Shown: positions 1 to 64,000 of the stretch, one piece after another | How the letters are laid out: each line of letters opens with the position of its first letter | How positions within the stretch are numbered: the first letter of the stretch is position 1 | Source: a virus | Lineage: Duplodnaviria; Caudoviricetes | IMG/VR virus record: IMGVR_UViG_2508501111_000003 | Coordinates: 14,762-78,761 of that record | Direction: 5' to 3' (one strand) | DNA: 64,000 bases | The notes under the pieces: generated by a model | Databases searched by the model: none | The model's input: only the letters and a program-made list of their open reading frames with translations | Told to the model about the DNA's origin: nothing | Made by a program: the position numbers and the translations under genes

Positions 1-230
1 CCGCTCGCATGGTTGTACCCCAAGGCGGCATGGTCGGCACGATGGCCAATGCGTTGCCAACGAATCAACCATCTGCGCCGTCGATCATCAATCAGATCAC
101 CATCGATGCGCGACAGGCCACCAATCCGGCAGCCATCAAAGCCGCCGTTGAAGAAGTCTGGAACAAGAAGATGAAAGATATTTTGGGCAGCGCCACCATC
201 CGGCTCAAAACCAATCCATTTGGCAAATAA
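1..230 (+). CDS. Tape measure protein C-terminus, unit A (5'-truncated by window)
   Basis: MVVPQGGMVG...KTNPFGK is nearly identical to the C-terminus of the TMP at 31029-35072. Confidence 0.9.
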   Translation, partial: ARMVVPQGGMVGTMANALPTNQPSAPSIINQITIDARQATNPAAIKAAVEEVWNKKMKDILGSATIRLKTNPFGK

Positions 231-266
231 CCAACCAAACCCTACCGCCTAAAGGAGGCGGCTTGT

Positions 267-1640
267 ATGACCACAATGCAACTTCTGCGCAATGGCAGTG
301 TCGTGATCGACTTCATGCCTAGCGTAAATCCAACCGAAGGAACCACCTGTTATTGGCTTGTTGATGGCTCGTGGCAGCCGCAGGTTCCCCAACGCGACCG
401 CCGCTTGATCTCCAATGGCGAACAATTAATGCCCAGTGTGCAATCGTTCGCCGTGAATATCTTTGGGGGAACCAATGAAGATCAGGCGTGGGCCGCCTAC
501 CACGCGCTCATGGTCTTGCTCGATGATGCCGAACGCTTCTATGAGGAAGGCTATAGCAGTGCTGTGGTGTGGCGCACCAAGCCCAGCGACAATACCGTCC
601 ATAGCGATATGCTGGTGATGGGCCGCGCTGGCGATACGCCCATGGTCGGTACATCGCCCACGCTGATTCAAGATAACGATGTCTGGTGGATTCTCAATGT
701 GCCCGTGACGTTTCTCTGCCGCCCGCTGCGCTGCGCAACCAGTAGCGTGAGCAGCAGCACCAGTGCCAGCGCCAATATTGCGACGATTCATCAGCCCACT
801 TTCAGTGGCAGCGCCGCACCCATGGAAAGCCCAACCAACCTGACCTTGAACGTGGCCGCAGCCACGAATGGGGCAACCATCAATGGCCTGATTGCCGTGG
901 CTCCACGCGGTAAAATGGTCAAATCGGCGGCGTGGTTGTTTGCGCCCAGTCCCAGCGTGGGCGGCTGGTCACGCCAAATTCAAGCATCCGGCGTGTACGC
1001 CTCCGATAATCTGGTCTGTTTCTACAACTTCCCCAGTGTCACGCCATCCTATTCGCCCAACGGGGTCTTGACCGACATTGGCGCAATGAATTGCCGATCG
1101 GTGATTCAATGGGCCATGCTGCGCACGACCGCACCATTTCTCATTACGCCCGTGGTGCGCAGCAATGGCGCACTGATCGAAGGCCGTGCCACCCTCGTCG
1201 ATAGTGCTACCCCAATCATTGTGCCACTTGGCCAAACCAGTTCACCCTACCTGATTAGCGGCCATCAGCTCAAGCTGACCAACCTAACCAACGCCGGAGC
1301 GATCTATATCAATGCCATCCTGACCATTGCCGCCGATGCAGGCGGCTGGAGTGTGATTCCCTTCGCGTCGCTGCCGCTGCCCAGCACGGCCACCACGATC
1401 ATCGTCGATGCGCGCTATCTGAGCAATCCCGATGCGAGTTTGACGTGGACGAATGCCGGTGTAACCCAAGCCGTTCCGACCGATAGCAATCCCTTAGTGC
1501 TCACGAAGGATCTCCAGCTGGATGTCAACATCTTTGCCGTGAATGGCAATTCATGGAGTGCCACCGCCGAAGGTTCTGCCAGTGCTCGCACGATGACCGT
1601 CCAAGCATCACGCCTCAACAGCGCGATTATCCCACTCTAG
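267..1640 (+). CDS. Phage tail protein (distal-tail position), unit A
   Basis: 457 aa, GGAGG RBS, directly after TMP, near-identical paralog of 29568-30944. Confidence 0.8.
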   Translation: MTTMQLLRNGSVVIDFMPSVNPTEGTTCYWLVDGSWQPQVPQRDRRLISNGEQLMPSVQSFAVNIFGGTNEDQAWAAYHALMVLLDDAERFYEEGYSSAVVWRTKPSDNTVHSDMLVMGRAGDTPMVGTSPTLIQDNDVWWILNVPVTFLCRPLRCATSSVSSSTSASANIATIHQPTFSGSAAPMESPTNLTLNVAAATNGATINGLIAVAPRGKMVKSAAWLFAPSPSVGGWSRQIQASGVYASDNLVCFYNFPSVTPSYSPNGVLTDIGAMNCRSVIQWAMLRTTAPFLITPVVRSNGALIEGRATLVDSATPIIVPLGQTSSPYLISGHQLKLTNLTNAGAIYINAILTIAADAGGWSVIPFASLPLPSTATTIIVDARYLSNPDASLTWTNAGVTQAVPTDSNPLVLTKDLQLDVNIFAVNGNSWSATAEGSASARTMTVQASRLNSAIIPL

Positions 1641-1649
1641 GAGGGGTTC

Positions 1650-3329
1650 ATGCAGTACGCAATCTCACTCTATGACCCCTTCACGAACGTGCAACTGGCA
1701 CGGTTTGATCGCCAGGTCACCGACGCAACCCTGAGCACCAACGGACTGACCGCCAGTGTGCGACTTGCGCCCTTTATCGCGAAAACCTTGTACGCTCAAG
1801 CGCGGCTGTTGACTGCCGTGGTACAGCGCAGCGATGGTAAAATCCTGCGCTATCGCACCGTCACCCTACGCCTGATTGATCAGGGCTTGGCGCTTGAATG
1901 CCATACCCTGATCGTGGCGCTCGATGATCTGGAGTACGATGGCTGGTGGTCAGTCACCACGCTGGATGGTTGGTTGCCCGTTGAAACCACTTCGTCCACA
2001 CCCGAGCGCTGGGAGATGCGCCACGATGATGGCACGATCAGTTTGTCGCCGCGCAAGAATGAACAATTTAGCAACGCCAAGGGGATTGGTCGTCAGTCGC
2101 TCTTCATTCCGGCGAATCTGAACACCACCGGATTCCAAGTTATCCAATTCGATTGGCGCTCGAAAGGCCCCACCAATTGGCTGGCAACCTTCCTCGCTGC
2201 CGAGCGCGATTACAGCAGCCAAACCGGAGCGACCACGATTGCCCTGGGTAATGGCACAGCCCAAACCGGATCGCTGTGCTTCACCTTCGCGGCGCGGCCC
2301 CTCGTCAGTGTTGCGATGTATTACAACGCCGCCCTCGCCACCTATATCGGGGAAACAGGCGATGATTACCTGAAGATCAGCAACCTGCGCGTGGCCACGG
2401 TCACCACGAACATGGTCAACACGACCACCAGCGGTGCAATTGCCATTGGCACGGCCTTTGTGCCCGTGGCGAGTACCCTCAATATCGCGGTTGGTCAACG
2501 CCTGACCATCGAAAGCGGTGGGGTGAATAGCGAGAGTGTGGTGGTCTTGGCCGTCACCGCAACCCAATTCCAAGCCACCTTTACCAAAACCCACGTCATC
2601 GGCAGCACCGTGCGCGGAATTGTGGTCACGGATAAAGAGATTGTGGAGGATGTGTTGAGTAAGGCCCTGGCAACCAACCCAACGAGCGGGATCAAGCAGA
2701 GCAGTGCGCGGATCAGTAAGAGCAGCCGCGATTGTTTGGAAGCGGTGTGGTCAGCCGCATCCGGCTTAAGCGTGGTACAGGAGCTGGCTGCGCAGGCGCA
2801 ATATGTGACGTATGTGGACGATGCGCAATACCTGTACTATGGCCCCAAGGAAGTGGGCCGCACGTTCGCCTTGGTCGATGGCTCGATTGAACTGGAGAAA
2901 GCGCTGGGTGAGGCGACCAACCAAGTGCGGGTTGGCTATAAAAACGCCAGCAACCAACCGCTCTATACCGCCTTCGCGGAACACGCCAGCGAGCGCTATG
3001 CCTTGGGCATCGTTCGCCAGCGCACGCTTGCCAGTGAAACCACCGATGCAACCGAGGCGGCCACGTTGCGCAGCGTCGCATTGACCGATGCCGCGCCCAC
3101 CGTTCGCGCCAGTCTGGGCGTGCGAGCCGTGCGCAATGACTACAACGTGCGTGAGCCGCTGGATACGCTAACGCGGGGTGATGTGATTACCATTGGCGAT
3201 TTGTCCGGCGCAATCAACAAACGAAGCTACACGCTGGCTGAAACCTCGGTTAATTTGGTCACGGGTGAGGTATCCGTAACGCCCGAAGCGCCGATTAAGC
3301 AGCTCGATCGGTGGCTGGCGCAGGGCTAA
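1650..3329 (+). CDS. Phage minor tail/baseplate hub-like protein, unit A
   Basis: 559 aa, last gene of the tail operon, near-identical paralog of 27879-29558. Confidence 0.75.
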   Translation: MQYAISLYDPFTNVQLARFDRQVTDATLSTNGLTASVRLAPFIAKTLYAQARLLTAVVQRSDGKILRYRTVTLRLIDQGLALECHTLIVALDDLEYDGWWSVTTLDGWLPVETTSSTPERWEMRHDDGTISLSPRKNEQFSNAKGIGRQSLFIPANLNTTGFQVIQFDWRSKGPTNWLATFLAAERDYSSQTGATTIALGNGTAQTGSLCFTFAARPLVSVAMYYNAALATYIGETGDDYLKISNLRVATVTTNMVNTTTSGAIAIGTAFVPVASTLNIAVGQRLTIESGGVNSESVVVLAVTATQFQATFTKTHVIGSTVRGIVVTDKEIVEDVLSKALATNPTSGIKQSSARISKSSRDCLEAVWSAASGLSVVQELAAQAQYVTYVDDAQYLYYGPKEVGRTFALVDGSIELEKALGEATNQVRVGYKNASNQPLYTAFAEHASERYALGIVRQRTLASETTDATEAATLRSVALTDAAPTVRASLGVRAVRNDYNVREPLDTLTRGDVITIGDLSGAINKRSYTLAETSVNLVTGEVSVTPEAPIKQLDRWLAQG

Positions 3330-3333
3330 ATAA

Positions 3334-3374
3334 AACAAGCGTGCAGGTGGGAACATCCCACCTGCACGCTTGTT
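3334..3374 (+). terminator. Intrinsic terminator ending the unit A late operon
   Basis: Perfect 19-bp stem AACAAGCGTGCAGGTGGGA-aca-TCCCACCTGCACGCTTGTT just after the stop codon. Confidence 0.9.
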
Positions 3375-3587
3375 TGTAAAATCCGGCCAAAACTACCACA
3401 CCTTCAAGAGAAAATGTTTTCTTGGGTTGATTGATGGAGTGCTTTTTGCTACATCTCTTTTTTGTATAGTACAACCTCGCATATTACTCATGATATAGTA
3501 GGCATGGGTTCATTCGATTATATACATCCTGTGCGACAGGTTTGCCCATATATTCATTCACATCCCCTATGCACTTAAGCATCTAAG

Positions 3588-3974
3588 ATGGATAAGGAAT
3601 TTCTAGCCATGACTACCCACATTCTCGTGGTTGACGACGAACCCTCCATACGAGAGTTGTTCGAAGACGTTTTAGGTGATGAAGGGTATGTCGTACACAC
3701 GGTTGCAACCGGACACCAAGCCTTAGCAGTCTATCAGACGATGCCTCTTGACCTTATTTTTATCGATATTATGATGCCTGAGATGGATGGCATAACCCTC
3801 TGTCGGCGCATTACCACTATTCCCGGGATGACTCAGCCTCCCATCATTCTCATGAGTGGAGGGACAACCGTGACCACGATTGATGGCCCGTATCAAGCAT
3901 TTCTTGCCAAACCGTTTGACTTAACGAATCTTCTTCAGCTTATCCATACACTACTCAGTTCGGAACAATCATAA
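3588..3974 (+). CDS. Stand-alone response regulator receiver (CheY-like)
   Basis: ILVVDDE, DLIFIDIMMPEMDG, LAKPF motifs. Confidence 0.92.
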   Translation: MDKEFLAMTTHILVVDDEPSIRELFEDVLGDEGYVVHTVATGHQALAVYQTMPLDLIFIDIMMPEMDGITLCRRITTIPGMTQPPIILMSGGTTVTTIDGPYQAFLAKPFDLTNLLQLIHTLLSSEQS

Positions 3975-4205
3975 TGCAACGCAGAGCACCAACCATACAG
4001 GAACAGTGGACAAATGTAGATGATTATCCCTCGTATGAACCAAACACGCACGCTGGATTGTGGTTCATCCATCACAGGATCAAATACTGAGTCAATGAGT
4101 TCGCTTAAACGATCCGCCCAAGAAGAGCTTGTCATTCGTTGGCGCTATCTGATGTATTGCCGTCTAAAGACCAGTTATTAAGCAACTCGACCCATTGAAA
4201 CAGTC

Positions 4206-4508
4206 TCATCCATGAGCACCTGCCCGCACTTTCTGATAGAAGGATAAATATAAATCCACAATCAACTCAAAACCTTCTACAGTTATCGCCCCAGCAAGCG
4301 GCTGATTGGCCCCACCACCCATACCGCCATAGAGCGCAAACGCTCGGACTAAGGCATGATACTCATCGAGTAAATCCCCTACCACATCACGATTAACGAG
4401 GAGTAATTGCGCATAGGCTCCTCGCAAACGGTGCTCGTACCGATATCCTAAACAGAGGCTCCGAATACCAGTCCACAGGCGGGCAACTTGATGTTCATAG
4501 GTGGGCAT
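4206..4508 (-). CDS. Hypothetical protein, paralog of 27450-27779
   Basis: GGAG RBS; shared R(L)xGAY, LVxAFAxxGGxGG and GFxxIxxLYL motifs. Confidence 0.75.
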   Translation of the reverse strand: MPTYEHQVARLWTGIRSLCLGYRYEHRLRGAYAQLLLVNRDVVGDLLDEYHALVRAFALYGGMGGGANQPLAGAITVEGFELIVDLYLSFYQKVRAGAHG

Positions 4509-4679
4509 AGCTCCCTCGCAGTCGATAGATCACCAAATAACCGCATTACCCTCAGCCGTTTGGTCAATCCTTATCGGCCTTTCACACCCATAACAAGCAG
4601 TATGGTTTCACCATACTTTTACTCTCACGCTCACTCTACCCGAGCATGTTCGAAGGCCATTTGAATAGTCCATCATTCT

Positions 4680-5060
4680 TTATACTGCGGCATTGTCGTT
4701 GGATACCCGAAGGAGTTGCTGGATCATCAGAAGCAGATGTCCAAGATCAAAGGGTTTCGCGAGAAAGCTACCCGCGTGGTGATCAAGGTTCAGGGCGAGT
4801 TCATTGTGGCCACTCATAACAATGATGGGAATCCCACGCGTCGCCTCGTTGCTCGCCAACAGTGATCCAATGGTACCGCCATCACCATCAGGGAGGTTGA
4901 CATCCGTGAGAATTAACTGGGGTATCTGTTGCGCAAAATAGGCCATCAATGCACCTACCGAGGTAAGACTGATGACCGCATAGCCTTCATCCGCTAAAAA
5001 TTCCTCTAAAACGGCAACAATGGAATGATCATCTTCAACAATGACAATGGTGGGCTGCAT
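4680..5060 (-). CDS. Stand-alone response regulator receiver
   Basis: IVIVEDD, LILTDVNLPDGDG, LAKPF motifs. Confidence 0.92.
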   Translation of the reverse strand: MQPTIVIVEDDHSIVAVLEEFLADEGYAVISLTSVGALMAYFAQQIPQLILTDVNLPDGDGGTIGSLLASNEATRGIPIIVMSGHNELALNLDHHAGSFLAKPFDLGHLLLMIQQLLRVSNDNAAV

Positions 5061-5299
5061 ACGACCTCATTGGTCTCGATGGTGCATTTAAGAATCTTCT
5101 TCGGGTTCTACTATGCCATAGATGTGCTCATGAATCAAGCACTGTCTAGCTAGAGGTATAGGAATACCACACAAACGCCATGGGTCGAACTGCAAGAGCG
5201 GAGCCAACACTCTTTGAAGGGCGCTATCAGTCTAGACAGAGACGTTCCGTCATGAACCAACCGACGATTATAGGCTATTCCCAAAGGCGCATAGGAGGT

Positions 5300-5761
5300 T
5301 TATTGAAACGCTGCGCAATCATCACGATAGGTGTGCACCCATCGCAGCGGTGAAGGCTGACAGGTATTATCCATCGAGCATATGAGGCAGCAACGGAAGG
5401 GGGTGGCTTGACAATGGCCACATTCCCAGCAGGTATAACCAGCGCATAATCGCAAGATTGATTGTTCCATGAGATACCCATGATGCCTGTTGCGCTCAAC
5501 CATCCAAAGGATGTGTGATTGTTCATTCATCACCGTGGCTGTTTTGATACCGGGGTTGGCCACGACTATCGTATCGACCAGCGCAATTAAGTGTTCAACT
5601 GATTCACTAGAATCAGGAATATAGTAGGTTAATGTTTCGTTGTACCGATACTGAATACACGCATAGGGTTTCCTTACTTTTGCCGCATTCATCGCCGTGC
5701 GAACGGCATTGATGCTCCCATCAGAGAAATCGCCTGCGTTGGCAATATCAAACGTTTGCAT
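5300..5761 (-). CDS. Hypothetical protein with C-terminal Zn ribbon, paralog of 54943-55419
   Basis: CxxC...CxxC; PDxxESxEHLI motif shared with the paralog. Confidence 0.7.
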   Translation of the reverse strand: MQTFDIANAGDFSDGSINAVRTAMNAAKVRKPYACIQYRYNETLTYYIPDSSESVEHLIALVDTIVVANPGIKTATVMNEQSHILWMVERNRHHGYLMEQSILRLCAGYTCWECGHCQATPFRCCLICSMDNTCQPSPLRWVHTYRDDCAAFQ

Positions 5762-6037
5762 ACGCGCCTTTCCGCCATCGATTGCGATTTGTCAACCGAC
5801 CGATCATCATTGATCCCACGCGGGGATAGTGTGCATTCAGGAGTTCTTTTTTGATCGCCGTAGTGGAGTAAACATCATGATCGCCCATTCCTAGTATGCC
5901 GTGTTGGTACGTGATGAGCCGTGATGCTCCACCCACGCTACGTTAAGATCTCCCAACGGGTCAAATGAGCACTATCGGCTCTACCACGGCGGAATCAGCG
6001 AAGAAGTGCCTGGACATGGAACGACAAATCTGTTGGA

Positions 6038-6186
6038 ATGTGATCACTGTCGGCGATTTTTCTGGTGCAATCAATAAACGCAGTTACACACTAGCAGAAA
6101 CCTCAGTCAATTTAGTGACAGGCGAGGTGAGTGTTACGCCGGAAGCGCCAATTTAGCAGCTGGATCTGTGGTTGTCGCAGGGCTAA
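6038..6186 (+). pseudogene. Displaced 149-bp 3' fragment of the last tail gene
   Basis: Aligns without gaps to 3181-3329, mostly synonymous changes, AAG>TAG stop at 6154-6156. Confidence 0.9.
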
Positions 6187-6233
6187 AAACCAAGGAGCAC
6201 GTGAAAAATTCCCACGTGCTCCTTGGTTTTTTT
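6186..6233 (+). terminator. Terminator following tail-gene fragment 1
   Basis: AAAACCAAGGAGCACGTG / CACGTGCTCCTTGGTTTT stem with T tract. Confidence 0.85.
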
Positions 6234-6251
6234 GTGCTTCAATGCTGGGCA

Positions 6252-7247
6252 TCAAGCATGGGTTGAGGGTGGTATGGTATCGGGAGTCATCGTCTGCGGA
6301 TGTTCCCGTAGATCTCGCCATACATCATGGAGTTTCCACCCAGTACTCAGAAGAATTATGCTCCATGCTCCCGTCATCATCAGCCAGTGTGCATGGTGAT
6401 ACACGGGATAGGTTAGTGCAATTGATTGCTTAAGTGATATCGGGGTTGTTTTATTCGATTTTCGCTCGTGATAGGTATCAAGTGGGACACTCGTCGTAAC
6501 CGTAATTAAGATCAGGACAACCGCACTCACCCAGAGTGCTGGTAATGCGCACGAGCGTGCGATATTCCACCACACAAGAGCGCTCATCCCAAGAATAAAA
6601 CAAAAGAAGACGCTCATGATCATAAACTGGATGTGCGTCCAGAACCCAGCTTCAATAAATGACGCATCCACATGGAGTTGTGCTAGGATTGTATCAAACC
6701 ACGCAAAGACTACAATCCCCACTGCAATACGCGTTACTCCAAGGAGCCAGAGTATCCACGTCCATCGGTAAGCACGTGGTTGCTGATTGGGGTCATAGGT
6801 TCCAACCCCAAGATAGAGAACACTGGCGATCAGGATTGCGATGGCTCCACCGATCATCCACTCCGGACCATCAAGCGAACGATGATAGTGTTGTGCCCAT
6901 GTATTGTCAGATGGCTGCGGGATGAGCGAGATATCGAGCATTCCACGAAAACGCCCGATCGGACGGCGCGATGCAACACCAGTCAATACCAGCAATCCAG
7001 CAATCCCCGCAATAGACATCCACCCAAGTCGCCAACGCTGATGATAGGCAATGCCACTAAAGACCAGTAGCAGGAGAAAGAGGATGTGTTCACCAAAATA
7101 CAGGAGGATGTTATGATCGTAATACGAGGTGGTGAGCGGAGCCATAAACTGTGTATACCGAATAAGGCCAACCTGCATACCAATAACCCCAATGACCCAG
7201 AGAAGGCCAGCACACCAACGGATAGCGATACGCCAAGAAGTAATCAT
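6252..7247 (-). CDS. Multi-pass membrane protein
   Basis: AGGAGG RBS before ATG 7247; 331 aa with many hydrophobic segments. Confidence 0.75.
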   Translation of the reverse strand: MITSWRIAIRWCAGLLWVIGVIGMQVGLIRYTQFMAPLTTSYYDHNILLYFGEHILFLLLLVFSGIAYHQRWRLGWMSIAGIAGLLVLTGVASRRPIGRFRGMLDISLIPQPSDNTWAQHYHRSLDGPEWMIGGAIAILIASVLYLGVGTYDPNQQPRAYRWTWILWLLGVTRIAVGIVVFAWFDTILAQLHVDASFIEAGFWTHIQFMIMSVFFCFILGMSALVWWNIARSCALPALWVSAVVLILITVTTSVPLDTYHERKSNKTTPISLKQSIALTYPVYHHAHWLMMTGAWSIILLSTGWKLHDVWRDLREHPQTMTPDTIPPSTHA

Positions 7248-7398
7248 ACACAACCTCCTTCGTGTAGTGAGTATAGAAAGCCACTCGCTGAATGTGAATG
7301 ATAGGATTATGAAATATCGAGTTGCGGGGGAACAGATGGTAAGCACTAAGGATGAGTTGATTGTGGCATTGAAGCTGCTGCAAGTATGTGCGCTATAG

Positions 7399-7464
7399 AG
7401 CGCATAGTTGGGTGGAAGCCGCCGATCTGCATTGACAGTGCCAGTCGGCGGCTCTTGTGTGCCC
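7399..7464 (+). repeat. 66-bp hairpin element, inverted copy at 26085-26150
   Basis: AGCCGCCGA...TCGGCGGCT stem around TTGACAG; aligns to the reverse complement of 26085-26150. Confidence 0.8.
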
Positions 7465-7673
7465 TGAGCGTGCTATACTAGCAAACCGTTGCCGCGTGCT
7501 TGCACCAGCATTCGGTAATAACTAACAAACAGGCCACCCCTGATCAGACTGTGCTATCAACTGATCAGATGTGGCCTGTTTGAGTAACAAAAGTCCATTA
7601 TCTTGAAAGATAATGGACAAAAGAAAAACCCACGCCGTGTGGTGTGGGTTTTGTGATCCTCGCGAGAGGATGT

Positions 7674-7739
7674 GGTGAGGTGGCGGTTACGCCCGAAGCC
7701 CCGATTAAGCAACTCGACCTGTGGCTGGCACAAGCCTAA
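7674..7739 (+). pseudogene. Displaced 66-bp 3' fragment of the last tail gene
   Basis: Aligns to 3264-3329 and encodes GEVAVTPEAPIKQLDLWLAQA*. Confidence 0.88.
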
Positions 7740-7748
7740 AAGAAACAA

Positions 7749-7775
7749 GAGCACGTGGAAAATTTCCACGTGCTC
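7749..7775 (+). terminator. Hairpin following tail-gene fragment 2
   Basis: GAGCACGTGGAAA / TTTCCACGTGCTC, same family as the 6186 hairpin. Confidence 0.75.
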
Positions 7776-8225
7776 CCTCGCATAGCCACCAACCCAACCA
7801 TACCTGTTCGCACCTTACCAATTGAACAGGTTCGCGATGAATTCCCAACGAGCGATAGCGGCTCCCCATGGGGCATCCACGGTACTAGCACCCATGCTGG
7901 TGTCGTTCGGCTGCGCAGGGTTGGTATACTTCCTGCTGCATCTGAGGGAACACCGAAGGAGGCTTTGCATGGACGTAAGACACTAGCTCCGCGCACGAAC
8001 GACACCGCCGCACGAAACCGGATACAAGAGTGCACGACTCTTGCAGTGTGAGACAACGACGGTCATCTGCTCGGGAGGGATAGTGCTTGTCTGGCAAAGG
8101 ATGTCGTGCCCATCGATGCAGGCGACAATGGGCATCGTCACCTCGATGGAACACGACCACCACAGGCACGGTTGATGAGCAGCCCCGCACCGAGGCAGGA
8201 GACCGTCCCACCCAAGGAGCGATTA

Positions 8226-8468
8226 ATGCCCCGAAATACGTTTCCATACCGCTTTCAGCCCGTCCGCCGTGGTGATGTGATTTACCTTCCCAACGGCACG
8301 ACCGTGCCGATGATCCATGGTGGGTTGGTGGTTGTGTTTGGTGACTGTGTGCTTGGCCCTTTTCGTTCCCGCCATATTGCCGAGATCGAGGCCAGTTACC
8401 ATTCCCAAAAGTTGCTCTTGCCTGATGCCATTCCTGCCGTTGGTGGTAGGTTTGGTCTGATCAGCTAA
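8226..8468 (+). CDS. Small hypothetical protein
   Basis: AAGGAG RBS, 80 aa. Confidence 0.55.
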   Translation: MPRNTFPYRFQPVRRGDVIYLPNGTTVPMIHGGLVVVFGDCVLGPFRSRHIAEIEASYHSQKLLLPDAIPAVGGRFGLIS

Positions 8469-8912
8469 CCCGTCCATGTGGCATCGTCATACCCATCATA
8501 CGTCATCACGGGATGGATGGGTATGACGATGCCACACTGACCTCTTGGTGTCTGGCCTGCGCATCAAGCAAGGAAATAGTTGGTGAACCTTTACATCACA
8601 CCACGCCCCTGATCGAACTGTGCTGCAACCGATCAGGGACGTGGTGTTTTTTAGCGCCTCAATTTATGGATTCACTGGGCGGAGCCGCCAACTGCTGATT
8701 AATGATATCCATCAAAATATGTCGATGGGCTTCAGTCGATAAGATGCGACCCTGCAACGCCAACTGCGTCGAAGAGTTCGCCATTTGAGAGATCGTCAAT
8801 GATTGCCTCGATCTGGGCCAGTGCTTCATGTTTCTGCATGATGGACTCCTTCTATAGATTCTTAGTAAGAGCCACACGAACGCGATTTCTGGCATGAATG
8901 GGGAAATATCCG

Positions 8913-8970
8913 CTAAAACCACAAACGGCTCGCAAATCGGAGCCGCTTGTGGGAGTGAAGAGAGAGGAGG
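8913..8970 (-). terminator. Terminator copy 1 (family shared with 11333 and 19199)
   Basis: CACAA-CGGCTC...GAGCCG-TTGTG stem with the same purine-rich flank as 11333-11385. Confidence 0.8.
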
Positions 8971-9154
8971 ATATGAATTTCGATAGTCCTAGTATACCCA
9001 TCAGTTCGTGCCATAACGAGGCCTATCAGTCCTTAACATTCATGACACTGGTACTAGCATTGTCTAGTCTTTTTTTATGGGAGCCATCTATAGCATCATT
9101 GAATGCACACCTGCGAACTCATACACTGCTATTTTGTCGCATCGCAGCCATCCA

Positions 9155-9655
9155 TCAGTACTGCGATCCATCGTGATCAAGCGGAATTCCAGCCAAGACT
9201 GATATTAATAGTTGCTCCATATCGGCCATGTTCAGCCAAAAGAAGCCTAAATTTGATTGCGATCTGAGGACGGTAATAACAATATGACTATGAATTGGTC
9301 GAATGCTACAAAACCCCTCTGCCGTTCGGATCAAACTTTCTTCGGTATGCCCTAATCCAACGCTCTGTGCCACCTTATCAGCAATGCGTAACCATGGCCC
9401 ACTAATCGCCGTAACCTGCATCACATTCAGATGATCGGGTAACGTTGACGCAAGCACATCACCAGCACTATTCATTAAAACAGACCCAAGAACCCCTGGC
9501 GTGACATGGGCTAATTGGGTAAAGAGTGTTTGGACAACACTGGTATGATCAAATGTTGGGAGTGGAACAATATAGTCGGTAGAATCGCCCTTATCCGACG
9601 AGAGGGAACCACCTAACGCAGTCATAATTTGATGCAATGAGTTTGGTTGAGTCAT
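9155..9655 (-). CDS. Roadblock/LC7 (MglB-like) domain protein
   Basis: TPGVLGSVLMNSAGDVLAS, GLGxxEESLIRTxxG and SNLG pattern. Confidence 0.8.
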   Translation of the reverse strand: MTQPNSLHQIMTALGGSLSSDKGDSTDYIVPLPTFDHTSVVQTLFTQLAHVTPGVLGSVLMNSAGDVLASTLPDHLNVMQVTAISGPWLRIADKVAQSVGLGHTEESLIRTAEGFCSIRPIHSHIVITVLRSQSNLGFFWLNMADMEQLLISVLAGIPLDHDGSQY

Positions 9656-9896
9656 AGCAGAACATCCTTGTTGCTACCGAGCAATTGCCGTATCCATTCG
9701 CGTGGTGATGGTAATCCTAGGAACTGCAACTAACGAACAACCTTACGCACATTTGAGGAATCCAATAAGTACCTATATTAATATATACACGTCTCTATAA
9801 AACTATCTCTTGCCTCATTGAATCCATATCTTTCTAACCGAATCCTAGCCAGAATGGTTGTGCGAAGTCATATAATCACCTTTATTTGGAGGATGT

Positions 9897-11303
9897 ATGC
9901 CCTACACACGGCGCGATATCCTGAAACTTGCGGCACTCGTTAGCCTTAGTCCATGGCTGCCTGCTTGTACACCCAATGATCCGAATACACCAACCATCAA
10001 GCCAACCACTACATCGAATAGCCCAGTAACGAGTGACAGCACCCCACAGGTCATCGTAATTGGAGCGGGAATTGCTGGATTAGCCGCTGCCGCCAAACTC
10101 CAAGCAAACGGCTATCGCGTCCAGATCATCGAAGGGCGCGATCGGATCGGCGGGCGCATTTGGACAAGCCGCACCTGGAACGATATGCCTGTCGATTTAG
10201 GGGCTTCGTGGATTCATGGAGTCACACAGAATCCCCTCACCGATCTGGCAGATACTGCTAGGATTGAGCGAACACCCACCGATTATGAAAATAGTCTGGT
10301 CTATACCATGGAGGGTGATGAACTCGACGATGCCGCTGTGGAACAGCTTGAGGAGCAGTTGGTCACACTGCTGGATGCTGTGGCTGAGTTGGTTGAAGAT
10401 ACCGATGATATGTCACTCGCAGCGGCGATGCAGCAGGTTCTCGTTGAACAAGCTGAATCAATCGATCAACCACGCTTGAATTTCAGCATCAATAGCACGA
10501 TTGAACATGAGTATGCTGCCGATGTCGAGGAATTATCAGCCCAGTATTGGGACAACGATGGGGAAGTTGTTGGGGGTGATGTGATCTTTCTTGATGGGTA
10601 TGATCAAATCCTTGATCAACTCACGGCGGGCCTCACGATCCACACTGGGCAACCCGTTAACGCAATCAATTACACTGCTGAATCAATCACGATCACAACC
10701 GATACCACTACGTTTGAAGCGGAGCACGTCATTATCACCGTTCCGCTCGGTGTGCTCAAACAGGGCCGTATTCAGTTCACTCCACCGCTCGATACCATAA
10801 AAACCGATGCGATCACCTTGCTCAGATCAGGGCTGCTCAACAAGACATGGCTGCGCTTTGCAAGCGCGTTCTGGCCCAAGGAACCGGAGATCATTAACTA
10901 TATTGATGAACAAAAAGGCCGTTGGGCCGAATTCCTCAACATCTATCACTATACCGATAAACCGATCTTGCTCGGCTTTAATGCTGGTTCGTATGCTCGT
11001 ATGCTTGAATCACGCAGCGATGCGGAGATTATTGCCGATGGGATGCAAGTCCTGCGAACGATCTATGGGCAGGAAATTCCTGATCCTGAGGCGTGGCAAA
11101 TCACCCGCTGGGGCGCTGACCCCTATGCATTTGGTTCATACTCCTTTTTGGTCGTTGGCGCAACCGATGCCCTGCGTGATGACCTTGCACAACCGATTGC
11201 TGGACGATTGTTCTTCGCGGGAGAAGCAACAGAACGCACCTATCCCTTCCATGGAGCCTACCTCAGTGGATTGCGTGCCGCCGATGAGGTGATGCAGGCA
11301 TAG
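9897..11303 (+). CDS. Tat-exported lipoprotein, FAD-dependent amine/polyamine oxidase
   Basis: TRRDIL Tat motif, LPAC lipobox, GAGIAG, RIGGRI, LGASWIHG, LFFAGEAT. Confidence 0.92.
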   Translation: MPYTRRDILKLAALVSLSPWLPACTPNDPNTPTIKPTTTSNSPVTSDSTPQVIVIGAGIAGLAAAAKLQANGYRVQIIEGRDRIGGRIWTSRTWNDMPVDLGASWIHGVTQNPLTDLADTARIERTPTDYENSLVYTMEGDELDDAAVEQLEEQLVTLLDAVAELVEDTDDMSLAAAMQQVLVEQAESIDQPRLNFSINSTIEHEYAADVEELSAQYWDNDGEVVGGDVIFLDGYDQILDQLTAGLTIHTGQPVNAINYTAESITITTDTTTFEAEHVIITVPLGVLKQGRIQFTPPLDTIKTDAITLLRSGLLNKTWLRFASAFWPKEPEIINYIDEQKGRWAEFLNIYHYTDKPILLGFNAGSYARMLESRSDAEIIADGMQVLRTIYGQEIPDPEAWQITRWGADPYAFGSYSFLVVGATDALRDDLAQPIAGRLFFAGEATERTYPFHGAYLSGLRAADEVMQA

Positions 11304-11332
11304 ATTGAACTCCAATGATTAACGTTCACAGC

Positions 11333-11385
11333 CTAAAACCACAAACGACCCGCTGGGGTCGCTTGTGGGAGAGAAGAGAGAGGAG
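11333..11385 (-). terminator. Terminator ending the unit A relaxase operon
   Basis: CACAA-CGACCC...GGGTCG-TTGTG stem with T-rich tail on the minus strand. Confidence 0.8.
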
Positions 11386-11438
11386 AAGGTTTGACTTCAG
11401 TATACCAGAAGATGTGGGTTATCACTATTAGAATGTTA

Positions 11439-11912
11439 TTAATGCGCTCCACCCTCAGCATCGGTTGATGGTTGGGGATTGCCTGCTTGGAGCGATTTCC
11501 AACGTGTATAGTTCCCTTGAAAGGTATCTTGGCACATTGGTGCAGCCTCAAGTCCCCAAAGCAGATGTCGAATCGTTTCGGCGCGATCGCGCGTTTTATA
11601 CATAATTCGTGCGTGGGGCCATGGCGCAGTTGCTGGCTCCGCCCATGCTTCAACTGTATACGCCCCTTGCCAACCAATAATACAGACTGACTCTTGATCG
11701 GGGTATGCTTCACGACGAAACGTTAAGTACATCATGCTTCTTCCAACAAGTAATGGCGTTGGATAGGGGATGACCACGAGATCGGCAAGCAGATCAAGAT
11801 ACATTATATAGACAGCTCGATAGGGATCATCCGGTTCGGACGTGCTTATTGAGAATGTTAATTCTTCTGTCACTGTGCGGTTTTTGGTATTTCGATATTG
11901 ATGGAGTTCCAT
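11439..11912 (-). CDS. Hypothetical protein, paralog of 18672-19112
   Basis: 157 aa, near-identical to the unit B copy, which stops 11 codons earlier. Confidence 0.8.
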   Translation of the reverse strand: MELHQYRNTKNRTVTEELTFSISTSEPDDPYRAVYIMYLDLLADLVVIPYPTPLLVGRSMMYLTFRREAYPDQESVCIIGWQGAYTVEAWAEPATAPWPHARIMYKTRDRAETIRHLLWGLEAAPMCQDTFQGNYTRWKSLQAGNPQPSTDAEGGAH

Positions 11913-12011
11913 CGATGCTCCTCGCTCCTATTCAGACTATTGGCAATCAAAAGTATAGCAGCATGATGTATTGGTGGATAGCATGTCTGGTAGCTGCAGT
12001 TGCTCCATTCC

Positions 12012-12950
12012 TTATGCGATGATCTTCTCAAACCACGCTGCCCGTAAAAAGCGATGCGGCTGCTGCATGCGTTGGCCTTGCTTGGTGTACTGGGCTGTCC
12101 AGATCGGCGTGAGAATACCCGACTCACGCACCTCGTCGATCGTCGTAATCAGCAATTGACTGCCAGGCCAGCCGATTTCCCACGCATCGAGCACCGCCCG
12201 TTTGCGGCGTTCGCTCGGCACGGTAAAGGCAATCAGCGGCCAGTTGTAGCGCCCTTCCCAATACTTCGAGCGATACAACTCCCCATACGAATGCGCCTTC
12301 CCCGTGATAATACTCAATTCCTCAGTTCCGCGATCAATTTCAATCGCATAGAGTTGATCAATTTGCTTTGATTGTTGACCAATCCCCAGCCACGGATAGA
12401 GTGACGAGCGCTCACAGTCGGGCTGCGTTGCATCGGCCCAGCGGCGCACCACGACGATGCCATCGGCGCGTGGCCGTGCGGTTGGGCCTAAGTCCATCTC
12501 AATATAACTACTCATTCCCACAATGCCAGGCACATACGGCAAGGACTGAATCAAGCTAGTGATGACCTCGGCATATTCAATCTGGTGTTCAGCTTGATGC
12601 TGGAGATTGACCATGGTGGGAGCCAGCCGCTCACTGCCTTCTTCGAGCATCGGAAATGCCTGTTTGACGATCTCCCAGCCGAGCGGCGTGAGACTATACA
12701 AACGGCCATGGCGTGTCCAGCCCAGCGCACCACGCGGGTCATAGCCATGCGATTGAAAGTGTTCGCAATAGGTGAGCAGCTTGGCATCGACGAGCTTGGA
12801 CAACGTGCGATTAACCGTCTGAATCGTCACGGTAAACGGATGACCCCACGCGGTACGCAGGTGGCGAGACAGCAAACGCCCAAGCCGAGCAACGAGCAAC
12901 AGGATGTGCAACTCGATGGGATTGAGGCCAATAGCGAGCGATGAAGCCAT
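12012..12950 (-). CDS. Replication-relaxation (Replic_Relax-like) protein, unit A
   Basis: GAGGAGG RBS; N-terminal wHTH, then HQIEYAEV, RPRADG and AIEIDRGTE (PD-(D/E)XK-type motifs). Confidence 0.8.
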   Translation of the reverse strand: MASSLAIGLNPIELHILLLVARLGRLLSRHLRTAWGHPFTVTIQTVNRTLSKLVDAKLLTYCEHFQSHGYDPRGALGWTRHGRLYSLTPLGWEIVKQAFPMLEEGSERLAPTMVNLQHQAEHQIEYAEVITSLIQSLPYVPGIVGMSSYIEMDLGPTARPRADGIVVVRRWADATQPDCERSSLYPWLGIGQQSKQIDQLYAIEIDRGTEELSIITGKAHSYGELYRSKYWEGRYNWPLIAFTVPSERRKRAVLDAWEIGWPGSQLLITTIDEVRESGILTPIWTAQYTKQGQRMQQPHRFLRAAWFEKIIA

Positions 12951-13198
12951 GAACAACCTCCTCAGGATGAAAATGGTGGCTATCCAGCCTGTTAAAGAAT
13001 GTCGGCACGACCAAACGGCCAGTTTAGGCCATTCTGATGGGCTATTCTTTTTTTGGCGGTTTGTGGGTGATAGGAATGCGCTCTGAATGCAGAATGAACA
13101 CGGTTTGAACACTGAGAACCGAGAATAACCAAATGACCGTATTCGCCCCTCCCCGATAAACAGCCGCGTCTCTGTTGTGAGGTGCGGCTGATCTTCAC

Positions 13199-13465
13199 TT
13201 AATGATGGCCGATAGATGTTTGTTCGCGGCGGTAGCTGTGGTAGAGCAGCAGCATGCATAGTTTCAATTGCTCGTGGTGATACTGCTCCTGCATGCGCTG
13301 GGTTCGTTTTAAGTACCGACGCTTCATCATGCGGATATTGATGGGCTGGCGTTTGATGGCGGGTGTGGATCGCGTGGGCATGACAAGCGGTTTCTGGCGA
13401 CTGGTGATCACGATGACCGAAGCAACAATAGCTACCAGCGTAATAACAATGATCAGTCCTTGCAT
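13199..13465 (-). CDS. Small membrane-anchored basic protein
   Basis: 88 aa, N-terminal TM segment, overlaps the upstream stop codon. Confidence 0.55.
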   Translation of the reverse strand: MQGLIIVITLVAIVASVIVITSRQKPLVMPTRSTPAIKRQPINIRMMKRRYLKRTQRMQEQYHHEQLKLCMLLLYHSYRREQTSIGHH

Positions 13466-14073
13466 GAGGCAGCCGTCCCTTTCAGCACATCGCGCACCCC
13501 ACGCACAAATTGGCGAATCATTGGCTCGGCACTCAAGGCCACCAGCGCGGCCAGCAATCCGCTCACGAGCGCAAACCACCAGCGATACCCAAACACATCA
13601 TTCAACACTGTTTGGATATACCAGCCGGTTGCCGTGGCATCGAGTGAACTAACGATCACGGCACAGGTCAATCGCATGCGATCGACGTGCACGAAAAAGT
13701 AGGGTACTTGCTGATACCAGCGTAGCTCGTTTGGCACATTTACCCCGCGCCAGAGATGTTGGCCAACAAATGAAACCACCACATGACTCAAGCATCCGAT
13801 CACAAACCAATCGAGCACTCCAGCATGGACCCATATGCCGTGGTATTGAAGCCAAAGACCACCGAGCACGACGGCGCTCGCCGTGGCAATCCCATTGGCA
13901 ATCCATAAGACCACCCAAATCAACAGCATGCTCGCCTCCGCAATTAAACGGCTGCGGTTTACGAACTGCCAGCGGGTTTTCACCGTCGCGTTTTGGGGCA
14001 AGCCTCGCGCAACCAACACACGGTTGCGATGGTGCATATAGCCAAGTGGGCTTCGGGTTTTAAGACTCATCAT
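13453..14073 (-). CDS. Multi-TM membrane protein
   Basis: AGGAG RBS, about 4 TM segments. Confidence 0.75.
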   Translation of the reverse strand: MMSLKTRSPLGYMHHRNRVLVARGLPQNATVKTRWQFVNRSRLIAEASMLLIWVVLWIANGIATASAVVLGGLWLQYHGIWVHAGVLDWFVIGCLSHVVVSFVGQHLWRGVNVPNELRWYQQVPYFFVHVDRMRLTCAVIVSSLDATATGWYIQTVLNDVFGYRWWFALVSGLLAALVALSAEPMIRQFVRGVRDVLKGTAASCKD

Positions 14074-14136
14074 TGCTCCTAAAACAGCGAAACCACATCA
14101 CTCCGATGTGGTTTCGCGCAATATGCCAAGCTTTCG

Positions 14137-15015
14137 TTAGTTGATTGCGTTGGCATTCTCCCAAATAATTTCGTAGCCGCTTTCGCCAGCTTCGACCATC
14201 GCATACCGCTGCAAGGTATCAAAGGCTTTCGTGCCACTGGAGGTTGACGTAAAACCAAGCAAGCGGCGAAGGTCTTGTTTGGTTTTGAACTCGGTAATGT
14301 TCTTTTCGTAGAGAACTTTCAGGATTGCGTGAATATCATCAGCACTGATCGCACTCTTGCCATTGGTGGTGCGCAGAGCGGCTGATTCATCTGGTTCAGG
14401 CAACATTGCGATGGTTTCGTTGTGGCTTTCTGATGGCTCAAAACGCTCCTGCATGGCCGTTTGTCGTTGCTGTTTGCGTTGGGCTTCGAGGCGCTTGCGC
14501 TCGTTCTCAGCATCAACGCGCTCAAGGTGTTTAATATAGTCGATGGTTTGGCGCAGGCGATTCGGGGCGGTTGCGCTGGCATAGATGATCAGGGCAACGA
14601 AAGAACCAAATGTGCCCGCAATCAGATAGCCAAAGAAGCCCATGCTTGGCGGCATGTGGATGATCAAGGATGCGGTATTGAAGGTAACTTCCACGGCCAA
14701 CGCAATGATGAACGCAAGCCAGTTCCAAAAGCCAATGGGTTGTTTATGCTTGAGTTGAATGCCGATGTAAGCGCTCAACCACATCAAGGCCAAGTCAATG
14801 CCCAGCACCATGGCCATGGTTGCGCAGGCCACGATAAACCACGCGAAACCAACTAAACCATGGGTGAACGCAAGCATGGTGAATGCCATATGCACAAACG
14901 AAACCGCAATGAACATGTTGTTGAGTCTACGAAAGTTGGTGATTAAATTCTGAATATCATTGTGTTCATCAGGTGGTGGTTTTTCATACTCAATCGCGCC
15001 TCGGAATTTTGTCAT
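14137..15015 (-). CDS. Membrane protein with coiled coil and C-terminal wHTH-like domain (spread-protein-like architecture)
   Basis: AGGAG RBS at ATG 15015; about 4 TM, E/K/R-rich coil, helical C-terminus. Confidence 0.7.
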   Translation of the reverse strand: MTKFRGAIEYEKPPPDEHNDIQNLITNFRRLNNMFIAVSFVHMAFTMLAFTHGLVGFAWFIVACATMAMVLGIDLALMWLSAYIGIQLKHKQPIGFWNWLAFIIALAVEVTFNTASLIIHMPPSMGFFGYLIAGTFGSFVALIIYASATAPNRLRQTIDYIKHLERVDAENERKRLEAQRKQQRQTAMQERFEPSESHNETIAMLPEPDESAALRTTNGKSAISADDIHAILKVLYEKNITEFKTKQDLRRLLGFTSTSSGTKAFDTLQRYAMVEAGESGYEIIWENANAIN

Positions 15016-15226
15016 AGACTGGTTGCTCCTGAAGCCTAAAACGAAAAACACCGCCATTGCTGACGATGTTTTTCTCACGCTTATTCGGTTTCAACCAGAA
15101 CGTGTCGTTGGAGCGGGAGACGAGCCTGTCAACGGCTTAATTCATCATACGATCATCTGTGAACGCTAGGATATTCGGCGAACAACACCACCGCAATGGG
15201 TGGTGTTGTTTGGTTTAGGAGCACCA

Positions 15227-15445
15227 ATGGATCAACTAAATAAACACGGTCGTTGGTATTGCAGCACCTGTTGCCATGTGGCCACGACCGTTAGTGACTA
15301 TAAAGCCCATAAAGCAACCCATGCGATGATTGGCGAACAGCATGACCCCACGGCCCAACCAGCCAGTTTGATTGAGCTGCCGATCGTGCGCGTCTGGCAA
15401 CACGCCACCCGTTTAACCGTTGTGAAACAAAAGGGGGCCGCCTGA
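15227..15445 (+). CDS. Small C2H2 zinc-finger protein
   Basis: CSTC-x12-HKATH motif; AGGAG RBS. Confidence 0.7.
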   Translation: MDQLNKHGRWYCSTCCHVATTVSDYKAHKATHAMIGEQHDPTAQPASLIELPIVRVWQHATRLTVVKQKGAA

Positions 15446-16302
15446 TGCTTGCTTCCCATAATCGTCAATCGATTAAGTCGTTGATCATTTTCGGTAGCGG
15501 CTTGGCCTATGTACTTTCGATCGTGATGATGGAGGTCTTGGTTGGCTTTGCCCTCGGTGATATCAGCGATTCACTGATCATGCAAGCCTTAGTTGGTATT
15601 GGAATTCTAGGAACCTTTCTGAGTGCTTGCTTGATTCCGTTGGCATTGCACTATTGGCTGGCACCGGGAACACAATTCATTGTAGGGATTCTCTTTTGGT
15701 TGATAGATGTGGTCGTTTTGGCGATTAATGCCACCACCAGCTACCAACTAATTAAGCAGCTTGAATTATCGAGCTTTTTTACGATGTGGCAATTAGCGAT
15801 TCCCTTTATTGGTCCGGCGATTACGATTATCGGCTGGGGCTTGGTCTATCTTGCCGATGATGGACAAAAGGATCGTCAGTCAGATCGCTTGCTGGAAACA
15901 TCAAAACGGGCTTTGATGCGTGAGGCGGAGTATGCGCGGGTGAGTGCTGAGCATGAGTTTGCCATGAAGCAAATTGCCCAGGTGAAGCAATCGCTAATGA
16001 TGGCATTACAGGCAAGCGATATTGCCAAGGTTGCCGAGCAGGGCGCGTATAACAGTGCCTTGACTATTACGCGCCAAATTGTTGGATTGCCGATTGATAC
16101 CACCATTCCACCATCACGATCAGCCGAGTTGCCACCAGTGCCACCAGCATTGCAGCCTGTTGTACCACCCATGCCACCACCGCGATCAACCGAATTGCCA
16201 CCATTACCAGTATCATCGGTTCCCAATCAGCAGCCCATGCAGAACGAGGATGATCATTGGACATTGCTTTTTGAGCAGCAAGCTAACCACCCAAACCCAT
16301 AG
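15445..16302 (+). CDS. 4-TM membrane protein with coiled coil and Pro-rich tail
   Basis: 285 aa, start overlaps the upstream stop. Confidence 0.8.
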   Translation: MLASHNRQSIKSLIIFGSGLAYVLSIVMMEVLVGFALGDISDSLIMQALVGIGILGTFLSACLIPLALHYWLAPGTQFIVGILFWLIDVVVLAINATTSYQLIKQLELSSFFTMWQLAIPFIGPAITIIGWGLVYLADDGQKDRQSDRLLETSKRALMREAEYARVSAEHEFAMKQIAQVKQSLMMALQASDIAKVAEQGAYNSALTITRQIVGLPIDTTIPPSRSAELPPVPPALQPVVPPMPPPRSTELPPLPVSSVPNQQPMQNEDDHWTLLFEQQANHPNP

Positions 16303-16742
16303 TGCCAGTGATTGCCGTTGGTGGAAGTACAACACTTCCACCAATGCCACCAATGCAGGAACTGGCAGATGTCGTGTCACCATTGGTGGCAATGAGGGTT
16401 GATGATGGTGGCAACATCGGATTTCTTGATCTTCCGCTCTTAATAGATACGTTCAATCCGTTGGATTGGCGTACCGAGGTGAAAGGTAATGGGCAATATT
16501 GGCAATGGCGAAAAGGCAGCGGGAGCAACCGTAGCAGTCGCTACGGTGGAACCTTCGACCAACTCAGTGACGAGCGCAAAGCGGCCTACGAAGCGCACAA
16601 ACAACGCCGTGCTGCGACAGATCAAACCGGTGAGCCAACAGGAAGCGCTGGAGATGTTGCGGAGCGCCTTGGTGTATTTACAGCTGAGCGGAGTGCAAGC
16701 GCGGTATCGGACGACCGAGGTGGGCTTACTGCTTCAGCTTGA
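16302..16742 (+). CDS. Hypothetical protein (an overlapping frame ending at 16791 may also be coding)
   Basis: GTG start coupled to the upstream stop; W/G-rich core. Confidence 0.5.
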   Translation: MPVIAVGGSTTLPPMPPMQELADVVSPLVAMRVDDGGNIGFLDLPLLIDTFNPLDWRTEVKGNGQYWQWRKGSGSNRSSRYGGTFDQLSDERKAAYEAHKQRRAATDQTGEPTGSAGDVAERLGVFTAERSASAVSDDRGGLTASA

Positions 16743-16873
16743 TGCGGTCTATCTCGATGGCGTGCGCTTCGCCGTGCGCGATTGCATCTGATAATGCAGC
16801 TATACATCTATTTGTATAATCTTAGGCTATCCACTAAAGTATGTGAGTGAACAGTGTATTTTAAGGAGGATTC

Positions 16874-17332
16874 ATGAAGTCGAATCGTCGGTTTATCTAC
16901 TTATTGCTTTGTTTGATATGCCTTGGTAGTCTTTCAACGCCCTCATCATTTGCGAATGATTCAGAGCCTGTTGATGATGATGTCATTGTTGATGACACGC
17001 GAGGTTGTCCCGGTACAGGTTATGCGTATGTGGCCATCGAAGAAAACCAAGGTGGACAGCGTTATTGGAGAACGTCTGATCATTATGCCGATGGATGTAT
17101 TAAAAACAATCGTATCAAGATCAAGATTACAACAGGCTGCTTAACCGTTCGGATTCGGCTTCTTGAGCGGTATACGAATCCACCAGTTACGGTTGGCGTA
17201 TTCGATTATCAAACACGATGTGCTATGCTTAATAAGCCATTCCAGTCATTTGGTGATCCTATTTTGCCGGGTACTCGGTATTGGCTGGAAATGTCGTATA
17301 AACCCCATGATTTACTGATTGTTCGTGATTAA
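16874..17332 (+). CDS. Secreted hypothetical protein (moron)
   Basis: AAGGAGG RBS, signal peptide, AT-richer than neighbours. Confidence 0.75.
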   Translation: MKSNRRFIYLLLCLICLGSLSTPSSFANDSEPVDDDVIVDDTRGCPGTGYAYVAIEENQGGQRYWRTSDHYADGCIKNNRIKIKITTGCLTVRIRLLERYTNPPVTVGVFDYQTRCAMLNKPFQSFGDPILPGTRYWLEMSYKPHDLLIVRD

Positions 17333-17632
17333 GTGGCATTCATAATTCTCTTATGATGGGCTTGCGCTACTCTAGTAGCGCAATTTTATTTTTAGAACGA
17401 ACTATAACAAGGTTTATGATTGAATAGTCCTTACTACTTAGGGCGGCCATTTGCTCCATTCCCCTAATAACCGTTCAAACCGTGTTCATTCTGCATTCAG
17501 AGCGCATTCCCATCACCCACAAACCGCCAAAAAAAGAATAACCCATCAGAATGGCCTAAACTGGCTGTTTGGTCGTGCCGACATTCTTTAACAGGCTGCA
17601 TAGCCACCGTTTTCATCCTGAGGAGGTTGTTC

Positions 17633-18571
17633 ATGGCATTATCGCTCTCCGTTGGCCTCAATCCCATCGAGTTACACATCCTGCTGCTCATTGCTCGCCT
17701 TGGGCGCTTGCTGTCTCGCCACCTACGCACGGCGTGGGGCCATCCGTTTACTGTGACAATTCAGACGGTCAATCGCACGTTGGTCAAGCTCGTCGATGCC
17801 AAACTGCTGACCTATTGCGAACACTTTCAATCGCATGGCTATGACCCGCGTGGTGCGTTAGGCTGGACGCGCCATGGCCGCTTATATAGTCTTACGCCGC
17901 TCGGCTGGGAGATCGTCAAACAGGCCTTTCCCATGCTCGAGGAAGGCAGCGAGCGACTGGCTCCCACGATGGTCAATCCCCAACATCAAGCCGAGCATCA
18001 AATTGAATATGCCGAAGTCATCACCAGTTTGATTCAGTCATTACCCTACGTGCCTGGCATTGTCGGGATGAGCAGTTATATCGAGATGGACTTAGGCCCA
18101 ACCGCACGGCCACGCGCCGATGGGATTGTCGTAGTCCGCCGCTGGGCTGATGCGACGCAACCAGATTGTGAGCGCTCGTCACTCTATCCATGGCTGGGGA
18201 TTGGTCAACAATCAAAGCAAATTGATCAACTCTATGCCATTGAGATTGATCGCGGAACCGAGGAGTTGAGTATTATAACGGGGAAAGCCCACTCGTATGG
18301 GGAGTTGTATCGCTCGAAGTATTGGGAAGGGCGGTATAGTTGGCCGCTGATTGCCTTTACGGTGCCAACCGAACGGCGCAAACGGGCCGTGCTTGATGCG
18401 TGGGAAATCGGCTGGCCTGGCAGTCAATTGCTGATTACGACGATCGACGCGGTGCGCGAGTCAGGCGTGCTTACACCGATTTGGACAGCCCAGTATACGA
18501 AACACGGGGAACGGATTCAGCAGCCGCATCGCTTTTTGCGGGCTGCATGGTTTGAAAAGATTGTGGCGTAA
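17633..18571 (+). CDS. Replication-relaxation (Replic_Relax-like) protein, unit B
   Basis: 312 aa, same length and motifs as 12012-12950. Confidence 0.8.
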   Translation: MALSLSVGLNPIELHILLLIARLGRLLSRHLRTAWGHPFTVTIQTVNRTLVKLVDAKLLTYCEHFQSHGYDPRGALGWTRHGRLYSLTPLGWEIVKQAFPMLEEGSERLAPTMVNPQHQAEHQIEYAEVITSLIQSLPYVPGIVGMSSYIEMDLGPTARPRADGIVVVRRWADATQPDCERSSLYPWLGIGQQSKQIDQLYAIEIDRGTEELSIITGKAHSYGELYRSKYWEGRYSWPLIAFTVPTERRKRAVLDAWEIGWPGSQLLITTIDAVRESGVLTPIWTAQYTKHGERIQQPHRFLRAAWFEKIVA

Positions 18572-18671
18572 GAAATGGGTGGAGAATCGCATTGACTAAA
18601 CCATGCGATTCATTGATATATCAAGCTGCTATACTGAAGGACGCACAGCCCACTATGAGCGAGGAAGATCG

Positions 18672-19112
18672 ATGGAACTCCATCAATATCGAAATAGCAA
18701 AAATCGCACGATTATTGAAGAATTAACGTTCTCGGTAAACACGTCCGAACCAGATGATCCCTATCGAGCCGTCTATATCATGTATCTTGATCTGCTCGCC
18801 GATCTGGTGGCCGTCCCCTATCCAACGCCATTATTTGTTGGAAAGAGCATGACGAACTTAATATTTCGTCGCGAAGCATACCCTGATCAAGAGTCAGTCT
18901 GTATTATTGGCTGGCAAGGGTGGTATACAGTTCAAGCATGGGCAGAGCCAGCGACTGCGCCATGGCCCGACGCACGAATTATGTATAAAACACGCGATCG
19001 CGCCGAAACGATTCGGCATCTGCTTTGGGGACTTGAAGCTGCACCACTGTGCCAAGATGCTATTCAAGGGAACTATACGCGGTGGAAATCGCTCCAAGCA
19101 GGCAATCCCTAA
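18672..19112 (+). CDS. Hypothetical protein, paralog of 11439-11912
   Basis: GAGGA RBS, 146 aa. Confidence 0.8.
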   Translation: MELHQYRNSKNRTIIEELTFSVNTSEPDDPYRAVYIMYLDLLADLVAVPYPTPLFVGKSMTNLIFRREAYPDQESVCIIGWQGWYTVQAWAEPATAPWPDARIMYKTRDRAETIRHLLWGLEAAPLCQDAIQGNYTRWKSLQAGNP

Positions 19113-19198
19113 CCATCAACCGATGCTGAGGGTGGAGCACATTAATAGTCTTCTAATAGCAATAAGCCGTATGTTCTGGTATACTAACGTCAAACCTT

Positions 19199-19251
19199 CT
19201 CCTCTCTCTTCTCTCCCACAAGCGACCCCCAGCGGGTCGTTTGTGGTTTTA
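19199..19251 (+). terminator. Terminator after the unit B relaxase operon
   Basis: CACAAGCGACCC...GGGTCGTTTGTGGTTTT. Confidence 0.8.
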
Positions 19252-19371
19252 GCAGACCATTGCCAAGAGTTTATCCTTCGCGATGCCTCTGGTTATAAAG
19301 TTTATCTCAATAACTACTGCAAACCGCGCTTCACTCCGAGGCGCGGTTTTGTTTTTAGGAGCAATCAGCCA

Positions 19372-19608
19372 ATGAGCGATATGACCGTTACCGATTTGTT
19401 TTGTAGTGCTGGTGGTAGTTCAACGGGCGTAGTCAATGCTGGGGCTACCGTGCGCATGGCACTCAACCACTGGAAACTGGTAATCGAAACCAATAATATG
19501 AACCACCCTGATACCGACCACGACTGCACCGACATTCAGGCTTGTGATCCGCGTCGCTATCCGCGCACGACAATCTTAATTGCATCTCCGGAATGCGTTA
19601 ATGAGTAG
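19372..19608 (+). pseudogene. dcm: Truncated C5-cytosine DNA methyltransferase
   Basis: Motif I DLFCSAGG, ALNHW and motif IV ASPEC, then a stop three codons after the Cys (78 aa). Confidence 0.85.
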
Positions 19609-19688
19609 GCCTACTATTGCAATATTACAGAAGCTACGACCAATGGCTGAAAATTTTGGTATTGAGTGGTCAGACCAGTTATAGACAA

Positions 19689-20411
19689 TTAATTAGGATA
19701 ATACTTTATTAAATCTTGCATGTTCGTTATTAATACAAATAAATTGGTTGAAAATCCGATAAATTGAAAAACCAAATTTAACCATATTAGTAAGTTTTTT
19801 TTGCGCCTTAAGTTCTCTATAATGAGTAAAGGAGCATAAGCTACAACAGAAAATGTTATAAATATCAAGAAAACTACTGAGGATATAGATTTTTTCGGTA
19901 TAGTTGTATCTTTTATGTTATTTATTCCAATTATTCGTGATGATATATTTATATTTGATTGATTATTTATTAATATCTTAATTGTAATCTTATCCTCTGG
20001 GTTTAGTAATACAGGATCTAGTGTGATTCTTTTATTTGTTACGGATAAGGGTATTGTGAGATTTTCAGGGGAAACATCAACTATATTAGCAGAGAGGATT
20101 TGTTCTTGATTATCAATTTCTATAGTAATTGGCATTTCATAATCAGATTTTATGATTGGAATATCACCATCATTAGTTATTTCTAAGAGAATGAGCCTTA
20201 CATCTTCTACGGGAGTACCATCAAATGTAATCTGTATTTTCTCTTTGGCTTCTTCATTAATACTAACGATTTGACTACTTGATATGATTGCATAACTGAG
20301 ACTCTTCACGTCTTTATCAATACCACTCCATACTATTGGAACTACCATACTAAGTGCAGCAAGAATTAATCCGATAGTACCTTGAAGGTTGCTTTGTTTT
20401 TCTTCTGTCAT
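19689..20411 (-). CDS. Membrane protein with a beta-rich extracytoplasmic domain
   Basis: N-terminal TM plus two C-terminal TM; AT-rich. Confidence 0.75.
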   Translation of the reverse strand: MTEEKQSNLQGTIGLILAALSMVVPIVWSGIDKDVKSLSYAIISSSQIVSINEEAKEKIQITFDGTPVEDVRLILLEITNDGDIPIIKSDYEMPITIEIDNQEQILSANIVDVSPENLTIPLSVTNKRITLDPVLLNPEDKITIKILINNQSNINISSRIIGINNIKDTTIPKKSISSVVFLIFITFSVVAYAPLLIIENLRRKKNLLIWLNLVFQFIGFSTNLFVLITNMQDLIKYYPN

Positions 20412-20660
20412 TTGGTATCCCCTCTGATTAATTAATTTGATTCTGGTGTTTTTTACAATAACTCTCAATAATGACCTATCAAAGAATTGTAAGGATTATA
20501 ATAGTTTCTCCTTTTGACTTCAAGCAATATACTATAGTATACCCAGTCAAAACCTTAAAAAATGGGAATATAGTTATGTAAATCATTCATTGAGGACGGC
20601 ATCAATACTCTTTATGCAACAGAGCCGCTCTAGTCGATGATGACTAGAGCGGCTCTTCAT

Positions 20661-20978
20661 CTAATTACCTGATTCTTCTCGTACTCGTGCAGCGATATAA
20701 TTAAACTTGGTAACCGCTTCGTAATAAGGCAAGAACGGGTGAAGTACAGGGTTGAGTTTACTGCCCTGTTTCGGGTTGAATTGAACACACCATGCTTGAT
20801 TCGCCGGAATATAAAAGGCAAGGAGATCACCATTAAACTCTAACAATGGTGGGGTTGGCGTTGAAACAAGTTTCAAGTTTTCTTCAAGGTTTGCGATTGC
20901 ATCATGGATGTTATCGATTGCAATCCTGCCTGCTTGAATGTCCACAATGTGTTGCTTGGCGTACTCTTCAAAAGTCAT
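20661..20978 (-). CDS. Hypothetical protein
   Basis: AAGGAG RBS, 105 aa. Confidence 0.7.
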   Translation of the reverse strand: MTFEEYAKQHIVDIQAGRIAIDNIHDAIANLEENLKLVSTPTPPLLEFNGDLLAFYIPANQAWCVQFNPKQGSKLNPVLHPFLPYYEAVTKFNYIAARVREESGN

Positions 20979-21477
20979 AACAGCTCCTTTGTTGGATTAT
21001 GACTATACCAGAGTATCACACAGAATTATAGTGAGCATACAATTCAGCTTGACGTGCATGATAGGATAAATCATCGCTTATTGATCCTGCTTCATTAATG
21101 GAGGTAGTTATGGGCAACAAGGCTTATGATCGAGCCAGAGGTTATTCTGATGCCATAAATAACAATACCACCGTTTCTTTCGTTGGATCACGCGAGTATT
21201 ATGAAGGCTTCAAGGTAGGTATGTAAGGATAATAGCTTAAGTTCTACTTCATCATCCTCAGAGTCTTCTCCCTACATAGACATGAGAAGTGAATCATCAT
21301 ATCAATAAAGCGACTCAGGTATAAAGGGGAGCCGTCGATCGTACAGACCGCTGCGATCCGGTGGTGGTTAGTCAATGAGCCAACGATCAACGCATCAGAG
21401 ATCGCCCGGCGGCTGGGCGCGAATAAGAAAAATAGATTGCGCTGGGTTCGGGAGATTAATGTACAGGAAGAAAAATA

Positions 21478-22083
21478 ATGGAAGCTTTTTTACTATCGTT
21501 TGGCAAAGAAATTATAGCCCTCGTCTCGATAGCCCTTGGAATGTCAGCATCATTCTATGGGCAAAGTATCGTAAAAAAAGAGATTGAAATCAAAAAAAAT
21601 CAAATTCAAGAGGCTGATAAAAAAGCTGAAAAAGATCCAGAAAAAATAAAACCTTCGTGGGATGCTGCACGCACCCGACTAGAATTATATTTTGATATGA
21701 ATATTCGACAAGTTAATTTTATTTTCTGGTTGAGTGTTACAGTCATGATCCTTGGATTTGGTATTGTCATTTTTGGAATAACCCAAGCTATGACTTCAGA
21801 GGCAACTTTACCCGCCATTATTGCCAGCTCCGCTGGAATTATTATGGAGATTATTGGCGCTACCTTTATGGTGATGTATAAATCAACGATGGAGCATGCT
21901 GGAAGTTATACAAAAACCCTAGAGCGGATGAACTCTGTAGGGATGGCAATGCAGATCTTGGATACGATGCCCGATGATCCCGATCAGGGAGCACTCAAAA
22001 ACACGACTAAAACAGAGGTAATTAAAATATTAATGCAACAGGCACATACGCCAGAGGAGCAAGCAACGTCGAAACAGCCATAA
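21478..22083 (+). CDS. TRADD-N-associated-type 2-TM membrane domain protein
   Basis: YFDxNxxQxxxxFWxS...LGFxIV...SxAGIIxEIIGATF pattern resembles the CyanoTRADDas_TM domain. Confidence 0.6.
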   Translation: MEAFLLSFGKEIIALVSIALGMSASFYGQSIVKKEIEIKKNQIQEADKKAEKDPEKIKPSWDAARTRLELYFDMNIRQVNFIFWLSVTVMILGFGIVIFGITQAMTSEATLPAIIASSAGIIMEIIGATFMVMYKSTMEHAGSYTKTLERMNSVGMAMQILDTMPDDPDQGALKNTTKTEVIKILMQQAHTPEEQATSKQP

Positions 22084-22110
22084 ACCGATGATATAAGCAA
22101 GGAGACCTTT

Positions 22111-22629
22111 ATGAGTGACGATAATCAATATAGCGATATTCCACATGCGGCCTTACGTTCCTATATTGAACAAAAGGGTTGGGTTCGCAGGTATCCAAAT
22201 CTAACAGGTGGCAAACCGATAGGGTATGTTTACTTTGACGATCGATATATCGATGCAAATATCTTGAAATTTGTCGAGCCTCTTAATCTAGCAAATGCTA
22301 TCCATTTTGCTCCAAAAGTACCAAAACAAGTTGAACAATTCATACCCAATAATCCAATGGGTTCTCTGCGTTTAAATATTCAAAATACCATCTTTTATTT
22401 TGTAATACCGAAGCAAGAACTTGAAGATTTATTCAACAAATCGGGCATGTCTGTGGCAGAGGTTATTAAATCGCACAATGAAGAAAAAATTAGAGAGATG
22501 GGAATTATATATAGTGACCATCAAGGAGTGCTTGATAGTGCTATTGGTAAGCATGTTGTTATTCCTAAGGGTGGAGGGTTTGTTGATCTAGATGGCTCCG
22601 AAATACATCTGCCTACAGTTATTCGCTAA
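22111..22629 (+). CDS. Hypothetical protein
   Basis: AAGGAG RBS, 27 bp after the previous gene. Confidence 0.7.
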   Translation: MSDDNQYSDIPHAALRSYIEQKGWVRRYPNLTGGKPIGYVYFDDRYIDANILKFVEPLNLANAIHFAPKVPKQVEQFIPNNPMGSLRLNIQNTIFYFVIPKQELEDLFNKSGMSVAEVIKSHNEEKIREMGIIYSDHQGVLDSAIGKHVVIPKGGGFVDLDGSEIHLPTVIR

Positions 22630-23071
22630 AACTAAAATCCCAGTCAATAAATATTGGCTGGGATTTTCTTTCACTGAAACTACTTCAAATTTTCGCGCCG
22701 TGCCTCATAGCACGCTAACCGTGGGCCACGTGCTTCGGGTGATACGCGTAACTCACCACTGGCAGCATCATAGCTAGTTACGGCTTATATGACTGGCCAT
22801 TAGACCTGTTGATTATTGATTATATTATCCGCAGTTTTCAAAGCATGCTTCTTTGGTTATAAGCCCTTCCAAGAACTCTGTTAATTAGTACTATGGTACG
22901 TAGTTATAGAACATATGTGATAGCTATTAGCTGTTAGGAAATTATTCTTATACTGGAGTATAACATCTGTCGGGGTATAAGGGGAAGAGCTGCATCTATT
23001 AATTAACTATCTGTACTTCTATGATAGGTCTCATATTCTTATAGTTCCACCATACTACATGTGAGGCCGCT

Positions 23072-25849
23072 ATGCAACCTCTTGAGTTTGTGCGAAAATG
23101 GCGAGGTATTCAGGTCAACGAACGACGTGCATATTATGAGCATTTTACCGACCTCTGTTCTTTAGTTGGTGCTAAAACCCCGCTTGAGGAAGATCCCACA
23201 GGAACATTTTATACCTTTGAGGCCGGTGTTACAAAACTCAATGGTGGAAAAGGATGGGCTGATGTTTGGAAAAAAGGGTACTTTGCAATTGAATATAAAG
23301 GCAAGCATGGGAATCTTAACCGCGCTTATGATCAACTTCTCCAATATCGTGAGGCTCTATTAAATCCTCCACTCCTAATCGTCTCCGATCTTGACAGTCT
23401 CGTTATTCATACAAACTTTACCAATACAGTCAAAAAGGTAACAACACTTACTTTAGATGAAACATTAACAAGAAATGGCCTTGATACAATTCGAAGTATT
23501 TTTTATGCTCCTGATACCTTTCGATCTCCAGTCACACCAGAGCGGGTAACCGAAGAAGTTGCTGCAAAGTTCGCCCGCTTAGCCCAGCTTATTACCCGCT
23601 ATGAAAAACACACTTCTCCGCAAGAAATTGCACATTTTTTAACACGATTATTATTTTGTTTATTTGCAGAAGATGTCAATTTACTTCCAAAGGATATCTT
23701 CTCTCGTTTAGTGACTCAAACACGTGGGAAATCCTCTGCGTTTGCAGCCCAACTCAGCCAGCTTTTCAATGTCATGACTACAGGAGGATGGTTCGGCATT
23801 GAGGAGATACGGCATTTTAACGGGTCGCTCTTTGATAATGCAACGGTTTTACCCATGGATAGTGAAGCACTTGATATTCTAGTGGATATCTGCTCCTATG
23901 ATTGGTCATCGATTGAACCAGCAATTTTTGGAACTCTGTTTGAACGTTCACTCGATCCGGCGAAACGGAAGCAACTGGGTGCACACTATACCAGTAAAGA
24001 TGATATTTTACTGTTAGTCGAACCAGTTGTTATTCAACCTTTAAGGGAAGAATGGAGTAAGCAAGAACAGGTTATCGAGGGATTAGTTACCCAGCGTAAT
24101 GAAACAGTGGGTAATGATGTAACCAAAATTAATCGGCAAATTGAATTCCATATCAATACCTTCTTGCATAAACTGAGATCAATAAAAGTCCTTGATCCTG
24201 CCTGTGGAAGCGGCAATTTTCTCTATATCGCATTAAAATTGTTGCTCGATTTGGAAAAGGATGTTATTCGTTTTGGTGCTGATGCAGGCTTGCCGTTACA
24301 AATCCCACAGGTCAATCCAGAGCAATTTCTTGGGATGGAAGTTAATGCTTATGCTCATGAGTTAGCTCAAATTACGATTTGGATTGGCTATATTCAGTGG
24401 ATGAAAGAAAATGGATTCGGAAATTTATCGGAACCTATCTTGAAGTCCCTCAAAACAATTCATCGTATGGATGCGATTTTAGCTTTTGATGCTGACGGGA
24501 ATAGCATTGAGCCTGCCTGGCCTCAGGCGGATTACATTATTGGGAATCCACCGTTTTTGGGTGGCAATAAGATTCGGCAAGAGCTGGGTGATGGCTATGT
24601 TGACGCATTGTTTAGCCGTTATGCGGATCGTGTTCCTGCATTTGCTGATCTGGTGTGTTACTGGTTTGAAAAGGCTCGCGCAATGATTGGCAGTGACATA
24701 ACTCGACGAGCTGGTTTTATTGCAACCAATTCAATTCGGGGTGGGTCGAATCGAAAAGTTTTAGAGCGTATCAAAACGTCTGGTGATATTTTTATGGGTT
24801 GGTCAGATCGCCCGTGGATTCTTAATGGAGCGGCAGTACGGGTGTCAATGGTGGGATTCGATAAAGGCGAAGAAATAATACATAGTTTGAATGGGATGAT
24901 AGTTCAATCCATTAATGCAAACCTAACCCAAGACATTGATACAACTAAGGCTTTAATCCTTCCTGAAAATAAAAATATTATTTTTGGAGGAACAAAGAAA
25001 GGTGGAAAATTTGATATTACACAAGGTATATATGATGTATTGATGCAGAGTCAAAATAATCCCCATGGCCGTCCCAATAGCGATGTAATTAAGCCATGGG
25101 TCAATGGACAAGCGTTATTAGGAAAGGGAGAAAAACGATGGGTTATTGATTTTGGCGTAGATATGTCTCTGGAGGATGCAAGTCAGTATGAAAAAATATT
25201 TGAGTATATCAAAAAAGAAGTTTATCCTATTCGTATAAATAATAGGATGGAGAGCAGAAGCAAGCATTGGTGGCTTCATTCTTTTACAGCCCCATCAATG
25301 CGGCATGCAGTCGCCACTATCTCAAGATATATCGCTACGCCTCGGGTATCAAAATACCGACTTTTTGTATGGGTTGATAGCAACACAATCCCAGATGATG
25401 GGACATATATTGTTGCCCGCGACGATGACTATTTTATGGGTGTGTTGCATTCAAAAATCCATGAGTTATGGGCATTGCGGCAAGGAACATTTCTTGGGGT
25501 TGGAAACGATCCACGCTATACCCCAACCTCAACCTTTGAAACCTTTCCCTTCCCATGGCCACCAGCGAAGGAACCCAAGGATTCACCGCTGGTTAACGCC
25601 ATTGCCGAGGCAGCAAAAGAGTTAGTTGAGAAGCGGGATCGGTGGCTGAATCCGGCTGGAGCAACCGAGGCCGATTTGAAAAAGCGCACGTTGACCAATC
25701 TCTATAACGAGCGGCCAACGTGGCTCGATTTGGCGCACAAAAAGCTGGACAAAGCGGTGTTTGCGGCCTATGGGTGGCCGGATACCTTGACCGATGATGA
25801 AATCCTTGGCCCTTTGCTGGTCCTCAATCACGATCGGGCGGCAGGCTAG
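23072..25849 (+). CDS. MmeI-like Type IIG/IIL restriction-modification enzyme (REase-N6-MTase-TRD)
   Basis: ADVWKKGYFAIEYKG, LDPACGSGNFL, IGNPPF and LDKAVFAAYGW motifs. Confidence 0.88.
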   Translation: MQPLEFVRKWRGIQVNERRAYYEHFTDLCSLVGAKTPLEEDPTGTFYTFEAGVTKLNGGKGWADVWKKGYFAIEYKGKHGNLNRAYDQLLQYREALLNPPLLIVSDLDSLVIHTNFTNTVKKVTTLTLDETLTRNGLDTIRSIFYAPDTFRSPVTPERVTEEVAAKFARLAQLITRYEKHTSPQEIAHFLTRLLFCLFAEDVNLLPKDIFSRLVTQTRGKSSAFAAQLSQLFNVMTTGGWFGIEEIRHFNGSLFDNATVLPMDSEALDILVDICSYDWSSIEPAIFGTLFERSLDPAKRKQLGAHYTSKDDILLLVEPVVIQPLREEWSKQEQVIEGLVTQRNETVGNDVTKINRQIEFHINTFLHKLRSIKVLDPACGSGNFLYIALKLLLDLEKDVIRFGADAGLPLQIPQVNPEQFLGMEVNAYAHELAQITIWIGYIQWMKENGFGNLSEPILKSLKTIHRMDAILAFDADGNSIEPAWPQADYIIGNPPFLGGNKIRQELGDGYVDALFSRYADRVPAFADLVCYWFEKARAMIGSDITRRAGFIATNSIRGGSNRKVLERIKTSGDIFMGWSDRPWILNGAAVRVSMVGFDKGEEIIHSLNGMIVQSINANLTQDIDTTKALILPENKNIIFGGTKKGGKFDITQGIYDVLMQSQNNPHGRPNSDVIKPWVNGQALLGKGEKRWVIDFGVDMSLEDASQYEKIFEYIKKEVYPIRINNRMESRSKHWWLHSFTAPSMRHAVATISRYIATPRVSKYRLFVWVDSNTIPDDGTYIVARDDDYFMGVLHSKIHELWALRQGTFLGVGNDPRYTPTSTFETFPFPWPPAKEPKDSPLVNAIAEAAKELVEKRDRWLNPAGATEADLKKRTLTNLYNERPTWLDLAHKKLDKAVFAAYGWPDTLTDDEILGPLLVLNHDRAAG

Positions 25850-26084
25850 GCGGGGAATGGTGGGGGGCGTGCGCGTTTATCAAGCAGCACGCTCCGGCTT
25901 GGTAGCAGTGCGGGTTTTACTTTTGTCCACTATCCCTCAAGATGCTGGAATTTTATCGCTAAAACACCACGACCCTGATTCGGGCTGTGCTATCAACCGA
26001 CCAGGGTCGTGGTGTGAATTGTCATTTTGCTCGTGAGCCTGCGCAGTATCCTACGAGCGATTGCAGTATATCATAGCGACTTTG

Positions 26085-26150
26085 GGGCTTACAAGAGCCG
26101 CCGATTGGCACTGTCAAGGCTGATCGGTGGCTTTCACCCAACTTGCGCTA
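26085..26150 (-). repeat. Hairpin element, copy of 7399-7464
   Basis: Alignment by eye. Confidence 0.8.
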
Positions 26151-26192
26151 CGAGGGCGCACACGGTTGCTTAAGCAGCTTGAGTGTCATAGG

Positions 26193-27143
26193 CTAGTCAA
26201 CGAATTGGTTTTCGGATGTCTTACTCCGAATGATGCCTGCAAACAATAAGAGCGCTTCACGAAACTTGTCATGCTCGACTACAACGAGCTTGTGTAATCC
26301 GTCTAATGTGTGCGGTTGATTCGCGGATGTTGATATGGCTCCTATGGGTCGTGGCGATAACTCATGTATCAAGGCATTTCGCAATACTTTCAGTTCACTG
26401 GTCTTGCCTATATAAGCTATGCGTATCTTATTGAACGCGTCAAAAAAATAGCATTGGTTATCATTCCCTTTAATCTTTGTAGGGATACTTTCATCAAATA
26501 ATGTTTTCCATTCACTATCTTTTTTAGGAGGTATCAGACCAAAGTATGCGGGAAGCGCATATTTTGTAAGTCGCTCCCAGGATGATGTGATTCTTATAAT
26601 ACAGTTTTCTAGATACGTCCATGCTCGTAATATGCCAATATTAACTTGGCTCATACTGATTATATTTACATTGGCCCCTAATTTCTTTCTTCGGTTTTTA
26701 TACCTCTGCAAATCTGATAGATTCAAAAAATCATAAACACCTATATCTACCCACTGATTAAATAATGTATCAATCTGGGTTTCTGGGTACAAAAATCGCC
26801 CAAATCCCTCAAGGTTACAATTGATAAGCATAAACTGGCTGTCTATTTCCAGAGCTATTCCAACGGTTTTAATACGGTTTTTCATTTCATCATCAAATAC
26901 GTGCCATGCACTAGGCCAAGACTTTTGGTATGTTATTGATTTGCGGATAACCTTATTGTTGCCATCGAGCTTGGCCGGAAGCCCATAAAGATAGAGGGCA
27001 TGGAGGTTTCTTAAATTTGCACGAATGCTCTCTGGTATGTCGATCACTGACTCTTCTTGTTTATGAGTTTCATGAGAGGTTTTCGTCCATCGTACTCCTA
27101 TACCCATTACGGATTCATTTTCGTTGATATTGAGATCTTCCAT
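26193..27143 (-). CDS. Putative HEPN-domain RNase
   Basis: LRNALIH (RxxxxH) motif in a helical C-terminal region. Confidence 0.6.
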   Translation of the reverse strand: MEDLNINENESVMGIGVRWTKTSHETHKQEESVIDIPESIRANLRNLHALYLYGLPAKLDGNNKVIRKSITYQKSWPSAWHVFDDEMKNRIKTVGIALEIDSQFMLINCNLEGFGRFLYPETQIDTLFNQWVDIGVYDFLNLSDLQRYKNRRKKLGANVNIISMSQVNIGILRAWTYLENCIIRITSSWERLTKYALPAYFGLIPPKKDSEWKTLFDESIPTKIKGNDNQCYFFDAFNKIRIAYIGKTSELKVLRNALIHELSPRPIGAISTSANQPHTLDGLHKLVVVEHDKFREALLLFAGIIRSKTSENQFVD

Positions 27144-27449
27144 GATGCCCTCCCAGCATTATCCTGTCAGAACAACAATGCGGCGTTAATGATAAATATA
27201 TGACATCTTCGCTTGACCTACTAGGCTGCATGAACCAATACATGCCGTTTAATACTCTATTAAGAGTGTTGGTACACTCAAATGGCCGCTAGGCCGCTCT
27301 GGCAGTGGTGCGAGGGGTGTTTGTGGTAGTGCAGTCGTAGTGAAGCTGTAGTGCAATGGTAGTGAAACGGTAGTGCAGTGCGATTGAGGGATTGACCAAA
27401 CGGCTGTGGCATGATTGAATTGTGGGGAAACATTTTGTTGGGGGTGGCT

Positions 27450-27779
27450 ATGACAAGGTACGAGCAACCTTTATTCCAGCTTCGAGACGGGGTAGGCCGT
27501 TTATGCTCTAGTGGTTCACTAGATGAGCGACTGGACGGTGCTTACGGGCATTTTGCCGCAACGTCCCTTTTCTTTACTGCAATAGATGATACAGCAATCG
27601 ACACATTAGTTGCGGTGCGCGATGTCTATTCCCGTTTAGTGGAAGCATTTGCTGTTCATGGCGGGCGAGGTGGGTCTGACCATGAATCTATAAAAGGCGA
27701 TTTAACACCAGCAGGTTTTGATACAATCGCGCAGTTATATCTAACTCTTTATGATACACTACGAGGCCAAGACCTCTAA
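27450..27779 (+). CDS. Hypothetical protein, paralog of 4206-4508
   Basis: Motif similarity; equivalent position, antisense and downstream of the tail operon. Confidence 0.7.
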   Translation: MTRYEQPLFQLRDGVGRLCSSGSLDERLDGAYGHFAATSLFFTAIDDTAIDTLVAVRDVYSRLVEAFAVHGGRGGSDHESIKGDLTPAGFDTIAQLYLTLYDTLRGQDL

Positions 27780-27878
27780 ACGACAAAACGACGGTCGCCG
27801 GAGCGCACACGCCGTTTTGTGGAAGCATCACTTCATATCAAGGAGTACTTGGTACTACCCCAAGTGCTCCCTTCTTTA

Positions 27879-29558
27879 TTAGCCCTGCGCCAGCCAGAGA
27901 TCGAGTTGCTTGATCGGTGCTTCGGGCGTAACACTCACCTCACCTGTCACGAGATTAACCGAGGTTTCCGCCAGTGTATAACTGCGTTTGTTGATCGCAC
28001 CGGATAAATCGCCGATGGTGATCACGTCGCCCCGACTGAGCAGGTCAAGCGGCTCTCTTACGTTGTACTCATTGCGCACGGCGCGGACACCCAAGCTGGC
28101 GCGAACGGTCGGTGCAGCATCGGTTAGGGCTACACTGCGCAACGTGGCCGCTTCGGTCGCGTCGGTGGTTTCGCTGGCAATGGTGCGCTGGCGGACAATG
28201 CCTAAGGCATAGCGCTCGCTGGCGTTTTCCGCAAACGCGGTATAGAGTGGCTGGTTACTCGCGTTTTTGTAGGCAAAACGTACCTGATTGGTTGCCTCGC
28301 CCAGTGCTTTCTCTAACTCAATCGAGCCATCGACCAAGGCGAAGGTGCGGCCCACTTCTTTAGGGCCAAAGTACAGATATTGGGCATCGTCAACATAGGT
28401 GACATACTGCGCCTGATCAGCCAACTCCTGCACCACGCTTAAGCCCGATGCAGCCGACCATACGGCTTCCAAACAATCGCGACTACTCTTGCTGATCCGC
28501 GCACTGCTCTGCTTGATCCCGCTACCCGGGTTGGTTGTGAGGTTGCGGCTTAAGACATCCTCCACAATCTCTTTGTCCGTGACCACAATCCCGCGCACCG
28601 TGCTGCCCAGAACGTGGGTCTTGGTGAAGGCGGCTTGGAATTGGGTCGCGGTGACGGCCAAGACTACGACGCTCTCACTATTCGCGCCGCCGCTTTCGAT
28701 GGTCAGGCGTTGGCCAACCGCGATATTGGCGGTACTCGCCACGGTCACAAAGGCTGTGCCGATGGCAATCGCGCCGCTGGTCGTGGTGTTCACCATATTG
28801 GTGGTGACGGTGGCCACGCGGAGGTTGCTGATCTTCAGGTAATCATCGCCTGTTTCGCCAATATAGGTTGCCAGCGCCGCGTTGTAATACATCGCAACAC
28901 TAACCAAGGGCCGCGCCGCGAAGGTGAAGCACATGGAGCCAGTTTGGGCCGTGCCGTTGCCGAGGGCAATCGTGGTGGCTCCGGTTTGGCTGCTGTAGTC
29001 GCGCTCGGCAGCGAGGAAGGTCGCCAGCCAATTGGTTGGGCCTTTGAACCGCCAATCGAACTGAATCACCTGAAAGCCGGTAGTGTTCAGATTCGCCGGA
29101 ATGAACATGGATTGACGGCCAATCCCCTTGGCGTTCGAGAATTGTTCGTTTTTGCGCGGAGACAGGCTGATCGTGCTATCGTCGTGGCGCATCTCCCAGC
29201 GCTCGGGCGTGGACGAGGCGGTTTCTACGGGCAACCAGCCATCGAGCTTGGTGACTGACCACCAGCCATCGTACTCCAAGTCATCGAGCGTGACGATCAG
29301 ATTGTGGCATTCAATCGCCAAGCCCTGATCAATCAAGCGCAGGGTTACGGTGCGATAGCGCAAAACCTTGCCATCGTTGCGTTGCACCACAGCGGTCAAT
29401 AATCGCGCTTGGGCATACAGCGTTTTGGCGATGAACGGCGCAAGGCGCACACTGGCGGTTAGGCCATTGGTGCTCAAGGTTGCGTCCGTGACCTGGCGAT
29501 CAAACCGTGCCAGTTGCACATTGGTGAAGGGATCATAAAGCGAAATCGCGTACTGCAT
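27879..29558 (-). CDS. Phage minor tail/baseplate hub-like protein, unit B
   Basis: 559 aa, last gene of the late operon. Confidence 0.75.
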   Translation of the reverse strand: MQYAISLYDPFTNVQLARFDRQVTDATLSTNGLTASVRLAPFIAKTLYAQARLLTAVVQRNDGKVLRYRTVTLRLIDQGLAIECHNLIVTLDDLEYDGWWSVTKLDGWLPVETASSTPERWEMRHDDSTISLSPRKNEQFSNAKGIGRQSMFIPANLNTTGFQVIQFDWRFKGPTNWLATFLAAERDYSSQTGATTIALGNGTAQTGSMCFTFAARPLVSVAMYYNAALATYIGETGDDYLKISNLRVATVTTNMVNTTTSGAIAIGTAFVTVASTANIAVGQRLTIESGGANSESVVVLAVTATQFQAAFTKTHVLGSTVRGIVVTDKEIVEDVLSRNLTTNPGSGIKQSSARISKSSRDCLEAVWSAASGLSVVQELADQAQYVTYVDDAQYLYFGPKEVGRTFALVDGSIELEKALGEATNQVRFAYKNASNQPLYTAFAENASERYALGIVRQRTIASETTDATEAATLRSVALTDAAPTVRASLGVRAVRNEYNVREPLDLLSRGDVITIGDLSGAINKRSYTLAETSVNLVTGEVSVTPEAPIKQLDLWLAQG

Positions 29559-29567
29559 TGACCCCTC

Positions 29568-30944
29568 CTACAGTGGAATAATCGCGCCGTTGAGGCGTGA
29601 TGCTTGGACGGTCATGGTGCGAGCACTGGCGGCATTTTCGGTGGTGGCACTCCAGGCATTGCCATTGACCGCAAACAAATTGACATCCAGCTGGAGATCC
29701 TTCGTCAATGCCAAGGGATTGCTATCGGTGGGCACGGCTTGGGTCACGCCTGCGCTGGTGTAGGTCAAACTGGCATCGGGATTGCTCAGATAGCGGGCAT
29801 CGACGGTGATCGTGGTGGTCGTGCTCGGGAGCGGCAGCGATGCGAACGGAATCACACTCCAGCCGCCTGCATCGGCGGCAATCGTCAGGATGGCGTTGAT
29901 GTAGATCGCTCCAGCGTTGGTCAGATTGGTCAGCTTGAGTTGATGACCCGTGATTAAGTAGGGTGCGCTGGTTTGGCCAAGCGGGACAATGATCGGCGTG
30001 GCACTATCGACGAGGGTCGCACGGCCTTCGATCAACGCGCCATTGCTCCGCACGACAGGCGTAATGAGGAATGGTGCGGTGGTTTTGAGCATCGCCCATT
30101 GAATCACCGAGCGGCTATTGAGCGGCCCAATATCCGTCAAGACCCCGTTCGGTGAATAGGATGGCGTGACGCTGGGAAAGTTGTAGAAACAGACCAGATT
30201 ATCAGTGGCATAGACTCCTGATGCCTGAATTTGGCGTGACCAGCCAAAGACACTGGGACTGGGCGCAAACAACCACGCCGCCGATTTGACCATTTTGCCA
30301 CGTGGCGCGACGGCAATCAATCCACTAATGGTTGCGCCGTTGGTCGCTGCGGCCACGTTCAGGGTGAGGTTGGTGGGGCTTTCCAGCGGGGCTGCGCTGC
30401 CGCTGAAATTCGGCTGATGAATAGTGGCAATATTGGCACTGGCGCTGGTGCTGCTGCTCACACTACTGGCGGCGCAACGCAGCGGACGACAGAGAAAGGT
30501 GACAGGCACATTCAGAATCCACCAAACATCATTGTCTTGGATCAAGGTGGGCGATGTGCCAACCATGGGCGTATCGCCTGCGCGGCCCATCACCAGCATA
30601 TCGCTATGGACGGTGGTATCACTGGGCTTGGTACGCCACACGACTGCGCTACTATAGCCTTCTTCATAGAAACGCTCAGCATCATCGAGCAAGACCATCA
30701 GCGCGTGATAGGCGGCCCACGCCTGATCTTCATTGGTTCCGCCGAAGATGTTCACGGCAAACGATTGCACGCTCGGCTGAAACTGTTCGCCATTGGAGAT
30801 CAGACGGCGGTCACGCTGCGGCACTTGCGGCTGCCATGAGCCATCGACGAGCCAATAACAGGTGGTTCCTTCGGTTGGGTTTACGCCAGCAGGCATGAAA
30901 TCAATCACGACGCTGCCATTGCGCAAGAGTTGCATGGTTGTCAT
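29568..30944 (-). CDS. Phage tail protein (distal-tail position), unit B
   Basis: AGGAGG RBS at 30944, follows TMP. Confidence 0.8.
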   Translation of the reverse strand: MTTMQLLRNGSVVIDFMPAGVNPTEGTTCYWLVDGSWQPQVPQRDRRLISNGEQFQPSVQSFAVNIFGGTNEDQAWAAYHALMVLLDDAERFYEEGYSSAVVWRTKPSDTTVHSDMLVMGRAGDTPMVGTSPTLIQDNDVWWILNVPVTFLCRPLRCAASSVSSSTSASANIATIHQPNFSGSAAPLESPTNLTLNVAAATNGATISGLIAVAPRGKMVKSAAWLFAPSPSVFGWSRQIQASGVYATDNLVCFYNFPSVTPSYSPNGVLTDIGPLNSRSVIQWAMLKTTAPFLITPVVRSNGALIEGRATLVDSATPIIVPLGQTSAPYLITGHQLKLTNLTNAGAIYINAILTIAADAGGWSVIPFASLPLPSTTTTITVDARYLSNPDASLTYTSAGVTQAVPTDSNPLALTKDLQLDVNLFAVNGNAWSATTENAASARTMTVQASRLNGAIIPL

Positions 30945-31028
30945 AAATCCGCCCTCCTTTGGGCGGGGGTTTGGTTGGGTTAATGGTCGTGTGTGCAGGG
31001 TTGTTTCAGCCCTGCACACGGTCAATCG

Positions 31029-34000
31029 TTATTTGCCATATGGATTGGTTTTGAGCAGGATATTGGCGCTACCCAAAATATCTTTCATCTTCTTGTTCCA
31101 GACTTCTTCAACGGCGGCTTTGATGGCTGCCGGATTGGTGGCCTGTCGCGCATCGATGGTGATCTGATTGATGATCGACGGCGCAGATGGTTGATTCGTT
31201 GGCAACGCATTGGACAGCGTGCCCACCATGCCGCCTTGCGGGACGACCATCCGCGCAGCCATGCCCTTGGTTTCTTCGGCGGTGAACACCTCCGCGCCGC
31301 GTGGAATATTGCTAATACCTGGTGGCAGCAGGGCAAAGTCACCACCCCGCGTGCGCATGGCTTCGATGCCTTTCCACGGCTCGGACGCAAAGGCCAAACC
31401 GCCCGCCCAGTTTTTCACGCCGTCTGCTAAGTAGGGAATCAGTGGAATACCACCGAAGCCCAAGGCGGAGCCAACGGTATTCGCGCCTTCAATGAGTTTG
31501 TTGACGGCGGTGATCATCAGGTTGAGTGGGGATTTAATGCCACTGAGGATGCCGCGAAAGGCTTCTACAATCCCGTTGGTAATTTCATCCCACACCGCAG
31601 CACTGGCATCCTTAATCCATTGCCATGCCACCGCAACCCCGTTTTTGAATTGCTCCAAAAAGCCATCAAGGTTGTCGAGCACACCGCCAAACATCGTGCG
31701 GAAGTAGTCGCTGATGCCATCCCACGCGGTGCTGATGCCCGTGCCAATGAGATCCCACGCCACCACCAAGAGGTTCCAGACGACCTCCAGTGCTCCCTTC
31801 ACGATGTCGATGATGCCATTCCAGAGTCCAGCAAAGACATCCTTGATTGCCGTCCATGCGCCTGACCAATCGCCCTGAATCACGGCGCTGACGGTTTTGA
31901 TCACGCCTTGAATCACGCTCATGGCGGCTTCAACGATGCCCTTGATGATGCTCCATGCGCCACTGAGCAGGCCCGTGATCTGGTCTTTGTGGTCGCTGAG
32001 GAAGGTGGCGATGCCGTGGAAGAATGGAATGATCGCACCATTGATCACATCCAGTGCGCCATCAATGACGACCTGAATGGTTTCCCACGCCATCGTCAGC
32101 ACGCCTTTGATTTCTTCGCCGTGCTGCTCGAGGAAGGTTCGGATTGCGCCGAGTGCCGTTTGAATCACCGTGCCAACCGCGCCCAGCACCGTGCTGACAA
32201 TGCCCTCAATCCGGCCCCACGCATTGCGGAGGAACGTCACGATCTGCTCGCCGTTCTCGCGGAACCAGCTGGTGATGATGCCCCACGCGGTTTGTACCAT
32301 GGACTGAATCGATGTAAAGACCTCGGTCGTGATGGTGCGAATAGTGGCGAAATTGGTTTGCCACGCCAATCCCAGCGCTGCGGCTCCAGCTACCAGCAAG
32401 CCCATCGGTGAAACGAGTGCGGCTACCGCTCCCGCCAAACCGGAGAACAGGGACACCAGTCCCATACCCGTGAAGAGTGCCGCAATGCCCATGAATGCGC
32501 CTTTAACCGATTCAATAAACGGGGCGGCTTGGCTGAAGGCGTTGCGAATCCGGTCGATCAAGGACGGTACAGGCGCAGTGGCAGTCGCCATTTCGACTTG
32601 GCGATCCTTCAAATCAGCATAGCGATCGGCGGCTGCCTCGGCTCCGGTGGCTGCATCCTGCATGGATTGATTGGTTTCGTCCGCCCCATCCTTGACCTTG
32701 GTGAATGGTGGAACGAGCGCACCCACGCCTTTGGCTGCTCCCTTGGCGGCTCCGCCTACACCCTTCATCTTCTCGGCTGACGCTTCCAGCTCTTTTTGTT
32801 GCTGGGCTTCGAGCTGCAAAATCTGGGTTTTGATGCGCCAGTATTCGGATTGATCGGCGTTGGTATTGGCCAATTCACCTTGTAGGATTGCTAGTTTGCC
32901 AGCGGTGTCAGCGGTGGCATACTGATAATCCCGCTCGGCTTTGGCCGCTTCGTCCTGTTTGCGTTTGACTTCCTCCAGCTCGCGCTGGCGTTGTTTCTCG
33001 GCTTTGTTAATCTCCTGCTGAATGTCGTTGTATTCGGCGCTGCCCTCGGCATATTGACCCTGTTCTTGGCGCAAGCGAGCTAACTGATCCTCAGTGGACA
33101 TGAGGCTTAACTCATAGTCGCGTTGCTCCTTGGCCAGTTTATTGAGTTCCGCCTGACGTTTCTGCTCTTCCTGATTAATCTGCCCTTGCAGTCGCCAATA
33201 CTCGGCATCGGTCGTAGCATAGGCGGCTTGCTTGTCCTTGAGCATCTGCAAGCGATCGACAGTTCCGGCAATACTGAATGTGTATTCCCACTGCGCACGG
33301 GCCGCCGCTTCAGCGTTCTTGGCGGCATCGTCCATCGGGGATTTGCCACCGCCACCTCCGCCACCACTCGCTTTGGGCTTTTTGGTTTCTTGCTCGGCAG
33401 CTTTAGCCTGCTCCTCGCGAATCTTTTGGCGCAGCTTCAGCGCGGCCAATTCGAGCTTGGCCTGTTCGCGGTCGCTGTCTTTACCACCCGTGCTGTTGAT
33501 CAGCGCCAAGAGCTGCTGTTCTTGGGCTGCTTCCTTGACCCGCTGCTGCGCATCTTCAATGGATTTCAGTTCGGTTTCGAGATAGGCCAGCAAGCCATCG
33601 GTGGGCAGCCGCGCATCATTCCAGCCATCCATCCAGACTTGGGCGGTATCGCGACCCCATGTGTCGATGTTGGGTAATAACTTTGGTGGGGAGTGCGGTT
33701 CAAGCCAGTAGGTGATAAGGTCGCCAATGTATCCCAAGCTATCGACGACCGCACCAGCACCACCCATAATCCCGTTGGCTAACTGGGTGGCAATGTTGCT
33801 GCCCCATTGCACGGCGCTTGATGCGAGGTCAATGAACAGACCAAAGGCTTCGCTCGCGGTGCTGGCAAAGTCAAGGAAATACGGGCCAACCATCTGAACC
33901 GCTGCGCCAATCCGCTCAAACGCTCCCACGACCACGGCGCTGATGCGGGGCATGGCTTCGGCCAACCAATCGGCAAAGGCTTGCACGGTGGGGGCTAACG

Positions 34001-35072
34001 CATTGCCAATATTCGTTTGCAGCACGGCAAACTGGGCACGAATCCCGTCAAAGGCTCGCGCTAACCCCTGATCCATTTGGGTGTAGGCGGCCTCGGTGGC
34101 TCCGGCGCTGTTCTGCATCGCATCGAGCGCCCCCGTAAACATCTCGGTGCCACGGCCTGTCAGGGTCAGTGCTGCACTACCCGCTTCAACACTACTAAAT
34201 AAGTCATTGATGCCCACGCCGCTGGCATTGGCGTGCTGCTCCAGCAGTTGCAGCGCTTGTTGAACATTGCCACCACTTTCAATAAAGCTCTTGAACGACG
34301 TGCCCGATAACTGTTGGAAGAGGTCAGAAACCTCGCCACCGGATTGCGATAACTCCACAAACAACTGGCGCAACATCGTGGTGGTTTGGGCCGTGGGCAC
34401 ACCTTGGGAAGTCATGGCGGCGATGGCTGCCGACACGTCGCTGAAGGATACGCCCAAGCTGGCGGCAATCGGGTTGACGTTGTAGAGCGTGCTCGCCAGT
34501 TCGGCAAAGGTGGTTTTGCCATAGGCCACGGCGGTGAACATCTGATCACTCGCGTCCTGCACGCTCAGCACGTCCGCGCCGTAGGCATTGACCACGCTGG
34601 TCAAACCGTCCACGGTGGTTTGGGTATCCGTTACGCCGCCGATAGCCGCTTTCTGTGCGGTTTCAAGGAAGGAAAATACATTGTCTTTGGGCACGCCGGA
34701 CGAGAGGGCTTCATAGAGCGCGGGGATCACCTTTTCAGGCAGCGCTCCAAACTCCACCGCAAAGTCTTTGACCTGCTCACCCATCTGCTGCATGGCCTGT
34801 TGGGAGATACCAGGCAAGAGAGTGAACACGCTGTTCATCTGCTCTTGGAAGCCCGCAAACGCGTTGACCCCCGTGACCGCCAGTCCTGCCAAGGCTGCGC
34901 CTGCGGCAGCCACCGCGCCTGCAATGGCGGTGGTCAGTGCGGTACTCAGACTTTCGGCTAAGGATTGCGCGAAGCCTTTGGCTTTGGTTTCGGCGTTGCT
35001 GATCGAACGATCAAGCTCGGCATCATCCGCGCCGATTTTAATAATGGCTCGCCCTAATTCTTCATCGGCCAT
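31029..35072 (-). CDS. Phage tail tape measure protein (TP901-like core)
   Basis: 1347 aa; YEALSSG, SDQMFTAVAYGKTTF, SAAIAAMT core; W/F helical repeats. Confidence 0.95.
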   Translation of the reverse strand: MADEELGRAIIKIGADDAELDRSISNAETKAKGFAQSLAESLSTALTTAIAGAVAAAGAALAGLAVTGVNAFAGFQEQMNSVFTLLPGISQQAMQQMGEQVKDFAVEFGALPEKVIPALYEALSSGVPKDNVFSFLETAQKAAIGGVTDTQTTVDGLTSVVNAYGADVLSVQDASDQMFTAVAYGKTTFAELASTLYNVNPIAASLGVSFSDVSAAIAAMTSQGVPTAQTTTMLRQLFVELSQSGGEVSDLFQQLSGTSFKSFIESGGNVQQALQLLEQHANASGVGINDLFSSVEAGSAALTLTGRGTEMFTGALDAMQNSAGATEAAYTQMDQGLARAFDGIRAQFAVLQTNIGNALAPTVQAFADWLAEAMPRISAVVVGAFERIGAAVQMVGPYFLDFASTASEAFGLFIDLASSAVQWGSNIATQLANGIMGGAGAVVDSLGYIGDLITYWLEPHSPPKLLPNIDTWGRDTAQVWMDGWNDARLPTDGLLAYLETELKSIEDAQQRVKEAAQEQQLLALINSTGGKDSDREQAKLELAALKLRQKIREEQAKAAEQETKKPKASGGGGGGGKSPMDDAAKNAEAAARAQWEYTFSIAGTVDRLQMLKDKQAAYATTDAEYWRLQGQINQEEQKRQAELNKLAKEQRDYELSLMSTEDQLARLRQEQGQYAEGSAEYNDIQQEINKAEKQRQRELEEVKRKQDEAAKAERDYQYATADTAGKLAILQGELANTNADQSEYWRIKTQILQLEAQQQKELEASAEKMKGVGGAAKGAAKGVGALVPPFTKVKDGADETNQSMQDAATGAEAAADRYADLKDRQVEMATATAPVPSLIDRIRNAFSQAAPFIESVKGAFMGIAALFTGMGLVSLFSGLAGAVAALVSPMGLLVAGAAALGLAWQTNFATIRTITTEVFTSIQSMVQTAWGIITSWFRENGEQIVTFLRNAWGRIEGIVSTVLGAVGTVIQTALGAIRTFLEQHGEEIKGVLTMAWETIQVVIDGALDVINGAIIPFFHGIATFLSDHKDQITGLLSGAWSIIKGIVEAAMSVIQGVIKTVSAVIQGDWSGAWTAIKDVFAGLWNGIIDIVKGALEVVWNLLVVAWDLIGTGISTAWDGISDYFRTMFGGVLDNLDGFLEQFKNGVAVAWQWIKDASAAVWDEITNGIVEAFRGILSGIKSPLNLMITAVNKLIEGANTVGSALGFGGIPLIPYLADGVKNWAGGLAFASEPWKGIEAMRTRGGDFALLPPGISNIPRGAEVFTAEETKGMAARMVVPQGGMVGTLSNALPTNQPSAPSIINQITIDARQATNPAAIKAAVEEVWNKKMKDILGSANILLKTNPYGK

Positions 35073-35218
35073 GGCCGCCACCTCTGCTGATGGAATAGAA
35101 CGCCCACGCGCCCATCCCACGATTGCGATTGTCGAATCGTGAAAAGCGGGCGCGTGGGCAATCCATCGCGGCGGCTTTGTTTCCTATGAAGCGGCGCAGC
35201 GGCGCGGGTTACATAGGA

Positions 35219-35341
35219 CTAGTCTTTTGTTTTGGGTTGCGCTTTGCGACGACCAGGCTTGATTTTGTAGGTGTCGATCGCTTTGGCAATGGCTATCAAC
35301 GCGCGATGGATGGCGATCCACATCGTGGTATCTGCATCCAT
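35219..35341 (-). CDS. 40-aa basic small protein
   Basis: GGAG RBS; MDADTTMWIAIHRALIAIAKAIDTYKIKPGRRKAQPKTKD. Confidence 0.5.
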   Translation of the reverse strand: MDADTTMWIAIHRALIAIAKAIDTYKIKPGRRKAQPKTKD

Positions 35342-35357
35342 AGGGGTCTCCAATGAG

Positions 35358-35729
35358 TTATGGCCGGACCGATCGGGCTTTCATATTGGCGATAAGCTGG
35401 GATGCGCTGACGTAGGTCACCTCGGATCGGGTGCTGGCTGGTTGGGTAGTTGAGCCTTGCTTTTGCTTTCGCTTGCTTTTACCCTTTCCCTTGGTATCAT
35501 CGCCAAACAACATCGTACCCACCTTAGTGGCAATCAGCATGGCCTGCTGCTCGCGTTCGTTGTGCATGCGGCGCAGGTAGGATGGCAGCAGCTCCAGCAC
35601 GGTTTCTTCATACAGCTCGTGGGGTGGAATGCTATACACGGCATACATCACTTCTACCACATCATCAGTATGGCTGGCTTCCGTTAGCCAATGCTTGAAA
35701 AACCCGCTGCCAAGACTTGTAACTTTTTT
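35358..35729 (-). CDS. Tail assembly chaperone -1 frameshift extension (gpT-like)
   Basis: Open in the -1 frame relative to 35684-36085 from the slippery sites onward. Confidence 0.75.
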   Translation of the reverse strand, partial: KKVTSLGSGFFKHWLTEASHTDDVVEVMYAVYSIPPHELYEETVLELLPSYLRRMHNEREQQAMLIATKVGTMLFGDDTKGKGKSKRKQKQGSTTQPASTRSEVTYVSASQLIANMKARSVRP

Positions 35730-36085
35730 ATCGGGACAGCCGCATTGGCAATGCACAGGAAGGCATCAATGATTTCGTCATCAAGAATTTCTTGATCAAG
35801 CTCGTGTGAAAGCGTGCCACTGGCATAGGCAATAATGAGCTTGAATGCTTCTTCGAGCAGGCCATCAATGGACTCAAGCATGGCAACAATATAGGCCGTC
35901 AAGGCTTCGCCAGATTGCGTGCCAGCTTCATTGGTTGCGGGCGGTTTACTCATCTGATCGACTTGTGGCATCACCTTTTTGGCGACATCAATCAACTTCT
36001 TTTTGAAGTCTTGATTTTGACGAAACGGCAGCTTACGAATTTCTTTGACCTCGCCGCCGATGGTCAGGGAAAGCATGACAGCCAT
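35684..36085 (-). CDS. Tail assembly chaperone (gpG-like)
   Basis: Between major tail and TMP; in-frame A_AAA_AAG and G_GGT_TTT heptamers near the 3' end. Confidence 0.8.
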   Translation of the reverse strand: MAVMLSLTIGGEVKEIRKLPFRQNQDFKKKLIDVAKKVMPQVDQMSKPPATNEAGTQSGEALTAYIVAMLESIDGLLEEAFKLIIAYASGTLSHELDQEILDDEIIDAFLCIANAAVPIKKLQVLAAGFSSIG

Positions 36086-36142
36086 GGGTGTGTATCCTTT
36101 GCAAATGTTAATCAAACCAAACCTTCTCGCGCTCTCAACCCC

Positions 36143-36739
36143 TTAGGACGCGGCCTCAACCACGCGGACTAATTGAAATAACCGCTCGCCCTTGGTGCGC
36201 GATAAGTCTTCCAAGGCGGACAGCTTCAGCGGGAGACCCGTCCAATCTTCTTTGCTAAATTCCAACTCGCCGCCTTCTTCCGCTGTGGCTTTCCAAATAA
36301 AGCCGCGCACCGGAAAGACATTGCCCTCCTCGTCCTCTTGTTCGGCTTCAAAGCCCCACATGCGGATGGGTAACTGGGCCGCGCCACCAATTTTGAAGGT
36401 TTCTTTGCCGACTTGGCCCACGCCCGAGGCCACCACGGTATTGGTTCCACCCCATGTACTGGGCAATCCGGCGAAATCGAGCTGGGCCATGGTCGTTTCG
36501 GCGGTTAATTCTTCGCTGACCTTTTTGCGCTTGACTGCGCCCAAGGCTTCTTGGATTTCGGGTGCTTTGGTTTCGTAGCTATAGGCCACCACCAGTGGGG
36601 CACTGGTCAAGCCGTACTGTACCCAACCTACGGGCCACGCGGCCCCAACGGCCAGGCTATCAGCAGGCAGGGTTGTGCCCACAGGCGCATAGAACAACGT
36701 GGCATTACTCATCGTTACAGCAGCAACATCGGTTGGCAT
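36143..36739 (-). CDS. Major tail (tube) protein
   Basis: 198 aa, beta-rich, canonical position. Confidence 0.8.
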   Translation of the reverse strand: MPTDVAAVTMSNATLFYAPVGTTLPADSLAVGAAWPVGWVQYGLTSAPLVVAYSYETKAPEIQEALGAVKRKKVSEELTAETTMAQLDFAGLPSTWGGTNTVVASGVGQVGKETFKIGGAAQLPIRMWGFEAEQEDEEGNVFPVRGFIWKATAEEGGELEFSKEDWTGLPLKLSALEDLSRTKGERLFQLVRVVEAAS

Positions 36740-36781
36740 TCCAACCTCCTTTGTAGTGAAATCGGTCGAAATCGATTTGAT

Positions 36782-37168
36782 CTAATAATTCTTGATATGG
36801 GCCGTCCAGCCCGACAAGGCGAACAGCCACAAGGTTGTTTGGGTGCGGAGCAGGCGCGGCATGGCGCTGCTATCGGGTCGTAGCCGCGTCACGCCATTGC
36901 CGCGATCCATCCACGCATCACAGCAGGTGCGCCACAGGTCGATGCACACCCCTTCGTCCGTGCCATACAGCTGCACATACAGTGATGGACTGAGGATTGT
37001 GCGGGTGTAATCAAAGCCACCACCGCGAATCACACACAGAATCGCGGGGCCAGTATCCGGCGTATAGCCCTGCGGCAAATCCGGCCCCACCCACACCCGA
37101 TTGCTTACCAGTGCGGTCACGGCAGGTGTGCTCATGGCGGTGATGATGGCAGCAATCAGGTCAACCAT
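36782..37168 (-). CDS. Tail terminator/completion protein
   Basis: Position and size; RVWVGPDLP pattern. Confidence 0.7.
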   Translation of the reverse strand: MVDLIAAIITAMSTPAVTALVSNRVWVGPDLPQGYTPDTGPAILCVIRGGGFDYTRTILSPSLYVQLYGTDEGVCIDLWRTCCDAWMDRGNGVTRLRPDSSAMPRLLRTQTTLWLFALSGWTAHIKNY

Positions 37169-37593
37169 TACAAGCCTCGCTTGCGGCGCACGACCTGCAC
37201 GATGCTGCCAAAATCGGCCTTGACCTGATCGAGCGCGGGAAACAAAAAGGGTGCTCGCAGTTCGATGTAGATCGCATAGGTGGCTGCGCAGCCGACCGCG
37301 CTGGTGTTGTCGCCCATGGCAGGCAATCCAGCGGATGTACGCTGCACCACATCGCCGTGCTTATCTGGCAGATCGGTCGTGGCCGCATCGACCCCTTGCC
37401 CATCGACCAATACGGCATGGATGCTATTCAAGGCAAAGCCGGTATCAATGCTGTTATTGGCCACCATATTTTGTTTGGCATGCCCTTCACCTGCCAGCGC
37501 CGCCTCGTTCAGCAGGTCGCGGGTTGCGCCATCAATGCGCACGCGAAAGCGCTTGGCAAAGGATTGGTACTGGGCTACGCCTTTCTTCGCCAT
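37168..37593 (-). CDS. HK97 gp10-like tail completion protein
   Basis: IDTGxxxNSI, YAIYIE and PFLFPA motifs. Confidence 0.8.
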   Translation of the reverse strand: MAKKGVAQYQSFAKRFRVRIDGATRDLLNEAALAGEGHAKQNMVANNSIDTGFALNSIHAVLVDGQGVDAATTDLPDKHGDVVQRTSAGLPAMGDNTSAVGCAATYAIYIELRAPFLFPALDQVKADFGSIVQVVRRKRGL

Positions 37594-37596
37594 GAC

Positions 37597-38007
37597 TTAG
37601 ACCTCCTCGCGGGTGACGGTGGCCAGCTCCACTACGATGGCCGTGCCAACGGTAGATGGATCGCCCACTATGTCGAATGCCAATGGACTGGTCAGTGCCT
37701 GCCCATTGCGGTGGGTGATGCGCACGCGCCATGACGCACGAATCACGGTTCCAGTAGGCAGGCGCAGGGTTGGCTTGGTGATCACGACCGCCGTGCTGTC
37801 TAAAACTTCCTCGCTGGCAACGCCGTTGGCCGTGCTGGGATTGAACCCACAGACCGCCGACCCTGCATCGGTATAGGTGATCACGGGTTTGTTGTTGCGG
37901 CCTGCGCTAGTCTGTGGCTCCATGAGCACACAGTGGTCGCGCATCGCGTCCGTGTGCGTGGCCTGCATCACCGTGAATTCGTTGGGTCGCATCGGCAACA
38001 TCGGCAT
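37597..38007 (-). CDS. Head-tail adaptor/stopper
   Basis: Position and size. Confidence 0.65.
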   Translation of the reverse strand: MPMLPMRPNEFTVMQATHTDAMRDHCVLMEPQTSAGRNNKPVITYTDAGSAVCGFNPSTANGVASEEVLDSTAVVITKPTLRLPTGTVIRASWRVRITHRNGQALTSPLAFDIVGDPSTVGTAIVVELATVTREEV

Positions 38008-38010
38008 CTC

Positions 38011-38403
38011 CTACCAGCGACTAAAGGTGTCGAGCGTACCACTCATGGGCGCTTCTTCGATCACCACGGGTTGATTGGTCACAAACTCGGCTTCGAGCTG
38101 CTTAACCATGCGCACCGCATGGTCGTGCATATCCTTGCGGTTGAATGTGCCGCCATCGGCTTCGAAGTTGATCGCGGTCACGGTCGCATTGGCCACGCTG
38201 CGCCACACTTCAATGATGGCCACGGTTTCCAGGAGCGGATCATTGGTTGACGCTTCCGTGGTGGCGAGATTGAGTCGTCGTAAGGTTCTTCGTAAGGCGG
38301 CGTTGTAGCCTGCGTTACTCACATCCGTCCAGCCAAGGACGGTCGCGGTTTCCAGCAGTTCTTCCAGCATCACTGCTTTGATCGTGGCATCGGTGTGTGC
38401 CAT
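38011..38403 (-). CDS. Head-tail connector
   Basis: Position, helical, 130 aa. Confidence 0.6.
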   Translation of the reverse strand: MAHTDATIKAVMLEELLETATVLGWTDVSNAGYNAALRRTLRRLNLATTEASTNDPLLETVAIIEVWRSVANATVTAINFEADGGTFNRKDMHDHAVRMVKQLEAEFVTNQPVVIEEAPMSGTLDTFSRW

Positions 38404-38405
38404 GC

Positions 38406-38795
38406 TTAGGCCGCCTTGTACTCACGCAATTTCTTGATCGTCGCTTCGCCAATGCCATCGATGGCGCTCAACGTGGCATCATCGGCGGCCATGGCATCGC
38501 CATAGGTGGTATACCCCGCTGCGGCCAAGGTCGCTGCTGCCTTGCTTCCCACAATCGACTCTAGCGTTGGCTCGGCGGGTGGTTCGCCATTGGGCGTGCC
38601 TGCGTCGCCATCGTTGGATGGGGTGGGTGGTTGGACTGGCTCGGCGGCCACAGGCTCAATCGGCTGTGCGTCGGTGGTCGCTCCACGGGCAATCAACACA
38701 TTGGCAATCGATTCGTCGAGCGCGTGAACACCCGGTAGATAGGTGGTTCCTAAATACATCCATGAATCGGTTAATGTGACTTGCACTTTTGGCAT
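38406..38795 (-). CDS. Helix-hairpin-helix domain protein
   Basis: AGGAG RBS; LSAIDGIGEATIKKL HhH motif. Confidence 0.8.
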   Translation of the reverse strand: MPKVQVTLTDSWMYLGTTYLPGVHALDESIANVLIARGATTDAQPIEPVAAEPVQPPTPSNDGDAGTPNGEPPAEPTLESIVGSKAAATLAAAGYTTYGDAMAADDATLSAIDGIGEATIKKLREYKAA

Positions 38796-38845
38796 GAAAA
38801 CACTCCTTTGAATCAATTGAATGATTGCAACCTTCTCCTTACCCC

Positions 38846-39934
38846 CTAGATGTTCTTCAACACGCCAATCGCTTCTGGCTCGGTAATGACGGGGAAGCTG
38901 GTCTGCCATGCTTCGCCTTCAATGCGCGGTGGCTTGTTCGACTTGAACTCGGTATGAATCACGCGGCCCGATTCGCTTTGGCCTGCGGCTCGCCCAACGG
39001 CGGTATAGCCCAAGGTATCGGTAATCAACGATTGTTCGGCATCAGGCACATCCAACTCTTCGTTGCGGCCTGTGAGGGCCACCATCACGAAGGCTTGGGC
39101 GTGCAGAAAGCGGGTATCGCCCGTTTGGGTGCGATAACGCAAGTCATAGCGCTCAATCGGGGGTAAGCCATCCATTTGCAAGGCCATATTGACCCCCATC
39201 AGGCTGGCACGACCCGCCATAAGTTCTAAAGACCCACCGTTGTTGGTCACAAAGTGACTGGTGCGCGATGCAACCTTGGCATTCCGCGCCATTTTGGTCA
39301 GCACAGGCGTGCCCGTAATGATCCGGCCCACGGTGTAGCCTTTGCTTTGCAGCAAATCAGCCATGGCGTAAATATCTTCAAAGGGGTCGTAGGCATCGTC
39401 AGCCCAATCGCCCGCCACGTTGACGCGGTGGCCTGCGGGATTGGTCAAGGCTACGGGTTTCCGAAAGGCGTTATCGCCTTCAATGATCACGCTGGCATCG
39501 ACAATGGCTTGCCAGCGCCATGCTTCGTTGGTTTCGATCAAGGACAAATTGAGCGTAGTTTCGGCCCAGCTCGTGAGCGCAGCAATGGCTTCCATCGAGG
39601 CATTGCGTTCAAGGTGTCGCAACAGGATATCGTAGTCGCGGCCACTCAGCTCGCGGGCAATATCACTGTTGGCCAACTTGACATCGAACGTCCCGATCAG
39701 GTCGCCACCCTTCTTTTGGGCGGGGCCGTAACGCGTTCCCCCATTGGCCACCACGGTGCGGTAGCGAATGGAATCCTCGGTATATTGGTTTTCTTCGACC
39801 ATGCGCTCGGGCAGTAACTCCGCGCCAAGGTAGCGCCGTTGTGGTCGCCCGAACTGAGCTAAGACATTGCGAGCAAGCCGGATCAGGGTTCCGTCCGCTC
39901 GCGCCTGATTGATTAAACTGGCAATATCAGCCAT
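38846..39934 (-). CDS. Major capsid protein
   Basis: 362 aa, follows scaffold and decoration genes. Confidence 0.85.
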   Translation of the reverse strand: MADIASLINQARADGTLIRLARNVLAQFGRPQRRYLGAELLPERMVEENQYTEDSIRYRTVVANGGTRYGPAQKKGGDLIGTFDVKLANSDIARELSGRDYDILLRHLERNASMEAIAALTSWAETTLNLSLIETNEAWRWQAIVDASVIIEGDNAFRKPVALTNPAGHRVNVAGDWADDAYDPFEDIYAMADLLQSKGYTVGRIITGTPVLTKMARNAKVASRTSHFVTNNGGSLELMAGRASLMGVNMALQMDGLPPIERYDLRYRTQTGDTRFLHAQAFVMVALTGRNEELDVPDAEQSLITDTLGYTAVGRAAGQSESGRVIHTEFKSNKPPRIEGEAWQTSFPVITEPEAIGVLKNI

Positions 39935-39991
39935 ACCAACAAACTCCTAAACAGATTGATGATTGAATGAATAACGATGCCTTCGCCCTGC

Positions 39992-40612
39992 TTAGGCTCT
40001 GCCGACCGTGCATTGATAGTGGCTGCGCACAAAGGCCTTGAGCGTGCTACTCAACCCTGCCCAGCCAGGTACAAAGGTTTCTTTCACGATGCTGTTGTAG
40101 CGATACAAATCGGCATCGTTGTTTCTGCTGGCATCGCTGATATCGAACGCCAGCAAATAGATCTCTTCATCAGCATCAGCAGCCGGACCAAAGGCTGTGC
40201 CGGCATCGCGCTCGGCCCAGGTGCGACCAATCAGCGTGCCCGAGACGATGGTGACGGGCTTGGTACCACTGCCCTTGTAGGTCGCTTTATCGCCACTCGT
40301 GAGGGCCACGGGCAACGCTTCAACGGCAATACTGGTTGCGCCAGCAGCAGCGGCAGCGGTCGAATAGGCATACTTGCCAGCGGCAAAGCGCAGCAACGTA
40401 TTTGCCGGAATAGGATTCACCAAGGCGGTGACGGCGATACTGGTCGCACTGACCAACGCATTGGCCGACAAGGTGACAATTGCGCCATCGGTTGCCAAGA
40501 ACTGGCTTGCATCAACCGTGGCTCCGCCGGGCATTAAGTGCTCGCGGTCTAAGAAATCGCCTGCCCAAATTGGGCTGGTAAGTTGATTAACGGTACCGAT
40601 TACTCCAGCCAT
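39992..40612 (-). CDS. Head decoration protein
   Basis: PGGATVD...GTLIGR pattern, between scaffold and MCP. Confidence 0.65.
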   Translation of the reverse strand: MAGVIGTVNQLTSPIWAGDFLDREHLMPGGATVDASQFLATDGAIVTLSANALVSATSIAVTALVNPIPANTLLRFAAGKYAYSTAAAAAGATSIAVEALPVALTSGDKATYKGSGTKPVTIVSGTLIGRTWAERDAGTAFGPAADADEEIYLLAFDISDASRNNDADLYRYNSIVKETFVPGWAGLSSTLKAFVRSHYQCTVGRA

Positions 40613-40614
40613 GA

Positions 40615-41346
40615 TTAACCTCGCTTCGGAAGGCTATAGCCCATCCGTTGATTGTGAGTGGTGATGGGGTCGTCGTTCTTGGGATTGCCTGCACCTTGGC
40701 GGACAAAGCCCGTTCCCCGCCCTGCGGGGGCTGTATCAGTTTTGAGAGCGGGCATGAATTCACCCCAGTGTTTGTCGGCATAGGCATCGAGTGGGGTTTC
40801 CACGTCGCCATCCTTGACGGTGATCGTGGTCTTGTCGCCCTCGGTTTTGGTGATAAATGTGACATTGCCTGCTAAGCGCTCCAGCACACTCGACTTCCAC
40901 TGCATTGCTTCAGCAACCGTGCGAATGGTGGCTTGTGTGCGGAGATTAGTCAGCTCGGTTTGCGCTTGCTCGCGCTCGGTCAAGCGGGTGCGCAATTCAT
41001 CGAGCTGACCAAGCGCTTGATAGTCCCGCCAGCGCTGCACATCGTCGCCGCTGAGCACCACGGCCCCATCAGGAACACGCTCGCGCAGCTGGCGATTCTG
41101 GTCGCGATACTGATAGTTTTCCTGCATGAGCAGCATCAGCGCAGCATCAGGGCTGCCTTGACGAGCAATCAGATTGGCAATTTGACCCGCAATATCGGGT
41201 TGATTTCCTCCGCCACTAGCGGGCGGATTAGCTGGTGGATTCGCAGGCGGGTTGGCTGGCGCTGGATTGCCACCGCCGCCACTGCCGGAACCACCGCCGC
41301 CGTTATCAGCAGCAAACAATTTGATTGAGCGAAAAAAACGAACCAT
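40615..41346 (-). CDS. Capsid scaffolding protein
   Basis: FAADNGGGG N-terminus, PPANPP repeats, coiled coil. Confidence 0.75.
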   Translation of the reverse strand: MVRFFRSIKLFAADNGGGGSGSGGGGNPAPANPPANPPANPPASGGGNQPDIAGQIANLIARQGSPDAALMLLMQENYQYRDQNRQLRERVPDGAVVLSGDDVQRWRDYQALGQLDELRTRLTEREQAQTELTNLRTQATIRTVAEAMQWKSSVLERLAGNVTFITKTEGDKTTITVKDGDVETPLDAYADKHWGEFMPALKTDTAPAGRGTGFVRQGAGNPKNDDPITTHNQRMGYSLPKRG

Positions 41347-41352
41347 CGGTAA

Positions 41353-41823
41353 TTACTCCTCTATTGCGTGCGCTGCCAGTGATTGCTGGAGCAGCGGGAA
41401 AATAATGCGTGTCAGTGCCGTAACAACCTGCTCTTCGGCATGGATTTGCATTTCGTGCATAAACATGCCCCGCCGTTTAACAGGAATTTCGAGCAGCATG
41501 GCTTCAATCAAAGTCGTCAACGGTGCTACGAGAATATGAAGAAACTCATGTACCAAGACCCGTTTAAGTGGCTCTACTGGTTGTTGATCCCAATACTCAA
41601 TCACGGCATTTGAATAACGATGATTGACGTGAGCAAGCCCCGCTGTCGTTGGCTCCTCGTCGTGTTGCTCTTTGGTCATCGGACGAACATAGATATCCCA
41701 TCCTTGAAGGCTGAAGCAGTCACGCACCTGTTGTGCATAGGCTTCGACCCAAGCGGGGGGAAGTTGCCCGCTGTCACAGTCGTCTAGTGTTTCCGACGTG
41801 GCTGCCATCGCACTGACTCCCAT
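41353..41823 (-). CDS. HEXXH zinc-metallopeptidase-like protein
   Basis: LVHEFLHIL plus a downstream EE. Confidence 0.7.
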   Translation of the reverse strand: MGVSAMAATSETLDDCDSGQLPPAWVEAYAQQVRDCFSLQGWDIYVRPMTKEQHDEEPTTAGLAHVNHRYSNAVIEYWDQQPVEPLKRVLVHEFLHILVAPLTTLIEAMLLEIPVKRRGMFMHEMQIHAEEQVVTALTRIIFPLLQQSLAAHAIEE

Positions 41824-42065
41824 ACCTTTGGCTTTCGATTCGGTGCCGCTTCACATCCCCGTGCGGGTGGATCACCAACGCGGGATGGATGGATGCATGG
41901 ATGGGTGAAGTCATCAAAAGACAGCAACCGTGTGGTCATTGGATACGGCCCGAGACTCAATGACCGAAGCGATTCGCGAAGCTGTTCCGCTTTCAACGCG
42001 AACGCTGAATCGACCTCCGCCTGTAGTGCTCGCATTGCTTGCGCGGCATCATTGAATTCCATCAT
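41784..42065 (-). CDS. Hypothetical protein
   Basis: GGAGG RBS, coupled to the upstream stop. Confidence 0.5.
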   Translation of the reverse strand: MMEFNDAAQAMRALQAEVDSAFALKAEQLRESLRSLSLGPYPMTTRLLSFDDFTHPCIHPSRVGDPPARGCEAAPNRKPKVWESVRWQPRRKH

Positions 42066-43057
42066 TGCGCCATCCTCCGTAATGCTTCGACCGTGGTGAC
42101 TTGGGTGTTTGCACCCCACACCCCACCGCTGTGGACGGTTGCTAAATCTTCAAACTGAAAGACACCCTTTTGCCATAAGGCGTAGCGCCCTGGACCAAGC
42201 ATTGATCGTTGGGTTGCTGCGTCCTGTTGCAGAAACCATTGCTTGCCCGTTGGGATCGCCAGCGGCTCGCGGCCTCTTAAAATGGGCACGATAGTGCATC
42301 TGCACTGAGGGTGTAGCGGCATCATCACATTGGTTGGATAGACCGTACCATCGAGCGCCAAACATGCCAGACAGGTACGCCGCTGGCGTGCCGCGATGCG
42401 CATGTAAGCGTCGGCTAAGCCACTCGTTTGATACTGCTGCAACGCAGCCAAGCGTGCTGCTCGAATCGACTGATCACGGGTCAATAACAAGGCATGATTG
42501 AGACTGGTTGCTAAGCCGTCATTGACCATCATCCGCGCCGTGATGCGCGGATTCTTCCCTAACGCAAGGCCACTCAACAGGGCATCGGTGATGGCTTGGG
42601 CCGTTTCCGGATAGGCGTTGCTCAGCAAGAGCGCCAAGGGATTGTCAGCCCGTGCCAACGCGGCAATGTTTTCAAATGCGCCGCTGTTCAACTGCGTGAA
42701 TGACCCTTGAATCGCGCCGGAATAGCGCAACCACGCCGTGGCCTGCTCCGCGCCCATACTGGCAAAACTCAACTGCTGGGCTTGCATGATGGCCGCTGCA
42801 TCGGCGTTGTACTTGGCCAATTCCCGCTGGAGCTGCACCAACAACGCTTGGTAGCGCTCGTTCGCATACAGTTGCGATTCACTGACCGTTTGCCCATCAG
42901 CTTTGGTCTGACTCATTTGAAACGCCAACGCTTCCATTTCGGCCTGCAACGCCGCTTCGACCGTGCGCCAGCGTGTGGTCAGCGCGTCCATCGCACTCGC
43001 GTTCTGCGCCTGAAGCTCAGCACGGAATTGATTGGCAATGGCAACCGCGTCGATCAT
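42062..43057 (-). CDS. Minor head morphogenesis protein (SPP1 gp7/Mu F-like)
   Basis: TCLAC and PLHPQCRC motifs. Confidence 0.88.
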   Translation of the reverse strand: MIDAVAIANQFRAELQAQNASAMDALTTRWRTVEAALQAEMEALAFQMSQTKADGQTVSESQLYANERYQALLVQLQRELAKYNADAAAIMQAQQLSFASMGAEQATAWLRYSGAIQGSFTQLNSGAFENIAALARADNPLALLLSNAYPETAQAITDALLSGLALGKNPRITARMMVNDGLATSLNHALLLTRDQSIRAARLAALQQYQTSGLADAYMRIAARQRRTCLACLALDGTVYPTNVMMPLHPQCRCTIVPILRGREPLAIPTGKQWFLQQDAATQRSMLGPGRYALWQKGVFQFEDLATVHSGGVWGANTQVTTVEALRRMAQ

Positions 43058-44625
43058 GCGGGCTGCTCCAATCCGGTGCTAGCAGCACCACTATCAAGTC
43101 GCGCTTGCTGCATTGCCAAGGCTGCGCCTAAACTTCGAGCGCTACGAGCCTGCTTTTCTTCCTGCTCGGCAGCAATGCGAGCCTTTTCAGCATCGACATC
43201 TTCAACATCAATCAGACTCAAGAACAGGTCGTGACTAATGGCCCCTTTTTCATAGGCGGCCAATAAAAAGTTGCGTTCCTCGCTGCTCAGGCTACCCAGC
43301 CACAACCGTGGCGTGACATCGGCGCGGAGACTATCAAAGGCTTGAGCACGACCTGCAAAATGCGCCGCCAACGCGAGGGCCGCTTCGAGCACCCAGCGCA
43401 CCAGCTGCTTGAGGGCCGTGGCCGTTGGCCCAAGCGACATCGCAAAATCCAACAACGCTTGTTTGCGGCTTTCCCCACTCGCCACCGCGTCACCACTCAG
43501 CAGCGCATGCAGTTGCTTGCACTCCTTGAGCATCCGGCTATAAATCGCTGCGTCGGTATCGATGAACGTGCCAACGGGAACGGGTTCACGCCATTGCACC
43601 GATGGGGTGGTGTAACCCGTGATGCGCTCAATCTGCCCATCTTTTTCACGCATCGGCAGCCCAATTAAATTGGTGGTTTTGCCCGGCCCGATGTCATACG
43701 GGCGATACACCCGCAACTTTTTACCCGGGTTGGCCGGGTCGTCTACTTCATCAAACGGCATTTGAGCATTGGTCATGACCCGCTCAACAAAGCCACTAAT
43801 CACAATGTTGTGTTGGAGCATGGTCAGGGTCATATTGAGCGCCTTCTGCATTTGTTGCATGGACAACCCGATCAAGGGCTTGCAGACGATTTCGATCATC
43901 AGCAAATGACCCATCAGCGGTAGCCGTGTTTCGCCAGTCATTGCCTCGCCTTCGAGCGTGCGCATCACGGTTTGGCCTTCATCGATAAAGGTCACTTCTG
44001 CGACTTCTTTTTTATTGTCATTCGTATAGACATAGACCCCACATGCCTGCATCGTGGCTTTATCACGGCTCACCCCTGCTTGCTCGGGCGCTAACCAATC
44101 GAGCCAAATCAGGTTCAAGGCATCGGCCAAGGTTTCTTGGACTTGAATCACGTTGTCTTCGACATAGGCGGGTGGAACAAACAAGCGGAGCACGGCGCGA
44201 CCATGCACCACGGCGGTGGCAATGCTTTCTTGCAGGATACCGAGTACATTGCGCTGATCCCACCAACTCGTCATGGCGGCTTCGGCCTCATCAAGCAAAC
44301 CTTGCTCTTGGGGATTGGGTTGTTCCTCCTCTAGTAGCGGACGACGCACGGCATAGCTCCACTGGGGTTCACGGCCACACACGGCATTGGCGTGGCGCTC
44401 AATCACCTCGGCAATCACGTTGCTGGAAACAAACTCGCGCTGAATGCGAGTCATGACCTCGGTCGCGCCTTTATCCGTTGACGCAGGAGCTGGACCAGTC
44501 CACGCCGCCCCACCCTGCCAGTGATCGCCATCGCGAAACAGCACCGCACTTTTGACCGCTTCCGGCGTAGTTGGCAAGCGTTTTTTGGCGACTTCGACCG
44601 AGAGATTGTCAAAGGCTGTTGGCAT
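43054..44625 (-). CDS. Portal protein
   Basis: 523 aa after terminase; DGDHWQ and SGESRKQAL patterns. Confidence 0.85.
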   Translation of the reverse strand: MPTAFDNLSVEVAKKRLPTTPEAVKSAVLFRDGDHWQGGAAWTGPAPASTDKGATEVMTRIQREFVSSNVIAEVIERHANAVCGREPQWSYAVRRPLLEEEQPNPQEQGLLDEAEAAMTSWWDQRNVLGILQESIATAVVHGRAVLRLFVPPAYVEDNVIQVQETLADALNLIWLDWLAPEQAGVSRDKATMQACGVYVYTNDNKKEVAEVTFIDEGQTVMRTLEGEAMTGETRLPLMGHLLMIEIVCKPLIGLSMQQMQKALNMTLTMLQHNIVISGFVERVMTNAQMPFDEVDDPANPGKKLRVYRPYDIGPGKTTNLIGLPMREKDGQIERITGYTTPSVQWREPVPVGTFIDTDAAIYSRMLKECKQLHALLSGDAVASGESRKQALLDFAMSLGPTATALKQLVRWVLEAALALAAHFAGRAQAFDSLRADVTPRLWLGSLSSEERNFLLAAYEKGAISHDLFLSLIDVEDVDAEKARIAAEQEEKQARSARSLGAALAMQQARLDSGAASTGLEQPA

Positions 44626-44633
44626 CGATACCT

Positions 44634-46067
44634 CTAGTAGCTATTCCACGAGCCAGCCATGGCTTCGTCTTCGACTTCCATTGGTTGACTGGCAACCATC
44701 AGGGCAATGGCCCATGCCATCACGAAATCATCGTGATAGCCTGCGGGTGCGCCCGTCCCGCCGTTCTTCAAAATCCGATAAATCGCCAGTTCATTCAGCG
44801 CCGTTTGATTGCGAATTGTGACCAACACATCGCGCAGTGCCGTGGCGAACAAGTCAATCATTTGCGGCTTGGTCTGCGCATTGGTGAGCCACCCTGCTCG
44901 CCCATCAAGGCCATACACGATGCGGGTGAATCCGGCCAGTTTCATCGTGGTCAATACCGCGTGACCGTGATTGTTCCGCTCAACCGCAACCGTGGCCCCG
45001 TACACGTCTGACAAATTCATGAGAATGCGAGCGTATTCGTCCGGTTCCCATTTGCCGTGGACGCTGGCCATTTCTTCCCACGACACCGCATCGATCAAGG
45101 TGGCAGCGCAGAAGTCGCCGTGCTCCAGCCCTTCGGCCACGTCCGCTGCCAGAATGTAGCGTCGTCCTTGCTGCGGCAGGTGGTAAACGGTCACGCCGTC
45201 CAGGAGCGAGAGCGATGCTGGAAGCTCATCGAGCGCAAGGCCATCGCTGGGATTTTGCTTCAGCAGCCATGGCATTTTGAATCGCGTGCGCCCTGACACC
45301 AAAAAGGCTTCTTGCGCGGTTGAGGGATATTCTTGCCGCACCATGTCCGGGTCGGTATATTCCTCAAGCTGGTTGTGATACCACGCCGCATCCCGCGTTG
45401 GTCGTGCCCACCACGGTAAAAAGATCGTGGTAAAGCGATTTTTGGCACTGATGGCCTTGAGCCACAGTTGATGAAACAGATTGCCAATCCCATTGGCCGT
45501 CGATAAGACAATCAGTTGGCCGCCGCCGTCGATCGTGGGCTTGAGCGCGGTATACAACTGGGTTGCCCAGAGCAGGAACGCGGCTTCGTCCAAAATCACC
45601 AGTGATGCCGTAAAGCTGCGACCTGCCCCTTTGGTCGCGGGGAGTGACTTGACCCGACTGCCATTGGCCCATTCCAGTTCGGTCGTGTTGTCCGTGACTA
45701 GCGCTGGCGAGGCCTCACGCATCCACTCGGGTAAGCGTTCATACAAGCGCTTGACCCGTTGCAGCATCTCATCGGCTTCGCCTTGGCCTTTGCTGAAGAT
45801 CAGCACCACTTTGCCCGGTTGGAAGAGGCAGAGCCACAACGCATAGGCGCAACACAACCAACTAATGCCTAATTGCCGTGCCTTGAGAATCAAGACCAAA
45901 CGCTGGATTAAGAGTGTCCAGAGCACCTGTACTTGGGCAGGCCAGAGCGTAAAGGGCATCGCGCCGCTGCCATCCCCCAACCCTTGGGCATCGTCGATTA
46001 ATCCGAAGTGGTGGGTGAAGTAGGCAGGGTCGGCATGGCACTTTGCCAGTTCGACAGCATTCGACAT
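44634..46067 (-). CDS. terL: Terminase large subunit
   Basis: LKARQLGIS Walker A, LVILDEAA Walker B, ADVAEG and HDDFVMA nuclease motifs. Confidence 0.95.
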   Translation of the reverse strand: MSNAVELAKCHADPAYFTHHFGLIDDAQGLGDGSGAMPFTLWPAQVQVLWTLLIQRLVLILKARQLGISWLCCAYALWLCLFQPGKVVLIFSKGQGEADEMLQRVKRLYERLPEWMREASPALVTDNTTELEWANGSRVKSLPATKGAGRSFTASLVILDEAAFLLWATQLYTALKPTIDGGGQLIVLSTANGIGNLFHQLWLKAISAKNRFTTIFLPWWARPTRDAAWYHNQLEEYTDPDMVRQEYPSTAQEAFLVSGRTRFKMPWLLKQNPSDGLALDELPASLSLLDGVTVYHLPQQGRRYILAADVAEGLEHGDFCAATLIDAVSWEEMASVHGKWEPDEYARILMNLSDVYGATVAVERNNHGHAVLTTMKLAGFTRIVYGLDGRAGWLTNAQTKPQMIDLFATALRDVLVTIRNQTALNELAIYRILKNGGTGAPAGYHDDFVMAWAIALMVASQPMEVEDEAMAGSWNSY

Positions 46068-46717
46068 TGTTCCTCACGCCACTGCTGCAATTCCTTGGCA
46101 GCCTGTTCCAACGCTGGACTATCAATCACAATCGGCGCACTGCGATCCCCTTTATGCACATGTTCTTGTTTCTGCTTGCGACCTCCCGTTTCCTTGGCCA
46201 AGTCATCGAGCACCCCGCGATAATCACTAATGAGGGCCGAGTTGTAGCGGTAGATTTCAACCTGCTCGGCATACTCGCCTGCCCCGATTTGTTTGACATC
46301 GCGTATCCATACATTCGGTCGCTTGTGTGGGTGATGTTCGTCAACCTCTTTAATTTGTTCTTCTAAATCCTTAGCCAACTCCTTGAGCTTGATCACCCGC
46401 TCGAAGTCAAGGCCTAAGCCGTCTTCAAACACCTCACGTCGTCGAGCGGCCAGCGCATCATTTTTTGCTTGCTCCAGCTGCGCATCATAGGCTTTCGCAC
46501 GATCGGTCCAATGGAATTCGGTTGACCAGTGAGCCAGTGTTTTGAAGCGAACTGTTGGCGGTTTGTTGGCGGTTTGTTGGCGGTAGCGCTCAAGCAAGAT
46601 GCGTAACGAACGCCCACTCCCAAGGCGCAGATAATCGTTGCAGGCGACTACCGCCTTATCCGATTCGGTGGCGTGACGTTGACCTGTGATAAGTTGTAGT
46701 GGTTCGTGCGTGGTCAT
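45998..46717 (-). CDS. terS: Terminase small subunit (probable)
   Basis: Overlaps the terL start; HTH-like N-terminus with WxxRAxAYD. Confidence 0.7.
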   Translation of the reverse strand: MTTHEPLQLITGQRHATESDKAVVACNDYLRLGSGRSLRILLERYRQQTANKPPTVRFKTLAHWSTEFHWTDRAKAYDAQLEQAKNDALAARRREVFEDGLGLDFERVIKLKELAKDLEEQIKEVDEHHPHKRPNVWIRDVKQIGAGEYAEQVEIYRYNSALISDYRGVLDDLAKETGGRKQKQEHVHKGDRSAPIVIDSPALEQAAKELQQWREEQCRMLSNWQSAMPTLPTSPTTSD

Positions 46718-46848
46718 TGCTCGCCGCCTCGGTCGTTTCGCCGCTGGCGCGGCGGATAATATTAAGCGTCTTGCGATAGGTCATCGCTGATGACGATGAA
46801 GAAACACAGAACAAAGCCGATGGAGATCAGCGCACACCAGAGCATGGA

Positions 46849-47184
46849 TTATGCGGATTCCTGCATCTTTTTCTGCTTTTCAGCCATCACGAGATCGCGG
46901 AGCAGGGTTTCGCTGAATGGCAAGCCATACTGGGTAAGATAGCCACTAGCAACCTGCACCGCTTTGGTCAATAGATCCTCAGCCTTAAGGCCGTGGGCTT
47001 CGGCTGCTCGCAAGCCTGCTTTCACTGCTCCATAAAGCGCGGCACGTTGCTCTGCCCCAAGATTGGCAGCAGCCCAAGTGTTCAAGGCGTTTGCCGCTTT
47101 GGGGGCAGCCGATTTGAGAAAACCAACAGCGAACGAGAGGGTGGTCACAATGACCAGCGCGATGGCGGTTTGAGTTAGGGTCAT
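46849..47184 (-). CDS. Putative LL-H-type holin
   Basis: Single N-terminal TM; AVxAxxxAAE...KxxxA pattern. Confidence 0.6.
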   Translation of the reverse strand: MTLTQTAIALVIVTTLSFAVGFLKSAAPKAANALNTWAAANLGAEQRAALYGAVKAGLRAAEAHGLKAEDLLTKAVQVASGYLTQYGLPFSETLLRDLVMAEKQKKMQESA

Positions 47185-47630
47185 ACCGATGCTCCTTGTC
47201 CAAGGGGTGATAATAATTCATCAATGGGGTCAAGCCCCGTGTGTTGATCGTCGGTTCGTGGAGAGGTGGTTGGGCGATCAAGGCCTGCCCGCCGAGGCTT
47301 TTTGGGCAAGGGGATCTGATGGTGATGACAGGTGTCTTCGAGGGCTTGGATGTACAACTGGGCATCCATGAGCGCATAGGCATCGATCGTCCAGCGTTCA
47401 CGGGCATTGATCACTTCACGCCGCAAGGCGCTCAGCGCCAAATCGAACTGGGCACTGAGTGCCGCCAGTTCGCGTTTAGCCGCATCACGCACGGCATGCA
47501 ACTCGGCTTTCAAGCTAACGTTTTCGCGGACAACCGAGAGGTAGCCCCGCGCAAACATCCATGCCCCAACCATCACGACAATGGTGAGGCCGATCAGCCA
47601 TACCACCGCACCAATCAGTAGACTATCCAT
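47181..47630 (-). CDS. Membrane-anchored coiled-coil protein (first late gene, lysis-associated?)
   Basis: N-terminal TM followed by a coiled coil. Confidence 0.6.
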   Translation of the reverse strand: MDSLLIGAVVWLIGLTIVVMVGAWMFARGYLSVVRENVSLKAELHAVRDAAKRELAALSAQFDLALSALRREVINARERWTIDAYALMDAQLYIQALEDTCHHHQIPLPKKPRRAGLDRPTTSPRTDDQHTGLDPIDELLSPLGQGASV

Positions 47631-47695
47631 AGATCCCCAACCACATCAGGAGGAAGCGAAGGCCAGGCAAGAAGGGGTTTGCACAGAAAGGAGGA

Positions 47696-47741
47696 AAACA
47701 AAAAGCAACAGGTTAAATTGGTCTGTGCAGACCCCTGTTGC
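47696..47741 (-). terminator. Leader terminator right after the late promoter
   Basis: GCAACAGG...CCTGTTGC followed by TTTTTGTTTT; inner GGTCTG/CAGACC hairpin. Confidence 0.8.
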
Positions 47742-47749
47742 TTGCGAGG

Positions 47750-47777
47750 ATTATAGCACGTCTGTGCTGTTTGTCAA
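47750..47777 (-). promoter_or_regulatory. Consensus sigma70 late promoter, copy 1
   Basis: TTGACA-N16-TATAAT on the minus strand; TATCCCA repeats at 47794, 47804 and 47813 upstream. Confidence 0.85.
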
Positions 47778-47980
47778 TGAAAATAAAGCGAATTATCCCA
47801 ACTTATCCCACATATCCCACATCTTTAATAAAAATGATGTTGCAATTGAAATCCTTACATAGAGCGAATCTGATAATCTTCAATTATAGGCTCTGTCTAT
47901 GATTCAATGTTGTAACATACAACATGAAACTCTAAATCTTTTTTTTCGTAAAGAGGCAAAGTTAAAATGGAAGGAATTAT

Positions 47981-48328
47981 ATGGAATGGCAAAATCTTAC
48001 AATACAAATTCTATTTATGATTCTAGGACTATTGAGTTTTCTATATATGATTATTGGTCTATATAAATGGGTTGTATCAGGAGGAAATAGATATAATATT
48101 TATGAATCAATAAATATTATAAGTGATAGTATAATTATATTGATTATTGTAATTTCCTCTATTATTTTAGGTTATATACTGAAAATGGAATTTAATCAAG
48201 AATGGGCTATTATGATATCACTATTGTTTATGATATTTATGATATATTTGTATAAAAAAAGGATAATTTATTTATATAAATTTGATTACAAAAAAGATGA
48301 TGAAGGAAATGGGGATATATATGAATAA
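47981..48328 (+). CDS. Small 3-TM membrane protein
   Basis: Very AT-rich; overlaps the next start. Confidence 0.75.
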   Translation: MEWQNLTIQILFMILGLLSFLYMIIGLYKWVVSGGNRYNIYESINIISDSIIILIIVISSIILGYILKMEFNQEWAIMISLLFMIFMIYLYKKRIIYLYKFDYKKDDEGNGDIYE

Positions 48329-48683
48329 AATAGAATTTCATCAAGAAGCAAAAGAACTTGTTGTTAAATACAGAGAAGATTATGTAAAAGATATTATATT
48401 TCATTCGAGAAATAAAGCAATTATAGATAAAGATGAAATTGTATTAAAAAAGCATGTCCTATTTGCTATTGATAAAATTTATGCTAATAAAGAGAAAAAA
48501 TGGAAAGATGAAATGCTTAATATAATAGGTGGGATTTTTCTTGGTACCGGGCTGCAAGGTTTTATTAACGAATTAGGAATACCTGAAATTCGTATACCAT
48601 TACTTATTATTTATGTAATTATGCTTATTATTGGTGCAATATGTGTTTCTGTGGTAATAACATCATCTCGGCGACGCATATAA
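48321..48683 (+). CDS. Histone-fold (alpha2-alpha3)-like domain fused to 2 TM helices
   Basis: Gap-free manual alignment to the archaeal HMf alpha2-L2-alpha3 pattern. Confidence 0.55.
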   Translation: MNKIEFHQEAKELVVKYREDYVKDIIFHSRNKAIIDKDEIVLKKHVLFAIDKIYANKEKKWKDEMLNIIGGIFLGTGLQGFINELGIPEIRIPLLIIYVIMLIIGAICVSVVITSSRRRI

Positions 48684-48740
48684 AATAATTAAGAATTATG
48701 AGATTATTAATATTTTATTTATATAGTTATACAATTGATA

Positions 48741-49862
48741 TTATTCAGTGCGTTTGATTTCTCGTAAATAATAACTATTACCTCGCTTTTCGCAGAATAC
48801 CTCCACTTTCTCACCCCACAATGGGCGAACAATATCATTCATCATTCCTGGGGGTACAATAATCTTTTGTTTTTTATTATCGGAGAATAGCAGTTGAATC
48901 GTGTTATTCGCTGATATTTCATCAGCATGTTTTAATTGCCCCACAAAGGTCTGATGTTTAGATTTATCCTTTTTCGTTGCTATATTACTCCCCGCGAGCG
49001 TACTTATTTCAGGTGGGGTTTTATCAAAAGCAACTGATAAGACCTCATTACTCCCGCTTTGAAGCGTAGTCAAACCAACCATACGTACATCTTGTCCATC
49101 AGGGGCTATTTTTTTTGCAAGAGCAACGAAATTATTATAGTAGGACTCATTAGGTATACGTTCTTTTAACGATTGAAAATCTCCTTTATTTACTAAACTA
49201 ATATTCTGGATAACATCTTCGAGAACAATGCTAGAAAGATCAATCTCTGGTATATCAAAGCGTTGCTGTCTACCGAGTTGCAATGTCACTGCAAAGCTTC
49301 CCGCTCGTGGGGCTGACATGTAGACGCTATAACCCTCCTGAAGAACTTGGGCTGTTCCGCCCCTTTCTCGAAATTCTCGTTTTAGTAGGCGCTCTACAGT
49401 GCGAAAAATCATTCGTTCAATATCTTGTAGCCTACTTAAGAAGATGTCCATGAGAGTAAGCCCTGGGTAAATCTCTTGGCCAGTCATTGATACTTGAACT
49501 TGACCGGGATCAATTTTAACATCACGAATTGCAAGATGTCGTTGGAAGTGAACTTGTTCGAGTAAATCGCGCAATTCTTCCGCGATCTCATATGGAGGAT
49601 TTCCTGCCAGTGCTGTAGCAATTAAACGCTCTGCTAATCGGTGTTCGTCACAGTCAAGTGCCAAGGTGGCTGCACTACGATGAAGAATGGAACGAGTAGG
49701 TTCTGTATCAAAGGGTGCTACTAATGCTGCTGCTTCTATTTCTAGGTCAAGAGCCTGTCGTGAATAGGCAATAAAACTATGGATATCTCCAGTATGTTTC
49801 GCATGAAGTGCAAGATCTGCAAAGTCCATAGCTTGCATATGGAGTTCACGTACTGATTTCAT
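48741..49862 (-). CDS. Hypothetical protein: N-terminal helical domain and C-terminal beta (OB-like) domain
   Basis: EPTRSILHRSAATLA...GNPPYEIAEELRDL; coupled to the upstream gene. Confidence 0.75.
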   Translation of the reverse strand: MKSVRELHMQAMDFADLALHAKHTGDIHSFIAYSRQALDLEIEAAALVAPFDTEPTRSILHRSAATLALDCDEHRLAERLIATALAGNPPYEIAEELRDLLEQVHFQRHLAIRDVKIDPGQVQVSMTGQEIYPGLTLMDIFLSRLQDIERMIFRTVERLLKREFRERGGTAQVLQEGYSVYMSAPRAGSFAVTLQLGRQQRFDIPEIDLSSIVLEDVIQNISLVNKGDFQSLKERIPNESYYNNFVALAKKIAPDGQDVRMVGLTTLQSGSNEVLSVAFDKTPPEISTLAGSNIATKKDKSKHQTFVGQLKHADEISANNTIQLLFSDNKKQKIIVPPGMMNDIVRPLWGEKVEVFCEKRGNSYYLREIKRTE

Positions 49863-50425
49863 TTTCGTACAACCCTTGCTGTAGGTTGACTAAATTCAAC
49901 CACAACGACATATGCAGGCATTTGCATTGAATCGGAAGGATTCGTTTGCCTCAGTTTCAATTTGACGCGATTTTCAATGTCTTTACCAGATCCTTGGCGA
50001 ATACCTGAGACTTCTAAACGGGCATCATGTTTATCAAAAGGCAGTATATCATCCCCATCCTGCTTCGCCAACCAGTAATCAAACCCTGTTCCTTTTCGTG
50101 ATCGATTGATAACCGTATAATCTGTTAGCTCAACAGCGAGGAGACAAGCAATGCCACAAGCGGCGTGTTCAGTTGTATACTCTTCATCAGTCCATGCTGC
50201 GAGATGACGAGGCGTAATTTCATCCCAATCTTCAATAACAAAGCTATGATCGGATTTTGTATCGCACCGTCGTTCCACCGATAGCTGTACACCCCGAGAA
50301 TGACGCTGATCTTCCAAACGAATTGAGCAAGCCTCGATCAGGTAGCGTCCCATATTGGGAGTTAAGCCAGGTATCTTTGTTTCTAGATCGTTGAGCTGGA
50401 GTCTTTTCGATACTGGTTGGGTCAT
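49859..50425 (-). CDS. Putative restriction-endonuclease-fold protein
   Basis: GTGFDYWL...ARLEVSG (D...ExS, PD-(D/E)XK-like). Confidence 0.6.
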   Translation of the reverse strand: MTQPVSKRLQLNDLETKIPGLTPNMGRYLIEACSIRLEDQRHSRGVQLSVERRCDTKSDHSFVIEDWDEITPRHLAAWTDEEYTTEHAACGIACLLAVELTDYTVINRSRKGTGFDYWLAKQDGDDILPFDKHDARLEVSGIRQGSGKDIENRVKLKLRQTNPSDSMQMPAYVVVVEFSQPTARVVRK

Positions 50426-50477
50426 AAAATCCTCAGCATGATAAAAAGAAAGGCTTAATTATTAGCTACAAAATTTC

Positions 50478-50867
50478 TTAGGAGGGTATTGCAAAACATA
50501 GAAGGCCTTCGTTTTGATCATCAGCACCAATAAAATAATTGCCTTGTATATGAACTTTATTTTTTAATGATCGTATTTTTGATACTATATCGTGATCATT
50601 TTGATGGACAGTGAACCAGCTAACGCCATCCCCGCCATTATTGAGACGGTCTACAAATGCTCCAAAGCTTTCAACACTTTCAAAATCAACCTGTTGAATA
50701 TTTTTATAGTCTTTCTCAATTACTCTAATAAAATGCTGTGGATAGGATTTTTTTAATGCTTCTAATCTTTGTTTATCCTCTTCTAGTAACAAATCGTTAC
50801 TTTCGGCAGTTCGTAACTGTAACCACATAACAAACCTCCAACTTACTTTGATAAAGATATTCCACAT
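50478..50867 (-). CDS. Hypothetical protein
   Basis: AT-rich ORF, 129 aa. Confidence 0.6.
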   Translation of the reverse strand: MWNIFIKVSWRFVMWLQLRTAESNDLLLEEDKQRLEALKKSYPQHFIRVIEKDYKNIQQVDFESVESFGAFVDRLNNGGDGVSWFTVHQNDHDIVSKIRSLKNKVHIQGNYFIGADDQNEGLLCFAIPS

Positions 50868-51426
50868 ATTTAATATAGTGGGTTGTAGTCTATCACCTCC
50901 TAACGAACGCTACAAGACAAACATTTGTGCTTAAACAAAAACACCACCCAACTGGGTGGTGCTTGCAGTCCCCTCGCGAGCCTTAGTAACCTTGAGTGGC
51001 AGAACTACGGAAACATAAATCCTCACGATTATTGATCGTAATCCCTGCTGAGGATTCAGGTCTTTCGAATCGATGAATATATTGGTTATAGAATCTGGGC
51101 AGATAACGCTTTTATCCCCCAAAGAGGATTCAGGTCTTTCGAATCTAAACCTAAACGATTCTAGTACCAACTGGACATACCGGTTTTAATCCCCCAGAGA
51201 GGATTCAGGTCTTTCGAATAGGCTATTGACGCGATGTTTATCCCTATGTGGGAAGAGTTTTAATCCCCCAGAGAGGATTCAGGTCTTTCGAATACCTTTA
51301 ATTCGATTCAAACCGTCGCGTAAAACTTGGGGTTTTAATCCCCCAGAGAGGATTCAGGTCTTTCGAATACCTTTAATTCGATTCAAACCGTCGCGTAAAA
51401 CTTGGGGTTTTAATCCCCCAGAGAGG

Positions 51427-53362
51427 AGGGCTGGGCTTAACATAGAATTGGTTCCCCTGCCCGATCCATCAGGGTCGGGGGGCGACACCGATCCGCCGTA
51501 GCGCGACACCCATGCCCCAATCGGGGTCGTTTTCGACACCAGGCGACTCTCTATCGGGTACGATACGGGTATCAGATCCAACCATCCCCAGAATAGGAGT
51601 CGCTGATGCTGGATCGCATCATACCAAACATCCTTCGTCGCTTCAAGCGCCCTGTGGCCACCGTGCCCGTGTCCGATGGTGCCCTGCTGCCTACCCATCC
51701 CCGTCGTCCCTGCCCGCTCTCCATGCCGGATCTCCCCCCGATCATTGCCGCTGATCCCACCGCTGCTGCGGCGCATCAGTGGCTCGCCCCCATTCCGTGG
51801 CATGCTTTGCCGCCGCTCAGTGACCGCCCTCGGCCTGGGCCACGCCCCGCGCCGCGTGCCCCCTTTCTCGCCGCGTTCCTCCTCAAACTCGATCTCCAAT
51901 TGCCCTCCATGGGGCATTTGCGCCGCTATCTCCTGCGCCATCCCGCCCTCGTCTGGACGCTCGGCTTTCCCCTTCGGCCTGACCCTGCCGCCCCGCTCGG
52001 CTTCGATGTCGCCGCCAGTGTCCCGTCGCGTCGTCAGTTTGCCCGTGTCCTGCGAACCTTACCCACGCCCATGCTCGACTTCCTCCGCATGGCGCTCGTG
52101 CGGCGCATTCGTGATGCCCTCCCCCCCGATCACCACGCCACCTTCGCCGACACCATTGCGGGCGATACCAAGCACATTTTGGCGTGGGTCAAAGAGAACA
52201 ATCCCAACCGCTTTGCCCCGGATCGCGCGAAGAAGCAGGTGCAACCCCCCGGTGATCCGGACTGTCGGCTCGGAGTCAAGCGCCGGAGTAACCAGCAGCC
52301 GACCCCCACCACCGATGGTCAATCGCCAACCCAGAGTAAGGCCGAAGCCTACTGGGGCTACGCCAGTGGCATTGTCGTCACGCGCACCCCCTTTGGCTCA
52401 ATCGTGCTTGCCGAACATACCCAACCGATCAATGCGGGCGATATGACCTATTTTGACCCGCTCATGGCGCAGGTGGAGCAGACGCTCGGTCGCCGACCGC
52501 GTAATGGCGTGTGGGATGCCGCCTTCGACAGCCAACGGGTCTACACCTACTTCCACACGGCTGGCGGGATGGCGGCGGTTCCGGTGCGGAAGCCCAACCA
52601 GCCACGGCAGTTTTCGCCCGACGGCGTGCCGCTGTGTGCCGCTGGTTTGGCCATGCCGCAACAGTTTACGTATGCCATGAACACCAATGGCCCGCCACAA
52701 GAGCGGGCACGCCATCGCTGTCCGTTGCTGTACCCGACTGCCACCGGCGAGCCATGCCCAACCAATGACAAACACTTTGCGACGGGCGGGTGTGTCACGA
52801 CGATCGGGACGCAAGTTGGGGCAACGCTGCGCTGGACGATCGATCGTGGGTCAGCGGCCTATAAAGCCTTGTATCGCGAACGCGCGTTGGTCGAACAGAT
52901 CAACAGCCAAGCGTATGCCTTGGGGATCGAATGGCCAAAACTGCGTCGTCAAAGCGCGGTCACAGCGTGGACATCCTTAATCTATGTGGTGATTAACCTG
53001 CGCGTCGTGCATCGCCAGCAGGGAACACACGACCCGATCCACGACTAACGTGGCATGCGTCTCGTCCGTGAATCGCCAGGGGGATGGCTTGGATGGATGG
53101 ACGGACGCAGCCACAGCGATCAGGGAACAGCCACAGCGGCGGATCAGGGATGATCGGTCGGCGTGATCGGCTGTCCGTGCATCAGCCAACGCCGCGCAGC
53201 AGCACACCGATGGGCTGCCGCTGCGCGGGATTGCGGGTAGCATAACGGGCGATGGGGCGGATCTGCCCACAAAAAAACCACGCAAAGCGTGGTGATCGGC
53301 CAGCGGCGGCGCGGAATGAGCGAAAAAACCTGCCAAAACCACGCAGGAATTCGTCCAGCCCT
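51427..53362 (+). mobile_element. Insertion sequence (DDE, IS4/IS5/IS1182-like), 1936 bp
   Basis: Terminal IR AGGGCTGG/CCAGCCCT; 10-bp TSD CCCAGAGAGG at 51417-51426 and 53363-53372. Confidence 0.92.
51606..53048 (+). CDS. DDE transposase
   Basis: AGDTK, WDAAFD and YRERALVE (YxxRxxxE) motifs; Cys-rich insertion. Confidence 0.9.
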   Translation: MLDRIIPNILRRFKRPVATVPVSDGALLPTHPRRPCPLSMPDLPPIIAADPTAAAAHQWLAPIPWHALPPLSDRPRPGPRPAPRAPFLAAFLLKLDLQLPSMGHLRRYLLRHPALVWTLGFPLRPDPAAPLGFDVAASVPSRRQFARVLRTLPTPMLDFLRMALVRRIRDALPPDHHATFADTIAGDTKHILAWVKENNPNRFAPDRAKKQVQPPGDPDCRLGVKRRSNQQPTPTTDGQSPTQSKAEAYWGYASGIVVTRTPFGSIVLAEHTQPINAGDMTYFDPLMAQVEQTLGRRPRNGVWDAAFDSQRVYTYFHTAGGMAAVPVRKPNQPRQFSPDGVPLCAAGLAMPQQFTYAMNTNGPPQERARHRCPLLYPTATGEPCPTNDKHFATGGCVTTIGTQVGATLRWTIDRGSAAYKALYRERALVEQINSQAYALGIEWPKLRRQSAVTAWTSLIYVVINLRVVHRQQGTHDPIHD

Positions 53363-54448
53363 CCCAGAGAGGATTCAGGTCTTTCGAATTCTTACAGGCG
53401 AACAGGCCGCTGAATACGGTCTGCGTTTTAATCCCCCAGAGAGGATTCAGGTCTTTCGAATCTTGGCTTAGATACGGCCAAAATGTATTATTACACGGCA
53501 GTTTTAATCCCCCAGAGAGGATTCAGGTCTTTCGAATTTATTATTAACCGCATGGGTGGCTATGGGGCCATCAACCCCGTTTTAATCCCCCAGAGAGGAT
53601 TCAGGTCTTTCGAATAATGAATGCGGTAGAGAAATTTCGCCCCAGAATCGATTTAGTTTTAATCCCCCAGAGAGGATTCAGGTCTTTCGAATCGATAGTT
53701 CACCCGTTCTGAGGGTACTCACCCAAAGGTTTTAATCCCCCAGAGAGGATTCAGGTCTTTCGAATGCGCTTGAGATAGCCCAGCCGCCCGCCACCAACGT
53801 TGCCAAGGTTTTAATCCCCCAGAGAGGATTCAGGTCTTTCGAATTTTGTCGTAGACAGCTACGATTTGATCGTAGTGCTCAGTTTTAATCCCCCAGAGAG
53901 GATTCAGGTCTTTCGAATAACCAAATTCCTGTGATCGAAAATGGCTTCCTGAAGGGATGTTGTTTTAATCCCCCAGAGAGGATTCAGGTCTTTCGAATAT
54001 AGCCGAGACTGGCGACATCGCGGGTTCAATTATATGGGTTTTAATCCCCCAGAGAGGATTCAGGTCTTTCGAATCAACGTCAGCGGGGTGCTGGCTGTAG
54101 CTGCGGATTTGATGGTTTTAATCCCCCAGAGAGGATTCAGGTCTTTCGAATAATAAGCAAGCTGATAGTATGGTTCGTAGCGCCAAAGGTGTTTTAATCC
54201 CCCAGAGAGGATTCAGGTCTTTCGAATTAATCGCTCACTAGCCTATTGAATTGGCGGGGCCAATGTGGTTTTAATCCCCCAGAGAGGATTCAGGTCTTTC
54301 GAATCAAGAACTTGCCCAAGTTGCTCGAACGTATTTCAAGTAGGTTTTAATCCCCCAGAGAGGATTCAGGTCTTTCGAATCTTGTAAGCGTTTTGATTTG
54401 ACCAGTGTTGGGCGGTTTTAATCCCCCAGAGAGGATTCAGGTCTTTCG

Positions 54449-54600
54449 AATATACCCCATTTTTTAGGGCTTTGCAAGGGGCTAAAATGAACGGTTTGCG
54501 CGGTCCGCTTAAATTTGTTCAATTAATGCCTATTCTGCGCTACAAATAACGGTGGAAAACTGCCTTTTAGACCATTGGAATGGGATCGCGCGGCATATAC
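54449..54600 (-). promoter_or_regulatory. CRISPR leader with candidate promoter
   Basis: Noncoding, next to perfect repeats; TTGCAA-N17-TATATT at 54477-54449 on minus. Confidence 0.6.
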
Positions 54601-54656
54601 CACTTTTTTGCCAAGTATTGGCATGATCACGGTCTTGTATTCGCTGATGCTACCGA

Positions 54657-54823
54657 ATCAGGAGGAAGCGAAGACCACGCAAGAATGGGCATGCACAGAA
54701 AAGAGGAAAACAAAAAGCAACAGGTTAAATTGGTCTATGCAGACCCCTGTTGCTTGCGAGGATTATAGTGCGTCTGTGCTGTTTGTCAACAAAAATAAGC
54801 CAACGTATCCCACATATCCCACA
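54657..54823 (-). repeat. Late-control region copy 2 (promoter 54762-54789, terminator 54707-54753)
   Basis: TTGACA-N16-TATAAT and the GCAACAGG/CCTGTTGC terminator are both conserved. Confidence 0.93.
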
Positions 54824-54942
54824 CTCGACTAATATAATTCGTATCACCTAAACTATTGTGCTATCACAAAGCCCACCTATTTCTCTACGATCACAGATGC
54901 CTTTGTTACAGTCGGAGGCAATGGGTATTCAGTATGTCTAAC

Positions 54943-55419
54943 TTATGGCTGTACTCCTTCTGAATCGATATGGTCGATATTTTCAAGATCATGGCGACGC
55001 TGATCCATCCAGCGTTGTCCACACACATCGTGTCGCGGTTGCATGGAGCAACGCGGGCATTGATCAAAGCCAGTGTGGGCAGTATAGCCACAGGCGTAAC
55101 AGCCATGAGAGATGGTATGACTGACCCGCACCGATTCAACTGGATATCCATAACGGGTTTCGCGGGCAACGCGCCAGCAGATTGTATGGTCTTGATTAAA
55201 CACATCCACTAACACGAGATCGGAGTCGGTAATCACCAGCGCATCAACAATCTCGATCAGGTGTTCTGCCGATTCCCCGAGGTCAGGCACGAGGTAAAGG
55301 ACATGCTGTGGTGATGATCTGCGGCTGAGCATCGCAAAAGGTTTTCCCTCTTTGGTCGTATGGAGGTGCTCCCAGAGTGGGTTATCGTGCGTACCAGTGG
55401 CAAGGTTAAAGTACTTCAT
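54943..55419 (-). CDS. Zn-ribbon hypothetical protein, paralog of 5300-5761
   Basis: PDLGESAEHLI and CYACG...CPRC motifs. Confidence 0.75.
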   Translation of the reverse strand: MKYFNLATGTHDNPLWEHLHTTKEGKPFAMLSRRSSPQHVLYLVPDLGESAEHLIEIVDALVITDSDLVLVDVFNQDHTICWRVARETRYGYPVESVRVSHTISHGCYACGYTAHTGFDQCPRCSMQPRHDVCGQRWMDQRRHDLENIDHIDSEGVQP

Positions 55420-55437
55420 ATATGGCCTCCCTTTAGA

Positions 55438-56592
55438 TCATTGGACAAGTAGTGTGGGCCGAGGGACGGTCACGGCGGGCGATCTTATGTGGTCAATCGC
55501 ATCTTGAAGCGTGGAAAAACTCTGAATCGCATTGGGTAAAGAACGGATGGATTGCAAGTCCATCGCCACATGGGGCGGAATGCCTACAAACACAGGGCGG
55601 CATCCTAAAATCAGGCTAACCTGAAGGAGATCGGCAAGTGTTGTCAATGTATCGGGATCAATTCCTGTAACTCCCGTGAGATCGATGAGTACATGCCGCA
55701 GTTGTTGCTGCTCAATCTGGCGCGGGAGCAGGGATGCTAATTGATCCATCCGAGCACTGTCGAGGTGTCCGATCAAGGGGAGCACTGCTCGCTGAGGAAT
55801 AATTGGGATTACCGGAAAGGTCATTTGGCTGAGTTGCGTGGTCAGGGCTTGTCGTTCAGCACTACTCGATGCTAAGGCCGTGAGGGTGTCTCGTAACTGG
55901 GTATTGCGGGCCTCGCTTGCTGCGTGCGCTGTGCGTAATTCCTGCTGGGCGGTTTCAAGTTCTGTTGAGCGTGCTTGGAGATGCTGATAGGCCAGTTCGA
56001 GGGTGGTATCAAACCGTCGTCGTAGACTCGCGATTACGAAGATAGCTTGGATCACCATCCCACCACCGATCAGGAATAAGATAGTGCGGACGCGAGCAAA
56101 GGCGGTGCGTTGTTGATTGGCCGTCTGTTGGACGAGGATGCGCCGTTCATTGACCATCGTGCGGCTCTGAAATTCGAGGTTGATAAAGATGGTAGAGAAG
56201 GAAGAAAGATCGTTTATTTCTTGGGCAGGGACACGCTGAAACTCACGCTGAATCACGGTAAATGCTTGATATTCAATAGAGGTGTATTGCGATTCTGCTG
56301 CACTGCTATAGAAGCTATTCATGGCAGCGAGACGATTCGACACGAGATTGTGACGCAGCTGATATTCAGTAGCCAGGGTAGGATTGTTCGTCCCTCCATC
56401 GTTGGCAACGGCACGCAACCGTAAGATATCGCGTTCGAGTTGAGTTGGATTCCAGATTCCATCATCCTGCTCAAAAAAGCGGGTCGCCTGACTTAAGGTT
56501 TGAAGATTGAGGACAGTGAGTGCGAGTAAGATACCAAGAAGGCTGCTCATGCCGCCCGTCATGATTCGGTGTGGCCATGGTGATCGATTCAT
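55438..56592 (-). CDS. Membrane sensor with coiled coil and STAS domain (RsbR-like)
   Basis: PVIPI...VLPLIGHLD...LIDLTGV STAS motif; 2 TM. Confidence 0.88.
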   Translation of the reverse strand: MNRSPWPHRIMTGGMSSLLGILLALTVLNLQTLSQATRFFEQDDGIWNPTQLERDILRLRAVANDGGTNNPTLATEYQLRHNLVSNRLAAMNSFYSSAAESQYTSIEYQAFTVIQREFQRVPAQEINDLSSFSTIFINLEFQSRTMVNERRILVQQTANQQRTAFARVRTILFLIGGGMVIQAIFVIASLRRRFDTTLELAYQHLQARSTELETAQQELRTAHAASEARNTQLRDTLTALASSSAERQALTTQLSQMTFPVIPIIPQRAVLPLIGHLDSARMDQLASLLPRQIEQQQLRHVLIDLTGVTGIDPDTLTTLADLLQVSLILGCRPVFVGIPPHVAMDLQSIRSLPNAIQSFSTLQDAIDHIRSPAVTVPRPTLLVQ

Positions 56593-57010
56593 AGGGTGAT
56601 CATTCCTTGCTGGCAGTGATGTATGGATGACCGACGGATGATACCGCTATGGAGTATGGCTCTATCAACAGAGTCACAATTTCTTAGGTAGGGCTTTCAT
56701 ATCAGTCTGCTCTTAAAGACACCATGAATATCAAGCGTGTATTATGACTGAGTTAAGCCTTTGATGGTTGGTTGCCCGTAAGCTGTAGAGGCTACCTCGC
56801 CATCAAAAGCTTAATCGTTGCTTAATCTGCAATGATACGGTAGGATTGACGCGAATGGTGGTAGTTTGGATCACTGATCGACCAACGAGCAAAGGCGCTC
56901 ACCAACCACCGATGCGTCGCGTTGGTATCACGCCCAACGCGACGGCCTATGGGTTTGGTGGTATACCGAAATAGTTATGGTGATGGCGTTACGTTGGTAG
57001 GGAGGTGTCA

Positions 57011-57296
57011 TATGGATCAGATAATGTGGTGGGAGTGGTATGAGGCTATGGCGACAAGACTAATGGCATTGCATTGGCAGTGTCTTGAGGATGGACTGCT
57101 CCGACAGCCGCCATCGACTACGCTGCGCACAGCAGTCACCACCTTCGCCGTAACTGTACACCAGGCGACAACCTCACTTGATACCAAGCAATGCCCCGAG
57201 TCGTTGGGTGATGCGATCACCCAACTCGCCGCGATTACCCAACGCCTTTATGAGCTAGTGACCAAAGATGAAGGGTTACCGATACGAAATGTGTAA
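57011..57296 (+). CDS. Hypothetical helical protein
   Basis: GGAGG RBS before ATG 57011. Confidence 0.6.
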
Positions 57297-57524
57297 CCGC
57301 GAGGAATGAGAGCAGCCAGATTAGCTTAAACATAGTGGTTCTACGCCAATAGTTGATGTCCCCATTCAGCGGAATAGAGCAGGTAGTCTCAGTCACGAGA
57401 GCGCACCTGTGCCTCTTCCTTGACCGATTCCAAAGATACCGCTACGCTCTACCCAACTTCTTGACGATAACAATCAACTACAACATCATGGCCTGACTGC
57501 ATTTCGTTCTAAGGAGAATCCCGA

Positions 57525-58772
57525 ATGCGACGTTTCCTTATTGCTTTGGGCGTGCTCGCACTACTTGGGCTACCACGGGCGGTATCTGCTCACGACATGT
57601 GTTTTCCCTCGGACAAAACACCGTACTGCCTTCCTGATCCGTTTAGCGATTATTGGGAATTGAACGGTGGGTTGCCCGTTTTTGGCTATCCAGTGACAGC
57701 CAAGGCCGATGAACTCAATAAAGACACGGGCAAAATGCATCCAACCCAGTGGCTTGAGCGGAATCGGCTTGAATATCACAACGAAAATAAAGGAACGGCC
57801 TATGAAGTGTTGCTGGGATTGTTGGGAAAGGAACGCCTTGCCCAATTAGGTCGTAATCCTGCGAGTGAGCCGCGTGAAGCCGGGGCCAAAGCTGGGTGTT
57901 TGTGGTTTGAACAAACGGGACACAACATCTGCAATATTGAAGGTACGGTGGGCTTTAAGACCTATTGGGAAACCCATGGCTTGAAGATCAATGGCATGGA
58001 CAAGTTTAGCCAATCGTTGCAACTGTTTGGACTTCCATTAACGGAACCAAAGATGGAAACCAATAGTGCAGGCGATAGGGTGTTGACGCAATGGTTTGAG
58101 CGTGCCCGCTTTGAATGGCATCCCAAGAATGGTGCTGAATATAAGGTGCTTTTAGGTTTGCTTGGCAAAGAAGTTCATGATAATGCTGGCTCACCTCCGC
58201 CAGCCACCCTTGCGATTGTTAGCCACCGCACGTATGTTGATAGTATCGACTTCCGGTGGATTGTTGGTGAAGTTGTGAATAATACAGCGAGCAATCAGCA
58301 ATTTGTTAAGGTTATTGCGAATCTTTATGATGCTGGGAGTAATCTTGTTGGTACTGAGACTGGCTATACCATCCTCGATATTGTTAAGGCTGGTACGAAA
58401 TCACCGTTTAGTATTCTGATTCTTGAGCCTCCAGCGAACTTTGATCATTACACGCTACAAATTGAGGCCCGTGAAACCACAACTGCACCCCTCGATACAT
58501 TCGCCATCTTAAGTTTTGGCAATCGTGATTCCGAGATTGGCAATTACCGCTATGTGTATGGTGAAGTCCGCAATGATACGGGTGTTCCAGTGAAATTTAC
58601 TAAGATAGCGATTACCTGTTACACCAAAGAATCAACGGTTCAACAAGTAGGGTTTGGCTACACATCGCTGCAAAATATTGCTGTTGGGCAGTCCTCTGCA
58701 TTTGAAATATTGCTATCACAATGGTCAGGCGTTGAGCGCTGTGAGGCGCAAGTTCAAGCCAGAAAGCAATAA
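57525..58772 (+). CDS. Secreted protein with two Chloroflexi-type repeats and tandem FxLYD-like domains
   Basis: Signal peptide; GGLPVFGYP...QWLERNRLE present twice; IVGEVVN...ANLYD. Confidence 0.82.
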   Translation: MRRFLIALGVLALLGLPRAVSAHDMCFPSDKTPYCLPDPFSDYWELNGGLPVFGYPVTAKADELNKDTGKMHPTQWLERNRLEYHNENKGTAYEVLLGLLGKERLAQLGRNPASEPREAGAKAGCLWFEQTGHNICNIEGTVGFKTYWETHGLKINGMDKFSQSLQLFGLPLTEPKMETNSAGDRVLTQWFERARFEWHPKNGAEYKVLLGLLGKEVHDNAGSPPPATLAIVSHRTYVDSIDFRWIVGEVVNNTASNQQFVKVIANLYDAGSNLVGTETGYTILDIVKAGTKSPFSILILEPPANFDHYTLQIEARETTTAPLDTFAILSFGNRDSEIGNYRYVYGEVRNDTGVPVKFTKIAITCYTKESTVQQVGFGYTSLQNIAVGQSSAFEILLSQWSGVERCEAQVQARKQ

Positions 58773-58788
58773 CTGGAGCTATTGTTGG

Positions 58789-58818
58789 AAAAGCCTGCTC
58801 CTAGGAGCAGGCTTTTTT
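58789..58818 (+). terminator. Intrinsic terminator
   Basis: AAAAGCCTGCTCC-ta-GGAGCAGGCTTTTTT. Confidence 0.9.
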
Positions 58819-58859
58819 GATGCCGTGTGGATCGGTGAGCCGGAGCTGGCGGCCAGCGC

Positions 58860-59180
58860 TGAGCAAAAGCAACAACAAACCAACAACATTTGTTCGCGCT
58901 ATGTTGTCGCTATATTGTTGCTTTGCAACTGGTGATCAGCGCTTTCGACAATAAACCGACAACGTTTGTTGTCGTTTCGTAAACCCCTATCGCAAGCAAT
59001 AACAAACCAACAATAAACTAACAATATTTGTTGTCGTTTCGTAAACCCATCGACACTCACGGATGTATTCAATTGCGTTCAATTGTAAACATCGCGCTAA
59101 CCACGGTGTATTCAATTGCGTTCAATTGCGTTCAATTGAACGCATCGCACCTTATCGATACTTACAATTGAACGCACCAT
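58860..59180. repeat. Iteron/centromere-like repeat cluster
   Basis: 22-bp direct repeat twice, six CAATTG hexamers, one 18-bp palindrome. Confidence 0.8.
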
Positions 59181-59861
59181 GGTTCCACTAATCCTTTTGG
59201 GTTAATCGGGGCAAAACTATACCGTGTTCGGATTAATCATTTGGTGTATTACGTTCGCGAATGAATATATTCAAAAGCGATATTTCGTTTCTTAAATGCA
59301 CTACCATTGCACTACCGTATGAAAATTGCTGATTTTTACCGTCATTTAATCCCGTTTATAAGAATCTTGTTAACATCTGACGTGACAAAGTGATTTAGGC
59401 GTAGTTCGGGCGTTTTTTGCACTTGCAAAAATAAAACGTTTCAATCATAATTTTTGCTATTGCATCGGCATTATTTGCTCACATCCTCGTTGCCGATGCA
59501 CACTCATTCACCCCAGTTAGAGGTACAACACCATGGCGTGTGACCATCTTCTCCGCTCAGGGGTTTGTGGAGGGCTTGATCTTGTGGTCAATGTCCGCAT
59601 AGAAACCACTGTATCCGCTGGGTCACTGCATCATGCCACGACTGCTGATGCAGATGCCCAGGTTCACCATGTTCGTGTCGGGATAGAACTGTTGGAGCAG
59701 TATTCGGTAACACACAACGATGACACCGAAGTGCTTGAATGGATCGCGAGTGTTGGACTTGATCAACAAACGCTTGATGAGGATCAATCAGTGGGGGGGC
59801 GACCAGTGGTTGATGATCAAAACCAAGCGGGTCGTGGGCAACCCGCTTGGCAGGACAGCGA

Positions 59862-60236
59862 TCAGGCGTTCGTGGACGTTTCGACTTTCCAGCGCAAATG
59901 AGACAGGATAGCAGCACGATCATCGGGTGAGAGTTGACCCAATAAGTTCAGAAACATGCGTACCTCGGGGACGGCAGCGATGAGGACTTGGATGGTGGCA
60001 TCCTCATCGGTGGGGTGAGCGTCCACGGGAATTCCACAGGCCTCAACGAGCTGGCGGAAGGGCAGGTTGAGGCTAATGGATAAGGCATTCAAGGTACGAA
60101 GATCGGGCATGACATCGGGCTTATTGATGAGATTGGAGAGGGTTGAAACGGCAATGCCAGAGCGTGTGGCAAGTTCCCGCAACGACCAGTTGCGGGAAGC
60201 CAGTTCTTGCGACAGGAGACTGGATAACCCAAGCAT
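59862..60236 (-). CDS. XRE-family HTH repressor paralog 1
   Basis: WSLRELATRSGIAVSTLSNL...PDLRTL. Confidence 0.92.
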   Translation of the reverse strand: MLGLSSLLSQELASRNWSLRELATRSGIAVSTLSNLINKPDVMPDLRTLNALSISLNLPFRQLVEACGIPVDAHPTDEDATIQVLIAAVPEVRMFLNLLGQLSPDDRAAILSHLRWKVETSTNA

Positions 60237-60282
60237 AAAACACCTCTCGATGGAATGTGATGGAACGGACGAAAACAAGGGA

Positions 60283-60310
60283 TTGACAGATGTTCGATTT
60301 AGTGTACAAT
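60283..60310 (+). promoter_or_regulatory. Rightward promoter divergent from paralog 1
   Basis: TTGACA-N16-TACAAT. Confidence 0.65.
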
Positions 60311-60541
60311 CCGACACATAATACACGAGGTTGAAGAAACAATCAACCGGAGACGGAACTCCACGGCAAGGTGGAGCTATTTTGGGATAAAGTGTTCGAT
60401 TTGAAGAACAGTTCAAGGAATGATTATAATCATTAATCTACTGCTGTCGGATAGGTTAGTCGGATGAACGAGTTTAGAATTGCAGCTATGCTAAAACTGT
60501 ATGTCGGTTTTACGTGGGAGTTCATTGTATGGAATACCAAA

Positions 60542-60943
60542 TCAAGATTGATCAACTTCTTGGTTTATATTTTTCTGACGATGCAGACGACGCATTTCAA
60601 TATATGCCAGAACATCAGCTTGATCGAGAGGAGAAAATGTCATCATCTCTTCCACAAGACGCTGAAAGTCTGGAATTGCTGAAACAATAGTTTGTAGTCG
60701 TTGGCTGTCTTCTGATTTAGCACTAGAGACATCGAAGCCACATGCAGCAATAATTCTAGCTAGCGGGATGTCAAAAGCTTGAGCTAATGTTGCAAGATTT
60801 TCTAATTTTGGTATCTGATTTGGGTTTTTGAGGATTTTAGATATGGTTGAATCAGGAATTCCTGATATTTCAGACAACTTTGTCTGATTCCACCCTCGTG
60901 CATCCATTTCAGATTTGATGAGATAAATCAAACCTGTAGTCAT
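60542..60943 (-). CDS. XRE-family HTH repressor paralog 2
   Basis: WNQTKLSEISGIPDSTISKI...PKLENL. Confidence 0.92.
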   Translation of the reverse strand: MTTGLIYLIKSEMDARGWNQTKLSEISGIPDSTISKILKNPNQIPKLENLATLAQAFDIPLARIIAACGFDVSSAKSEDSQRLQTIVSAIPDFQRLVEEMMTFSPLDQADVLAYIEMRRLHRQKNINQEVDQS

Positions 60944-61091
60944 TATTAGGCCTTTGTTGATAGTAAATAATAATAACCATTACTTTATTTTAGAGGATAA
61001 CATATGAGCCATCTACGAGACAATTCCAGTATGTGCGAAAATTTACGTTCAAAGATTATCAAATTTGTAGATTCTATACTTGAAGCACGAA

Positions 61092-61460
61092 CTACTTCTT
61101 GTGAAGATACCCTTGAATATAAGCCTGAATTACACGTAAATCCTCAGCTTGGAGTTGTGCTAGATCTGAAACAACAGATCGTAGCTCCGGTAATGAGTTT
61201 AACAGAATCGAAATCTGTTCCTCTGGTAACTCTCCTCGAAGATCGATATCAAATCCGCAGACTGTAATCAACCGTGCTAGAGGGATATTTAATGCTTGAC
61301 TTAATCGATCAAGGGTTTCTAGTTTTGGAACCGATTGAGGGTTCTTGAAGATATTACTAAGCGTTGATCGATCAATCCCTGCGCTATCCGCAAGCTGGCT
61401 ATCTCGCCATCCTCTCGCAGTTAGTTGAACACGTAAGAATACTGCTAGTGTATTGGGCAT
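61092..61460 (-). CDS. XRE-family HTH repressor paralog 3
   Basis: WRDSQLADSAGIDRSTLSNI...PKLETL. Confidence 0.92.
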   Translation of the reverse strand: MPNTLAVFLRVQLTARGWRDSQLADSAGIDRSTLSNIFKNPQSVPKLETLDRLSQALNIPLARLITVCGFDIDLRGELPEEQISILLNSLPELRSVVSDLAQLQAEDLRVIQAYIQGYLHKK

Positions 61461-61568
61461 TTAATTCACCAATAATTTCTTGAGAATGTTTATAAATTTA
61501 TATTTTGAGGTATAGCATGAAAAAGCTGGGAGAATTGGCAGCCATGATTGATCGGATAACCAAAAACC

Positions 61569-61955
61569 TTATTTCCGATGGTTTTTTAGTGTTTCCAGAT
61601 AAATCAGAACTGAGTTTACCTCATAACTGTCTAATTCAAGAAGATGCTCTACTACAGATTGATACTCAGGCATTGCATCCATTACCGAAATTAAGCGTTG
61701 AGCTTGAATCGTAGATGTTTCACTGAATTCGAGATCAAATCCAGCCATTTCTATAATTCGCCAGAATGGTAGCTTAAAGGTTTTTGCGAATTTAACCAGA
61801 GTTTCTAGGTCAGGAGTCACATCAGGATTATCACGAAGATTTTTTAATCCCGTATACGACACGCCAGATTTAATCGACAGTGCACGTAAACTTCCCTCGA
61901 CTTCTGAGTGTTGTTTGATCTTATTTGAGAGTTGTCTCATTGTAAAAAATACCAT
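61569..61955 (-). CDS. XRE-family HTH repressor paralog 4
   Basis: SLRALSIKSGVSYTGLKNL...PDLETL. Confidence 0.9.
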   Translation of the reverse strand: MVFFTMRQLSNKIKQHSEVEGSLRALSIKSGVSYTGLKNLRDNPDVTPDLETLVKFAKTFKLPFWRIIEMAGFDLEFSETSTIQAQRLISVMDAMPEYQSVVEHLLELDSYEVNSVLIYLETLKNHRK

Positions 61956-61970
61956 ATAGCCTTTATAGGC

Positions 61971-62351
61971 CTATGTTGTGGCTCGGCGGCGTGCTAATAC
62001 TTCAAGATAGGCAAGCACTCCATCGATATCTTCTTTATCTAATTTCTGAAGGTGTTCTAATACAGGTTTATATTGAGGCATTACTTCCATAAGTTTGGAT
62101 AATCGTTTTGTATGATCAGGATCGGTTGTATCTAAATCTAGATCATATCCAGCCATTTCTACGACACGCCAGAGAGGTATATTAAATGCTCTAGAAACTT
62201 TTGATAAAGTTTCTAAACTAGGAATAACGTTGGGATTATCAATAATATTAGCAAGGGCAGATTTGGATACTCCAGTTGTTTCCTCGAACTCACGCCAAGT
62301 CCACTCGTTATCCTTCATCTGCTTTTTAAGAAAAATGGATAATTCTGTCAT
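61971..62351 (-). CDS. XRE-family HTH repressor paralog 5 (cI position)
   Basis: WTWREFEETTGVSKSALANI...PSLETL; GAGG RBS. Confidence 0.92.
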   Translation of the reverse strand: MTELSIFLKKQMKDNEWTWREFEETTGVSKSALANIIDNPNVIPSLETLSKVSRAFNIPLWRVVEMAGYDLDLDTTDPDHTKRLSKLMEVMPQYKPVLEHLQKLDKEDIDGVLAYLEVLARRRATT

Positions 62352-62404
62352 TCTGACCTCGTGGACAAGCCGATAATACTTAGTATAAGGCATTGATTGT
62401 ACTC

Positions 62405-62433
62405 TTGACAACTACAAATAACTACACTAGAAT
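62405..62433 (+). promoter_or_regulatory. Early rightward promoter (pR-like)
   Basis: TTGACA-N17-TAGAAT. Confidence 0.8.
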
Positions 62434-62477
62434 GTCCGATAGATAGTCAAAAAAACTTTCAAAAGTAAAGGAGTTCT

Positions 62478-62681
62478 ATGAATAATTTGCAAGGTCGATT
62501 CACTGATGAACAACGTGATAAGTTAGAAAAAATATCGAAACAAGCAAAGGTTCCTATCGCAGCGGTATTACGATGGGCGGTAGAGGCCTACAATCCACCT
62601 ATTTTTTTATCTACTTGTCCGATGAATAGTCAAAATGACAATGAAAAATATAACCAACCTGAACAAAACCAAGCAGCATAA
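62478..62681 (+). CDS. Ribbon-helix-helix (CopG/Arc-like) regulator in cro position
   Basis: LQGRFTDEQRDKLEKISKQAKVPIAAVLRWAV; AAGGAG RBS. Confidence 0.75.
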   Translation: MNNLQGRFTDEQRDKLEKISKQAKVPIAAVLRWAVEAYNPPIFLSTCPMNSQNDNEKYNQPEQNQAA

Positions 62682-62705
62682 CTGTCCCATAGAAAGGAGC
62701 CAACG

Positions 62706-63050
62706 ATGCGAACCATTGATACGATTCACCGTCATCTGAACAGTTTCCAAGGGTTTATTCCTACACCATCCTATCCTGTGCCTTCTCCTTGCCGACCTAG
62801 TTCGACAGCCCCGATCACCCCAGTCATCGCACGCACCAAAAAGACCCGCAAACCTAAGCGCCAACCCAGTTGCTCATGCCCTGCTTGCACGAAGGAACAC
62901 ACTGCGACTGGGGTATTCCGTTGCCTCAAGGGCAAGGAATACGTGATCTTTGCTGCTGGCCAATGCTTAGGTTATCGCAAGACCGAAGGCACCGCTGATA
63001 CCCTGCTCCGCGACTATCGCTATACCTTTCTCACCAAGCATGCAGGCTGA
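62706..63050 (+). CDS. Early hypothetical protein with CSCPAC motif
   Basis: AAGGAG RBS. Confidence 0.7.
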   Translation: MRTIDTIHRHLNSFQGFIPTPSYPVPSPCRPSSTAPITPVIARTKKTRKPKRQPSCSCPACTKEHTATGVFRCLKGKEYVIFAAGQCLGYRKTEGTADTLLRDYRYTFLTKHAG

Positions 63051-63300
63051 TTGTTGGACGGCTATCGGTTGCATGCCGTAAATGCAGCGCCAGAAGCGTA
63101 ACTGGCACGGCCTGAGCAGTCCACAACCTGCTCACCAGCGCCAGTGTGGCGCAACTCGGTATGTATCGATGCTCACCCGTTGTTGTGCGGAACAGCGGCC
63201 CCGTTCGCCAGCAGGACTACCTTAACAACTGCATACGCAGTCGTGGCATATCGTGCGCACCCAGCGCGGGATTGCAGCATACCAACGAAGGCTATAGGCG

Positions 63301-63801
63301 ATGACCCTACCTCGGCAGACACGCCGCGCCGTTGCTCATGCTGCACCACGATCACCGGGCAGGAAATCACGTAGGCCTGCCCAAAACACACGATCAAAAG
63401 TCTACTACGTCCTATGGTTTTTCGTCTCTCAGTTTGTTGATGAGGTTTCGATGATTGAATTGCTGATTTGCACCCTTGGTTGTGCCATTAGCCTGGCCAC
63501 GGAACATCTTGCCTTGTGGGATCACCCATGGCGGTTACGCCCACCCATCACCTACATGATCGGCATGCTCACGATCATTGCGTGGTTTACCGTTTTTTGT
63601 CTCTTGATCGACCCGCTCTATGTCTTTTTTGGCGTGGCGCTGCTGTTGTTGTCTGGCGGGGCCGGACTGGTGGTGATTCTTGGCTATTGGCTCCGCAGGG
63701 TATTGACGGTCAAAGATCAGGCCGCGTTTACCGCTGGGCAGCTTAGTCGGTCGGTTCCATCACCAATCACGCAGGATTGGATTGATGGCCACGACCGATA
63801 A
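63301..63801 (+). CDS. Early membrane protein (start may be about 63451)
   Basis: 3 TM segments in the C-terminal part. Confidence 0.55.
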   Translation: MTLPRQTRRAVAHAAPRSPGRKSRRPAQNTRSKVYYVLWFFVSQFVDEVSMIELLICTLGCAISLATEHLALWDHPWRLRPPITYMIGMLTIIAWFTVFCLLIDPLYVFFGVALLLLSGGAGLVVILGYWLRRVLTVKDQAAFTAGQLSRSVPSPITQDWIDGHDR

Positions 63802-64000
63802 ACACAAACGTTGGGCCGAGATTACGGATGCGCTCGCATTGCGCGGCAATGCTGATGATGCGTTCGTCGAAATTGCCCAACGTTCCCGCGAGCCGGTGAT
63901 TTTGCAGCTGGTGCAAAAAGGGCGTGATGAGTTGGCCAAGCAACGTCAACGCCTGATCGCCCTGCGTGATGCACCGGAAAAGGAGCTGAAACAGGAATGA
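63782..64000 (+). CDS. Early coiled-coil hypothetical protein
   Basis: 72 aa, coupled to the upstream gene. Confidence 0.6.
   Translation: MMATTDKHKRWAEITDALALRGNADDAFVEIAQRSREPVILQLVQKGRDELAKQRQRLIALRDAPEKELKQE

Follow-up and report, generated by a model that had tools for sequence, protein, structure and literature searches.

The 64-kb stretch of DNA analysed here (the window, G000:C1:1554136-1618135 on a chromosome contig of 6,346,587 bp) most probably records successive rounds of lysogeny at a single site in the chromosome, namely the 3′ end of a tRNA-Gly(TCC) gene. Its central element, phiB (unit B), is very probably a complete siphovirus-type prophage integrated in the chromosome at that tRNA end, as its gene content and attachment cores suggest. 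Beside it, in mirrored orientation, lies unit A, a stretch of ~15 kb (window -64 to 15107) that appears to be the leftover end of an older prophage. An earlier, sequence-only reading of the same DNA had instead proposed a cointegrate or dimeric phage-plasmid made of two phage genomes and had pointed to a plasmid of ~99 kb. The 99,204-bp contig is, however, a replicon separate from the chromosome that carries the window.

Attachment site and the phiB prophage

The att core TTGGAGCGGGAGACGAG, 17-20 nt in length and assigned by comparison of sequences, occurs in only two copies in the whole genome (≤2 mismatches), at window 15108 and 70147. The right core forms the 3′ end of tRNA-Gly(TCC); both phiB cores contain the same 17 nt as exact direct repeats, oriented like the tRNA. 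Between them phiB comprises 55,059 bp (15108-70166), a complete phage unit that is larger than the minimum of 48 kb first attributed to it. The att core at the unit junction and the flanking tRNA-Gly direct repeats argue that unit B is an integrated prophage and not a plasmid-borne dimer.

The 507-aa large serine recombinase of phiB is the only recombinase within the locus. Its PF00239 match lies at C1:1622898-1623338, and the protein resembles large serine recombinases of the CcrB/XisF type. Temperate phages and islands integrate at tRNA 3′ ends and restore them, classically with tyrosine integrases, for which an identical core of 17-20 nt at a tRNA 3′ end is typical. The phiB locus shares with these elements a core made of the last 17-20 nt of the tRNA, an intact tRNA at one junction with a partial copy at the other, and relatives with empty sites. 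Unlike in the classical cases, there is no tyrosine integrase within ~190 kb, the closest match being at C1:1,816,277, and the serine recombinase is probably the catalyst of these integrations.

The genes of both units are listed in Table 1. Early and replication genes are present between the phiB cores, and no partition genes were seen in the element. An exact look-up of the tape-measure protein returned no record, and the phage-borne CRISPR spacers gave zero matches, whether to the resident prophages, to the genome as a whole or to the loci retrieved from relatives.

Table 1. Features of the locus in window coordinates
Feature	Position	Strand	Remarks
Unit A tape-measure 3′ stub	1-230	+	homology from window -64
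Unit A Dit-position gene	267-1640	+	457 aa, intact; 94% aa identical to unit B copy; assigned by position only
Unit A last tail gene (tail-tip / Tal-gpJ-like)	1650-3329	+	559 aa, intact
Cargo A receiver-domain gene 1	3588-3974	+	
Cargo A receiver-domain gene 2	4680-5060	-	
Cargo A 153-aa gene	5300-5761	-	
Cargo A relic 1	6038-6221		displaced last-tail-gene 3′ end + terminator; in-frame TAG
Cargo A 331/364-aa gene	6252-7346	-	
Cargo A relic 2	7674-7800		displaced last-tail-gene 3′ end + terminator
Cargo A Roadblock/LC7	9155-9655	-	
Cargo A flavin amine oxidase	9897-11303	+	
Unit A att-proximal early operon	11333-15107	-	
Unit A 157-aa gene	11439-11912	-	in operon
Unit A Replic_Relax	12012-12950	-	in operon
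Unit A 88-aa gene		-	in operon, between Replic_Relax and 205-aa gene
Unit A 205-aa gene	13453-14070	-	in operon
Unit A 292-aa gene	14137-15015	-	in operon
phiB attL core	15108-15127	+	TTGGAGCGGGAGACGAGCCT, copies tRNA-Gly(TCC) 3′ end
phiB att-proximal early operon	15128-19251	+	
phiB 72-aa gene	15227-15445	+	in operon
phiB 285-aa gene	15445-16302	+	in operon
phiB 100/146-aa gene(s)		+	in operon, between 285-aa and 152-aa genes
phiB 152-aa gene	16874-17332	+	in operon
phiB Replic_Relax	17633-18571	+	in operon
phiB 146-aa gene	18672-19112	+	in operon
Truncated dcm fragment	19372-19608		after phiB att-proximal operon
Cargo B 240-aa and 105-aa genes		-	
Cargo B TRADD-N-associated 2TM protein	21478-22083		
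Cargo B 172-aa gene			between 2TM protein and MmeI-family enzyme
Cargo B MmeI-family enzyme	23072-25849		type IIG restriction-modification
Cargo B 316-aa gene	26193-27143	-	
Cargo B 122-aa gene	27411-27779		
phiB complete late operon	27879-47630	-	PHROG + Pfam matches
phiB last tail gene	27879-29558	-	
phiB Dit-position gene	29568-30944	-	
phiB tape measure	31029-35120	-	
phiB tail tube	36143-36739	-	
phiB major capsid	38846-39934	-	
phiB Mu-F-like gene	42062-43057	-	
phiB portal-position gene		-	523 aa; assigned by position only
phiB large terminase	44634-46067	-	
phiB small terminase	45998-46717	-	
phiB second variable region	47631-62411		low-GC genes; one STAS protein
phiB cas-less CRISPR array	51023-51406 + 53342-54459		interrupted by IS
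IS splitting the array	51606-53048		transposase
Five HTH_3 repressor paralogues of phiB	59862-62411	-	
phiB main early operon, start	62412-64000	+	continues past window
AAA_24, then DnaC-like loader	66580-67383 (loader)		main early operon beyond window
phiB large serine recombinase	68757-70280		507 aa; ORF runs through att core
phiB attR core	70147-70166		
tRNA-Gly(TCC)	70148-70222	-	

Sister genomes hold the site in several states. G006 carries one intact prophage of 54.1 kb (1379384-1433551) with the same cores, tRNA and right flank, in the orientation opposite to that of phiB. In G003 an integrase-proximal prophage of 52.8 kb lies between direct cores, with an older-prophage end beyond the far core, of the same kind as the one beside phiB, while G002 has an integrase-proximal prophage end. 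In G001 and G004 the sites are empty, with just one core next to a left arm that is different and native. The prophages form a family of temperate siphovirus-type phages of this genus, ~53-55 kb in size, that share one gene order. It runs from the serine integrase through the main early operon, the repressors and a variable region to the late operon (which extends from terminase to tail tip), and on through the cargo slot to the Replic_Relax/dcm operon. As read from the genomes, members appear to integrate at tRNA-Gly(TCC), carrying a copy of its last 17-20 nt, and seem to come in two attP polarities, with either the Replic_Relax operon or the integrase beside the tRNA. In this reading, phiB would lie inverted because its attP core points the other way with respect to its genes.

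The polarities would not be intrinsic if the phages had first formed a direct tandem and phiB had later been flipped as a block, through att sites or other inverted sequences. The copies have clearly undergone homologous exchange, and the polarity of serine-integrase sites is set by the central dinucleotide only. Such a flip is nonetheless improbable, given that a site-specific event in the wrong orientation would leave a pattern other than the direct, tRNA-oriented 17-nt cores of phiB, and that the integrase-proximal arrangement recurs in G003, with direct cores, and in G002.

Unit A and the mirrored arms

Unit A contains only the tape-measure stub, two tail-tip genes, cargo and the Replic_Relax operon. 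Its tape-measure homology ends 64 nt left of the window, with the last ~295 nt of the gene kept, and no head, portal or terminase genes were found in unit A or upstream of the stub; unit A has no integrase gene either. The DNA to its left holds small early genes and a repressor that belong to a further remnant. The claim of two phage genomes therefore fails on the lack of head, portal and terminase genes, the outcome that the sequence-only reading had itself named as contradicting it. The Dit-position gene has no Pfam, PHROG or PDB sequence match, and PADLOC, NCBIfam and Pfam yielded no family for either arm protein. The fold model of the last tail protein (weak, pLDDT 60) best matches the tail-tip proteins of lambda, T5 and T1 and the tail-associated lysin of phage NF5. 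At the other end, the last 93 nt of the unit A operon (15035-15127) align at 94.6% identity with that end of the intact G006 prophage which lies next to the tRNA; in our reading, the phiB attL core once belonged to the attR of the unit A prophage.

The mirrored segments that had been proposed were recovered, with their coordinates, by repeat search and BLAST (86-94% identity). The outer arms pair 319-3329 with 27879-30889 (3011 nt, 86% complementary), 3-231 with 31028-31256 (94%), and 245-320 with 30891-30966 (83%). The inner arms pair 12005-13110 with 17473-18578 and 11355-11930 with 18654-19229 (both 90%), which BLAST merges into 11333-13110 versus 17473-19252 (88.7%). Substitutions are indeed mostly synonymous, with dN/dS values of 0.05 for the Dit-position gene (dS 0.71, dN 0.036), 0.05 for the last tail gene (Tal) and 0.04 for Replic_Relax, and the alignment shows the proposed one-codon indel (FMPSVNP vs FMPAGVNP). 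The arms are under purifying selection. Units A and B and a fourth relative at 0.62 Mb show dS of 0.4-0.8 and dN/dS of 0.04-0.09 and are mutually about equidistant. High dS, low dN/dS and equidistance together indicate that the three diverged as functional phages and not by duplication in place. Two stretches are closer: a 142-nt run in the unit A tape-measure stub is identical to unit B, and window about 2000-2500, in the last tail gene of unit A, is 99-100% identical to the 0.62-Mb copy.

An alternative is that part of one prophage, from the tail tip through the cargo slot to the Replic_Relax operon, was duplicated in place in inverted orientation, after which the copies diverged and their cargo was replaced. 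This would fit units that are adjacent and mirrored, and the 142-nt exact run is sequence passed between them. It is very unlikely in view of dS values of 0.56-0.77 at a dN/dS of about 0.05 and of a distance between the two units that is no smaller than the distance of either to the copy 0.9 Mb away. In addition, the att-proximal genes of the two facing operons are unrelated, the att core lies exactly at the junction, and the end of unit A matches the prophage end of another species.

Even less credible, and already refuted by the location of the window and by what unit A contains, is the cointegrate or dimeric phage-plasmid, of about twice the unit size and with two complete related genomes in inverted orientation. 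The inverted arms are real, each followed by cargo and a Replic_Relax gene, distant PF13814 homologues occur on both plasmids of the strain (the copy on the 340-kb plasmid is 55% identical), and a replicon of 99,204 bp does exist. Against it stand the location on the 6.35-Mb chromosome, the head, portal, terminase and integrase genes missing from unit A, the tRNA 3′-end direct repeats and integrase of unit B, and the empty sites or single prophages of sister genomes. Misassembly through collapsed or misjoined paralogous prophage sequences has a negligible probability: several 86-95% paralogues exist in the genome and the public contigs L013 and L045 show alternative joins, but independent 18-29-kb contigs span the central junction together with the two inner arms at 100% identity, and ~8 of 9 contigs crossing the left arm agree with the reference. 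The view that the arms are diverged siblings and not an assembly echo accordingly holds, as independent mock-community contigs are 100% identical over window 2390-21303 and 13072-31198.

L013 and L045 represent the reciprocal junctions of an arm-to-arm inversion and may be assembly chimeras, since both switch inside the 142-nt exact repeat. Logan contigs over window 26000-36000 are 300-500-nt pieces in repeats with neither joints nor informative loose ends at 31028-31322 and are uninformative on inversion, and a 40-mer of the shared run had zero matches in the metagenome contigs scanned. That the 3.3-kb arms are a working recombination substrate is thinkable but rather unlikely. If they are, a crossover of the RecA type within the 142-nt run would invert the 31 kb enclosed by the arms. 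Intact phiB would thereby acquire both the tail-tip genes and the cargo of its dead neighbour, and the phiB att cores would come to lie in inverted orientation, which would lock the prophage in. A site-specific invertible segment (Gin/Cin/Hin or shufflon) was rejected: the arms are diverged gene copies of 3.3 kb, and the only nearby serine recombinase is the 507-aa integrase, 38 kb off.

Cargo slot and the Replic_Relax gene

Both units have the order tail, cargo, relaxase module that the sequence-only reading had described. Cargo A spans 3330-11332 (8.0 kb) and cargo B 19252-27878 (8.6 kb), as claimed; they are unrelated except for short relics and one 34%-identical small gene beside the last tail gene. 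The slot that separates the tail genes from the Replic_Relax operon is a hotspot for cargo, and in three of the four units it is rich in defence genes. The 0.62-Mb copy carries a type IIG enzyme, GmrSD and an OLD-family nuclease, and the phiC remnant left of unit A an MmeI pseudogene and a CRISPR array. Cargo A consists mainly of genes for signalling and redox functions rather than of recognised defence genes. For many cargo ORFs (19689-20468, 22111-22629, 26193-27143, 6252-7346, 5300-5761 and 48741-50867), PADLOC, NCBIfam and Pfam yielded no family.

The displaced 3′ ends of the last tail gene mark successive cassette insertions. A diversity-generating retroelement was ruled out as their source: the differences between the copies are of every kind, whereas the repeats of such elements differ at adenines, one copy has an in-frame stop, and nearby ORFs showed no reverse transcriptase domain. 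Hotspots for defence or moron genes occur at fixed prophage positions, for example in P2 and P4. The present slot resembles these in its fixed place, from the last tail gene to the Replic_Relax/dcm operon, and in holding unrelated cargo in every copy. It differs from them in the mostly signalling/redox content of cargo A and in the displaced tail-gene 3′ ends.

Both Replic_Relax copies match PF13814 at 34-35 bits (gathering cutoff 25.3), a family placed in PD-(D/E)XK and in MOB_C (PMC3424549, PMC5357655). Residues H122, E125, D163, E204, D206, R207, G208, T209 and K218 are invariant in nine homologues, plasmid copies included. The fold model (weak, pLDDT 54) matches MarR-type wHTH proteins and, weakly, FokI, and the Pfam annotation of the neighbourhood contains no coupling-protein or transfer genes. 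A tailed-phage gene set combined with a plasmid-type gene of PF13814, a family that includes MOB_C relaxases and replication proteins, recalls phage-plasmids of the P1, N15 and SSU5 types. phiB is not a member, being chromosomal, with an integrase and att sites and with no partition genes seen.

Proposed order of integration and wider meaning

Left of unit A, the phiC remnant is oriented like phiB and contains a tail-gene fragment fused to terminase fragments, pieces of an MmeI pseudogene and an IS. In the relative at 0.62 Mb the gene order differs in part: a homologue of the 285-aa gene precedes its late operon, and to its left lies a serine recombinase block that is unrelated.

In the probable order of events, phiC, an integrase-proximal phage, would have integrated first and phiA, a Replic_Relax-proximal one, next. 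The integrase-proximal phiB would have arrived last, into the attR of phiA, a site that retains the core, the tRNA body and a left arm similar to the native one. phiB would have come to lie inverted relative to phiA, with the Replic_Relax operons facing one another on the two sides of the core (window 15108). A later deletion, probably a single one, would then have run from the phiC early operon to the last ~295 nt of the phiA tape measure, taking the phiA integrase, early, head, packaging and most tail genes and leaving unit A. The phiC/unit A junction has no att core, so both the single deletion and the integrase-to-integrase stage are reconstructed steps. A separate notion, rather unlikely like that of the recombining arms, is that with two attP polarities, one type regenerating a usable attB for the next arrival, prophages stack at one tRNA in alternating orientation.

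In Mycobacterium abscessus, a second phage integrated into the attR of a resident prophage, yielding the tandem prophiT36-2a/2b at one attB (PMC9934374). As there, two partly similar temperate phages appear to have used one site in succession, with a core at each junction. Unlike that pair, phiB is inverted relative to phiA, the older prophage is cut to a 15-kb end, and a large serine recombinase and a tRNA 3′-end site are involved.

The dimeric phage-plasmid is replaced by a precise map of ~100 kb of a predatory Chloroflexota chromosome, which locates the ends of the prophages to the nucleotide and gives the attachment site, the proposed arrival order, and the intact parts as opposed to debris. 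The inverted arms make the region prone to inversion and assembly errors, which matters because the strain is common in mock communities. Beyond annotation, the locus points to a serine-recombinase phage family that targets a tRNA 3′ end in both polarities, to a used site that may be re-used such that neighbours end up inverted, and to a fixed cargo slot that gathers defence genes and keeps the scars of earlier insertions.

Probable nested integration at a tRNA-Gly site

Comparison of the prophage junctions of the source genome, G000, with those of G006, another genome of the genus, yields a 17-20-nt core, TTGGAGCGGGAGACGAG(C/A)CT, which in G000 occurs only at the two ends of a 55,059-bp segment (Table). 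The right copy forms the 3′ end of a tRNA-Gly(TCC) gene. This core-bounded segment is prophage phiB (unit B) and contains the Replic_Relax operon B, cargo B, the late operon, a variable region, five repressor paralogues, the main early operon, and a 507-aa large serine recombinase. The 93-nt stretch preceding the left core matches the tRNA-proximal end of the G006 prophage at 94.6% identity; unit A, the 15 kb at the left, is thus the end of an older prophage, phiA, that lay nearest the tRNA. By sequence comparison, phiA would have had the orientation of the G006 prophage, and phiB appears to have been placed exactly in its attR.

G006 has one related prophage, whose right-hand neighbour is the same chromosomal flank as that right of the window in G000. 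It is complete and reads core, integrase, DnaC-like, AAA_24 and early genes, repressors, variable region, terminase to last tail gene, cargo, full dcm, Replic_Relax, 186-aa and 297-aa genes, and core, with its Replic_Relax end adjoining the tRNA. The Replic_Relax end is also present at the site in G005 and G007. In G003, a complete 52.8-kb prophage lies between direct cores with its integrase end adjoining the tRNA, and past the far core is an older-prophage end, the same nesting as in G000; in G002, too, it is the integrase end that lies at the site. G001 and G004 each show a single core whose left arm is native and different; their sites are empty. In either polarity the cores are direct repeats oriented as the tRNA; relative to phage gene order (integrase, core, Replic_Relax operon), the two phage types must therefore carry the core in opposite orientations, which explains the A/B inversion with no cointegrate needed. 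The phage-plasmid dimer proposed by the sequence-only reading is contradicted by its location, the content of unit A, and the att sites. The assembly comprises three contigs (6,346,587, 339,639, and 99,204 bp), so the 99-kb replicon named in that reading does exist, but the inverted feature is chromosomal, the window being C1:1554136-1618135.

The serine recombinase ORF reads across the att core and stops 114 nt inside the tRNA gene; integration therefore alters the recombinase C-terminus. In G006, of opposite polarity, the recombinase ORF crosses the reverse complement of the core.

Features of the locus and its relatives (window coordinates, continued past its right end, unless C1, the chromosome, is given)
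Feature	Position	Strand	Remarks
Inverted arm pair	319-3329 / 27879-30889		3011 nt, 86%
Inverted arm pair	3-231 / 31028-31256		94%
Inverted arm pair	245-320 / 30891-30966		83%
Inverted arm pair	12005-13110 / 17473-18578		90%
Inverted arm pair	11355-11930 / 18654-19229		90%
att cores	15108-15127; 70147-70166
tRNA-Gly(TCC)	70148-70222	-
Serine recombinase ORF	68757-70280		right of window; L006 4757-6280
phiB small, large terminase subunits	about 46.7 kb	-	start of late operon
phiB Mu-F-like protein, major capsid, tail tube	between terminases and tape measure	-	late operon
phiB tape measure	31029-35120	-	two arm genes next in late operon
phiB segment, ~0.7 kb	41364-42078		ORF 41353-41823
phiB HTH_3 repressors	59862-62411		five, co-oriented
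phiB CRISPR array	51023-51406, 53342-54459		37-nt repeat, about 20 repeats
Transposase in array	51606-53048
Direct repeat	47640-47800, 54652-54812		161 nt, 89%
Cargo A			receiver domains, Roadblock/LC7, amine oxidase
Cargo B			type IIG MmeI-family enzyme, TRADD-N-associated membrane protein
0.62-Mb copy cargo	C1:629512-637897 (L003/L004)		three defence-type genes: 1093-aa type IIG-like methylase/nuclease; GmrSD; OLD-family AAA_15+TOPRIM nuclease
phiC amine oxidase			95.5% identical to cargo A's
phiC MmeI			pseudogene pieces
phiC variant CRISPR array	C1:1533012-1533640
phiC CRISPR repeats	C1:1529679-1529792		two
phiC IS			three other identical copies in genome
phiC last-tail-gene piece	C1:1539750-1541124 (L002 5615-6989)		directly fused to large and small terminase pieces
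phiC dcm, Z1, HNH
phiC repressor, early operon			operon runs into unit A tape-measure stub

Mirrored arms and exchange between them

The mirrored arms are neither chance nor an assembly echo. A repeat comparison of the window recovers the inverted repeats where the sequence-only reading had placed them; its rejection of an assembly echo is borne out by independent mock-community contigs, which are 100% identical across the inner arms and the central junction, and its one-codon indel is real in the A/B alignment. The intact proteins encoded by the arms, from a 457/458-aa gene, a 559-aa gene, and the Replic_Relax gene, differ between A and B with dS of 0.56-0.77 and dN/dS of 0.04-0.05. A fourth relative at C1:0.62-0.66 Mb (P1), in which the Mu-F gene is split, matches phiB at 87-89% across 27879-47631. 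Since the A-B, A-P1, and B-P1 distances are alike, these are separate phage lineages and not local duplicates.

The supposed relaxase is a PF13814 (Replic_Relax) protein (34-35 bits, cutoff 25.3), of a family placed in the PD-(D/E)XK superfamily and equated with MOB_C (PMC3424549, PMC5357655). An H..E, D, ExDRGT, K pattern is kept in nine Replic_Relax homologues, plasmid copies included, and a structure model lends the fold weak support. A fifth copy lies at 0.77 Mb on C1.

A and B match exactly over a 142-nt run in the tape-measure 3′ end; identity of the 0.62-Mb copy there is only ~55-70%. In the last tail gene, ~500 nt of unit A (~2000-2500) are 99-100% identical to C1:~638.7-639.2 kb, 0.9 Mb away, with 84-91% identity around. 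This tract points to ectopic gene conversion between resident prophages, and sequence has moved between the copies. Two public contigs, one joining the unit B tape measure to unit A tail genes (L013) and the other joining left early genes to unit B's first tail gene (L045), are the reciprocal junctions expected of an inversion. Both match their parents at 100% identity; the switch falls within the 142-nt run, which exceeds the k=127 that the contig names give, and about 8/9 contigs of the same study that cross the left junction are parental. A real inverted subpopulation is therefore no more likely than chimeric assembly. A noisy 14.5-kb contig (L010, JGI 3300014786; 96-98% identical to the reference, genes frameshifted) carries cargo B and unit B tail genes, with the first ~430 nt of the Dit-position gene resembling unit A's; this mix is either another A/B exchange or a mixed-copy consensus.

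Gene content, cargo and older remnants

On the minus strand, unit B carries a complete late operon of the siphovirus type. In a weak fold model, its last tail gene product matches the tail-tip proteins of lambda, T5, and T1 and the tail-associated lysin of phage NF5. The claim of two genomes does not stand, as unit A lacks head, portal, and terminase genes. Tape-measure similarity there starts just 64 nt left of the window; upstream of this stub are small early genes and an HTH repressor, and a 230-aa ORF entering it reads it out of frame.

A phiB segment between the scaffold-position and Mu-F-like genes is missing from the 0.62-Mb relative and the G006 prophage. The five repressor paralogues upstream of the early operon are 26-43% identical to one another, and G006 has just two at the equivalent position. 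A cas-less CRISPR array in phiB is interrupted by an IS; in G000 its repeat type occurs only there and in phiC, a third remnant left of unit A, and at least 29 repeats occupy the same slot in the related prophage of G005 (C23:442022-444620). None of the spacers had a match in the genome or the retrieved loci of relatives. Low-GC genes and the CRISPR arrays are flanked by a direct repeat, and the 0.62-Mb relative's homology to phiB stops just before the first copy of this repeat.

The cargo slot, bounded by the last tail gene and the Replic_Relax/dcm operon, holds 7.4-9.3 kb in five copies, with contents unrelated from copy to copy. Displaced copies of the final 50-60 tail-gene codons, each carrying its terminator, lie in cargo A (6038-6221, 7674-7800) and in phiC and mark successive insertions. 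Whole-prophage sizes (52.8, 54.1, and 55.1 kb) are compatible with the packaging limit that had been suggested, but nothing ties such a limit to the slot.

The phiC remnant is oriented as phiB and lost its whole virion module by internal deletion. In the simplest history, phiC would have arrived first, phiA second, and phiB last; the locus would afterwards have lost two integrases, one core, and some 35-40 kb of phiA in a deletion from the phiC early operon through to the phiA tape-measure 3′ end. The locus is of a known kind, stacked prophages at a tRNA site beside a decayed older neighbour, and its particulars are neat but modest.

Follow-up and report, generated by a model that had tools for sequence, protein, structure and literature searches.

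In a Herpetosiphon prophage, a CRISPR array and several cargo genes lie between two diverged copies, P1 and P2, of a conserved element; in a family of temperate phages of this genus, the lysis-packaging-morphogenesis operon begins with this element. Sibling prophages carry a single copy, and the host chromosome holds a type III-A locus whose array resembles that of the phage in leader and repeat. A history in which a late promoter was displaced by incoming cargo and a function in which host Cas proteins serve the array in phage-versus-phage conflict, taken together, form our preferred reading, with a probability of about 0.6. Such an arrangement has the look of a scar left by recombination around a familiar type of phage weapon and does not suggest a new control circuit.

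Two copies of a late control element

The window, that is, the whole stretch of 64,000 nucleotides analysed, contains the two copies as direct repeats with their features on the minus strand:

47640..47821, minus strand: P1, late control element, copy 1
47794-47821, minus strand (TATCCCA on the plus strand): three TGTGGGATA boxes of P1
47750-47777, minus strand: P1 promoter, TTGACA-N16-TATAAT, 12/12 hexamer match
47694-47742, minus strand: P1 hairpin and U-tract, -17.9 kcal/mol, z = -3.5
Minus strand, stopping 10 nt ahead of the ATG at 47630: 5′ UTR tail of P1
44634..47630, minus strand: start of the late operon downstream of P1, encoding 149-aa and 111-aa membrane proteins, TerS and TerL
45998-46717, minus strand: TerS, small terminase gene
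44634-46067, minus strand: TerL, large terminase gene
54652..54823, minus strand: P2, late control element, copy 2, oriented into the CRISPR leader
54806-54823, minus strand (TATCCCA on the plus strand): two TGTGGGATA boxes of P2
54762-54789, minus strand: P2 promoter, TTGACA-N16-TATAAT, 12/12 hexamer match
54706-54754, minus strand: P2 hairpin and U-tract, -17.9 kcal/mol, z = -4.0
Down to 54652, minus strand: P2 tail common to P1

The initial annotation had described direct repeats that each bear a perfect promoter, boxes and a leader terminator, and both copies confirm this. P1 and P2 are 92% identical over 167 aligned nt, with a longest identical run of 34 nt; their alignment, which begins at the first box and runs to the CCTCCTGAT end common to both, spans 177 columns with 13 substitutions and one 10-nt indel, and a repeat search paired 47640-47800 with 54652-54812 at 89% identity. 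The copies are separated by 6,830 bp and are the only full ones in the 6.8-Mb genome; the 'unit A' late promoter had been named as a place to look for a single-copy allele, and no third copy was found there. Within 47-56 kb, TTGACA-N16-TATAAT is matched at 12/12 positions by the P1 and P2 promoters only, for which arithmetic gives a chance expectation of ~0.008 per whole window on both strands. In the predicted terminator, the -17.9 kcal/mol hairpin is followed by nine U in 10 nt. Across the phage family, the element consists of 2-3 tandem TGTGGGATA boxes with a consensus promoter of the sigma-70 type, to which the sub-lineage studied here adds the promoter-proximal hairpin. Immediately downstream of P1 come two small membrane-protein genes and then TerS and TerL, which supports the earlier assignment of P1 as the promoter heading the lysis/packaging operon, and P1 is predicted to be the working late promoter. 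P2 points into the CRISPR leader at the distance first estimated (~310 bp), with 311 bp between its -10 hexamer (54762) and the first CRISPR repeat (54451).

The hairpin starts within a few nucleotides of the predicted start site. Its pairing is kept through three compensatory changes in the sibling prophages G005 and G001:C44, and in four sequences the stems co-vary while neither the 7-nt bulge (AAUUUAA) nor the inner stem changes. These features would suit a gene for a small RNA of ~48 nt, consisting of promoter, hairpin and U-tract, that acts as a regulator or is bound by a phage protein and was doubled for dosage. We consider this highly unlikely, as four siblings carry the same boxes and promoter without the hairpin and run directly into a gene, the window yielded no Rfam family other than CRISPR repeats, and by inspection the hairpin is not convincingly like the CRISPR repeat.

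Only three of the 13 substitutions fall within the 83 nt that run from the -35 hexamer to where the U-tract stops, and the P2 hairpin is unbroken, its single change being located in the loop; an excess of hairpin conservation between P1 and P2 is not significant (Fisher p = 0.11). P2 is devoid of the third box, and its spacer palindrome AGCAC-N4-GTGCT is broken. Homology stops abruptly at both ends of P2, and the sequence flanking it is absent beside P1.

P1 and P2 are mutually closest, at 92% identity compared with 85% and 81.5% to G005 and at most 85% to any sibling element. This relationship speaks against a displaced scar and also fits duplication in place, in which a single phage lineage would have produced a neutral, slowly decaying repeat through tandem duplication or unequal crossing-over, with no second phage involved. 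To such an origin we assign little probability: the copies differ by 8% plus the indel, whereas the array repeats are 100% uniform (17 identical), a disparity in sequence that points to two parental lineages or to an event of some age. The sharp ends of the P2 homology, with flanks unlike those of P1, and a mosaic slot in every sibling likewise argue against it.

The cargo slot in sibling prophages

The single-copy allele anticipated in the initial annotation exists: each of six sibling Herpetosiphon prophages has one promoter copy (6/6), and the element at the late-operon head was found only in Herpetosiphon. In these loci, which IMG/VR records as viral, the gene order runs from a serine recombinase through replication genes and XRE repressors to variable cargo with or without arrays, followed by the promoter and the late operon. 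The cargo in the slot upstream of the promoter differs in every sibling; in the prophage studied here, the array is located between XRE/replication genes and the terminase operon. Three siblings have no array (G007, G002 and G001:C44), and in the other three (G005, G006 and G001:C23) an array belonging to the same repeat family is found upstream of the single promoter copy. Given three siblings with an array and a single copy and three with no array, the array is optional cargo of a variable slot, independent of the promoter duplication. The G006 array has the same leader, yet no promoter copy upstream, and P2 upstream of an array is seen in one of the seven related prophages.

The other genes between the copies and those upstream of P2 are:

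47981..48683, plus strand: AT-rich pair of genes for small membrane proteins (27% GC), convergent with the remaining cassette
48741..50867, minus strand: three cargo genes, p373, p188 and p129 (about 40% GC)
48741-49862, minus strand: p373, member of a widespread unnamed family
49859-50425, minus strand: p188, with a PD-(D/E)xK/NOV_C-like fold
50478-50867, minus strand: p129, no family match
54943..56592, minus strand: p158 and a STAS-domain membrane protein of 384 aa

p188 adjoins p373 in three other Chloroflexota genomes, and the two form a conserved nuclease-like gene pair. To this extent the cassette genes deserve the label defence-like that they had been given, but they matched nothing in PADLOC or Pfam, and a family search with the AT-rich pair gave no match. 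Paralogs of the Cys-rich p158, for which no family match was obtained, occur in other cargo of the two prophages.

We propose that recombination joined a cargo block to the phage genome immediately downstream of a late promoter already resident there, which would have left P2 displaced. The block would comprise the cas-less array, the nuclease-like two-gene module with a third gene, and the AT-rich membrane-protein pair; the join site would be the hypervariable slot between immunity genes and late operon, recombination between phages the probable source of P2, and the insertion sequence (IS) in the array a later arrival. Gain or loss of the cassette by recombination, as suggested at the outset, agrees with the single-copy siblings and the mosaic slot, but no isogenic 'empty' allele was found among the six siblings and the array is uncoupled from the duplication.

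Moron or cargo slots are known in which recombination displaces boundary copies, and sequential displacement occurs in Rhs/T6SS loci. As in such slots, a conserved boundary is duplicated here around new cargo, and relatives with other cargo have the same boundary in one copy. The difference is that this boundary is a promoter-terminator, not a gene end, and that the orphan copy may still fire into the cargo. The duplicated promoter is a clear example of cargo entry at a conserved regulatory boundary; if P2 is inert, the bracket is ordinary mosaic-phage biology.

The CRISPR array and the host type III-A locus

Between P1 and P2 there is a single CRISPR array, in two pieces:

54597-54651, minus strand: unique linker from the leader to P2
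54452..54651, minus strand: CRISPR leader
54452-54596, minus strand: homologous part of the leader, like the leaders of the host type III-A array and the G006 prophage array
54449-54477, minus strand: predicted leader promoter, TTGCAA-N17-TATATT, common to the host type III-A array
53363..54451, minus strand: leader-proximal array part, with 14 identical 37-nt repeats, a further repeat truncated by the IS, and 14 spacers (34-43 nt)
51428..53362, plus strand: IS4-family insertion sequence of 1.9 kb, inserted within a repeat
51606-53048: IS transposase gene, DDE_Tnp_1
51417-51427 and 53363-53373: 11-bp target duplication of the IS, CCCAGAGAGGA
51034..51427, minus strand: distal (old) array part, with five repeats (two degenerate), a half repeat and five spacers
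50886..50980, minus strand: array trailer, with the last degenerate repeat and then an intrinsic terminator
50939-50964, minus strand: predicted stem of the trailer terminator, with a T-run

In total, the 37-nt repeat, with the sense-strand sequence ATTCGAAAGACCTGAATCCTCTCTGGGGGATTAAAAC, occurs 20 times in the array, and the spacers measure 34-43 nt; Rfam CRISPR-DR30 matches the array at 54-59 bits. Two of the five distal spacers are identical. The trailer is conserved in the G005 (97% identity) and G006 (93%) prophages. With a leader promoter and a terminator of its own, both predicted, the array appears to be a self-contained unit. The IS splitting it carries terminator-like hairpins; this IS4-type element was absent from the initial annotation.

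The closest counterpart is found at the host locus C1:3176515, which encodes Cas10/Csm1, Csm2-5, two Csm6-like proteins, Cas6, Cas1 and Cas2. NCBIfam matches at this locus (L036) comprised TIGR02578 at 472 bits as well as Csm2-5, Cas1 and Cas2, and Cas6 scored 55.9 bits, slightly below the cut-off of 58.65. Judged by this gene content, the locus is a complete type III-A (Csm) system with an adjacent array. The phage leader is 85% identical to the leader of that array over the last 59 nt and shares a second block with it. Of the host repeats, that of C1:3176515 is closest to the phage repeat (28/37), with an identical stem and ATTAAAAC end, and the 8-nt handle is the same; an ending in TTAAAAC or CTGAAAC is, however, also seen in the repeats of three further CRISPR-Cas loci of the host, which makes the assignment less secure. 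No cas genes were found in the prophage region, Pfam Cas1 matches being confined to four distant loci, and tblastn of the ten type III-A Cas proteins against C1:1.50-1.64 Mb returned nothing. The array is therefore likely, on sequence grounds, to pair with the host type III-A system. Most likely its own leader would drive transcription in the lysogen, after which host Cas6 may process the transcripts and host Csm complexes take them up and so exclude related phages.

Support for such targeting comes from a sibling: a spacer of the G005 prophage and a late ORF of sibling G006 agree at 34/39 positions, with the spacer antisense to the mRNA, the orientation that type III targeting requires. For the 19 window spacers, searches of the genome itself, of the sibling prophages and of 50,697 phage records yielded no target. 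Host spacers also match the phage family, one from the C2 array at 30/32 positions in the G007 late region and one from the 125-repeat array of C1 at 31/36 in G001:C44. Together with the tiny size of the host type III-A array (four repeats compared with 20 in the phage), these matches would suit a decoy, whose crRNAs occupy host Cas6/Csm and so dilute host crRNAs directed against the phage family. That the array serves this end strikes us as extremely improbable: its spacers vary in sequence, share no relationship with one another and have a normal length, the sibling spacer apparently targets another sibling, and the RNA anti-CRISPRs known so far consist of solitary repeats.

Cas-less arrays in mobile elements have precedents, of which those studied to date are mostly of type I or archaeal. 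Closest in organization are the arrays of the Clostridioides difficile prophages phiCD630-1/2 and phi027, which depend on type I-B Cas proteins of the host (PMC4556805, PMC4173771). They are likewise long, cas-less, located within prophages and served by host Cas in trans, with a proposed role against competitors. By contrast, the likely partner of the Herpetosiphon array is type III-A (Csm), its leader is demonstrably copied from a host array, and a late promoter-terminator copy lies upstream of that leader; expression has been shown in C. difficile, whereas the Herpetosiphon array is known from sequence. The Saccharolobus portogloboviruses SPV1 and SPV2 carry virus-borne mini-CRISPR arrays (Medvedeva et al. 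2019, PMC6858448) that are also cas-less, with host-like, promoter-bearing leaders, and mutual spacers of these related viruses cause heterotypic superinfection exclusion. Those arrays are archaeal and hold 1-2 spacers, compared with a bacterial host and 20 repeats here, where apparent cross-targeting is seen from the sibling array (34/39) and not from that of the window. The phage mini-arrays known by 2019 were without leaders (Medvedeva et al. 2019, PMC6858448). Cyanophage N-1, a lytic phage, has an array of five repeats that is transcribed during infection (Chenard et al. 2016, PMC4916379); it too is host-related, in a phage without cas genes that host Cas is proposed to serve, but a duplicated phage promoter is not described for N-1. 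Isolated CRISPR arrays are rare in prophages, with 212 in 26,987 (PMC7145637).

Here, a Chloroflexota prophage family has an array leader and repeat copied from a host type III-A locus, and at least one family spacer is apparently directed at the late transcript of a sibling phage. This offers a workable system in which to ask whether phages can turn host type III immunity on each other, whether such arrays gain spacers via host Cas1-Cas2, and whether an upstream phage promoter alters crRNA timing.

Late control and the array

An earlier proposal that crRNA output may be coupled to the phage late switch is weakened by these results. Because the predicted P2 terminator is intact, coupling would need antitermination, and crRNA output needs no P2 because the array has its own leader promoter and terminator. 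Most P2 transcripts would stop at the P2 hairpin, and only read-through or antitermination would carry transcription on into the array.

Late control in lambda combines a constitutive promoter, PR', with the terminator tR' and the antiterminator Q, and a Q-family gene usually sits just upstream of the late promoter. The Herpetosiphon element resembles PR'-tR' in that a consensus promoter precedes a close intrinsic terminator, predicted here, at the head of the late operon. The lambda module further includes a Q-binding element and a sigma-dependent pause site near the promoter; boxes and a spacer palindrome, the latter broken in P2, are present in the Herpetosiphon element. This element differs from lambda in that searches revealed no Q-family gene in the prophage: PF06530 gave sub-threshold matches only, far from the prophage, and PF03589 gave none; PF06323 was also without a match, in a search that matched nothing in control genomes either and is thus uninformative. 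Furthermore, no -10-like pause hexamer is evident by inspection in the first 25 transcribed nt, and four sibling phages are entirely without the terminator. Late promoters of the RinA/ArpU (Ltr) type pair an Ltr-family activator gene with a promoter that has no good -35. The perfect TTGACA -35 argues against such activator dependence, and none of the tested small early or adjacent proteins, a subset of the prophage ORFs, matched the Ltr family.

The perfect P2 promoter and unbroken hairpin could mean continued selection and in that respect speak against a displaced scar. P2 might then be maintained as a second late promoter, with a late switch that overrides the terminator and triggers a surge of crRNA and cargo expression, for example to exclude competitors during lytic growth. 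Besides the 12/12 hexamers, the two boxes, the intact hairpin with its U-tract and the scarcity of substitutions in this segment, the aim at the leader and the PR'-tR'-like layout would be in line with this role. We nevertheless hold it to be unlikely, given that the layout occurs in a single prophage and sibling arrays lie upstream of the promoter, that the array has a conserved promoter and terminator of its own, that family searches found no antiterminator gene, that the third box and the palindrome have decayed, and that an IS with terminator-like hairpins already interrupts the array.

In its most far-reaching form, which we judge quite improbable, a host-compatible type III array would stand downstream of a working copy of the phage's own late switch, induction would release a terminator-resistant flood of crRNA and cargo transcripts that shuts out competitors in the lytic phase, and the switch might read the state of the host via DnaA-box-like 9-mers. 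DnaA-box-like 9-mers otherwise cluster at the probable chromosomal origin.

The prophage CRISPR array and its host model

Judged from its sequence, the CRISPR array of this Herpetosiphon prophage is of a known kind, namely a prophage array without cas genes that would use the Cas proteins of its host. Its points of interest are the type III-A partner, the copied leader, the spread through a phage family and an orphan late promoter pointing towards the leader. Prophages rarely carry arrays of this kind (212 in 26,987; PMC7145637). No cas genes were found in the prophage, and the exact phage repeat is absent elsewhere in the genome. The nearest repeat (28/37) belongs to the host locus at C1:3176515, which encodes a full type III-A system (Cas10/Csm1, Csm2-5, two Csm6-like proteins, Cas6, Cas1 and Cas2) with an array of just 4 repeats. 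Phage and host type III-A repeats have in common the AATCCTC/GGGGATT stem and the ATTAAAAC end (8-nt handle). Over its final 59 nt, the phage leader matches that of this host array at 85% identity, and over a second block of 45 nt at 78%; the common part contains a predicted TTGCAA-N17-TATATT promoter that abuts repeat 1. The array trailer, a degenerate repeat followed by a strong terminator, is 97% identical in the sibling prophage of genome G005, exceeding the conservation of its surroundings. The window array is thus a self-contained unit that mimics a host array.

The minus strand is the array sense, because degenerate repeats lie at the low-coordinate end, this end is closed by the conserved terminator, the leader is homologous to the host leader, and host arrays are all located downstream of cas1-cas2, reading ...GGGATTAAAAC. 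The Rfam call of the + strand for the repeat has no bearing on array direction. All 17 intact window repeats are identical. The adjacent spacers at 51294-51331 and 51369-51406 are also identical to each other, which points to duplication of a repeat-spacer unit via recombination.

Contents of the 6.8-kb cassette between the two late promoter elements
Minus strand: leader, 200 nt, first in the direction of minus-strand transcription
Minus strand (sense): CRISPR array, 20 repeats in one array
51428-53362: IS4-type element, 1.9 kb within one CRISPR repeat, with an 11-bp target duplication and a 480-aa DDE transposase
48741-50425: p188-p373 gene pair, with p129 the three cargo genes
Convergent to the rest of the cassette: membrane-protein gene pair, 27% GC

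The IS4-type element is absent from the description of the cassette in the initial annotation. Its terminator-like hairpins face the leader, and the five oldest spacers are therefore probably cut off from leader transcription. Among the cargo, p188 has a predicted PD-(D/E)xK/NOV_C-like fold, and p373 belongs to a large unnamed family with more than 900 metagenome relatives, likewise without a name. The two genes also lie side by side in three scattered genomes of other Chloroflexota, and the pair is missing from the sibling prophages; we consider it a candidate defence system outside PADLOC's list. The initial annotation had described AT-rich, defence-like genes together with a CRISPR array. 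PADLOC, Pfam and NCBIfam name none of p129, p188 and p373, for which 'defence-like' is a plausible label.

The repeated late promoter element

The cassette is bracketed by copy 1 (47640-47821) and copy 2 (54652-54823) of the late promoter element, all features of which lie on the minus strand in both copies.

Features of the late promoter element
Minus strand: TGTGGGATA boxes in tandem (copy 1: 3; copy 2: 2)
47750-47777 (copy 1) and 54762-54789 (copy 2), minus strand: perfect TTGACA-N16-TATAAT promoter
Minus strand, beginning a few nt past the predicted start site in both copies: nested hairpin, then UUUUUGUUUU

A repeat search identified the copies as a true direct repeat (47640-47800 versus 54652-54812, 89%). 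In an alignment running from the first box to their common end CCTCCTGAT, they differ over 177 columns by 13 substitutions and one 10-nt indel, and their longest identical run is 34 nt. On folding, the hairpin reaches -17.9 kcal/mol, with z = -3.5 and -4.0 versus shuffles. It is also present in the sibling prophages G005 and G001:C44, where pairing is kept via three compensatory changes and the 7-nt bulge is invariant; between copies 1 and 2 it is not significantly over-conserved (p = 0.11). The direct repeat with promoter, boxes and leader hairpin proposed in the initial annotation is hence confirmed, with 92% identity over the alignment, 12/12 for the hexamers and the stated folding energy, while the terminator is a predicted one. 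Full copies of the element were restricted to copies 1 and 2 in a whole-genome search, and BLAST, box clustering and a near-consensus promoter scan detected no third one in unit A, the prophage unit left of the window.

Two further readings of the repeat were rejected. Open reading frames on the + strand (47581-47862 and 54575-54832) cover both copies in one frame, but the 13 nucleotide changes alter 11 of 53 amino acids, so these frames are without coding constraint. The palindromes GTCTG-CA-CAGAC and AGCAC-N4-GTGCT, considered as repressor operators, have no extra sites beyond chance within the window.

Copy 1 ends 10 nt ahead of a gene for a 149-aa membrane protein, followed by those for a 111-aa membrane protein and the small and large terminase subunits (TerS, TerL). 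This position makes copy 1 the promoter heading the late operon and bears out the earlier assignment. To the right of copy 2 follow p158, which encodes a Cys-rich protein, a STAS-domain membrane protein, a 415-aa protein and XRE repressors; past the window edge lie an O-like initiator, a DnaC-like loader, a 106-aa winged-helix protein, a MazG-like protein and a serine recombinase that adjoins host aspS. The first 220 residues of the 415-aa protein (57525-58772) are ~63% conserved across all sibling prophages, sometimes in two copies, and the C-terminal parts diverge. In this prophage its gene is reversed in orientation relative to the late operon.

Sibling prophages and the origin of the bracket

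The boxes plus perfect promoter element recur in six sibling prophages across five other Herpetosiphon genomes, four of the loci being from H. geysericola, H. giganteus, strain NSE202 and a MAG. Scanning IMG/VR, one genome per species and metagenomes revealed no such pattern beyond these Herpetosiphon loci. Each sibling has a single element copy heading its late operon, within the common order recombinase, replication genes, XRE repressors, variable cargo, promoter and late genes; four siblings are devoid of the hairpin, and their promoter runs directly into a small gene. G005, G006 and G001:C23 have arrays of the window array's repeat family on the late-operon strand, upstream of their one promoter, and G007, G002 and G001:C44 have none, which marks the array as optional cargo in a hypervariable slot. 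In G006 the array is preceded by the host-like leader seen in the window, with no promoter copy upstream, and within the fetched regions no cas genes accompany the sibling arrays. From this comparison, the second promoter copy, joined 55 nt ahead of the conserved leader, is confined to the present prophage. The initial annotation had associated a single copy with an empty allele; all six siblings do carry one copy, but arrays also occur with a single promoter copy.

In two sibling arrays (L033:46-3194, from G006, and L034:69-2523) the repeats are strikingly mixed, with many variants in the 5' half and loop and the stem kept. Compared with the uniform window array, this suggests either inter-array recombination or old arrays in which spacer acquisition has ceased.

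Copies 1 and 2 are each other's nearest relatives, and duplication in place within the lineage is thus possible. However, homology around copy 2 ends sharply on both sides, the copies diverge by 8% plus an indel while the 17 intact CRISPR repeats are identical, and the slot is mosaic; for these reasons a join of two related phages is the simplest history. The leader, array, cargo, promoter and late genes of one phage would have been placed just downstream of the other's late promoter, and the resident promoter of the recipient, displaced in this way, would be copy 2. The 34-nt run and the 92% identity would allow occasional homologous recombination to delete the cassette. Of the earlier proposal that the cassette was gained or can be lost by recombination at the late-control region, variable-boundary recombination is supported by a mosaic slot in every relative, whereas cassette loss we only infer.

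The 19 window spacers have no targets in the host's own genome, in the phage collection or in the fetched sibling regions (six loci, 40-80 kb each). A 27/28 match in G005:C11 was taken as chance, the full spacer giving 28/42. A spacer of the G005 prophage array (L030:7491-7529) agrees at 34/39 positions with a late ORF of 148 aa in the G006 prophage (L033:19280-19318) and is antisense to the late mRNA, the orientation required of type III crRNA. Host spacers similar to sequence of the phage family, at G000:C2:103741 (plasmid array), C1:2843801 and C1:2845392, match the G007 late region immediately past its promoter (30/32), G001:C44 (31/36) and the resident neighbouring prophage at C1:1541914 (23/25). 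These matches fit the published view of virus-borne arrays as tools of virus-virus conflict with host Cas proteins (PMC6858448, PMC4556805, PMC4173771, PMC4916379).

A 78-repeat array of G006 with a host-type leader (C4:410963) contains a spacer matching conserved early-region sequence of five sibling prophages, this one among them (26/29 at window 63110-63138), and also matching G006's own prophage (30/31). The neighbouring prophage left of the window has its own arrays (C1:1529679-1529870 and 1533013-1533640), also without cas genes; their repeat is related (27/37), two spacers are duplicated, and the leader differs, resembling that of the small array C1:2565275.

The late switch and candidate regulators

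In the lysogen, the array's own leader would drive its transcription. Copy 2 would mainly give rise to a ~48-nt terminated RNA, plus read-through, and would feed the array only if the late switch acts via antitermination at the hairpin; such transcription would also traverse the array terminator and the cargo. A coupling between the late switch and crRNA output, as formerly suggested, is unsupported and unneeded, given the leader's own promoter and the failure to find a Q-family gene. For the latter, PF06530 yielded only sub-threshold matches elsewhere and PF03589 none; the search with PF06323 was uninformative, because control genomes also gave zero matches. No other named late regulator turned up. 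Promoter and hairpin resemble the lambda PR'-tR' layout, but without a Q-family gene or other named late regulator the likeness is on paper only and membership is unsupported. A role of p158 as a Q-like antiterminator was rejected as unsupported: no family match was obtained for it, its paralogs occur in cargo both at window 5318-5695 and in unit A, and the hairpin-bearing siblings lack it. The sole DNA-binding candidate seen for a late regulator is the 106-aa winged-helix protein (L063:4420-4740 = G000:C1:1621419-1621739), encoded at the end of the early operon and 80-90% conserved in all siblings.

The promoter boxes (TATCCCACA) at 47794-47821 and 54806-54823 are DnaA-box-like 9-mers. Clusters of this 9-mer occur at only four places in the genome, which are the two promoter copies and, outside the window, a site before a small Zn-ribbon ORF and a block at 5.5686 Mb (coordinates outside the window: G000:C1:5566375-5568806 and C1:657428-657454). 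The block comprises at least 10 boxes and is conserved across the seven other Herpetosiphon genomes. It lies 2.2 kb from the point where canonical DnaA boxes are most densely clustered on the chromosome, close to the minimum of the detrended GC skew (5.62 Mb); dnaA itself is at position 470. These sequence features suggest that oriC is in this region and that the boxes of the phage late promoter are of origin type, with DnaA as a candidate binder.

What the first reader, a model, noticed from the sequence alone, without database searches (positions are those of the whole stretch)
51034..54600. Long cas-less CRISPR array with its own leader carried inside a prophage
Seen: 20 repeats, 19 spacers, an intact leader, trailer degeneration, and no cas gene in 64 kb. 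The 37-nt repeat with an AATCC/GGATT hairpin, ATTAAAAC end and variable 34-43-nt spacers resembles type I-D/III-associated repeats (family knowledge, not searched). By eye no spacer matched this window. Phage mini-arrays are usually 1-3 spacers. Inference: the phage borrows host Cas proteins, possibly including Cas1/2 acquisition, for inter-phage competition.
Basis: partly seen in the sequence, partly recalled or inferred. Interest (0 to 1): 0.75.

Follow-up and report, generated by a model that had tools for sequence, protein, structure and literature searches.

The report
Prophage-borne CRISPR array using host Cas
A real 19-spacer CRISPR array with no cas genes of its own sits inside a 55-kb Herpetosiphon prophage and looks built to run on the host's type III-A CRISPR proteins, a rare but already known phage strategy.

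Summary
There are 20 repeats of 37 nt (Rfam CRISPR-DR30) and 19 spacers of 34-43 nt, 18 of them unique. The array has a leader at 54452-54650 and a degenerate trailer repeat. No cas1, cas2, cas6, cas10 or RAMP gene lies in the window. This finding did not mention that a 1.94-kb DDE insertion sequence splits repeat 15.

My first reading was a chromosomal orphan array beside a phage module. Comparative data overturned it. The array lies 36 kb and 16 kb from the ends of a 55-kb element. That element is flanked by a 19/20 direct repeat of the tRNA-Gly 3' end. It carries a large serine integrase, replication genes, five XRE repressors, a head-tail module and a restriction-modification system. Congeners show both occupied and empty sites.

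Related prophages in three other Herpetosiphon species carry the same repeat family at the same position, with entirely different spacers. Two syntenic prophages carry no array.

Leader and repeat hairpin match the host's type III-A array, which sits beside cas6-cas1-cas2 1.57 Mb away. No target was found for this array's spacers. One spacer of a sister prophage array matches a structural gene of another prophage, antisense to its mRNA.

Verdict: a new member of a known kind. Its function is inferred, not shown.

The parts
54452..54650 (-). CRISPR leader. Its repeat-proximal 60 nt are conserved with the host III-A array leader. It holds a promoter-like TTGCAA-17-TATATT at 54477-54449.
53390..54451 (-). 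Leader-proximal block: repeats 1-14 (all perfect) and spacers 1-14.
53365..53389 (-). 5' part (as transcribed) of split repeat 15. It includes one copy of the 9-bp target duplication CAGAGAGGA.
51428..53364 (+). Insertion sequence, 1.94 kb, 63% G+C. DDE_Tnp_1 transposase at 51606-53048, about 12-bp terminal inverted repeats. It is the only full copy in the genome.
51034..51427 (-). Distal block: the other half of repeat 15, repeats 16-20 (the last two degenerate) and spacers 15-19 (15 and 16 identical).
54657..54823 (-). Second copy (87% identical) of the phage late promoter-terminator element. It has a perfect TTGACA-16-TATAAT at 54789-54762 and a hairpin with a T-run, about 300 nt upstream of the first repeat.
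47645..47821 (-). Late promoter-terminator element in front of the late operon (perfect promoter at 47777-47750). One copy is found in each related prophage.
47981..50867 (.). AT-rich accessory cassette (36% G+C) between array and late promoter. It holds ORFs of 115, 133, 373, 188 and 129 aa with no family match. The overlapping 188 + 373 aa pair mirrors the 190 aa + DUF6575 pair of the sister prophage.
27859..47639 (-). Head-tail module: terS, terL, head morphogenesis protein, major capsid, major tail protein, tape measure and two distal tail genes. A paralogous copy lies at C1:637879-657062.
59862..62411 (-). Five tandem paralogous genes of about 130 aa. The two tested by Pfam are XRE/Cro-CI HTH proteins. 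Read as the prophage immunity region.
23072..25849 (+). MmeI-like type IIL restriction-modification gene, carried as prophage cargo.
17627..18571 (+). Replic_Relax gene at the non-integrase end of the prophage.
15108..15127 (+). att copy: 19/20 identical to the 3' end of tRNA-Gly(TCC), which lies just outside the window at 70148-70222 (C1:1624283-1624357), and in direct orientation with it.

Best explanation
What it is. This is a genuine CRISPR array of the Rfam CRISPR-DR30 family. It is accessory cargo of a temperate phage integrated at tRNA-Gly(TCC) in a Herpetosiphon chromosome. The prophage spans about window 15128 to 70147, or 55 kb.

Where it sits. The array lies in a variable slot between the immunity/replication region and the late promoter, and is transcribed in the same direction as the late genes.

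How it most likely works (inferred):
1. The element has no cas genes, so the array depends on host proteins.
2. The pre-crRNA starts at the conserved leader promoter. It may also start at the duplicated perfect late promoter upstream.
3. The Cas6 encoded in the host type III-A locus cuts it at the shared hairpin, leaving the 8-nt tag AUUAAAAC.
4. The crRNAs load into the Csm complex. They probably also load into the two Cmr complexes, whose loci have no cas1 or cas6 and no array in the stretches read.
5. Transcripts of incoming rival phages are then targeted. This protects both the prophage and its host (superinfection exclusion).
6. New spacers are added at the leader by the III-A-linked Cas1-Cas2.

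Shown: the anatomy, the prophage boundaries, the lack of cas genes, the leader and repeat match, and spacer turnover between species.

Inferred: transcription, processing, loading, interference and acquisition.
For: Array.

Prophage limits:
- A large serine recombinase lies at C1:1622892-1624415.
- AAA_24 and DnaC-like replication genes and two tested XRE HTH genes lie beside it.
- Homology to all 7 congeners resumes at exactly C1:1624277-82. That point is the 3' end of tRNA-Gly.
- A 19/20 direct copy of that end lies at window 15108.
- G006 has a 54-kb homologous element flanked by the same repeat. G004 and G005 have the two flanks 0.3-2 kb apart.

Cargo status:
- The same repeat family lies at the same position in the related prophages of G001 (= IMG/VR V1), G003 and G005 (= V2, H. 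geysericola).
- G002 and G006 have no array there.
- No spacer is shared between species.

Host match:
- Type III-A, I-D, I-B, RT-Cas1 and two Cmr loci lie elsewhere in the genome.
- The repeat is closest to the III-A array repeat (28/37). The leader is 63% identical to the III-A leader over 220 nt and 85% over the proximal 59 nt.
- The 7-bp stem and the tail are identical.
- A III-A Cas6 orthologue is present in every congener whose prophage carries the array.

Targeting in the family:
- A G001 prophage-array spacer matches 30/33 in a head-tail ORF of the G003 prophage, antisense to its mRNA.
- A G005 chromosomal-array spacer matches 36/41 in the tape-measure gene of the G006 prophage.
Against: - There is no expression or processing evidence. 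No RNA run was listed.
- None of this array's 18 unique spacers has a match. I searched the host genome, the relatives' loci and GenBank phages with all of them, and ran five exact IMG/VR scans.
- An insertion sequence splits the array, and one spacer is duplicated. Both could be signs of decay.
- The array is dispensable. Syntenic prophages in G002 and G006 lack it, as does the paralogous head-tail copy at C1:637879-657062.
- The left att copy is shared with a degraded neighbouring prophage. The element is flipped between G000 and G006, so its history is not simple and its inducibility is unknown.
- The I-D array repeat has a similar hairpin and the same tail, so the III-A assignment is not exclusive.
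- The IMG/VR 'provirus' calls come from the same organisms as G001 and G005. They are not independent evidence.
Confidence: 0.7

Rival explanations
1. The array is a decaying relic. It was once acquired by the phage line, but it is no longer transcribed, processed or extended, and it does nothing today.
For: - An insertion sequence sits inside repeat 15.
- One repeat-spacer unit is duplicated.
- The trailer is degenerate.
- No spacer target was found.
- Two syntenic prophages manage without an array.
Against: - Fourteen perfect repeats lie next to the leader.
- The leader keeps the motif shared with the III-A array and with G001:C10.
- The insertion sequence has a clean target duplication and is the only full copy in the genome, so it arrived recently.
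- Array length and content differ completely between species, about 9 to 49 spacers, which indicates turnover.
Confidence: 0.17
2. The array is a chromosomal orphan array that merely lies next to phage remnants. It would be one of the host's five cas-distant arrays and not phage cargo.
For: - The genome has other cas-distant arrays.
- The 19.8-kb head-tail paralogue shares homology only up to 47639 and has no array.
- The cassette between module and array has 36% G+C against 56% for the module.
Against: - Phage early genes, the integrase and the tRNA att site lie on the other side of the array.
- The att repeats enclose it.
- G004 and G005 have empty sites.
- The array travels with related prophages integrated at other loci under a different integrase.
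Confidence: 0.08
3. The crRNAs serve the type I-D system (DNA targeting) or the RT-Cas1 adaptation module, not the III-A module.
For: - The I-D array repeat has a similar 7-bp hairpin and the same AAAAC tail.
- The I-D locus has its own Cas6.
Against: - Repeat identity is 21/37 to the I-D repeat against 28/37 to the III-A repeat.
- Leader identity is 38% (I-D) and 39% (RT-Cas1) against 63% (III-A).
- The RT-Cas1-class leaders carry a different motif, AAAAGTGGACAC, which is absent here.
Confidence: 0.15
4. The phage uses the array against the host, for example to target host defence islands as ICP1 does.
For: None found.
Against: No spacer matches the host genome. The best hit is 21 of 22 nt.
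Confidence: 0.02

Closest known systems
CRISPR arrays located in Clostridioides difficile prophages, which use the host type I-B Cas proteins (PMC4173771, PMC4556805)
   Same: - Multi-spacer arrays without cas genes lie inside temperate prophages.
- Their repeats are compatible with host cas loci encoded in trans.
- Their spacers target other phages of the same host group.
   Different: - Here the matching host system is type III-A (Csm), possibly with Cmr, in a Chloroflexota host.
- The array sits in a fixed slot before the late promoter.
- No target is known yet for this array.
Virus-borne mini-CRISPR arrays of Sulfolobales viruses SPV1 and SPV2 (PMC6858448)
   Same: - No cas genes.
- A host-like leader precedes the array.
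- The position in the genome is the same in related viruses while the spacers differ.
- The proposed role is heterotypic superinfection exclusion.
   Different: - Those arrays have 1-2 spacers in archaeal viruses. This one has 19, and its sister arrays have about 9-49, in a bacterial siphovirus-like prophage.
- That paper says bacteriophage mini-arrays generally lack leaders. This one has one.
Distant or orphan chromosomal arrays processed in trans, and CRISPRs on mobile elements that match chromosomal cas loci (PMC7145637)
   Same: The array lies far from cas genes but its repeat fits a cas locus elsewhere in the genome. That survey found 212 CRISPRs in 26,987 predicted prophages, so the class is rare but known.
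   Different: Here the location inside a prophage is supported by att sites and empty sites, not only by a prophage predictor.

Membership tests
CRISPR array | Several near-identical direct repeats of 23-55 nt at regular spacing, separated by unique spacers of similar length | tested here: met
   20 repeats, 18 of them perfect. Spacing is 71-80 nt. 18 of 19 spacers are unique.
CRISPR array | Match to a curated repeat family | tested here: met
   Rfam RF01341 (CRISPR-DR30): 19 hits above the gathering score.
CRISPR array | Leader at one end and a degenerate terminal repeat at the other | tested here: met
   The leader is homologous to two other array leaders. The repeats at 51108 and 51034 are degenerate.
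CRISPR array | Transcribed and processed into crRNAs | not testable with these tools
   No RNA run was listed.
Integrated temperate prophage | Integrase at one end, with att direct repeats flanking the element | tested here: met
   A serine recombinase of 507 aa lies next to tRNA-Gly. A 19/20 repeat of the tRNA 3' end lies at window 15108 and 70147.
Integrated temperate prophage | Empty site in related genomes | tested here: met
   In G004 and G005 the tRNA and core genes lie 0.3-2 kb from the other flank. G006 has a 54-kb element between the same flanks.
Integrated temperate prophage | Packaging, head and tail genes plus immunity and replication genes | tested here: met
Integrated temperate prophage | Inducible, forming particles that carry the whole element | not testable with these tools
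   No lysis genes were identified. A degraded neighbouring prophage and an inverted Replic_Relax repeat complicate the left end.
Virus-borne cas-less array that uses host Cas | No cas genes in the element | tested here: met
   No Cas1, Cas2, Cas6, Cas10 or RAMP match between C1:1569243 and C1:1624282. Eight ORFs in and around the array cassette have no PADLOC hit.
Virus-borne cas-less array that uses host Cas | Repeat and leader compatible with a host cas locus | tested here: met
   Repeat 28/37 identical to the III-A array repeat, identical stem and tail, homologous leader. This is in silico only.
Virus-borne cas-less array that uses host Cas | Spacers target rival viruses and not the carrier | tested here: inconclusive
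   No self match and no external match for this array. One sister-array spacer hits a related prophage.
Type III-A CRISPR locus array | Adjacent to the csm operon and its cas6-cas1-cas2 genes | tested here: not met
   The csm locus is at C1:3165.6-3176.2 kb, 1.57 Mb away. The array can work with III-A, but it is not part of that locus.

The most novel reading that the evidence does not exclude
A lineage of temperate Herpetosiphon phages keeps a long CRISPR array in a fixed slot before its late operon. The array has a host-type leader and still grows, fed by the host type III-A Cas1-Cas2 and Cas6. In this genome a duplicated copy of the phage's own perfect late promoter and terminator sits in front of the leader. 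crRNA supply would then be tied to the phage's late (antitermination) switch. That would be phage-controlled use of host type III immunity against rival phages.
Probability: 0.2. Interest if true: 0.7.

Novelty: new member of a known kind. Interest (0 to 1): 0.55.

Why it matters
Arrays carried by phages without cas genes are rare: 212 in about 27,000 predicted prophages in one survey (PMC7145637). Most described bacterial cases are tiny and have no leader.

Here a long array with a leader recurs at one genomic slot in related prophages of four species. The spacer content differs completely between them. The array matches a host type III-A adaptation and processing module.

If confirmed, it would be a workable natural case for two questions:
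- Can host Cas1-Cas2 extend an array that belongs to a phage?
- Can type III (transcript-dependent) immunity be turned by one phage against another?

It also shows that orphan arrays in genomes with many CRISPR loci should be checked for prophage boundaries before they are called chromosomal.

Tried and rejected
- First reading, held up to about: a chromosomal orphan array beside a 19.8-kb phage module. I based it on the limits of the paralogue, the G+C contrast, and the same flanks appearing in congeners. I rejected it when those 'flanks' proved to be phage early genes with an integrase, a tRNA att site and empty sites.
- Spacer targets. All 19 spacers gave nothing against the own genome, and all 19 gave nothing against about 0.4 Mb of relatives' loci. 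The whole array against GenBank phages gave no match. Spacers 1-14 searched across 12 family genomes gave only repeat-to-repeat hits. Five exact IMG/VR scans, of spacer 1 in full and of 24-mers from spacers 2-5, gave no match.
- The 24/25-nt match of spacer 9 in G001 lies in a conserved chromosomal region. I read it as chance.
- Pfam, PHROGs and PADLOC gave nothing for the AT-rich ORFs at 47981-50867, the 158-aa ORF or the 415-aa ORF. The protein atlas gave only unnamed clusters and a weak DUF6575-like fold, TM 0.40.
- The terL protein of this prophage has no match in the two IMG/VR records. V2 shares the module only from the portal gene onward.
- The metagenome scan for the repeat returned only large contigs that appear to be the same organism as G001/V1. 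No free phage genome was found.
- No cas homologues lie within about 18 kb of any related array in the congeners.
Full report
**Observation.**
- The window holds a regular array at 51034-54451 with the 37-nt unit GTTTTAATCCCCCAGAGAGGATTCAGGTCTTTCGAAT, read on the + strand.
- Seventeen copies are perfect. One more is perfect once its halves are rejoined. The copy at 51108 has 3 mismatches and the terminal copy at 51034 about 10.
- The 19 spacers are 34-43 nt long. Spacers 15 and 16 are an exact tandem duplicate.
- Rfam CRISPR-DR30 (RF01341) scores 19 copies above its gathering threshold.
- On the minus strand the repeat ends in GGGGGATTAAAAC.
- This finding did not mention a 1.94-kb element at 51428-53364. 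It has 63% G+C, a DDE_Tnp_1 transposase, about 12-bp terminal inverted repeats and a 9-bp (or 6-bp) target duplication. It sits inside repeat 15 and is the only full copy in the genome.

**Host context.**
- The window is C1:1554136-1618135 of a 6.79-Mb genome with three contigs.
- Record titles of its congeners name the genus Herpetosiphon. The replicon sizes fit what I recall for H. aurantiacus DSM 785. That is memory, not a test.
- The repeat occurs nowhere else in the genome.
- The genome has four cas1-cas2 loci:
  - type III-A, with cas10, csm2-5, two csm6 genes, cas6, cas1 and cas2, at C1:3165.6-3176.2 kb;
  - type I-D at C1:2832-2842 kb;
  - an RT-cas1-cas2 module at C1:3037-3041 kb;
  - type I-B on plasmid C2.
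- It also has two Cmr loci and a further RAMP cluster, and several arrays far from any cas gene.
- None of these cas families has a match in the window.

**Which host system fits.**
- The repeat is closest to the one beside the III-A cas genes (28/37 identical). It is 21/37 identical to the I-D repeat.
- The III-A repeat, this repeat and the orphan array at 1.533 Mb fold into the same 7-bp stem, AAUCCUC/GGGGAUU, with a 4-nt loop and a 3' AAAAC tail. The I-D repeat gives a similar stem.
- The leader is 63% identical to the III-A array leader over 220 nt, against 33-41% for all other leaders. Over the proximal 59 nt it is 85% identical.
- The shared proximal block contains a promoter-like TTGCAA-17-TATATT that runs into the first repeat.
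- The other orphan arrays carry a different leader motif, which they share with the RT-Cas1 locus.

**Is it inside a prophage?** I first thought not.
- The head-tail module at 27859-47639 holds terS, terL, a head morphogenesis protein, major capsid, major tail protein and tape measure.
- It has an 88%-identical paralogue at C1:637879-657062. Homology stops at 47639 and that copy has no array.
- The DNA between the module and the array has only 36% G+C.

The DNA on the other side of the array changed this reading.
- It encodes five tandem paralogues, two of them confirmed as XRE/Cro-CI HTH proteins.
- Just beyond the window it encodes an AAA_24 ATPase, a DnaC-like loader and a 507-aa large serine recombinase at C1:1622892-1624415.
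- Homology to all seven congeners resumes at exactly C1:1624277-82. That point is the 3' end of a tRNA-Gly(TCC) gene.
- A 19/20 direct copy of that tRNA end lies at window 15108-15127, 55.0 kb away.
- In congener G006, a 54-kb homologous element with the same integrase type is flanked by the same repeat pair, between the same two chromosomal flanks.
- In G004 and G005, those flanks are 0.3-2 kb apart, so the site is empty.
- The array is therefore 36 kb from one end and 16 kb from the other end of a delimited integrated phage.

Caveats on the boundaries:
- The left att copy is shared with a degraded second prophage lying back to back.
- A 1.8-kb inverted Replic_Relax repeat sits there.
- The element is flipped between G000/G002/G003 and G006.

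**The array as cargo.**
- Related prophages carry an array of the same repeat family (1-3 mismatches) at the same place, after the immunity region and before the late promoter. They are in G001 (identical to IMG/VR record V1), G003 (Herpetosiphon sp. NSE202) and G005 (H. geysericola DSM 7119, identical to V2). These arrays hold roughly 9, 49 and 33 spacers.
- The G001 and G005 elements use a different serine integrase, 30% identical, and sit at other loci. So the array travels with the phage.
- G001/V1 even has a different head-tail module behind it.
- The syntenic prophages of G002 and G006 have no array.
- No spacer is shared between species.
- A III-A Cas6 orthologue (82-97% identical) is present in six of seven congeners, including all that carry the phage array. 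It is absent from G006. The numbers are small and the genomes are related, so this is only suggestive.

**Regulatory anatomy.**
- A 177-bp element with a perfect TTGACA-16-TATAAT promoter and a hairpin followed by a T-run precedes the late operon at 47645-47821. It is found once in each related prophage.
- In this genome only, a second copy, 87% identical, lies at 54657-54823, about 300 nt upstream of the first repeat.
- The two copies bracket the array and an AT-rich cassette of unknown genes.
- Whether the upstream copy drives the array is untested.

**Targets.**
- None of the 18 unique spacers matched anything. I searched the host genome, the relatives' loci and GenBank phages with all of them, and ran five exact IMG/VR scans.
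- Within the family there are two informative hits. A spacer of the G001/V1 prophage array matches 30/33 in a 142-aa ORF of the head-tail module of the G003 prophage. A spacer of the G005 chromosomal array matches 36/41 in the tape-measure gene of the G006 prophage.
- In both, the crRNA would be complementary to the mRNA, as type III targeting requires. Two cases are too few to prove orientation bias.

**Comparison with known systems.**
- Prophage-located arrays without cas genes that use host Cas are established in C. difficile (PMC4173771, PMC4556805).
- Leader-bearing arrays of 1-2 spacers, used against sister viruses, are established in Sulfolobales viruses (PMC6858448). That paper notes that bacteriophage mini-arrays usually lack leaders.
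- A survey found CRISPRs in under 1% of predicted prophages (PMC7145637).
- This case works like those. It differs in host phylum, in the matching host system (type III-A), in array length, and in a conserved slot with a host-type leader.
- It is not a member of the III-A locus itself, since the adjacency test fails.

**Verdict.** The structural interpretation is supported by comparative evidence. The functional interpretation is plausible but unproven. This is a new member of a known kind and of moderate interest.

Noticed in passing
window 53240-53364; G000 plasmid C2:109390-109489, 137315-137437, 63363-63452: The right-end 90-125 nt of the insertion sequence recur three times on plasmid C2 (83-92% identity). 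One copy directly abuts the end of the type I-B array. Another lies 1.7 kb past the 22-repeat orphan array. This may be an insertion-sequence family that prefers CRISPR repeats.
   Followed up: partly
G000 C1:637879-657062 and C1:661-668 kb (L022): The paralogous head-tail copy (88% DNA identity) lies about 4 kb downstream of a complete-looking Cmr (type III-B) operon. The 15 kb read there showed no cas1 and no array.
   Followed up: partly
L055 (G005:C11:78000-94000); G003:C4:408-414.5 kb: At the empty tRNA-Gly site of H. geysericola, a chromosomal array of about 123 spacers with the same leader class lies about 4 kb from the att site. So this phage family integrates next to a host CRISPR locus. 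In G000 the matching flank now lies beside the III-A locus at 3.18 Mb, which implies a large rearrangement.
   Followed up: partly
just outside the window, at 68757-70280 (L049:4757-6280): The open frame of the serine recombinase runs 138 nt past the prophage/host junction and over the tRNA-Gly gene. Either the true stop lies earlier, or integration changes the C-terminus of the integrase.
   Followed up: no
window 48741-50425; L044:13486-15272: An overlapping gene pair (188 + 373 aa here; 190 aa + a 405-aa DUF6575 protein in the sister prophage) sits between the array and the late promoter in both elements. The 373-aa protein has only a weak fold resemblance to DUF6575 proteins (TM 0.40). It may be a conserved accessory or exclusion module.
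   Followed up: partly
window 11333-13110 and 17473-19252: A 1.8-kb inverted repeat (89% identical) carries Replic_Relax genes at the facing ends of two prophages. The segment between the copies, which holds the att copy, may invert.
   Followed up: partly
G000 C1:1533013-1533629: Another cas-less array of 9 repeats (27/37 identical to this repeat, RT-Cas1-class leader) lies 21 kb left of the window. It sits beside a fragment of an MmeI-like gene and remnants of a third phage module. It may be the array of the degraded neighbouring prophage.
   Followed up: no
G000 C1:2845969-2846001; plasmid C3:19780-19809: One spacer of the H. geysericola chromosomal array matches a spacer inside the G000 type I-D array (31/33). 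Another matches G000 plasmid C3 (28/30).
   Followed up: no
G000 C1:2309-2316 kb: A further cluster of RAMP genes with a weak Cas10-like match. It is a possible additional type III-like locus and was not typed.
   Followed up: no
window 11331-11408 and many loci in all congeners: A 78-110-nt element (87-96% identical) recurs next to Replic_Relax genes and next to CRISPR arrays in several Herpetosiphon genomes. Its nature is unknown.
   Followed up: no

Follow-up and report, generated by a model that had tools for sequence, protein, structure and literature searches.

The window, as we call the whole stretch of 64,000 nucleotides that was analysed, carries five diverged repressor genes (P1-P5) in tandem, and we lean, with modest confidence, towards reading them as one working immunity switch with older repressors stacked behind it. 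On this explanation P5 is the switch-proximal repressor of the resident prophage and forms a CI/Cro-like switch with the ribbon-helix-helix (RHH) gene RHH5, and P2 and P3, and probably P4 as well, are orphan repressors remaining from earlier swaps of the immunity cassette, a stack that would widen superinfection immunity.

The array lies within a prophage that a large serine recombinase has integrated next to aspS. The minus-strand genes of the prophage include those for the tape measure protein, the major head protein, TerL and TerS. The array is followed on its right by the RHH gene, AAA_24, a DnaC-like protein, MazG, the large serine recombinase and then aspS, and this right flank is the same in the sister species G003 and G002. 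A cas-less CRISPR array is located in the same prophage a few kb from the repressor array. The repressor family is small, with 21 clusters in 5.8 billion proteins, and comes from Herpetosiphon and metagenomes. Three metagenome contigs were examined; each had a single member, transcribed away from a string of leftward genes, and phage-type genes were present on two of them (Amidase_2 on one, Thy1 and DCD on the other). No homologs of P5 in cultured phages were found by tblastn.

The co-oriented HTH genes of 122-133 amino acids claimed in the preliminary description are present as minus-strand ORFs at 59862-62351. They are P1 (59862-60236; 124 amino acids counted from the ATG), P2 (60542-60943; 133 amino acids), P3 (61092-61460; 122 amino acids), P4 (61569-61955; 128 amino acids) and P5 (61971-62351; 126 amino acids from the ATG), and represent the types T1 to T5, respectively. 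The gathering threshold of Pfam HTH_3 (PF01381), 23 bits, was passed by P1 (34.7 bits), P2 (41.3), P3 (42.6) and P5 (34.6 bits, E 2e-8), and not by P4. Since P4 has no Pfam match and is recognized by the family profile with an E value of 2e-50, it is a family member solely by homology to its paralogs, and its putative DNA binding is uncertain due to the divergent HTH. Pairwise amino acid identity among the five is 21-41%, the mean being 36% in the HTH domain versus 23% in the C-terminal domain, the least conserved part. The recognition helices differ from paralog to paralog just as first listed; they are the same within each type and different between types. All five proteins share a scaffold of the HTH followed by three predicted C-terminal helices, and Pfam finds no Peptidase_S24 domain in any of them, in agreement with the early observation that an S24 autocleavage domain is absent. 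The higher GC content noticed for P1 is also real, at 54.9% versus 37.2-42.5% in P2-P5. All of the ORFs are intact and each has a Shine-Dalgarno-like sequence. A promoter scan gave 11 sites, with 8.6 expected from shuffled sequences, and so was not above background. A possible relation to toxin-antitoxin systems of the HipB/HigA kind was considered as well. No conserved partner ORF was found between or beside P2-P5, and the HipB matches cover the HTH only, which ruled out a reading of the genes as XRE antitoxins.

The switch region between P5 and RHH5 (62352-62477) contains overlapping divergent promoter-like sites, one rightward (TTGACA-17-TAGAAT, plus strand, 62405-62433) and one leftward (TTGTCA-18-TATACT, minus strand, 62411-62382), and the same back-to-back layout is present at the switches of the sister elements. 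The RHH gene reported at 62478 was confirmed to be real and divergent from P5. It occupies the cro position (62478-62681, plus strand) and opens the rightward early operon. Its own Pfam match is weak (RHH_3, E 0.002, below the cut-off), and it aligns with the type-specific partners of other elements, the RHH_1-positive partner of P6 among them. A CI/Cro layout, meaning a repressor divergent from a small partner with overlapping promoters, was thus found for P5-RHH5, and not for P1-P4, which are faced by antisense frames. Additional ORFs in the cro position had been proposed at 60464, 61004 and 61505/61518, and these did not hold up. They lack family matches, and most of their length runs antisense to the 3' part of the paralog that follows, which leaves P5 as the only one of the five with a partner gene. 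The frame at 61004 is also open in G003 but overlaps the conserved coding sequence of P3, and the surroundings of the ORFs at 60464/60514 fall outside the block common to the other species.

Sister Herpetosiphon species, in a sample of eight species genomes and a few contigs among which relatives are not independent, contain the same element, which there has one to three of the repressor genes, arranged in a nested order. Starting from the RHH gene, the array described here reads RHH5 then T5-T4-T3-T2-T1, that of G003 RHH3 then T3-T2-T1, that of G006 RHH2 then T2-T7, that of G005 RHH6 then T6-x-T1, that of G002 RHH8 then T8-T1, and that of G001 RHH8 then T8. Each repressor type keeps its own RHH type: the pairs T6-RHH6 and T8-RHH8 were each seen in two genomes, and the pair T5-RHH5 is present, besides the element described here, on two metagenome contigs, on which P5 is 99% identical and the RHH is the same. 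The orphan blocks T2-T1 and T3-T2-T1 persist in several species. Each paralog has a counterpart of 90-99% identity in another genome or metagenome contig, which for P4 is L020 only. The phylogeny suggested in the preliminary description as a check showed no single clade of recent duplicates; the five paralogs fall in separate, well-supported clades and were united in none of 200 bootstrap trees. Recent duplication in situ was ruled out by this tree together with the cross-species orthologs. The paralogs away from the switch are under purifying selection, with dN/dS values of 0.09-0.20 at dS up to 0.5, close to the 0.04-0.06 of pairs in which both members stand next to the switch.

An origin of P2 and P3 is suggested by the species in which the same types stand next to the switch. 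P3 is 92% identical to G003a (dN/dS 0.09), and T3 is the RHH-paired primary repressor of G003, where it faces RHH3. P2 is 90-92% identical to G003b and G006a (dN/dS 0.12-0.15), and T2 is the RHH-paired primary repressor of G006, where it faces RHH2. The T3 switch of G003 holds the palindrome TTGTACAC-N7-GTGTACAA, and the T2 switch of G006 holds the palindrome ACTTAAGTGG-N6-CCACTAAAGT, which covers the -10 element of the RHH promoter; both are candidate operators, based on single palindromes or repeats at each switch. These palindromes overlap or abut the RHH promoters and each is confined to the genome in which its type is switch-proximal. The T3 palindrome was searched for in the present genome and was absent, and the T2 palindrome was absent both from this genome and from G003. 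Only the repressor ORF and 14-37 bp of its 5' flank were retained from the old switches, and the RHH genes, promoters and palindromes that belonged with the repressors have been lost.

P4 begins 15 bp downstream of P5 and is probably co-transcribed with it. It is 41% identical to P5, has a long branch in the tree and is fast-evolving. The T5-T4 pair recurs in L020 at 97.8% nucleotide identity, and the match of the window to L020 extends leftward as far as 61497. From 61485 on, the window to the left matches G003 (87%). The RHH5-T5-T4 block thereby meets the T3-T2-T1 block in a recombination seam at 61485-61497, and no long shared homology was found at the P4/P3 joint. Judged by these matches, the array is a chimera of two blocks that each occur separately elsewhere.

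The preliminary description had proposed that lysis-lysogeny switches were captured serially. Serial capture or retention of specificities agrees with the separate clades, with the RHH pairing of T2 and T3 in sister species and with the chimeric blocks, but the capture did not extend to whole switches, as the RHH genes, promoters and palindromes were lost. We suggest that recombination with a heteroimmune relative would bring in a new cassette of repressor, switch and RHH gene at the expense of the RHH gene, promoters and operators already in place. If the crossover took place just upstream of the ribosome-binding site of the old repressor, the old ORF would remain unbroken, downstream of the incoming repressor. 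Transcription of such retained repressors could come by read-through from the P5 promoter or start at weak promoters belonging to them. Each protein would pair with itself and have a DNA specificity for which the host has no operator. When a phage of type 2 or 3 enters, its early RHH promoter would be silenced by these proteins, resulting in stacked superinfection immunity. The loss of the native promoters of P2 and P3 speaks against this orphan-immunity reading. The shared C-terminal scaffold could also allow heterodimers, which would spoil independent immunities. A stronger form of the proposal would make the stacking directional and selected, every turnover of the immunity type leaving an expressed orphan, so that the array would be both a historical record and a cumulative, repressor-based immune memory. 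The types would then have been added in the order T1/T7, T2, T3 and T5-T4, and the array would be the protein-level counterpart of the CRISPR array of the same prophage. We regard this stronger form as tentative and would give it less than an even chance.

P1 is unlike P2-P5 in being an autonomous, GC-rich and highly conserved module. It is the fixed last member of the array in four species, with 96-97% amino acid identity in G002, G003 and G005 and dN/dS of 0.13-0.20 at a dS of only about 0.1. In these four species it moves as a 1.5-kb GC-rich block including its own promoters, boxes and downstream DNA, and about 185 bp upstream of it are nearly invariant. This regulatory region (60237-60420) contains face-to-face promoter-like sites at 60283-60310 (plus strand) and 60346-60318 (minus strand), a hairpin at 60359-60376 and two AAATCGAACA boxes, the only two in the window (0.17 expected), and has a fold z-score of -2.6. 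The promoter noted early at 60283 therefore exists as a promoter-like site and is 100% conserved in the four species. A putative convergent ORF encoding an acidic protein of 122 amino acids (59533-59901, plus strand; GC 53.4%) travels with P1, has a reading frame that is conserved and uninterrupted in both G003 and G002, and gave no Pfam match. A conserved repeat-rich block lies near P1 at 58.9-59.5 kb. The closest relative of P1 in its own genome is P7 on plasmid C2, in a non-phage context adjoining a 1509-aa STAND/TPR-like gene. Among the arrays compared, T1 was never found beside an RHH gene. Since neither P1 nor P7 is found beside an RHH gene and P7 resides in a non-phage plasmid setting, the array may include at least one gene with a role other than immunity repression, and P1 could constitute a second regulatory circuit and not an immunity gene added by accretion. 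The mobility of its block, the invariance of its promoters and boxes, and the company of P7 would also suit a broader explanation, in which some members, above all P1, regulate a cargo or maintenance function of the prophage instead of phage early promoters, with the repeat-rich block, the convergent ORF and the cas-less CRISPR array as candidate targets. We consider this explanation unlikely, as the AAATCGAACA boxes are restricted to the upstream region of P1 itself, where autoregulation fits equally well, and P2-P4 are left unexplained.

Another reading that was weighed is that the paralogs cooperate within the resident switch and, on the model of SinR with SlrR and SinI, make up a regulator of several components or a hetero-oligomer that would tune lysogeny and not serve defence. 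The best sequence match in the PDB is SinR (E 5e-7, covering the HTH only), and weak whole-chain fold matches include the SinR-SinI complex, DdrO, Stl and the phi106 repressor. For the C-terminal fold, Foldseek returned nothing at E of 0.001 or better, with low AF2 confidence in this part; the match to 1b0n_A had an E value of 0.24 and a TMq of 0.40, with a pLDDT of only 53-73 in the C-terminal model. An Atlas feature search with residues 70-126 gave only unnamed matches, below 0.9. The scaffold common to all five proteins and the close spacing of the recurrent P5-P4 pair would also suit a joint regulator. However, from one to five types are carried by close relatives whose early genes are the same, so a fixed set of partners is not needed, the domain expected to mediate contacts between paralogs, the C-terminal one, is the least conserved, T2 and T3 head coherent switches of their own elsewhere, and on one contig T5 is not followed by a gene of the size of T4 (as read from a gene table without DNA). 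Such cooperation is therefore decidedly unlikely in our view. That the extra paralogs are functionless debris of immunity swaps which has not yet decayed would fit the lost promoters, operators and RHH partners and the long branch and degenerate HTH of P4, but is very improbable given the intact ORFs with their Shine-Dalgarno-like sequences, the cross-species dN/dS values and the T2-T1 and T3-T2-T1 blocks kept in several species.

If the orphan repressors are active, one prophage would immunize its host against several immunity types of related phages, and a swap of immunity type would no longer free a relative from a lysogen that keeps the older repressors, which would change the expected evolution of superinfection immunity and heteroimmunity. 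The nested arrays also record, as is rarely the case, the order in which immunity cassettes were replaced, and supply five or more presumably orthogonal candidate repressor/operator pairs from a little-studied phylum, the Chloroflexota. Our search of the literature on stacked, tandem or orphan phage repressors and on Herpetosiphon prophages found no such array, which is not proof of absence. In the prophages of the actinobacteriophages Sbash, CarolAnn and Butters, lysogenic genes are described as protecting the host from other phages (PMC6426596, PMC6426606, PMC7542560), and in cluster A phages the immunity specificities are described as diversifying among related temperate phages (PMC6550527). 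Neither the abstracts of these papers nor a term search of PMC6550527 showed stacked paralogous repressors. The array resembles this heterotypic defence, as far as these sources describe it, in that prophage genes expressed in the lysogen would guard against other phages, and differs from it in that the proposed immunity is of the repressor-operator kind and is multiplied by retained orphans.

DdrO/IrrE and ImmR/ImmA are systems in which XRE repressors are inactivated by an M78 metalloprotease. The present repressors are similar to them in size and two-domain layout, and DdrO is among the sequence and fold matches, but the element has no M78/ImmA gene. Induction of the ImmA/IrrE type was ruled out, since PF06114 was found only at C1:1157678 and on C3, the nearest about 400 kb away. 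With SinR, SlrR and SinI of Bacillus subtilis the paralogs share a length of about 110-130 amino acids, an N-terminal XRE HTH, a short C-terminal domain that is predicted to be helical in the paralogs, and the encoding of paralogs near one another; the C-terminal likeness, however, is a weak fold match (TM about 0.4-0.48, pLDDT 53-73), no SinI-like partner lacking an HTH is seen, and the setting is a phage switch. A parallel in layout is the CI/Cro switch of lambdoid phages (imm-lambda, imm434, imm21 and P22 immC), where an HTH repressor is likewise divergent from a small DNA-binding partner with overlapping promoters, and where the immunity cassette is swapped as a unit between otherwise similar phages. 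In contrast to these, the partner here is an RHH protein and not an HTH Cro, the repressors lack the S24 autocleavage domain of lambda CI and LexA-like proteins, and the old repressor genes stay downstream of the new one, building a stack of five.

The tandem arrangement of five co-oriented HTH genes noted in the preliminary description was borne out, and five minus-strand ORFs were located, named from right to left P5 (61971-62351), P4 (61569-61955), P3 (61092-61460), P2 (60542-60943) and P1 (59862-60236). As described, the proteins are diverged (21-41% pairwise identity), no S24 domain was found in any of the five by Pfam search, and P1 is GC-richer than P2-P5 (54.9% versus 37.2-42.5%; genome, 50.9%). 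The Pfam HTH_3 gathering score was passed by P1, P2, P3 and P5; P4 had no Pfam match and was recognised by a profile built from all five paralogs (E about 1e-50). The AlphaFold2 model of P5 (mean pLDDT 75) has a confident five-helix HTH domain, followed by a disordered linker and three low-confidence C-terminal helices. Foldseek gave no match to this model at E <= 0.001, the weak whole-chain matches being the two-domain XRE repressors SinR-SinI, DdrO, Stl and the phi106 repressor, and the top PDB match by sequence was the HTH domain of SinR.

The window corresponds to positions 1554136-1618135 of contig C1 in a genome of 6.79 Mb in three contigs, assigned to Herpetosiphon by the source names of its homologs. 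Minus-strand genes for the tape measure, major head and head-morphogenesis proteins, TerL and TerS lie at 29.5-47 kb. To the right of the array, the plus strand carries an RHH-like gene (62478-62681, 67 aa), small conserved ORFs, an AAA_24 ATPase, a DnaC/IstB-like ATPase, a MazG-like protein and a large serine recombinase, after which comes the host aspS. The integrase and host flank are the same in the sister species G003 and G002, and homologous head genes are present in G002 and G006. Given these phage, RHH and early genes, the integrase and the flanks of the sister elements, the immunity region of a mosaic temperate-phage lineage has the array as its leftward side. The 126-bp spacer between P5 and the RHH gene contains overlapping divergent promoter-like sites with 11/12 and 10/12 consensus matches, although over the whole region the promoter scan was not above its shuffle background. 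Divergent partners in cro position had been proposed for P1, P2, P3 and P5; only P5 is partnered, by the RHH gene. The ORFs at 60464, 61004 and 61505/61518 have no family match, run antisense into the next paralog, are not retained where related elements diverge, and were dropped as genes.

A repeat array with a period of about 75 bp (51050-51427 and 53363-54451) is interrupted by the gene for a DDE transposase (51606-53048), which is GC-rich, and arrays of a similar kind are found at the syntenic position of the G003, G005 and G001 elements. A direct repeat (47645-47821 and 54657-54823, 87%), with a copy in the G001 element too, lies on either side of the cargo region, which separates the late operon from the immunity region. 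An inverted duplicate with Replic_Relax-domain genes (11333-13110 and 17473-19252, 88.7%) has further copies elsewhere in the genome. A second TerL copy (C1:653983-655413, 92% amino acid identity) shows that a related prophage lies about 900 kb away, in which no member of the repressor family was found; this TerL type is absent from the sister species, although the head genes are shared by G002 and G006.

Two further family members, P6 and P7, were found in the same genome. P6 is found in a prophage remnant 3.3 kb to the left of the window, where it faces an RHH_1-positive gene (the pair at C1:1550398-1551120, or L001:12399-13121), and its T6-RHH6 pair also heads the switch in G005. The two tail-side genes that adjoin the tape measure gene are present as a 3.4-kb inverted duplicate of 85% identity (1-3334 and 27875-31322, and directly to the window's left). 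Taken with this duplicate, P6, its RHH gene and the early-gene fragments at C1:1550.4-1552.5 kb point to a second prophage remnant, rearranged, on the flank of the present one. P7, on the plasmid contig C2 (L003:7962-8345), is P1-like and GC-rich; a 1509-aa STAND/TPR-like ORF is oriented divergently to it, and the surroundings show no obvious phage context; its orthologs are the distal array member in G004 and G006, and the G002 copy stands alone on another contig.

By profile search the family was present in 11 of 41 related genomes, mostly of the same genus, and it formed only 21 clusters in a collection of 5.8 billion proteins. Three metagenome contigs examined each had one member, which diverges from a string of leftward genes, with phage-type genes on two (Amidase_2 on one, Thy1 and DCD on the other). 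The syntenic element of the sister species holds one to three members. Grouped into ortholog types (P1 = T1 to P5 = T5) and read from the RHH side, the arrays are RHH2, T2-T7 in G006; RHH3, T3-T2-T1 in G003; RHH8, T8-T1 in G002; RHH6, T6-(171-aa gene)-T1 in G005; RHH8, T8 in G001; and RHH5, T5-T4-T3-T2-T1 in the window. RHH type and repressor type are paired one-to-one. Orthologs of the same type are 90-97% identical with identical recognition helices, and between types identity is 21-41%. A phylogeny had been proposed as a check: the maximum-likelihood tree assigns the five window genes to separate starred clades, which fall on either side of its deepest split, and no bootstrap tree unites them.

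The joints of the array were placed by comparison with its relatives. Between 62734 and 61497, over RHH5, T5 and T4, the window is matched at 97.8% by metagenome contig L020, which then runs into an unrelated XRE gene; the G003 match begins at 61485 and extends leftward over T3, T2 and T1. A three-way alignment confines the change of partner to about 12 bp that lie 25-37 bp ahead of the P3 start codon; at this recombination seam between P4 and P3 no long homology was found. The G006 match to P2 begins just 14 bp upstream of its ATG. Since the matches begin just upstream of the P3 and P2 starts, the orphans, array members away from the switch, retain the ORF and ribosome-binding site and have lost the native promoter, operators and RHH gene. 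The XRE gene after T5-T4 in L020 (1271-1660; 129 aa, another family of similar two-domain length) indicates that the same slot can hold unrelated repressor families.

Where a type is in the proximal position, the intergenic DNA of its switch has the same promoter layout, together with a palindrome peculiar to that type that contacts the RHH promoter: TTGTACAC-N7-GTGTACAA for T3, ACTTAAGTGG-N6-CCACTAAAGT for T2 and TTCAAGAA-AA-GTTCTTGA for T8. They are candidate operators, each represented by one site. In the eight genomes of the genus searched, the T3 palindrome occurred once, at the G003 switch, and the T2 palindrome once, at the G006 switch; neither was found in the window's genome even allowing two mismatches. 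Their occurrence only at their own switches argues that the palindromes track primary status rather than the repressor gene.

All paralog ORFs are intact with Shine-Dalgarno-like sequences, and dN/dS was 0.13-0.20 for P1 orthologs, 0.12-0.16 for T2 pairs, 0.09 for P3 against its G003 ortholog (G003a), and 0.04-0.06 for pairs heading the switch in both genomes. Decay of the paralogs is therefore unlikely. We propose that at each successive swap of the immunity cassette the earlier repressor ORF remained, now downstream of its replacement, and that the orphans would broaden superinfection immunity to cover phages with older immunity types. There is good support for the recombination history; that the orphans are expressed, bind DNA and confer immunity is inferred. 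The paralogs might instead form a hetero-oligomer, but close relatives differ in array content, and the C-terminal domain is the least conserved (23% versus 36% in the HTH domain). An ImmA-type circuit was rejected, as no M78 protease is nearby.

P1 stands apart and may be a second regulator that has become fixed, not an immunity gene acquired by accretion. It lies inside a 1.5-kb GC-rich block (about 58.9-60.42 kb), 81-89% common to G002, G003 and G005, with an almost invariant upstream region of 185 bp. This region contains face-to-face promoter-like sites (60283-60310, plus strand; 60346-60318, minus strand), a hairpin (60359-60376) and two AAATCGAACA boxes with no other copy in the window. 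P1 was not found adjoining an RHH gene in any array examined, and its nearest relative in its own genome is P7, in a non-phage context. The stretch 60283-60376, which falls within the P1 5' region, is 100% conserved in four species: about 45 nt beyond a rightward promoter-like site close to consensus comes the hairpin, which has a T-rich tail. This arrangement could specify a short RNA, either antisense or a leader, that opposes the P1 promoter.

No homolog was found in cultured phages by tblastn with P5, and a literature search found no description of such repressor stacks. Compared with known systems, the stack was rated a variant of the CI/Cro immunity region.
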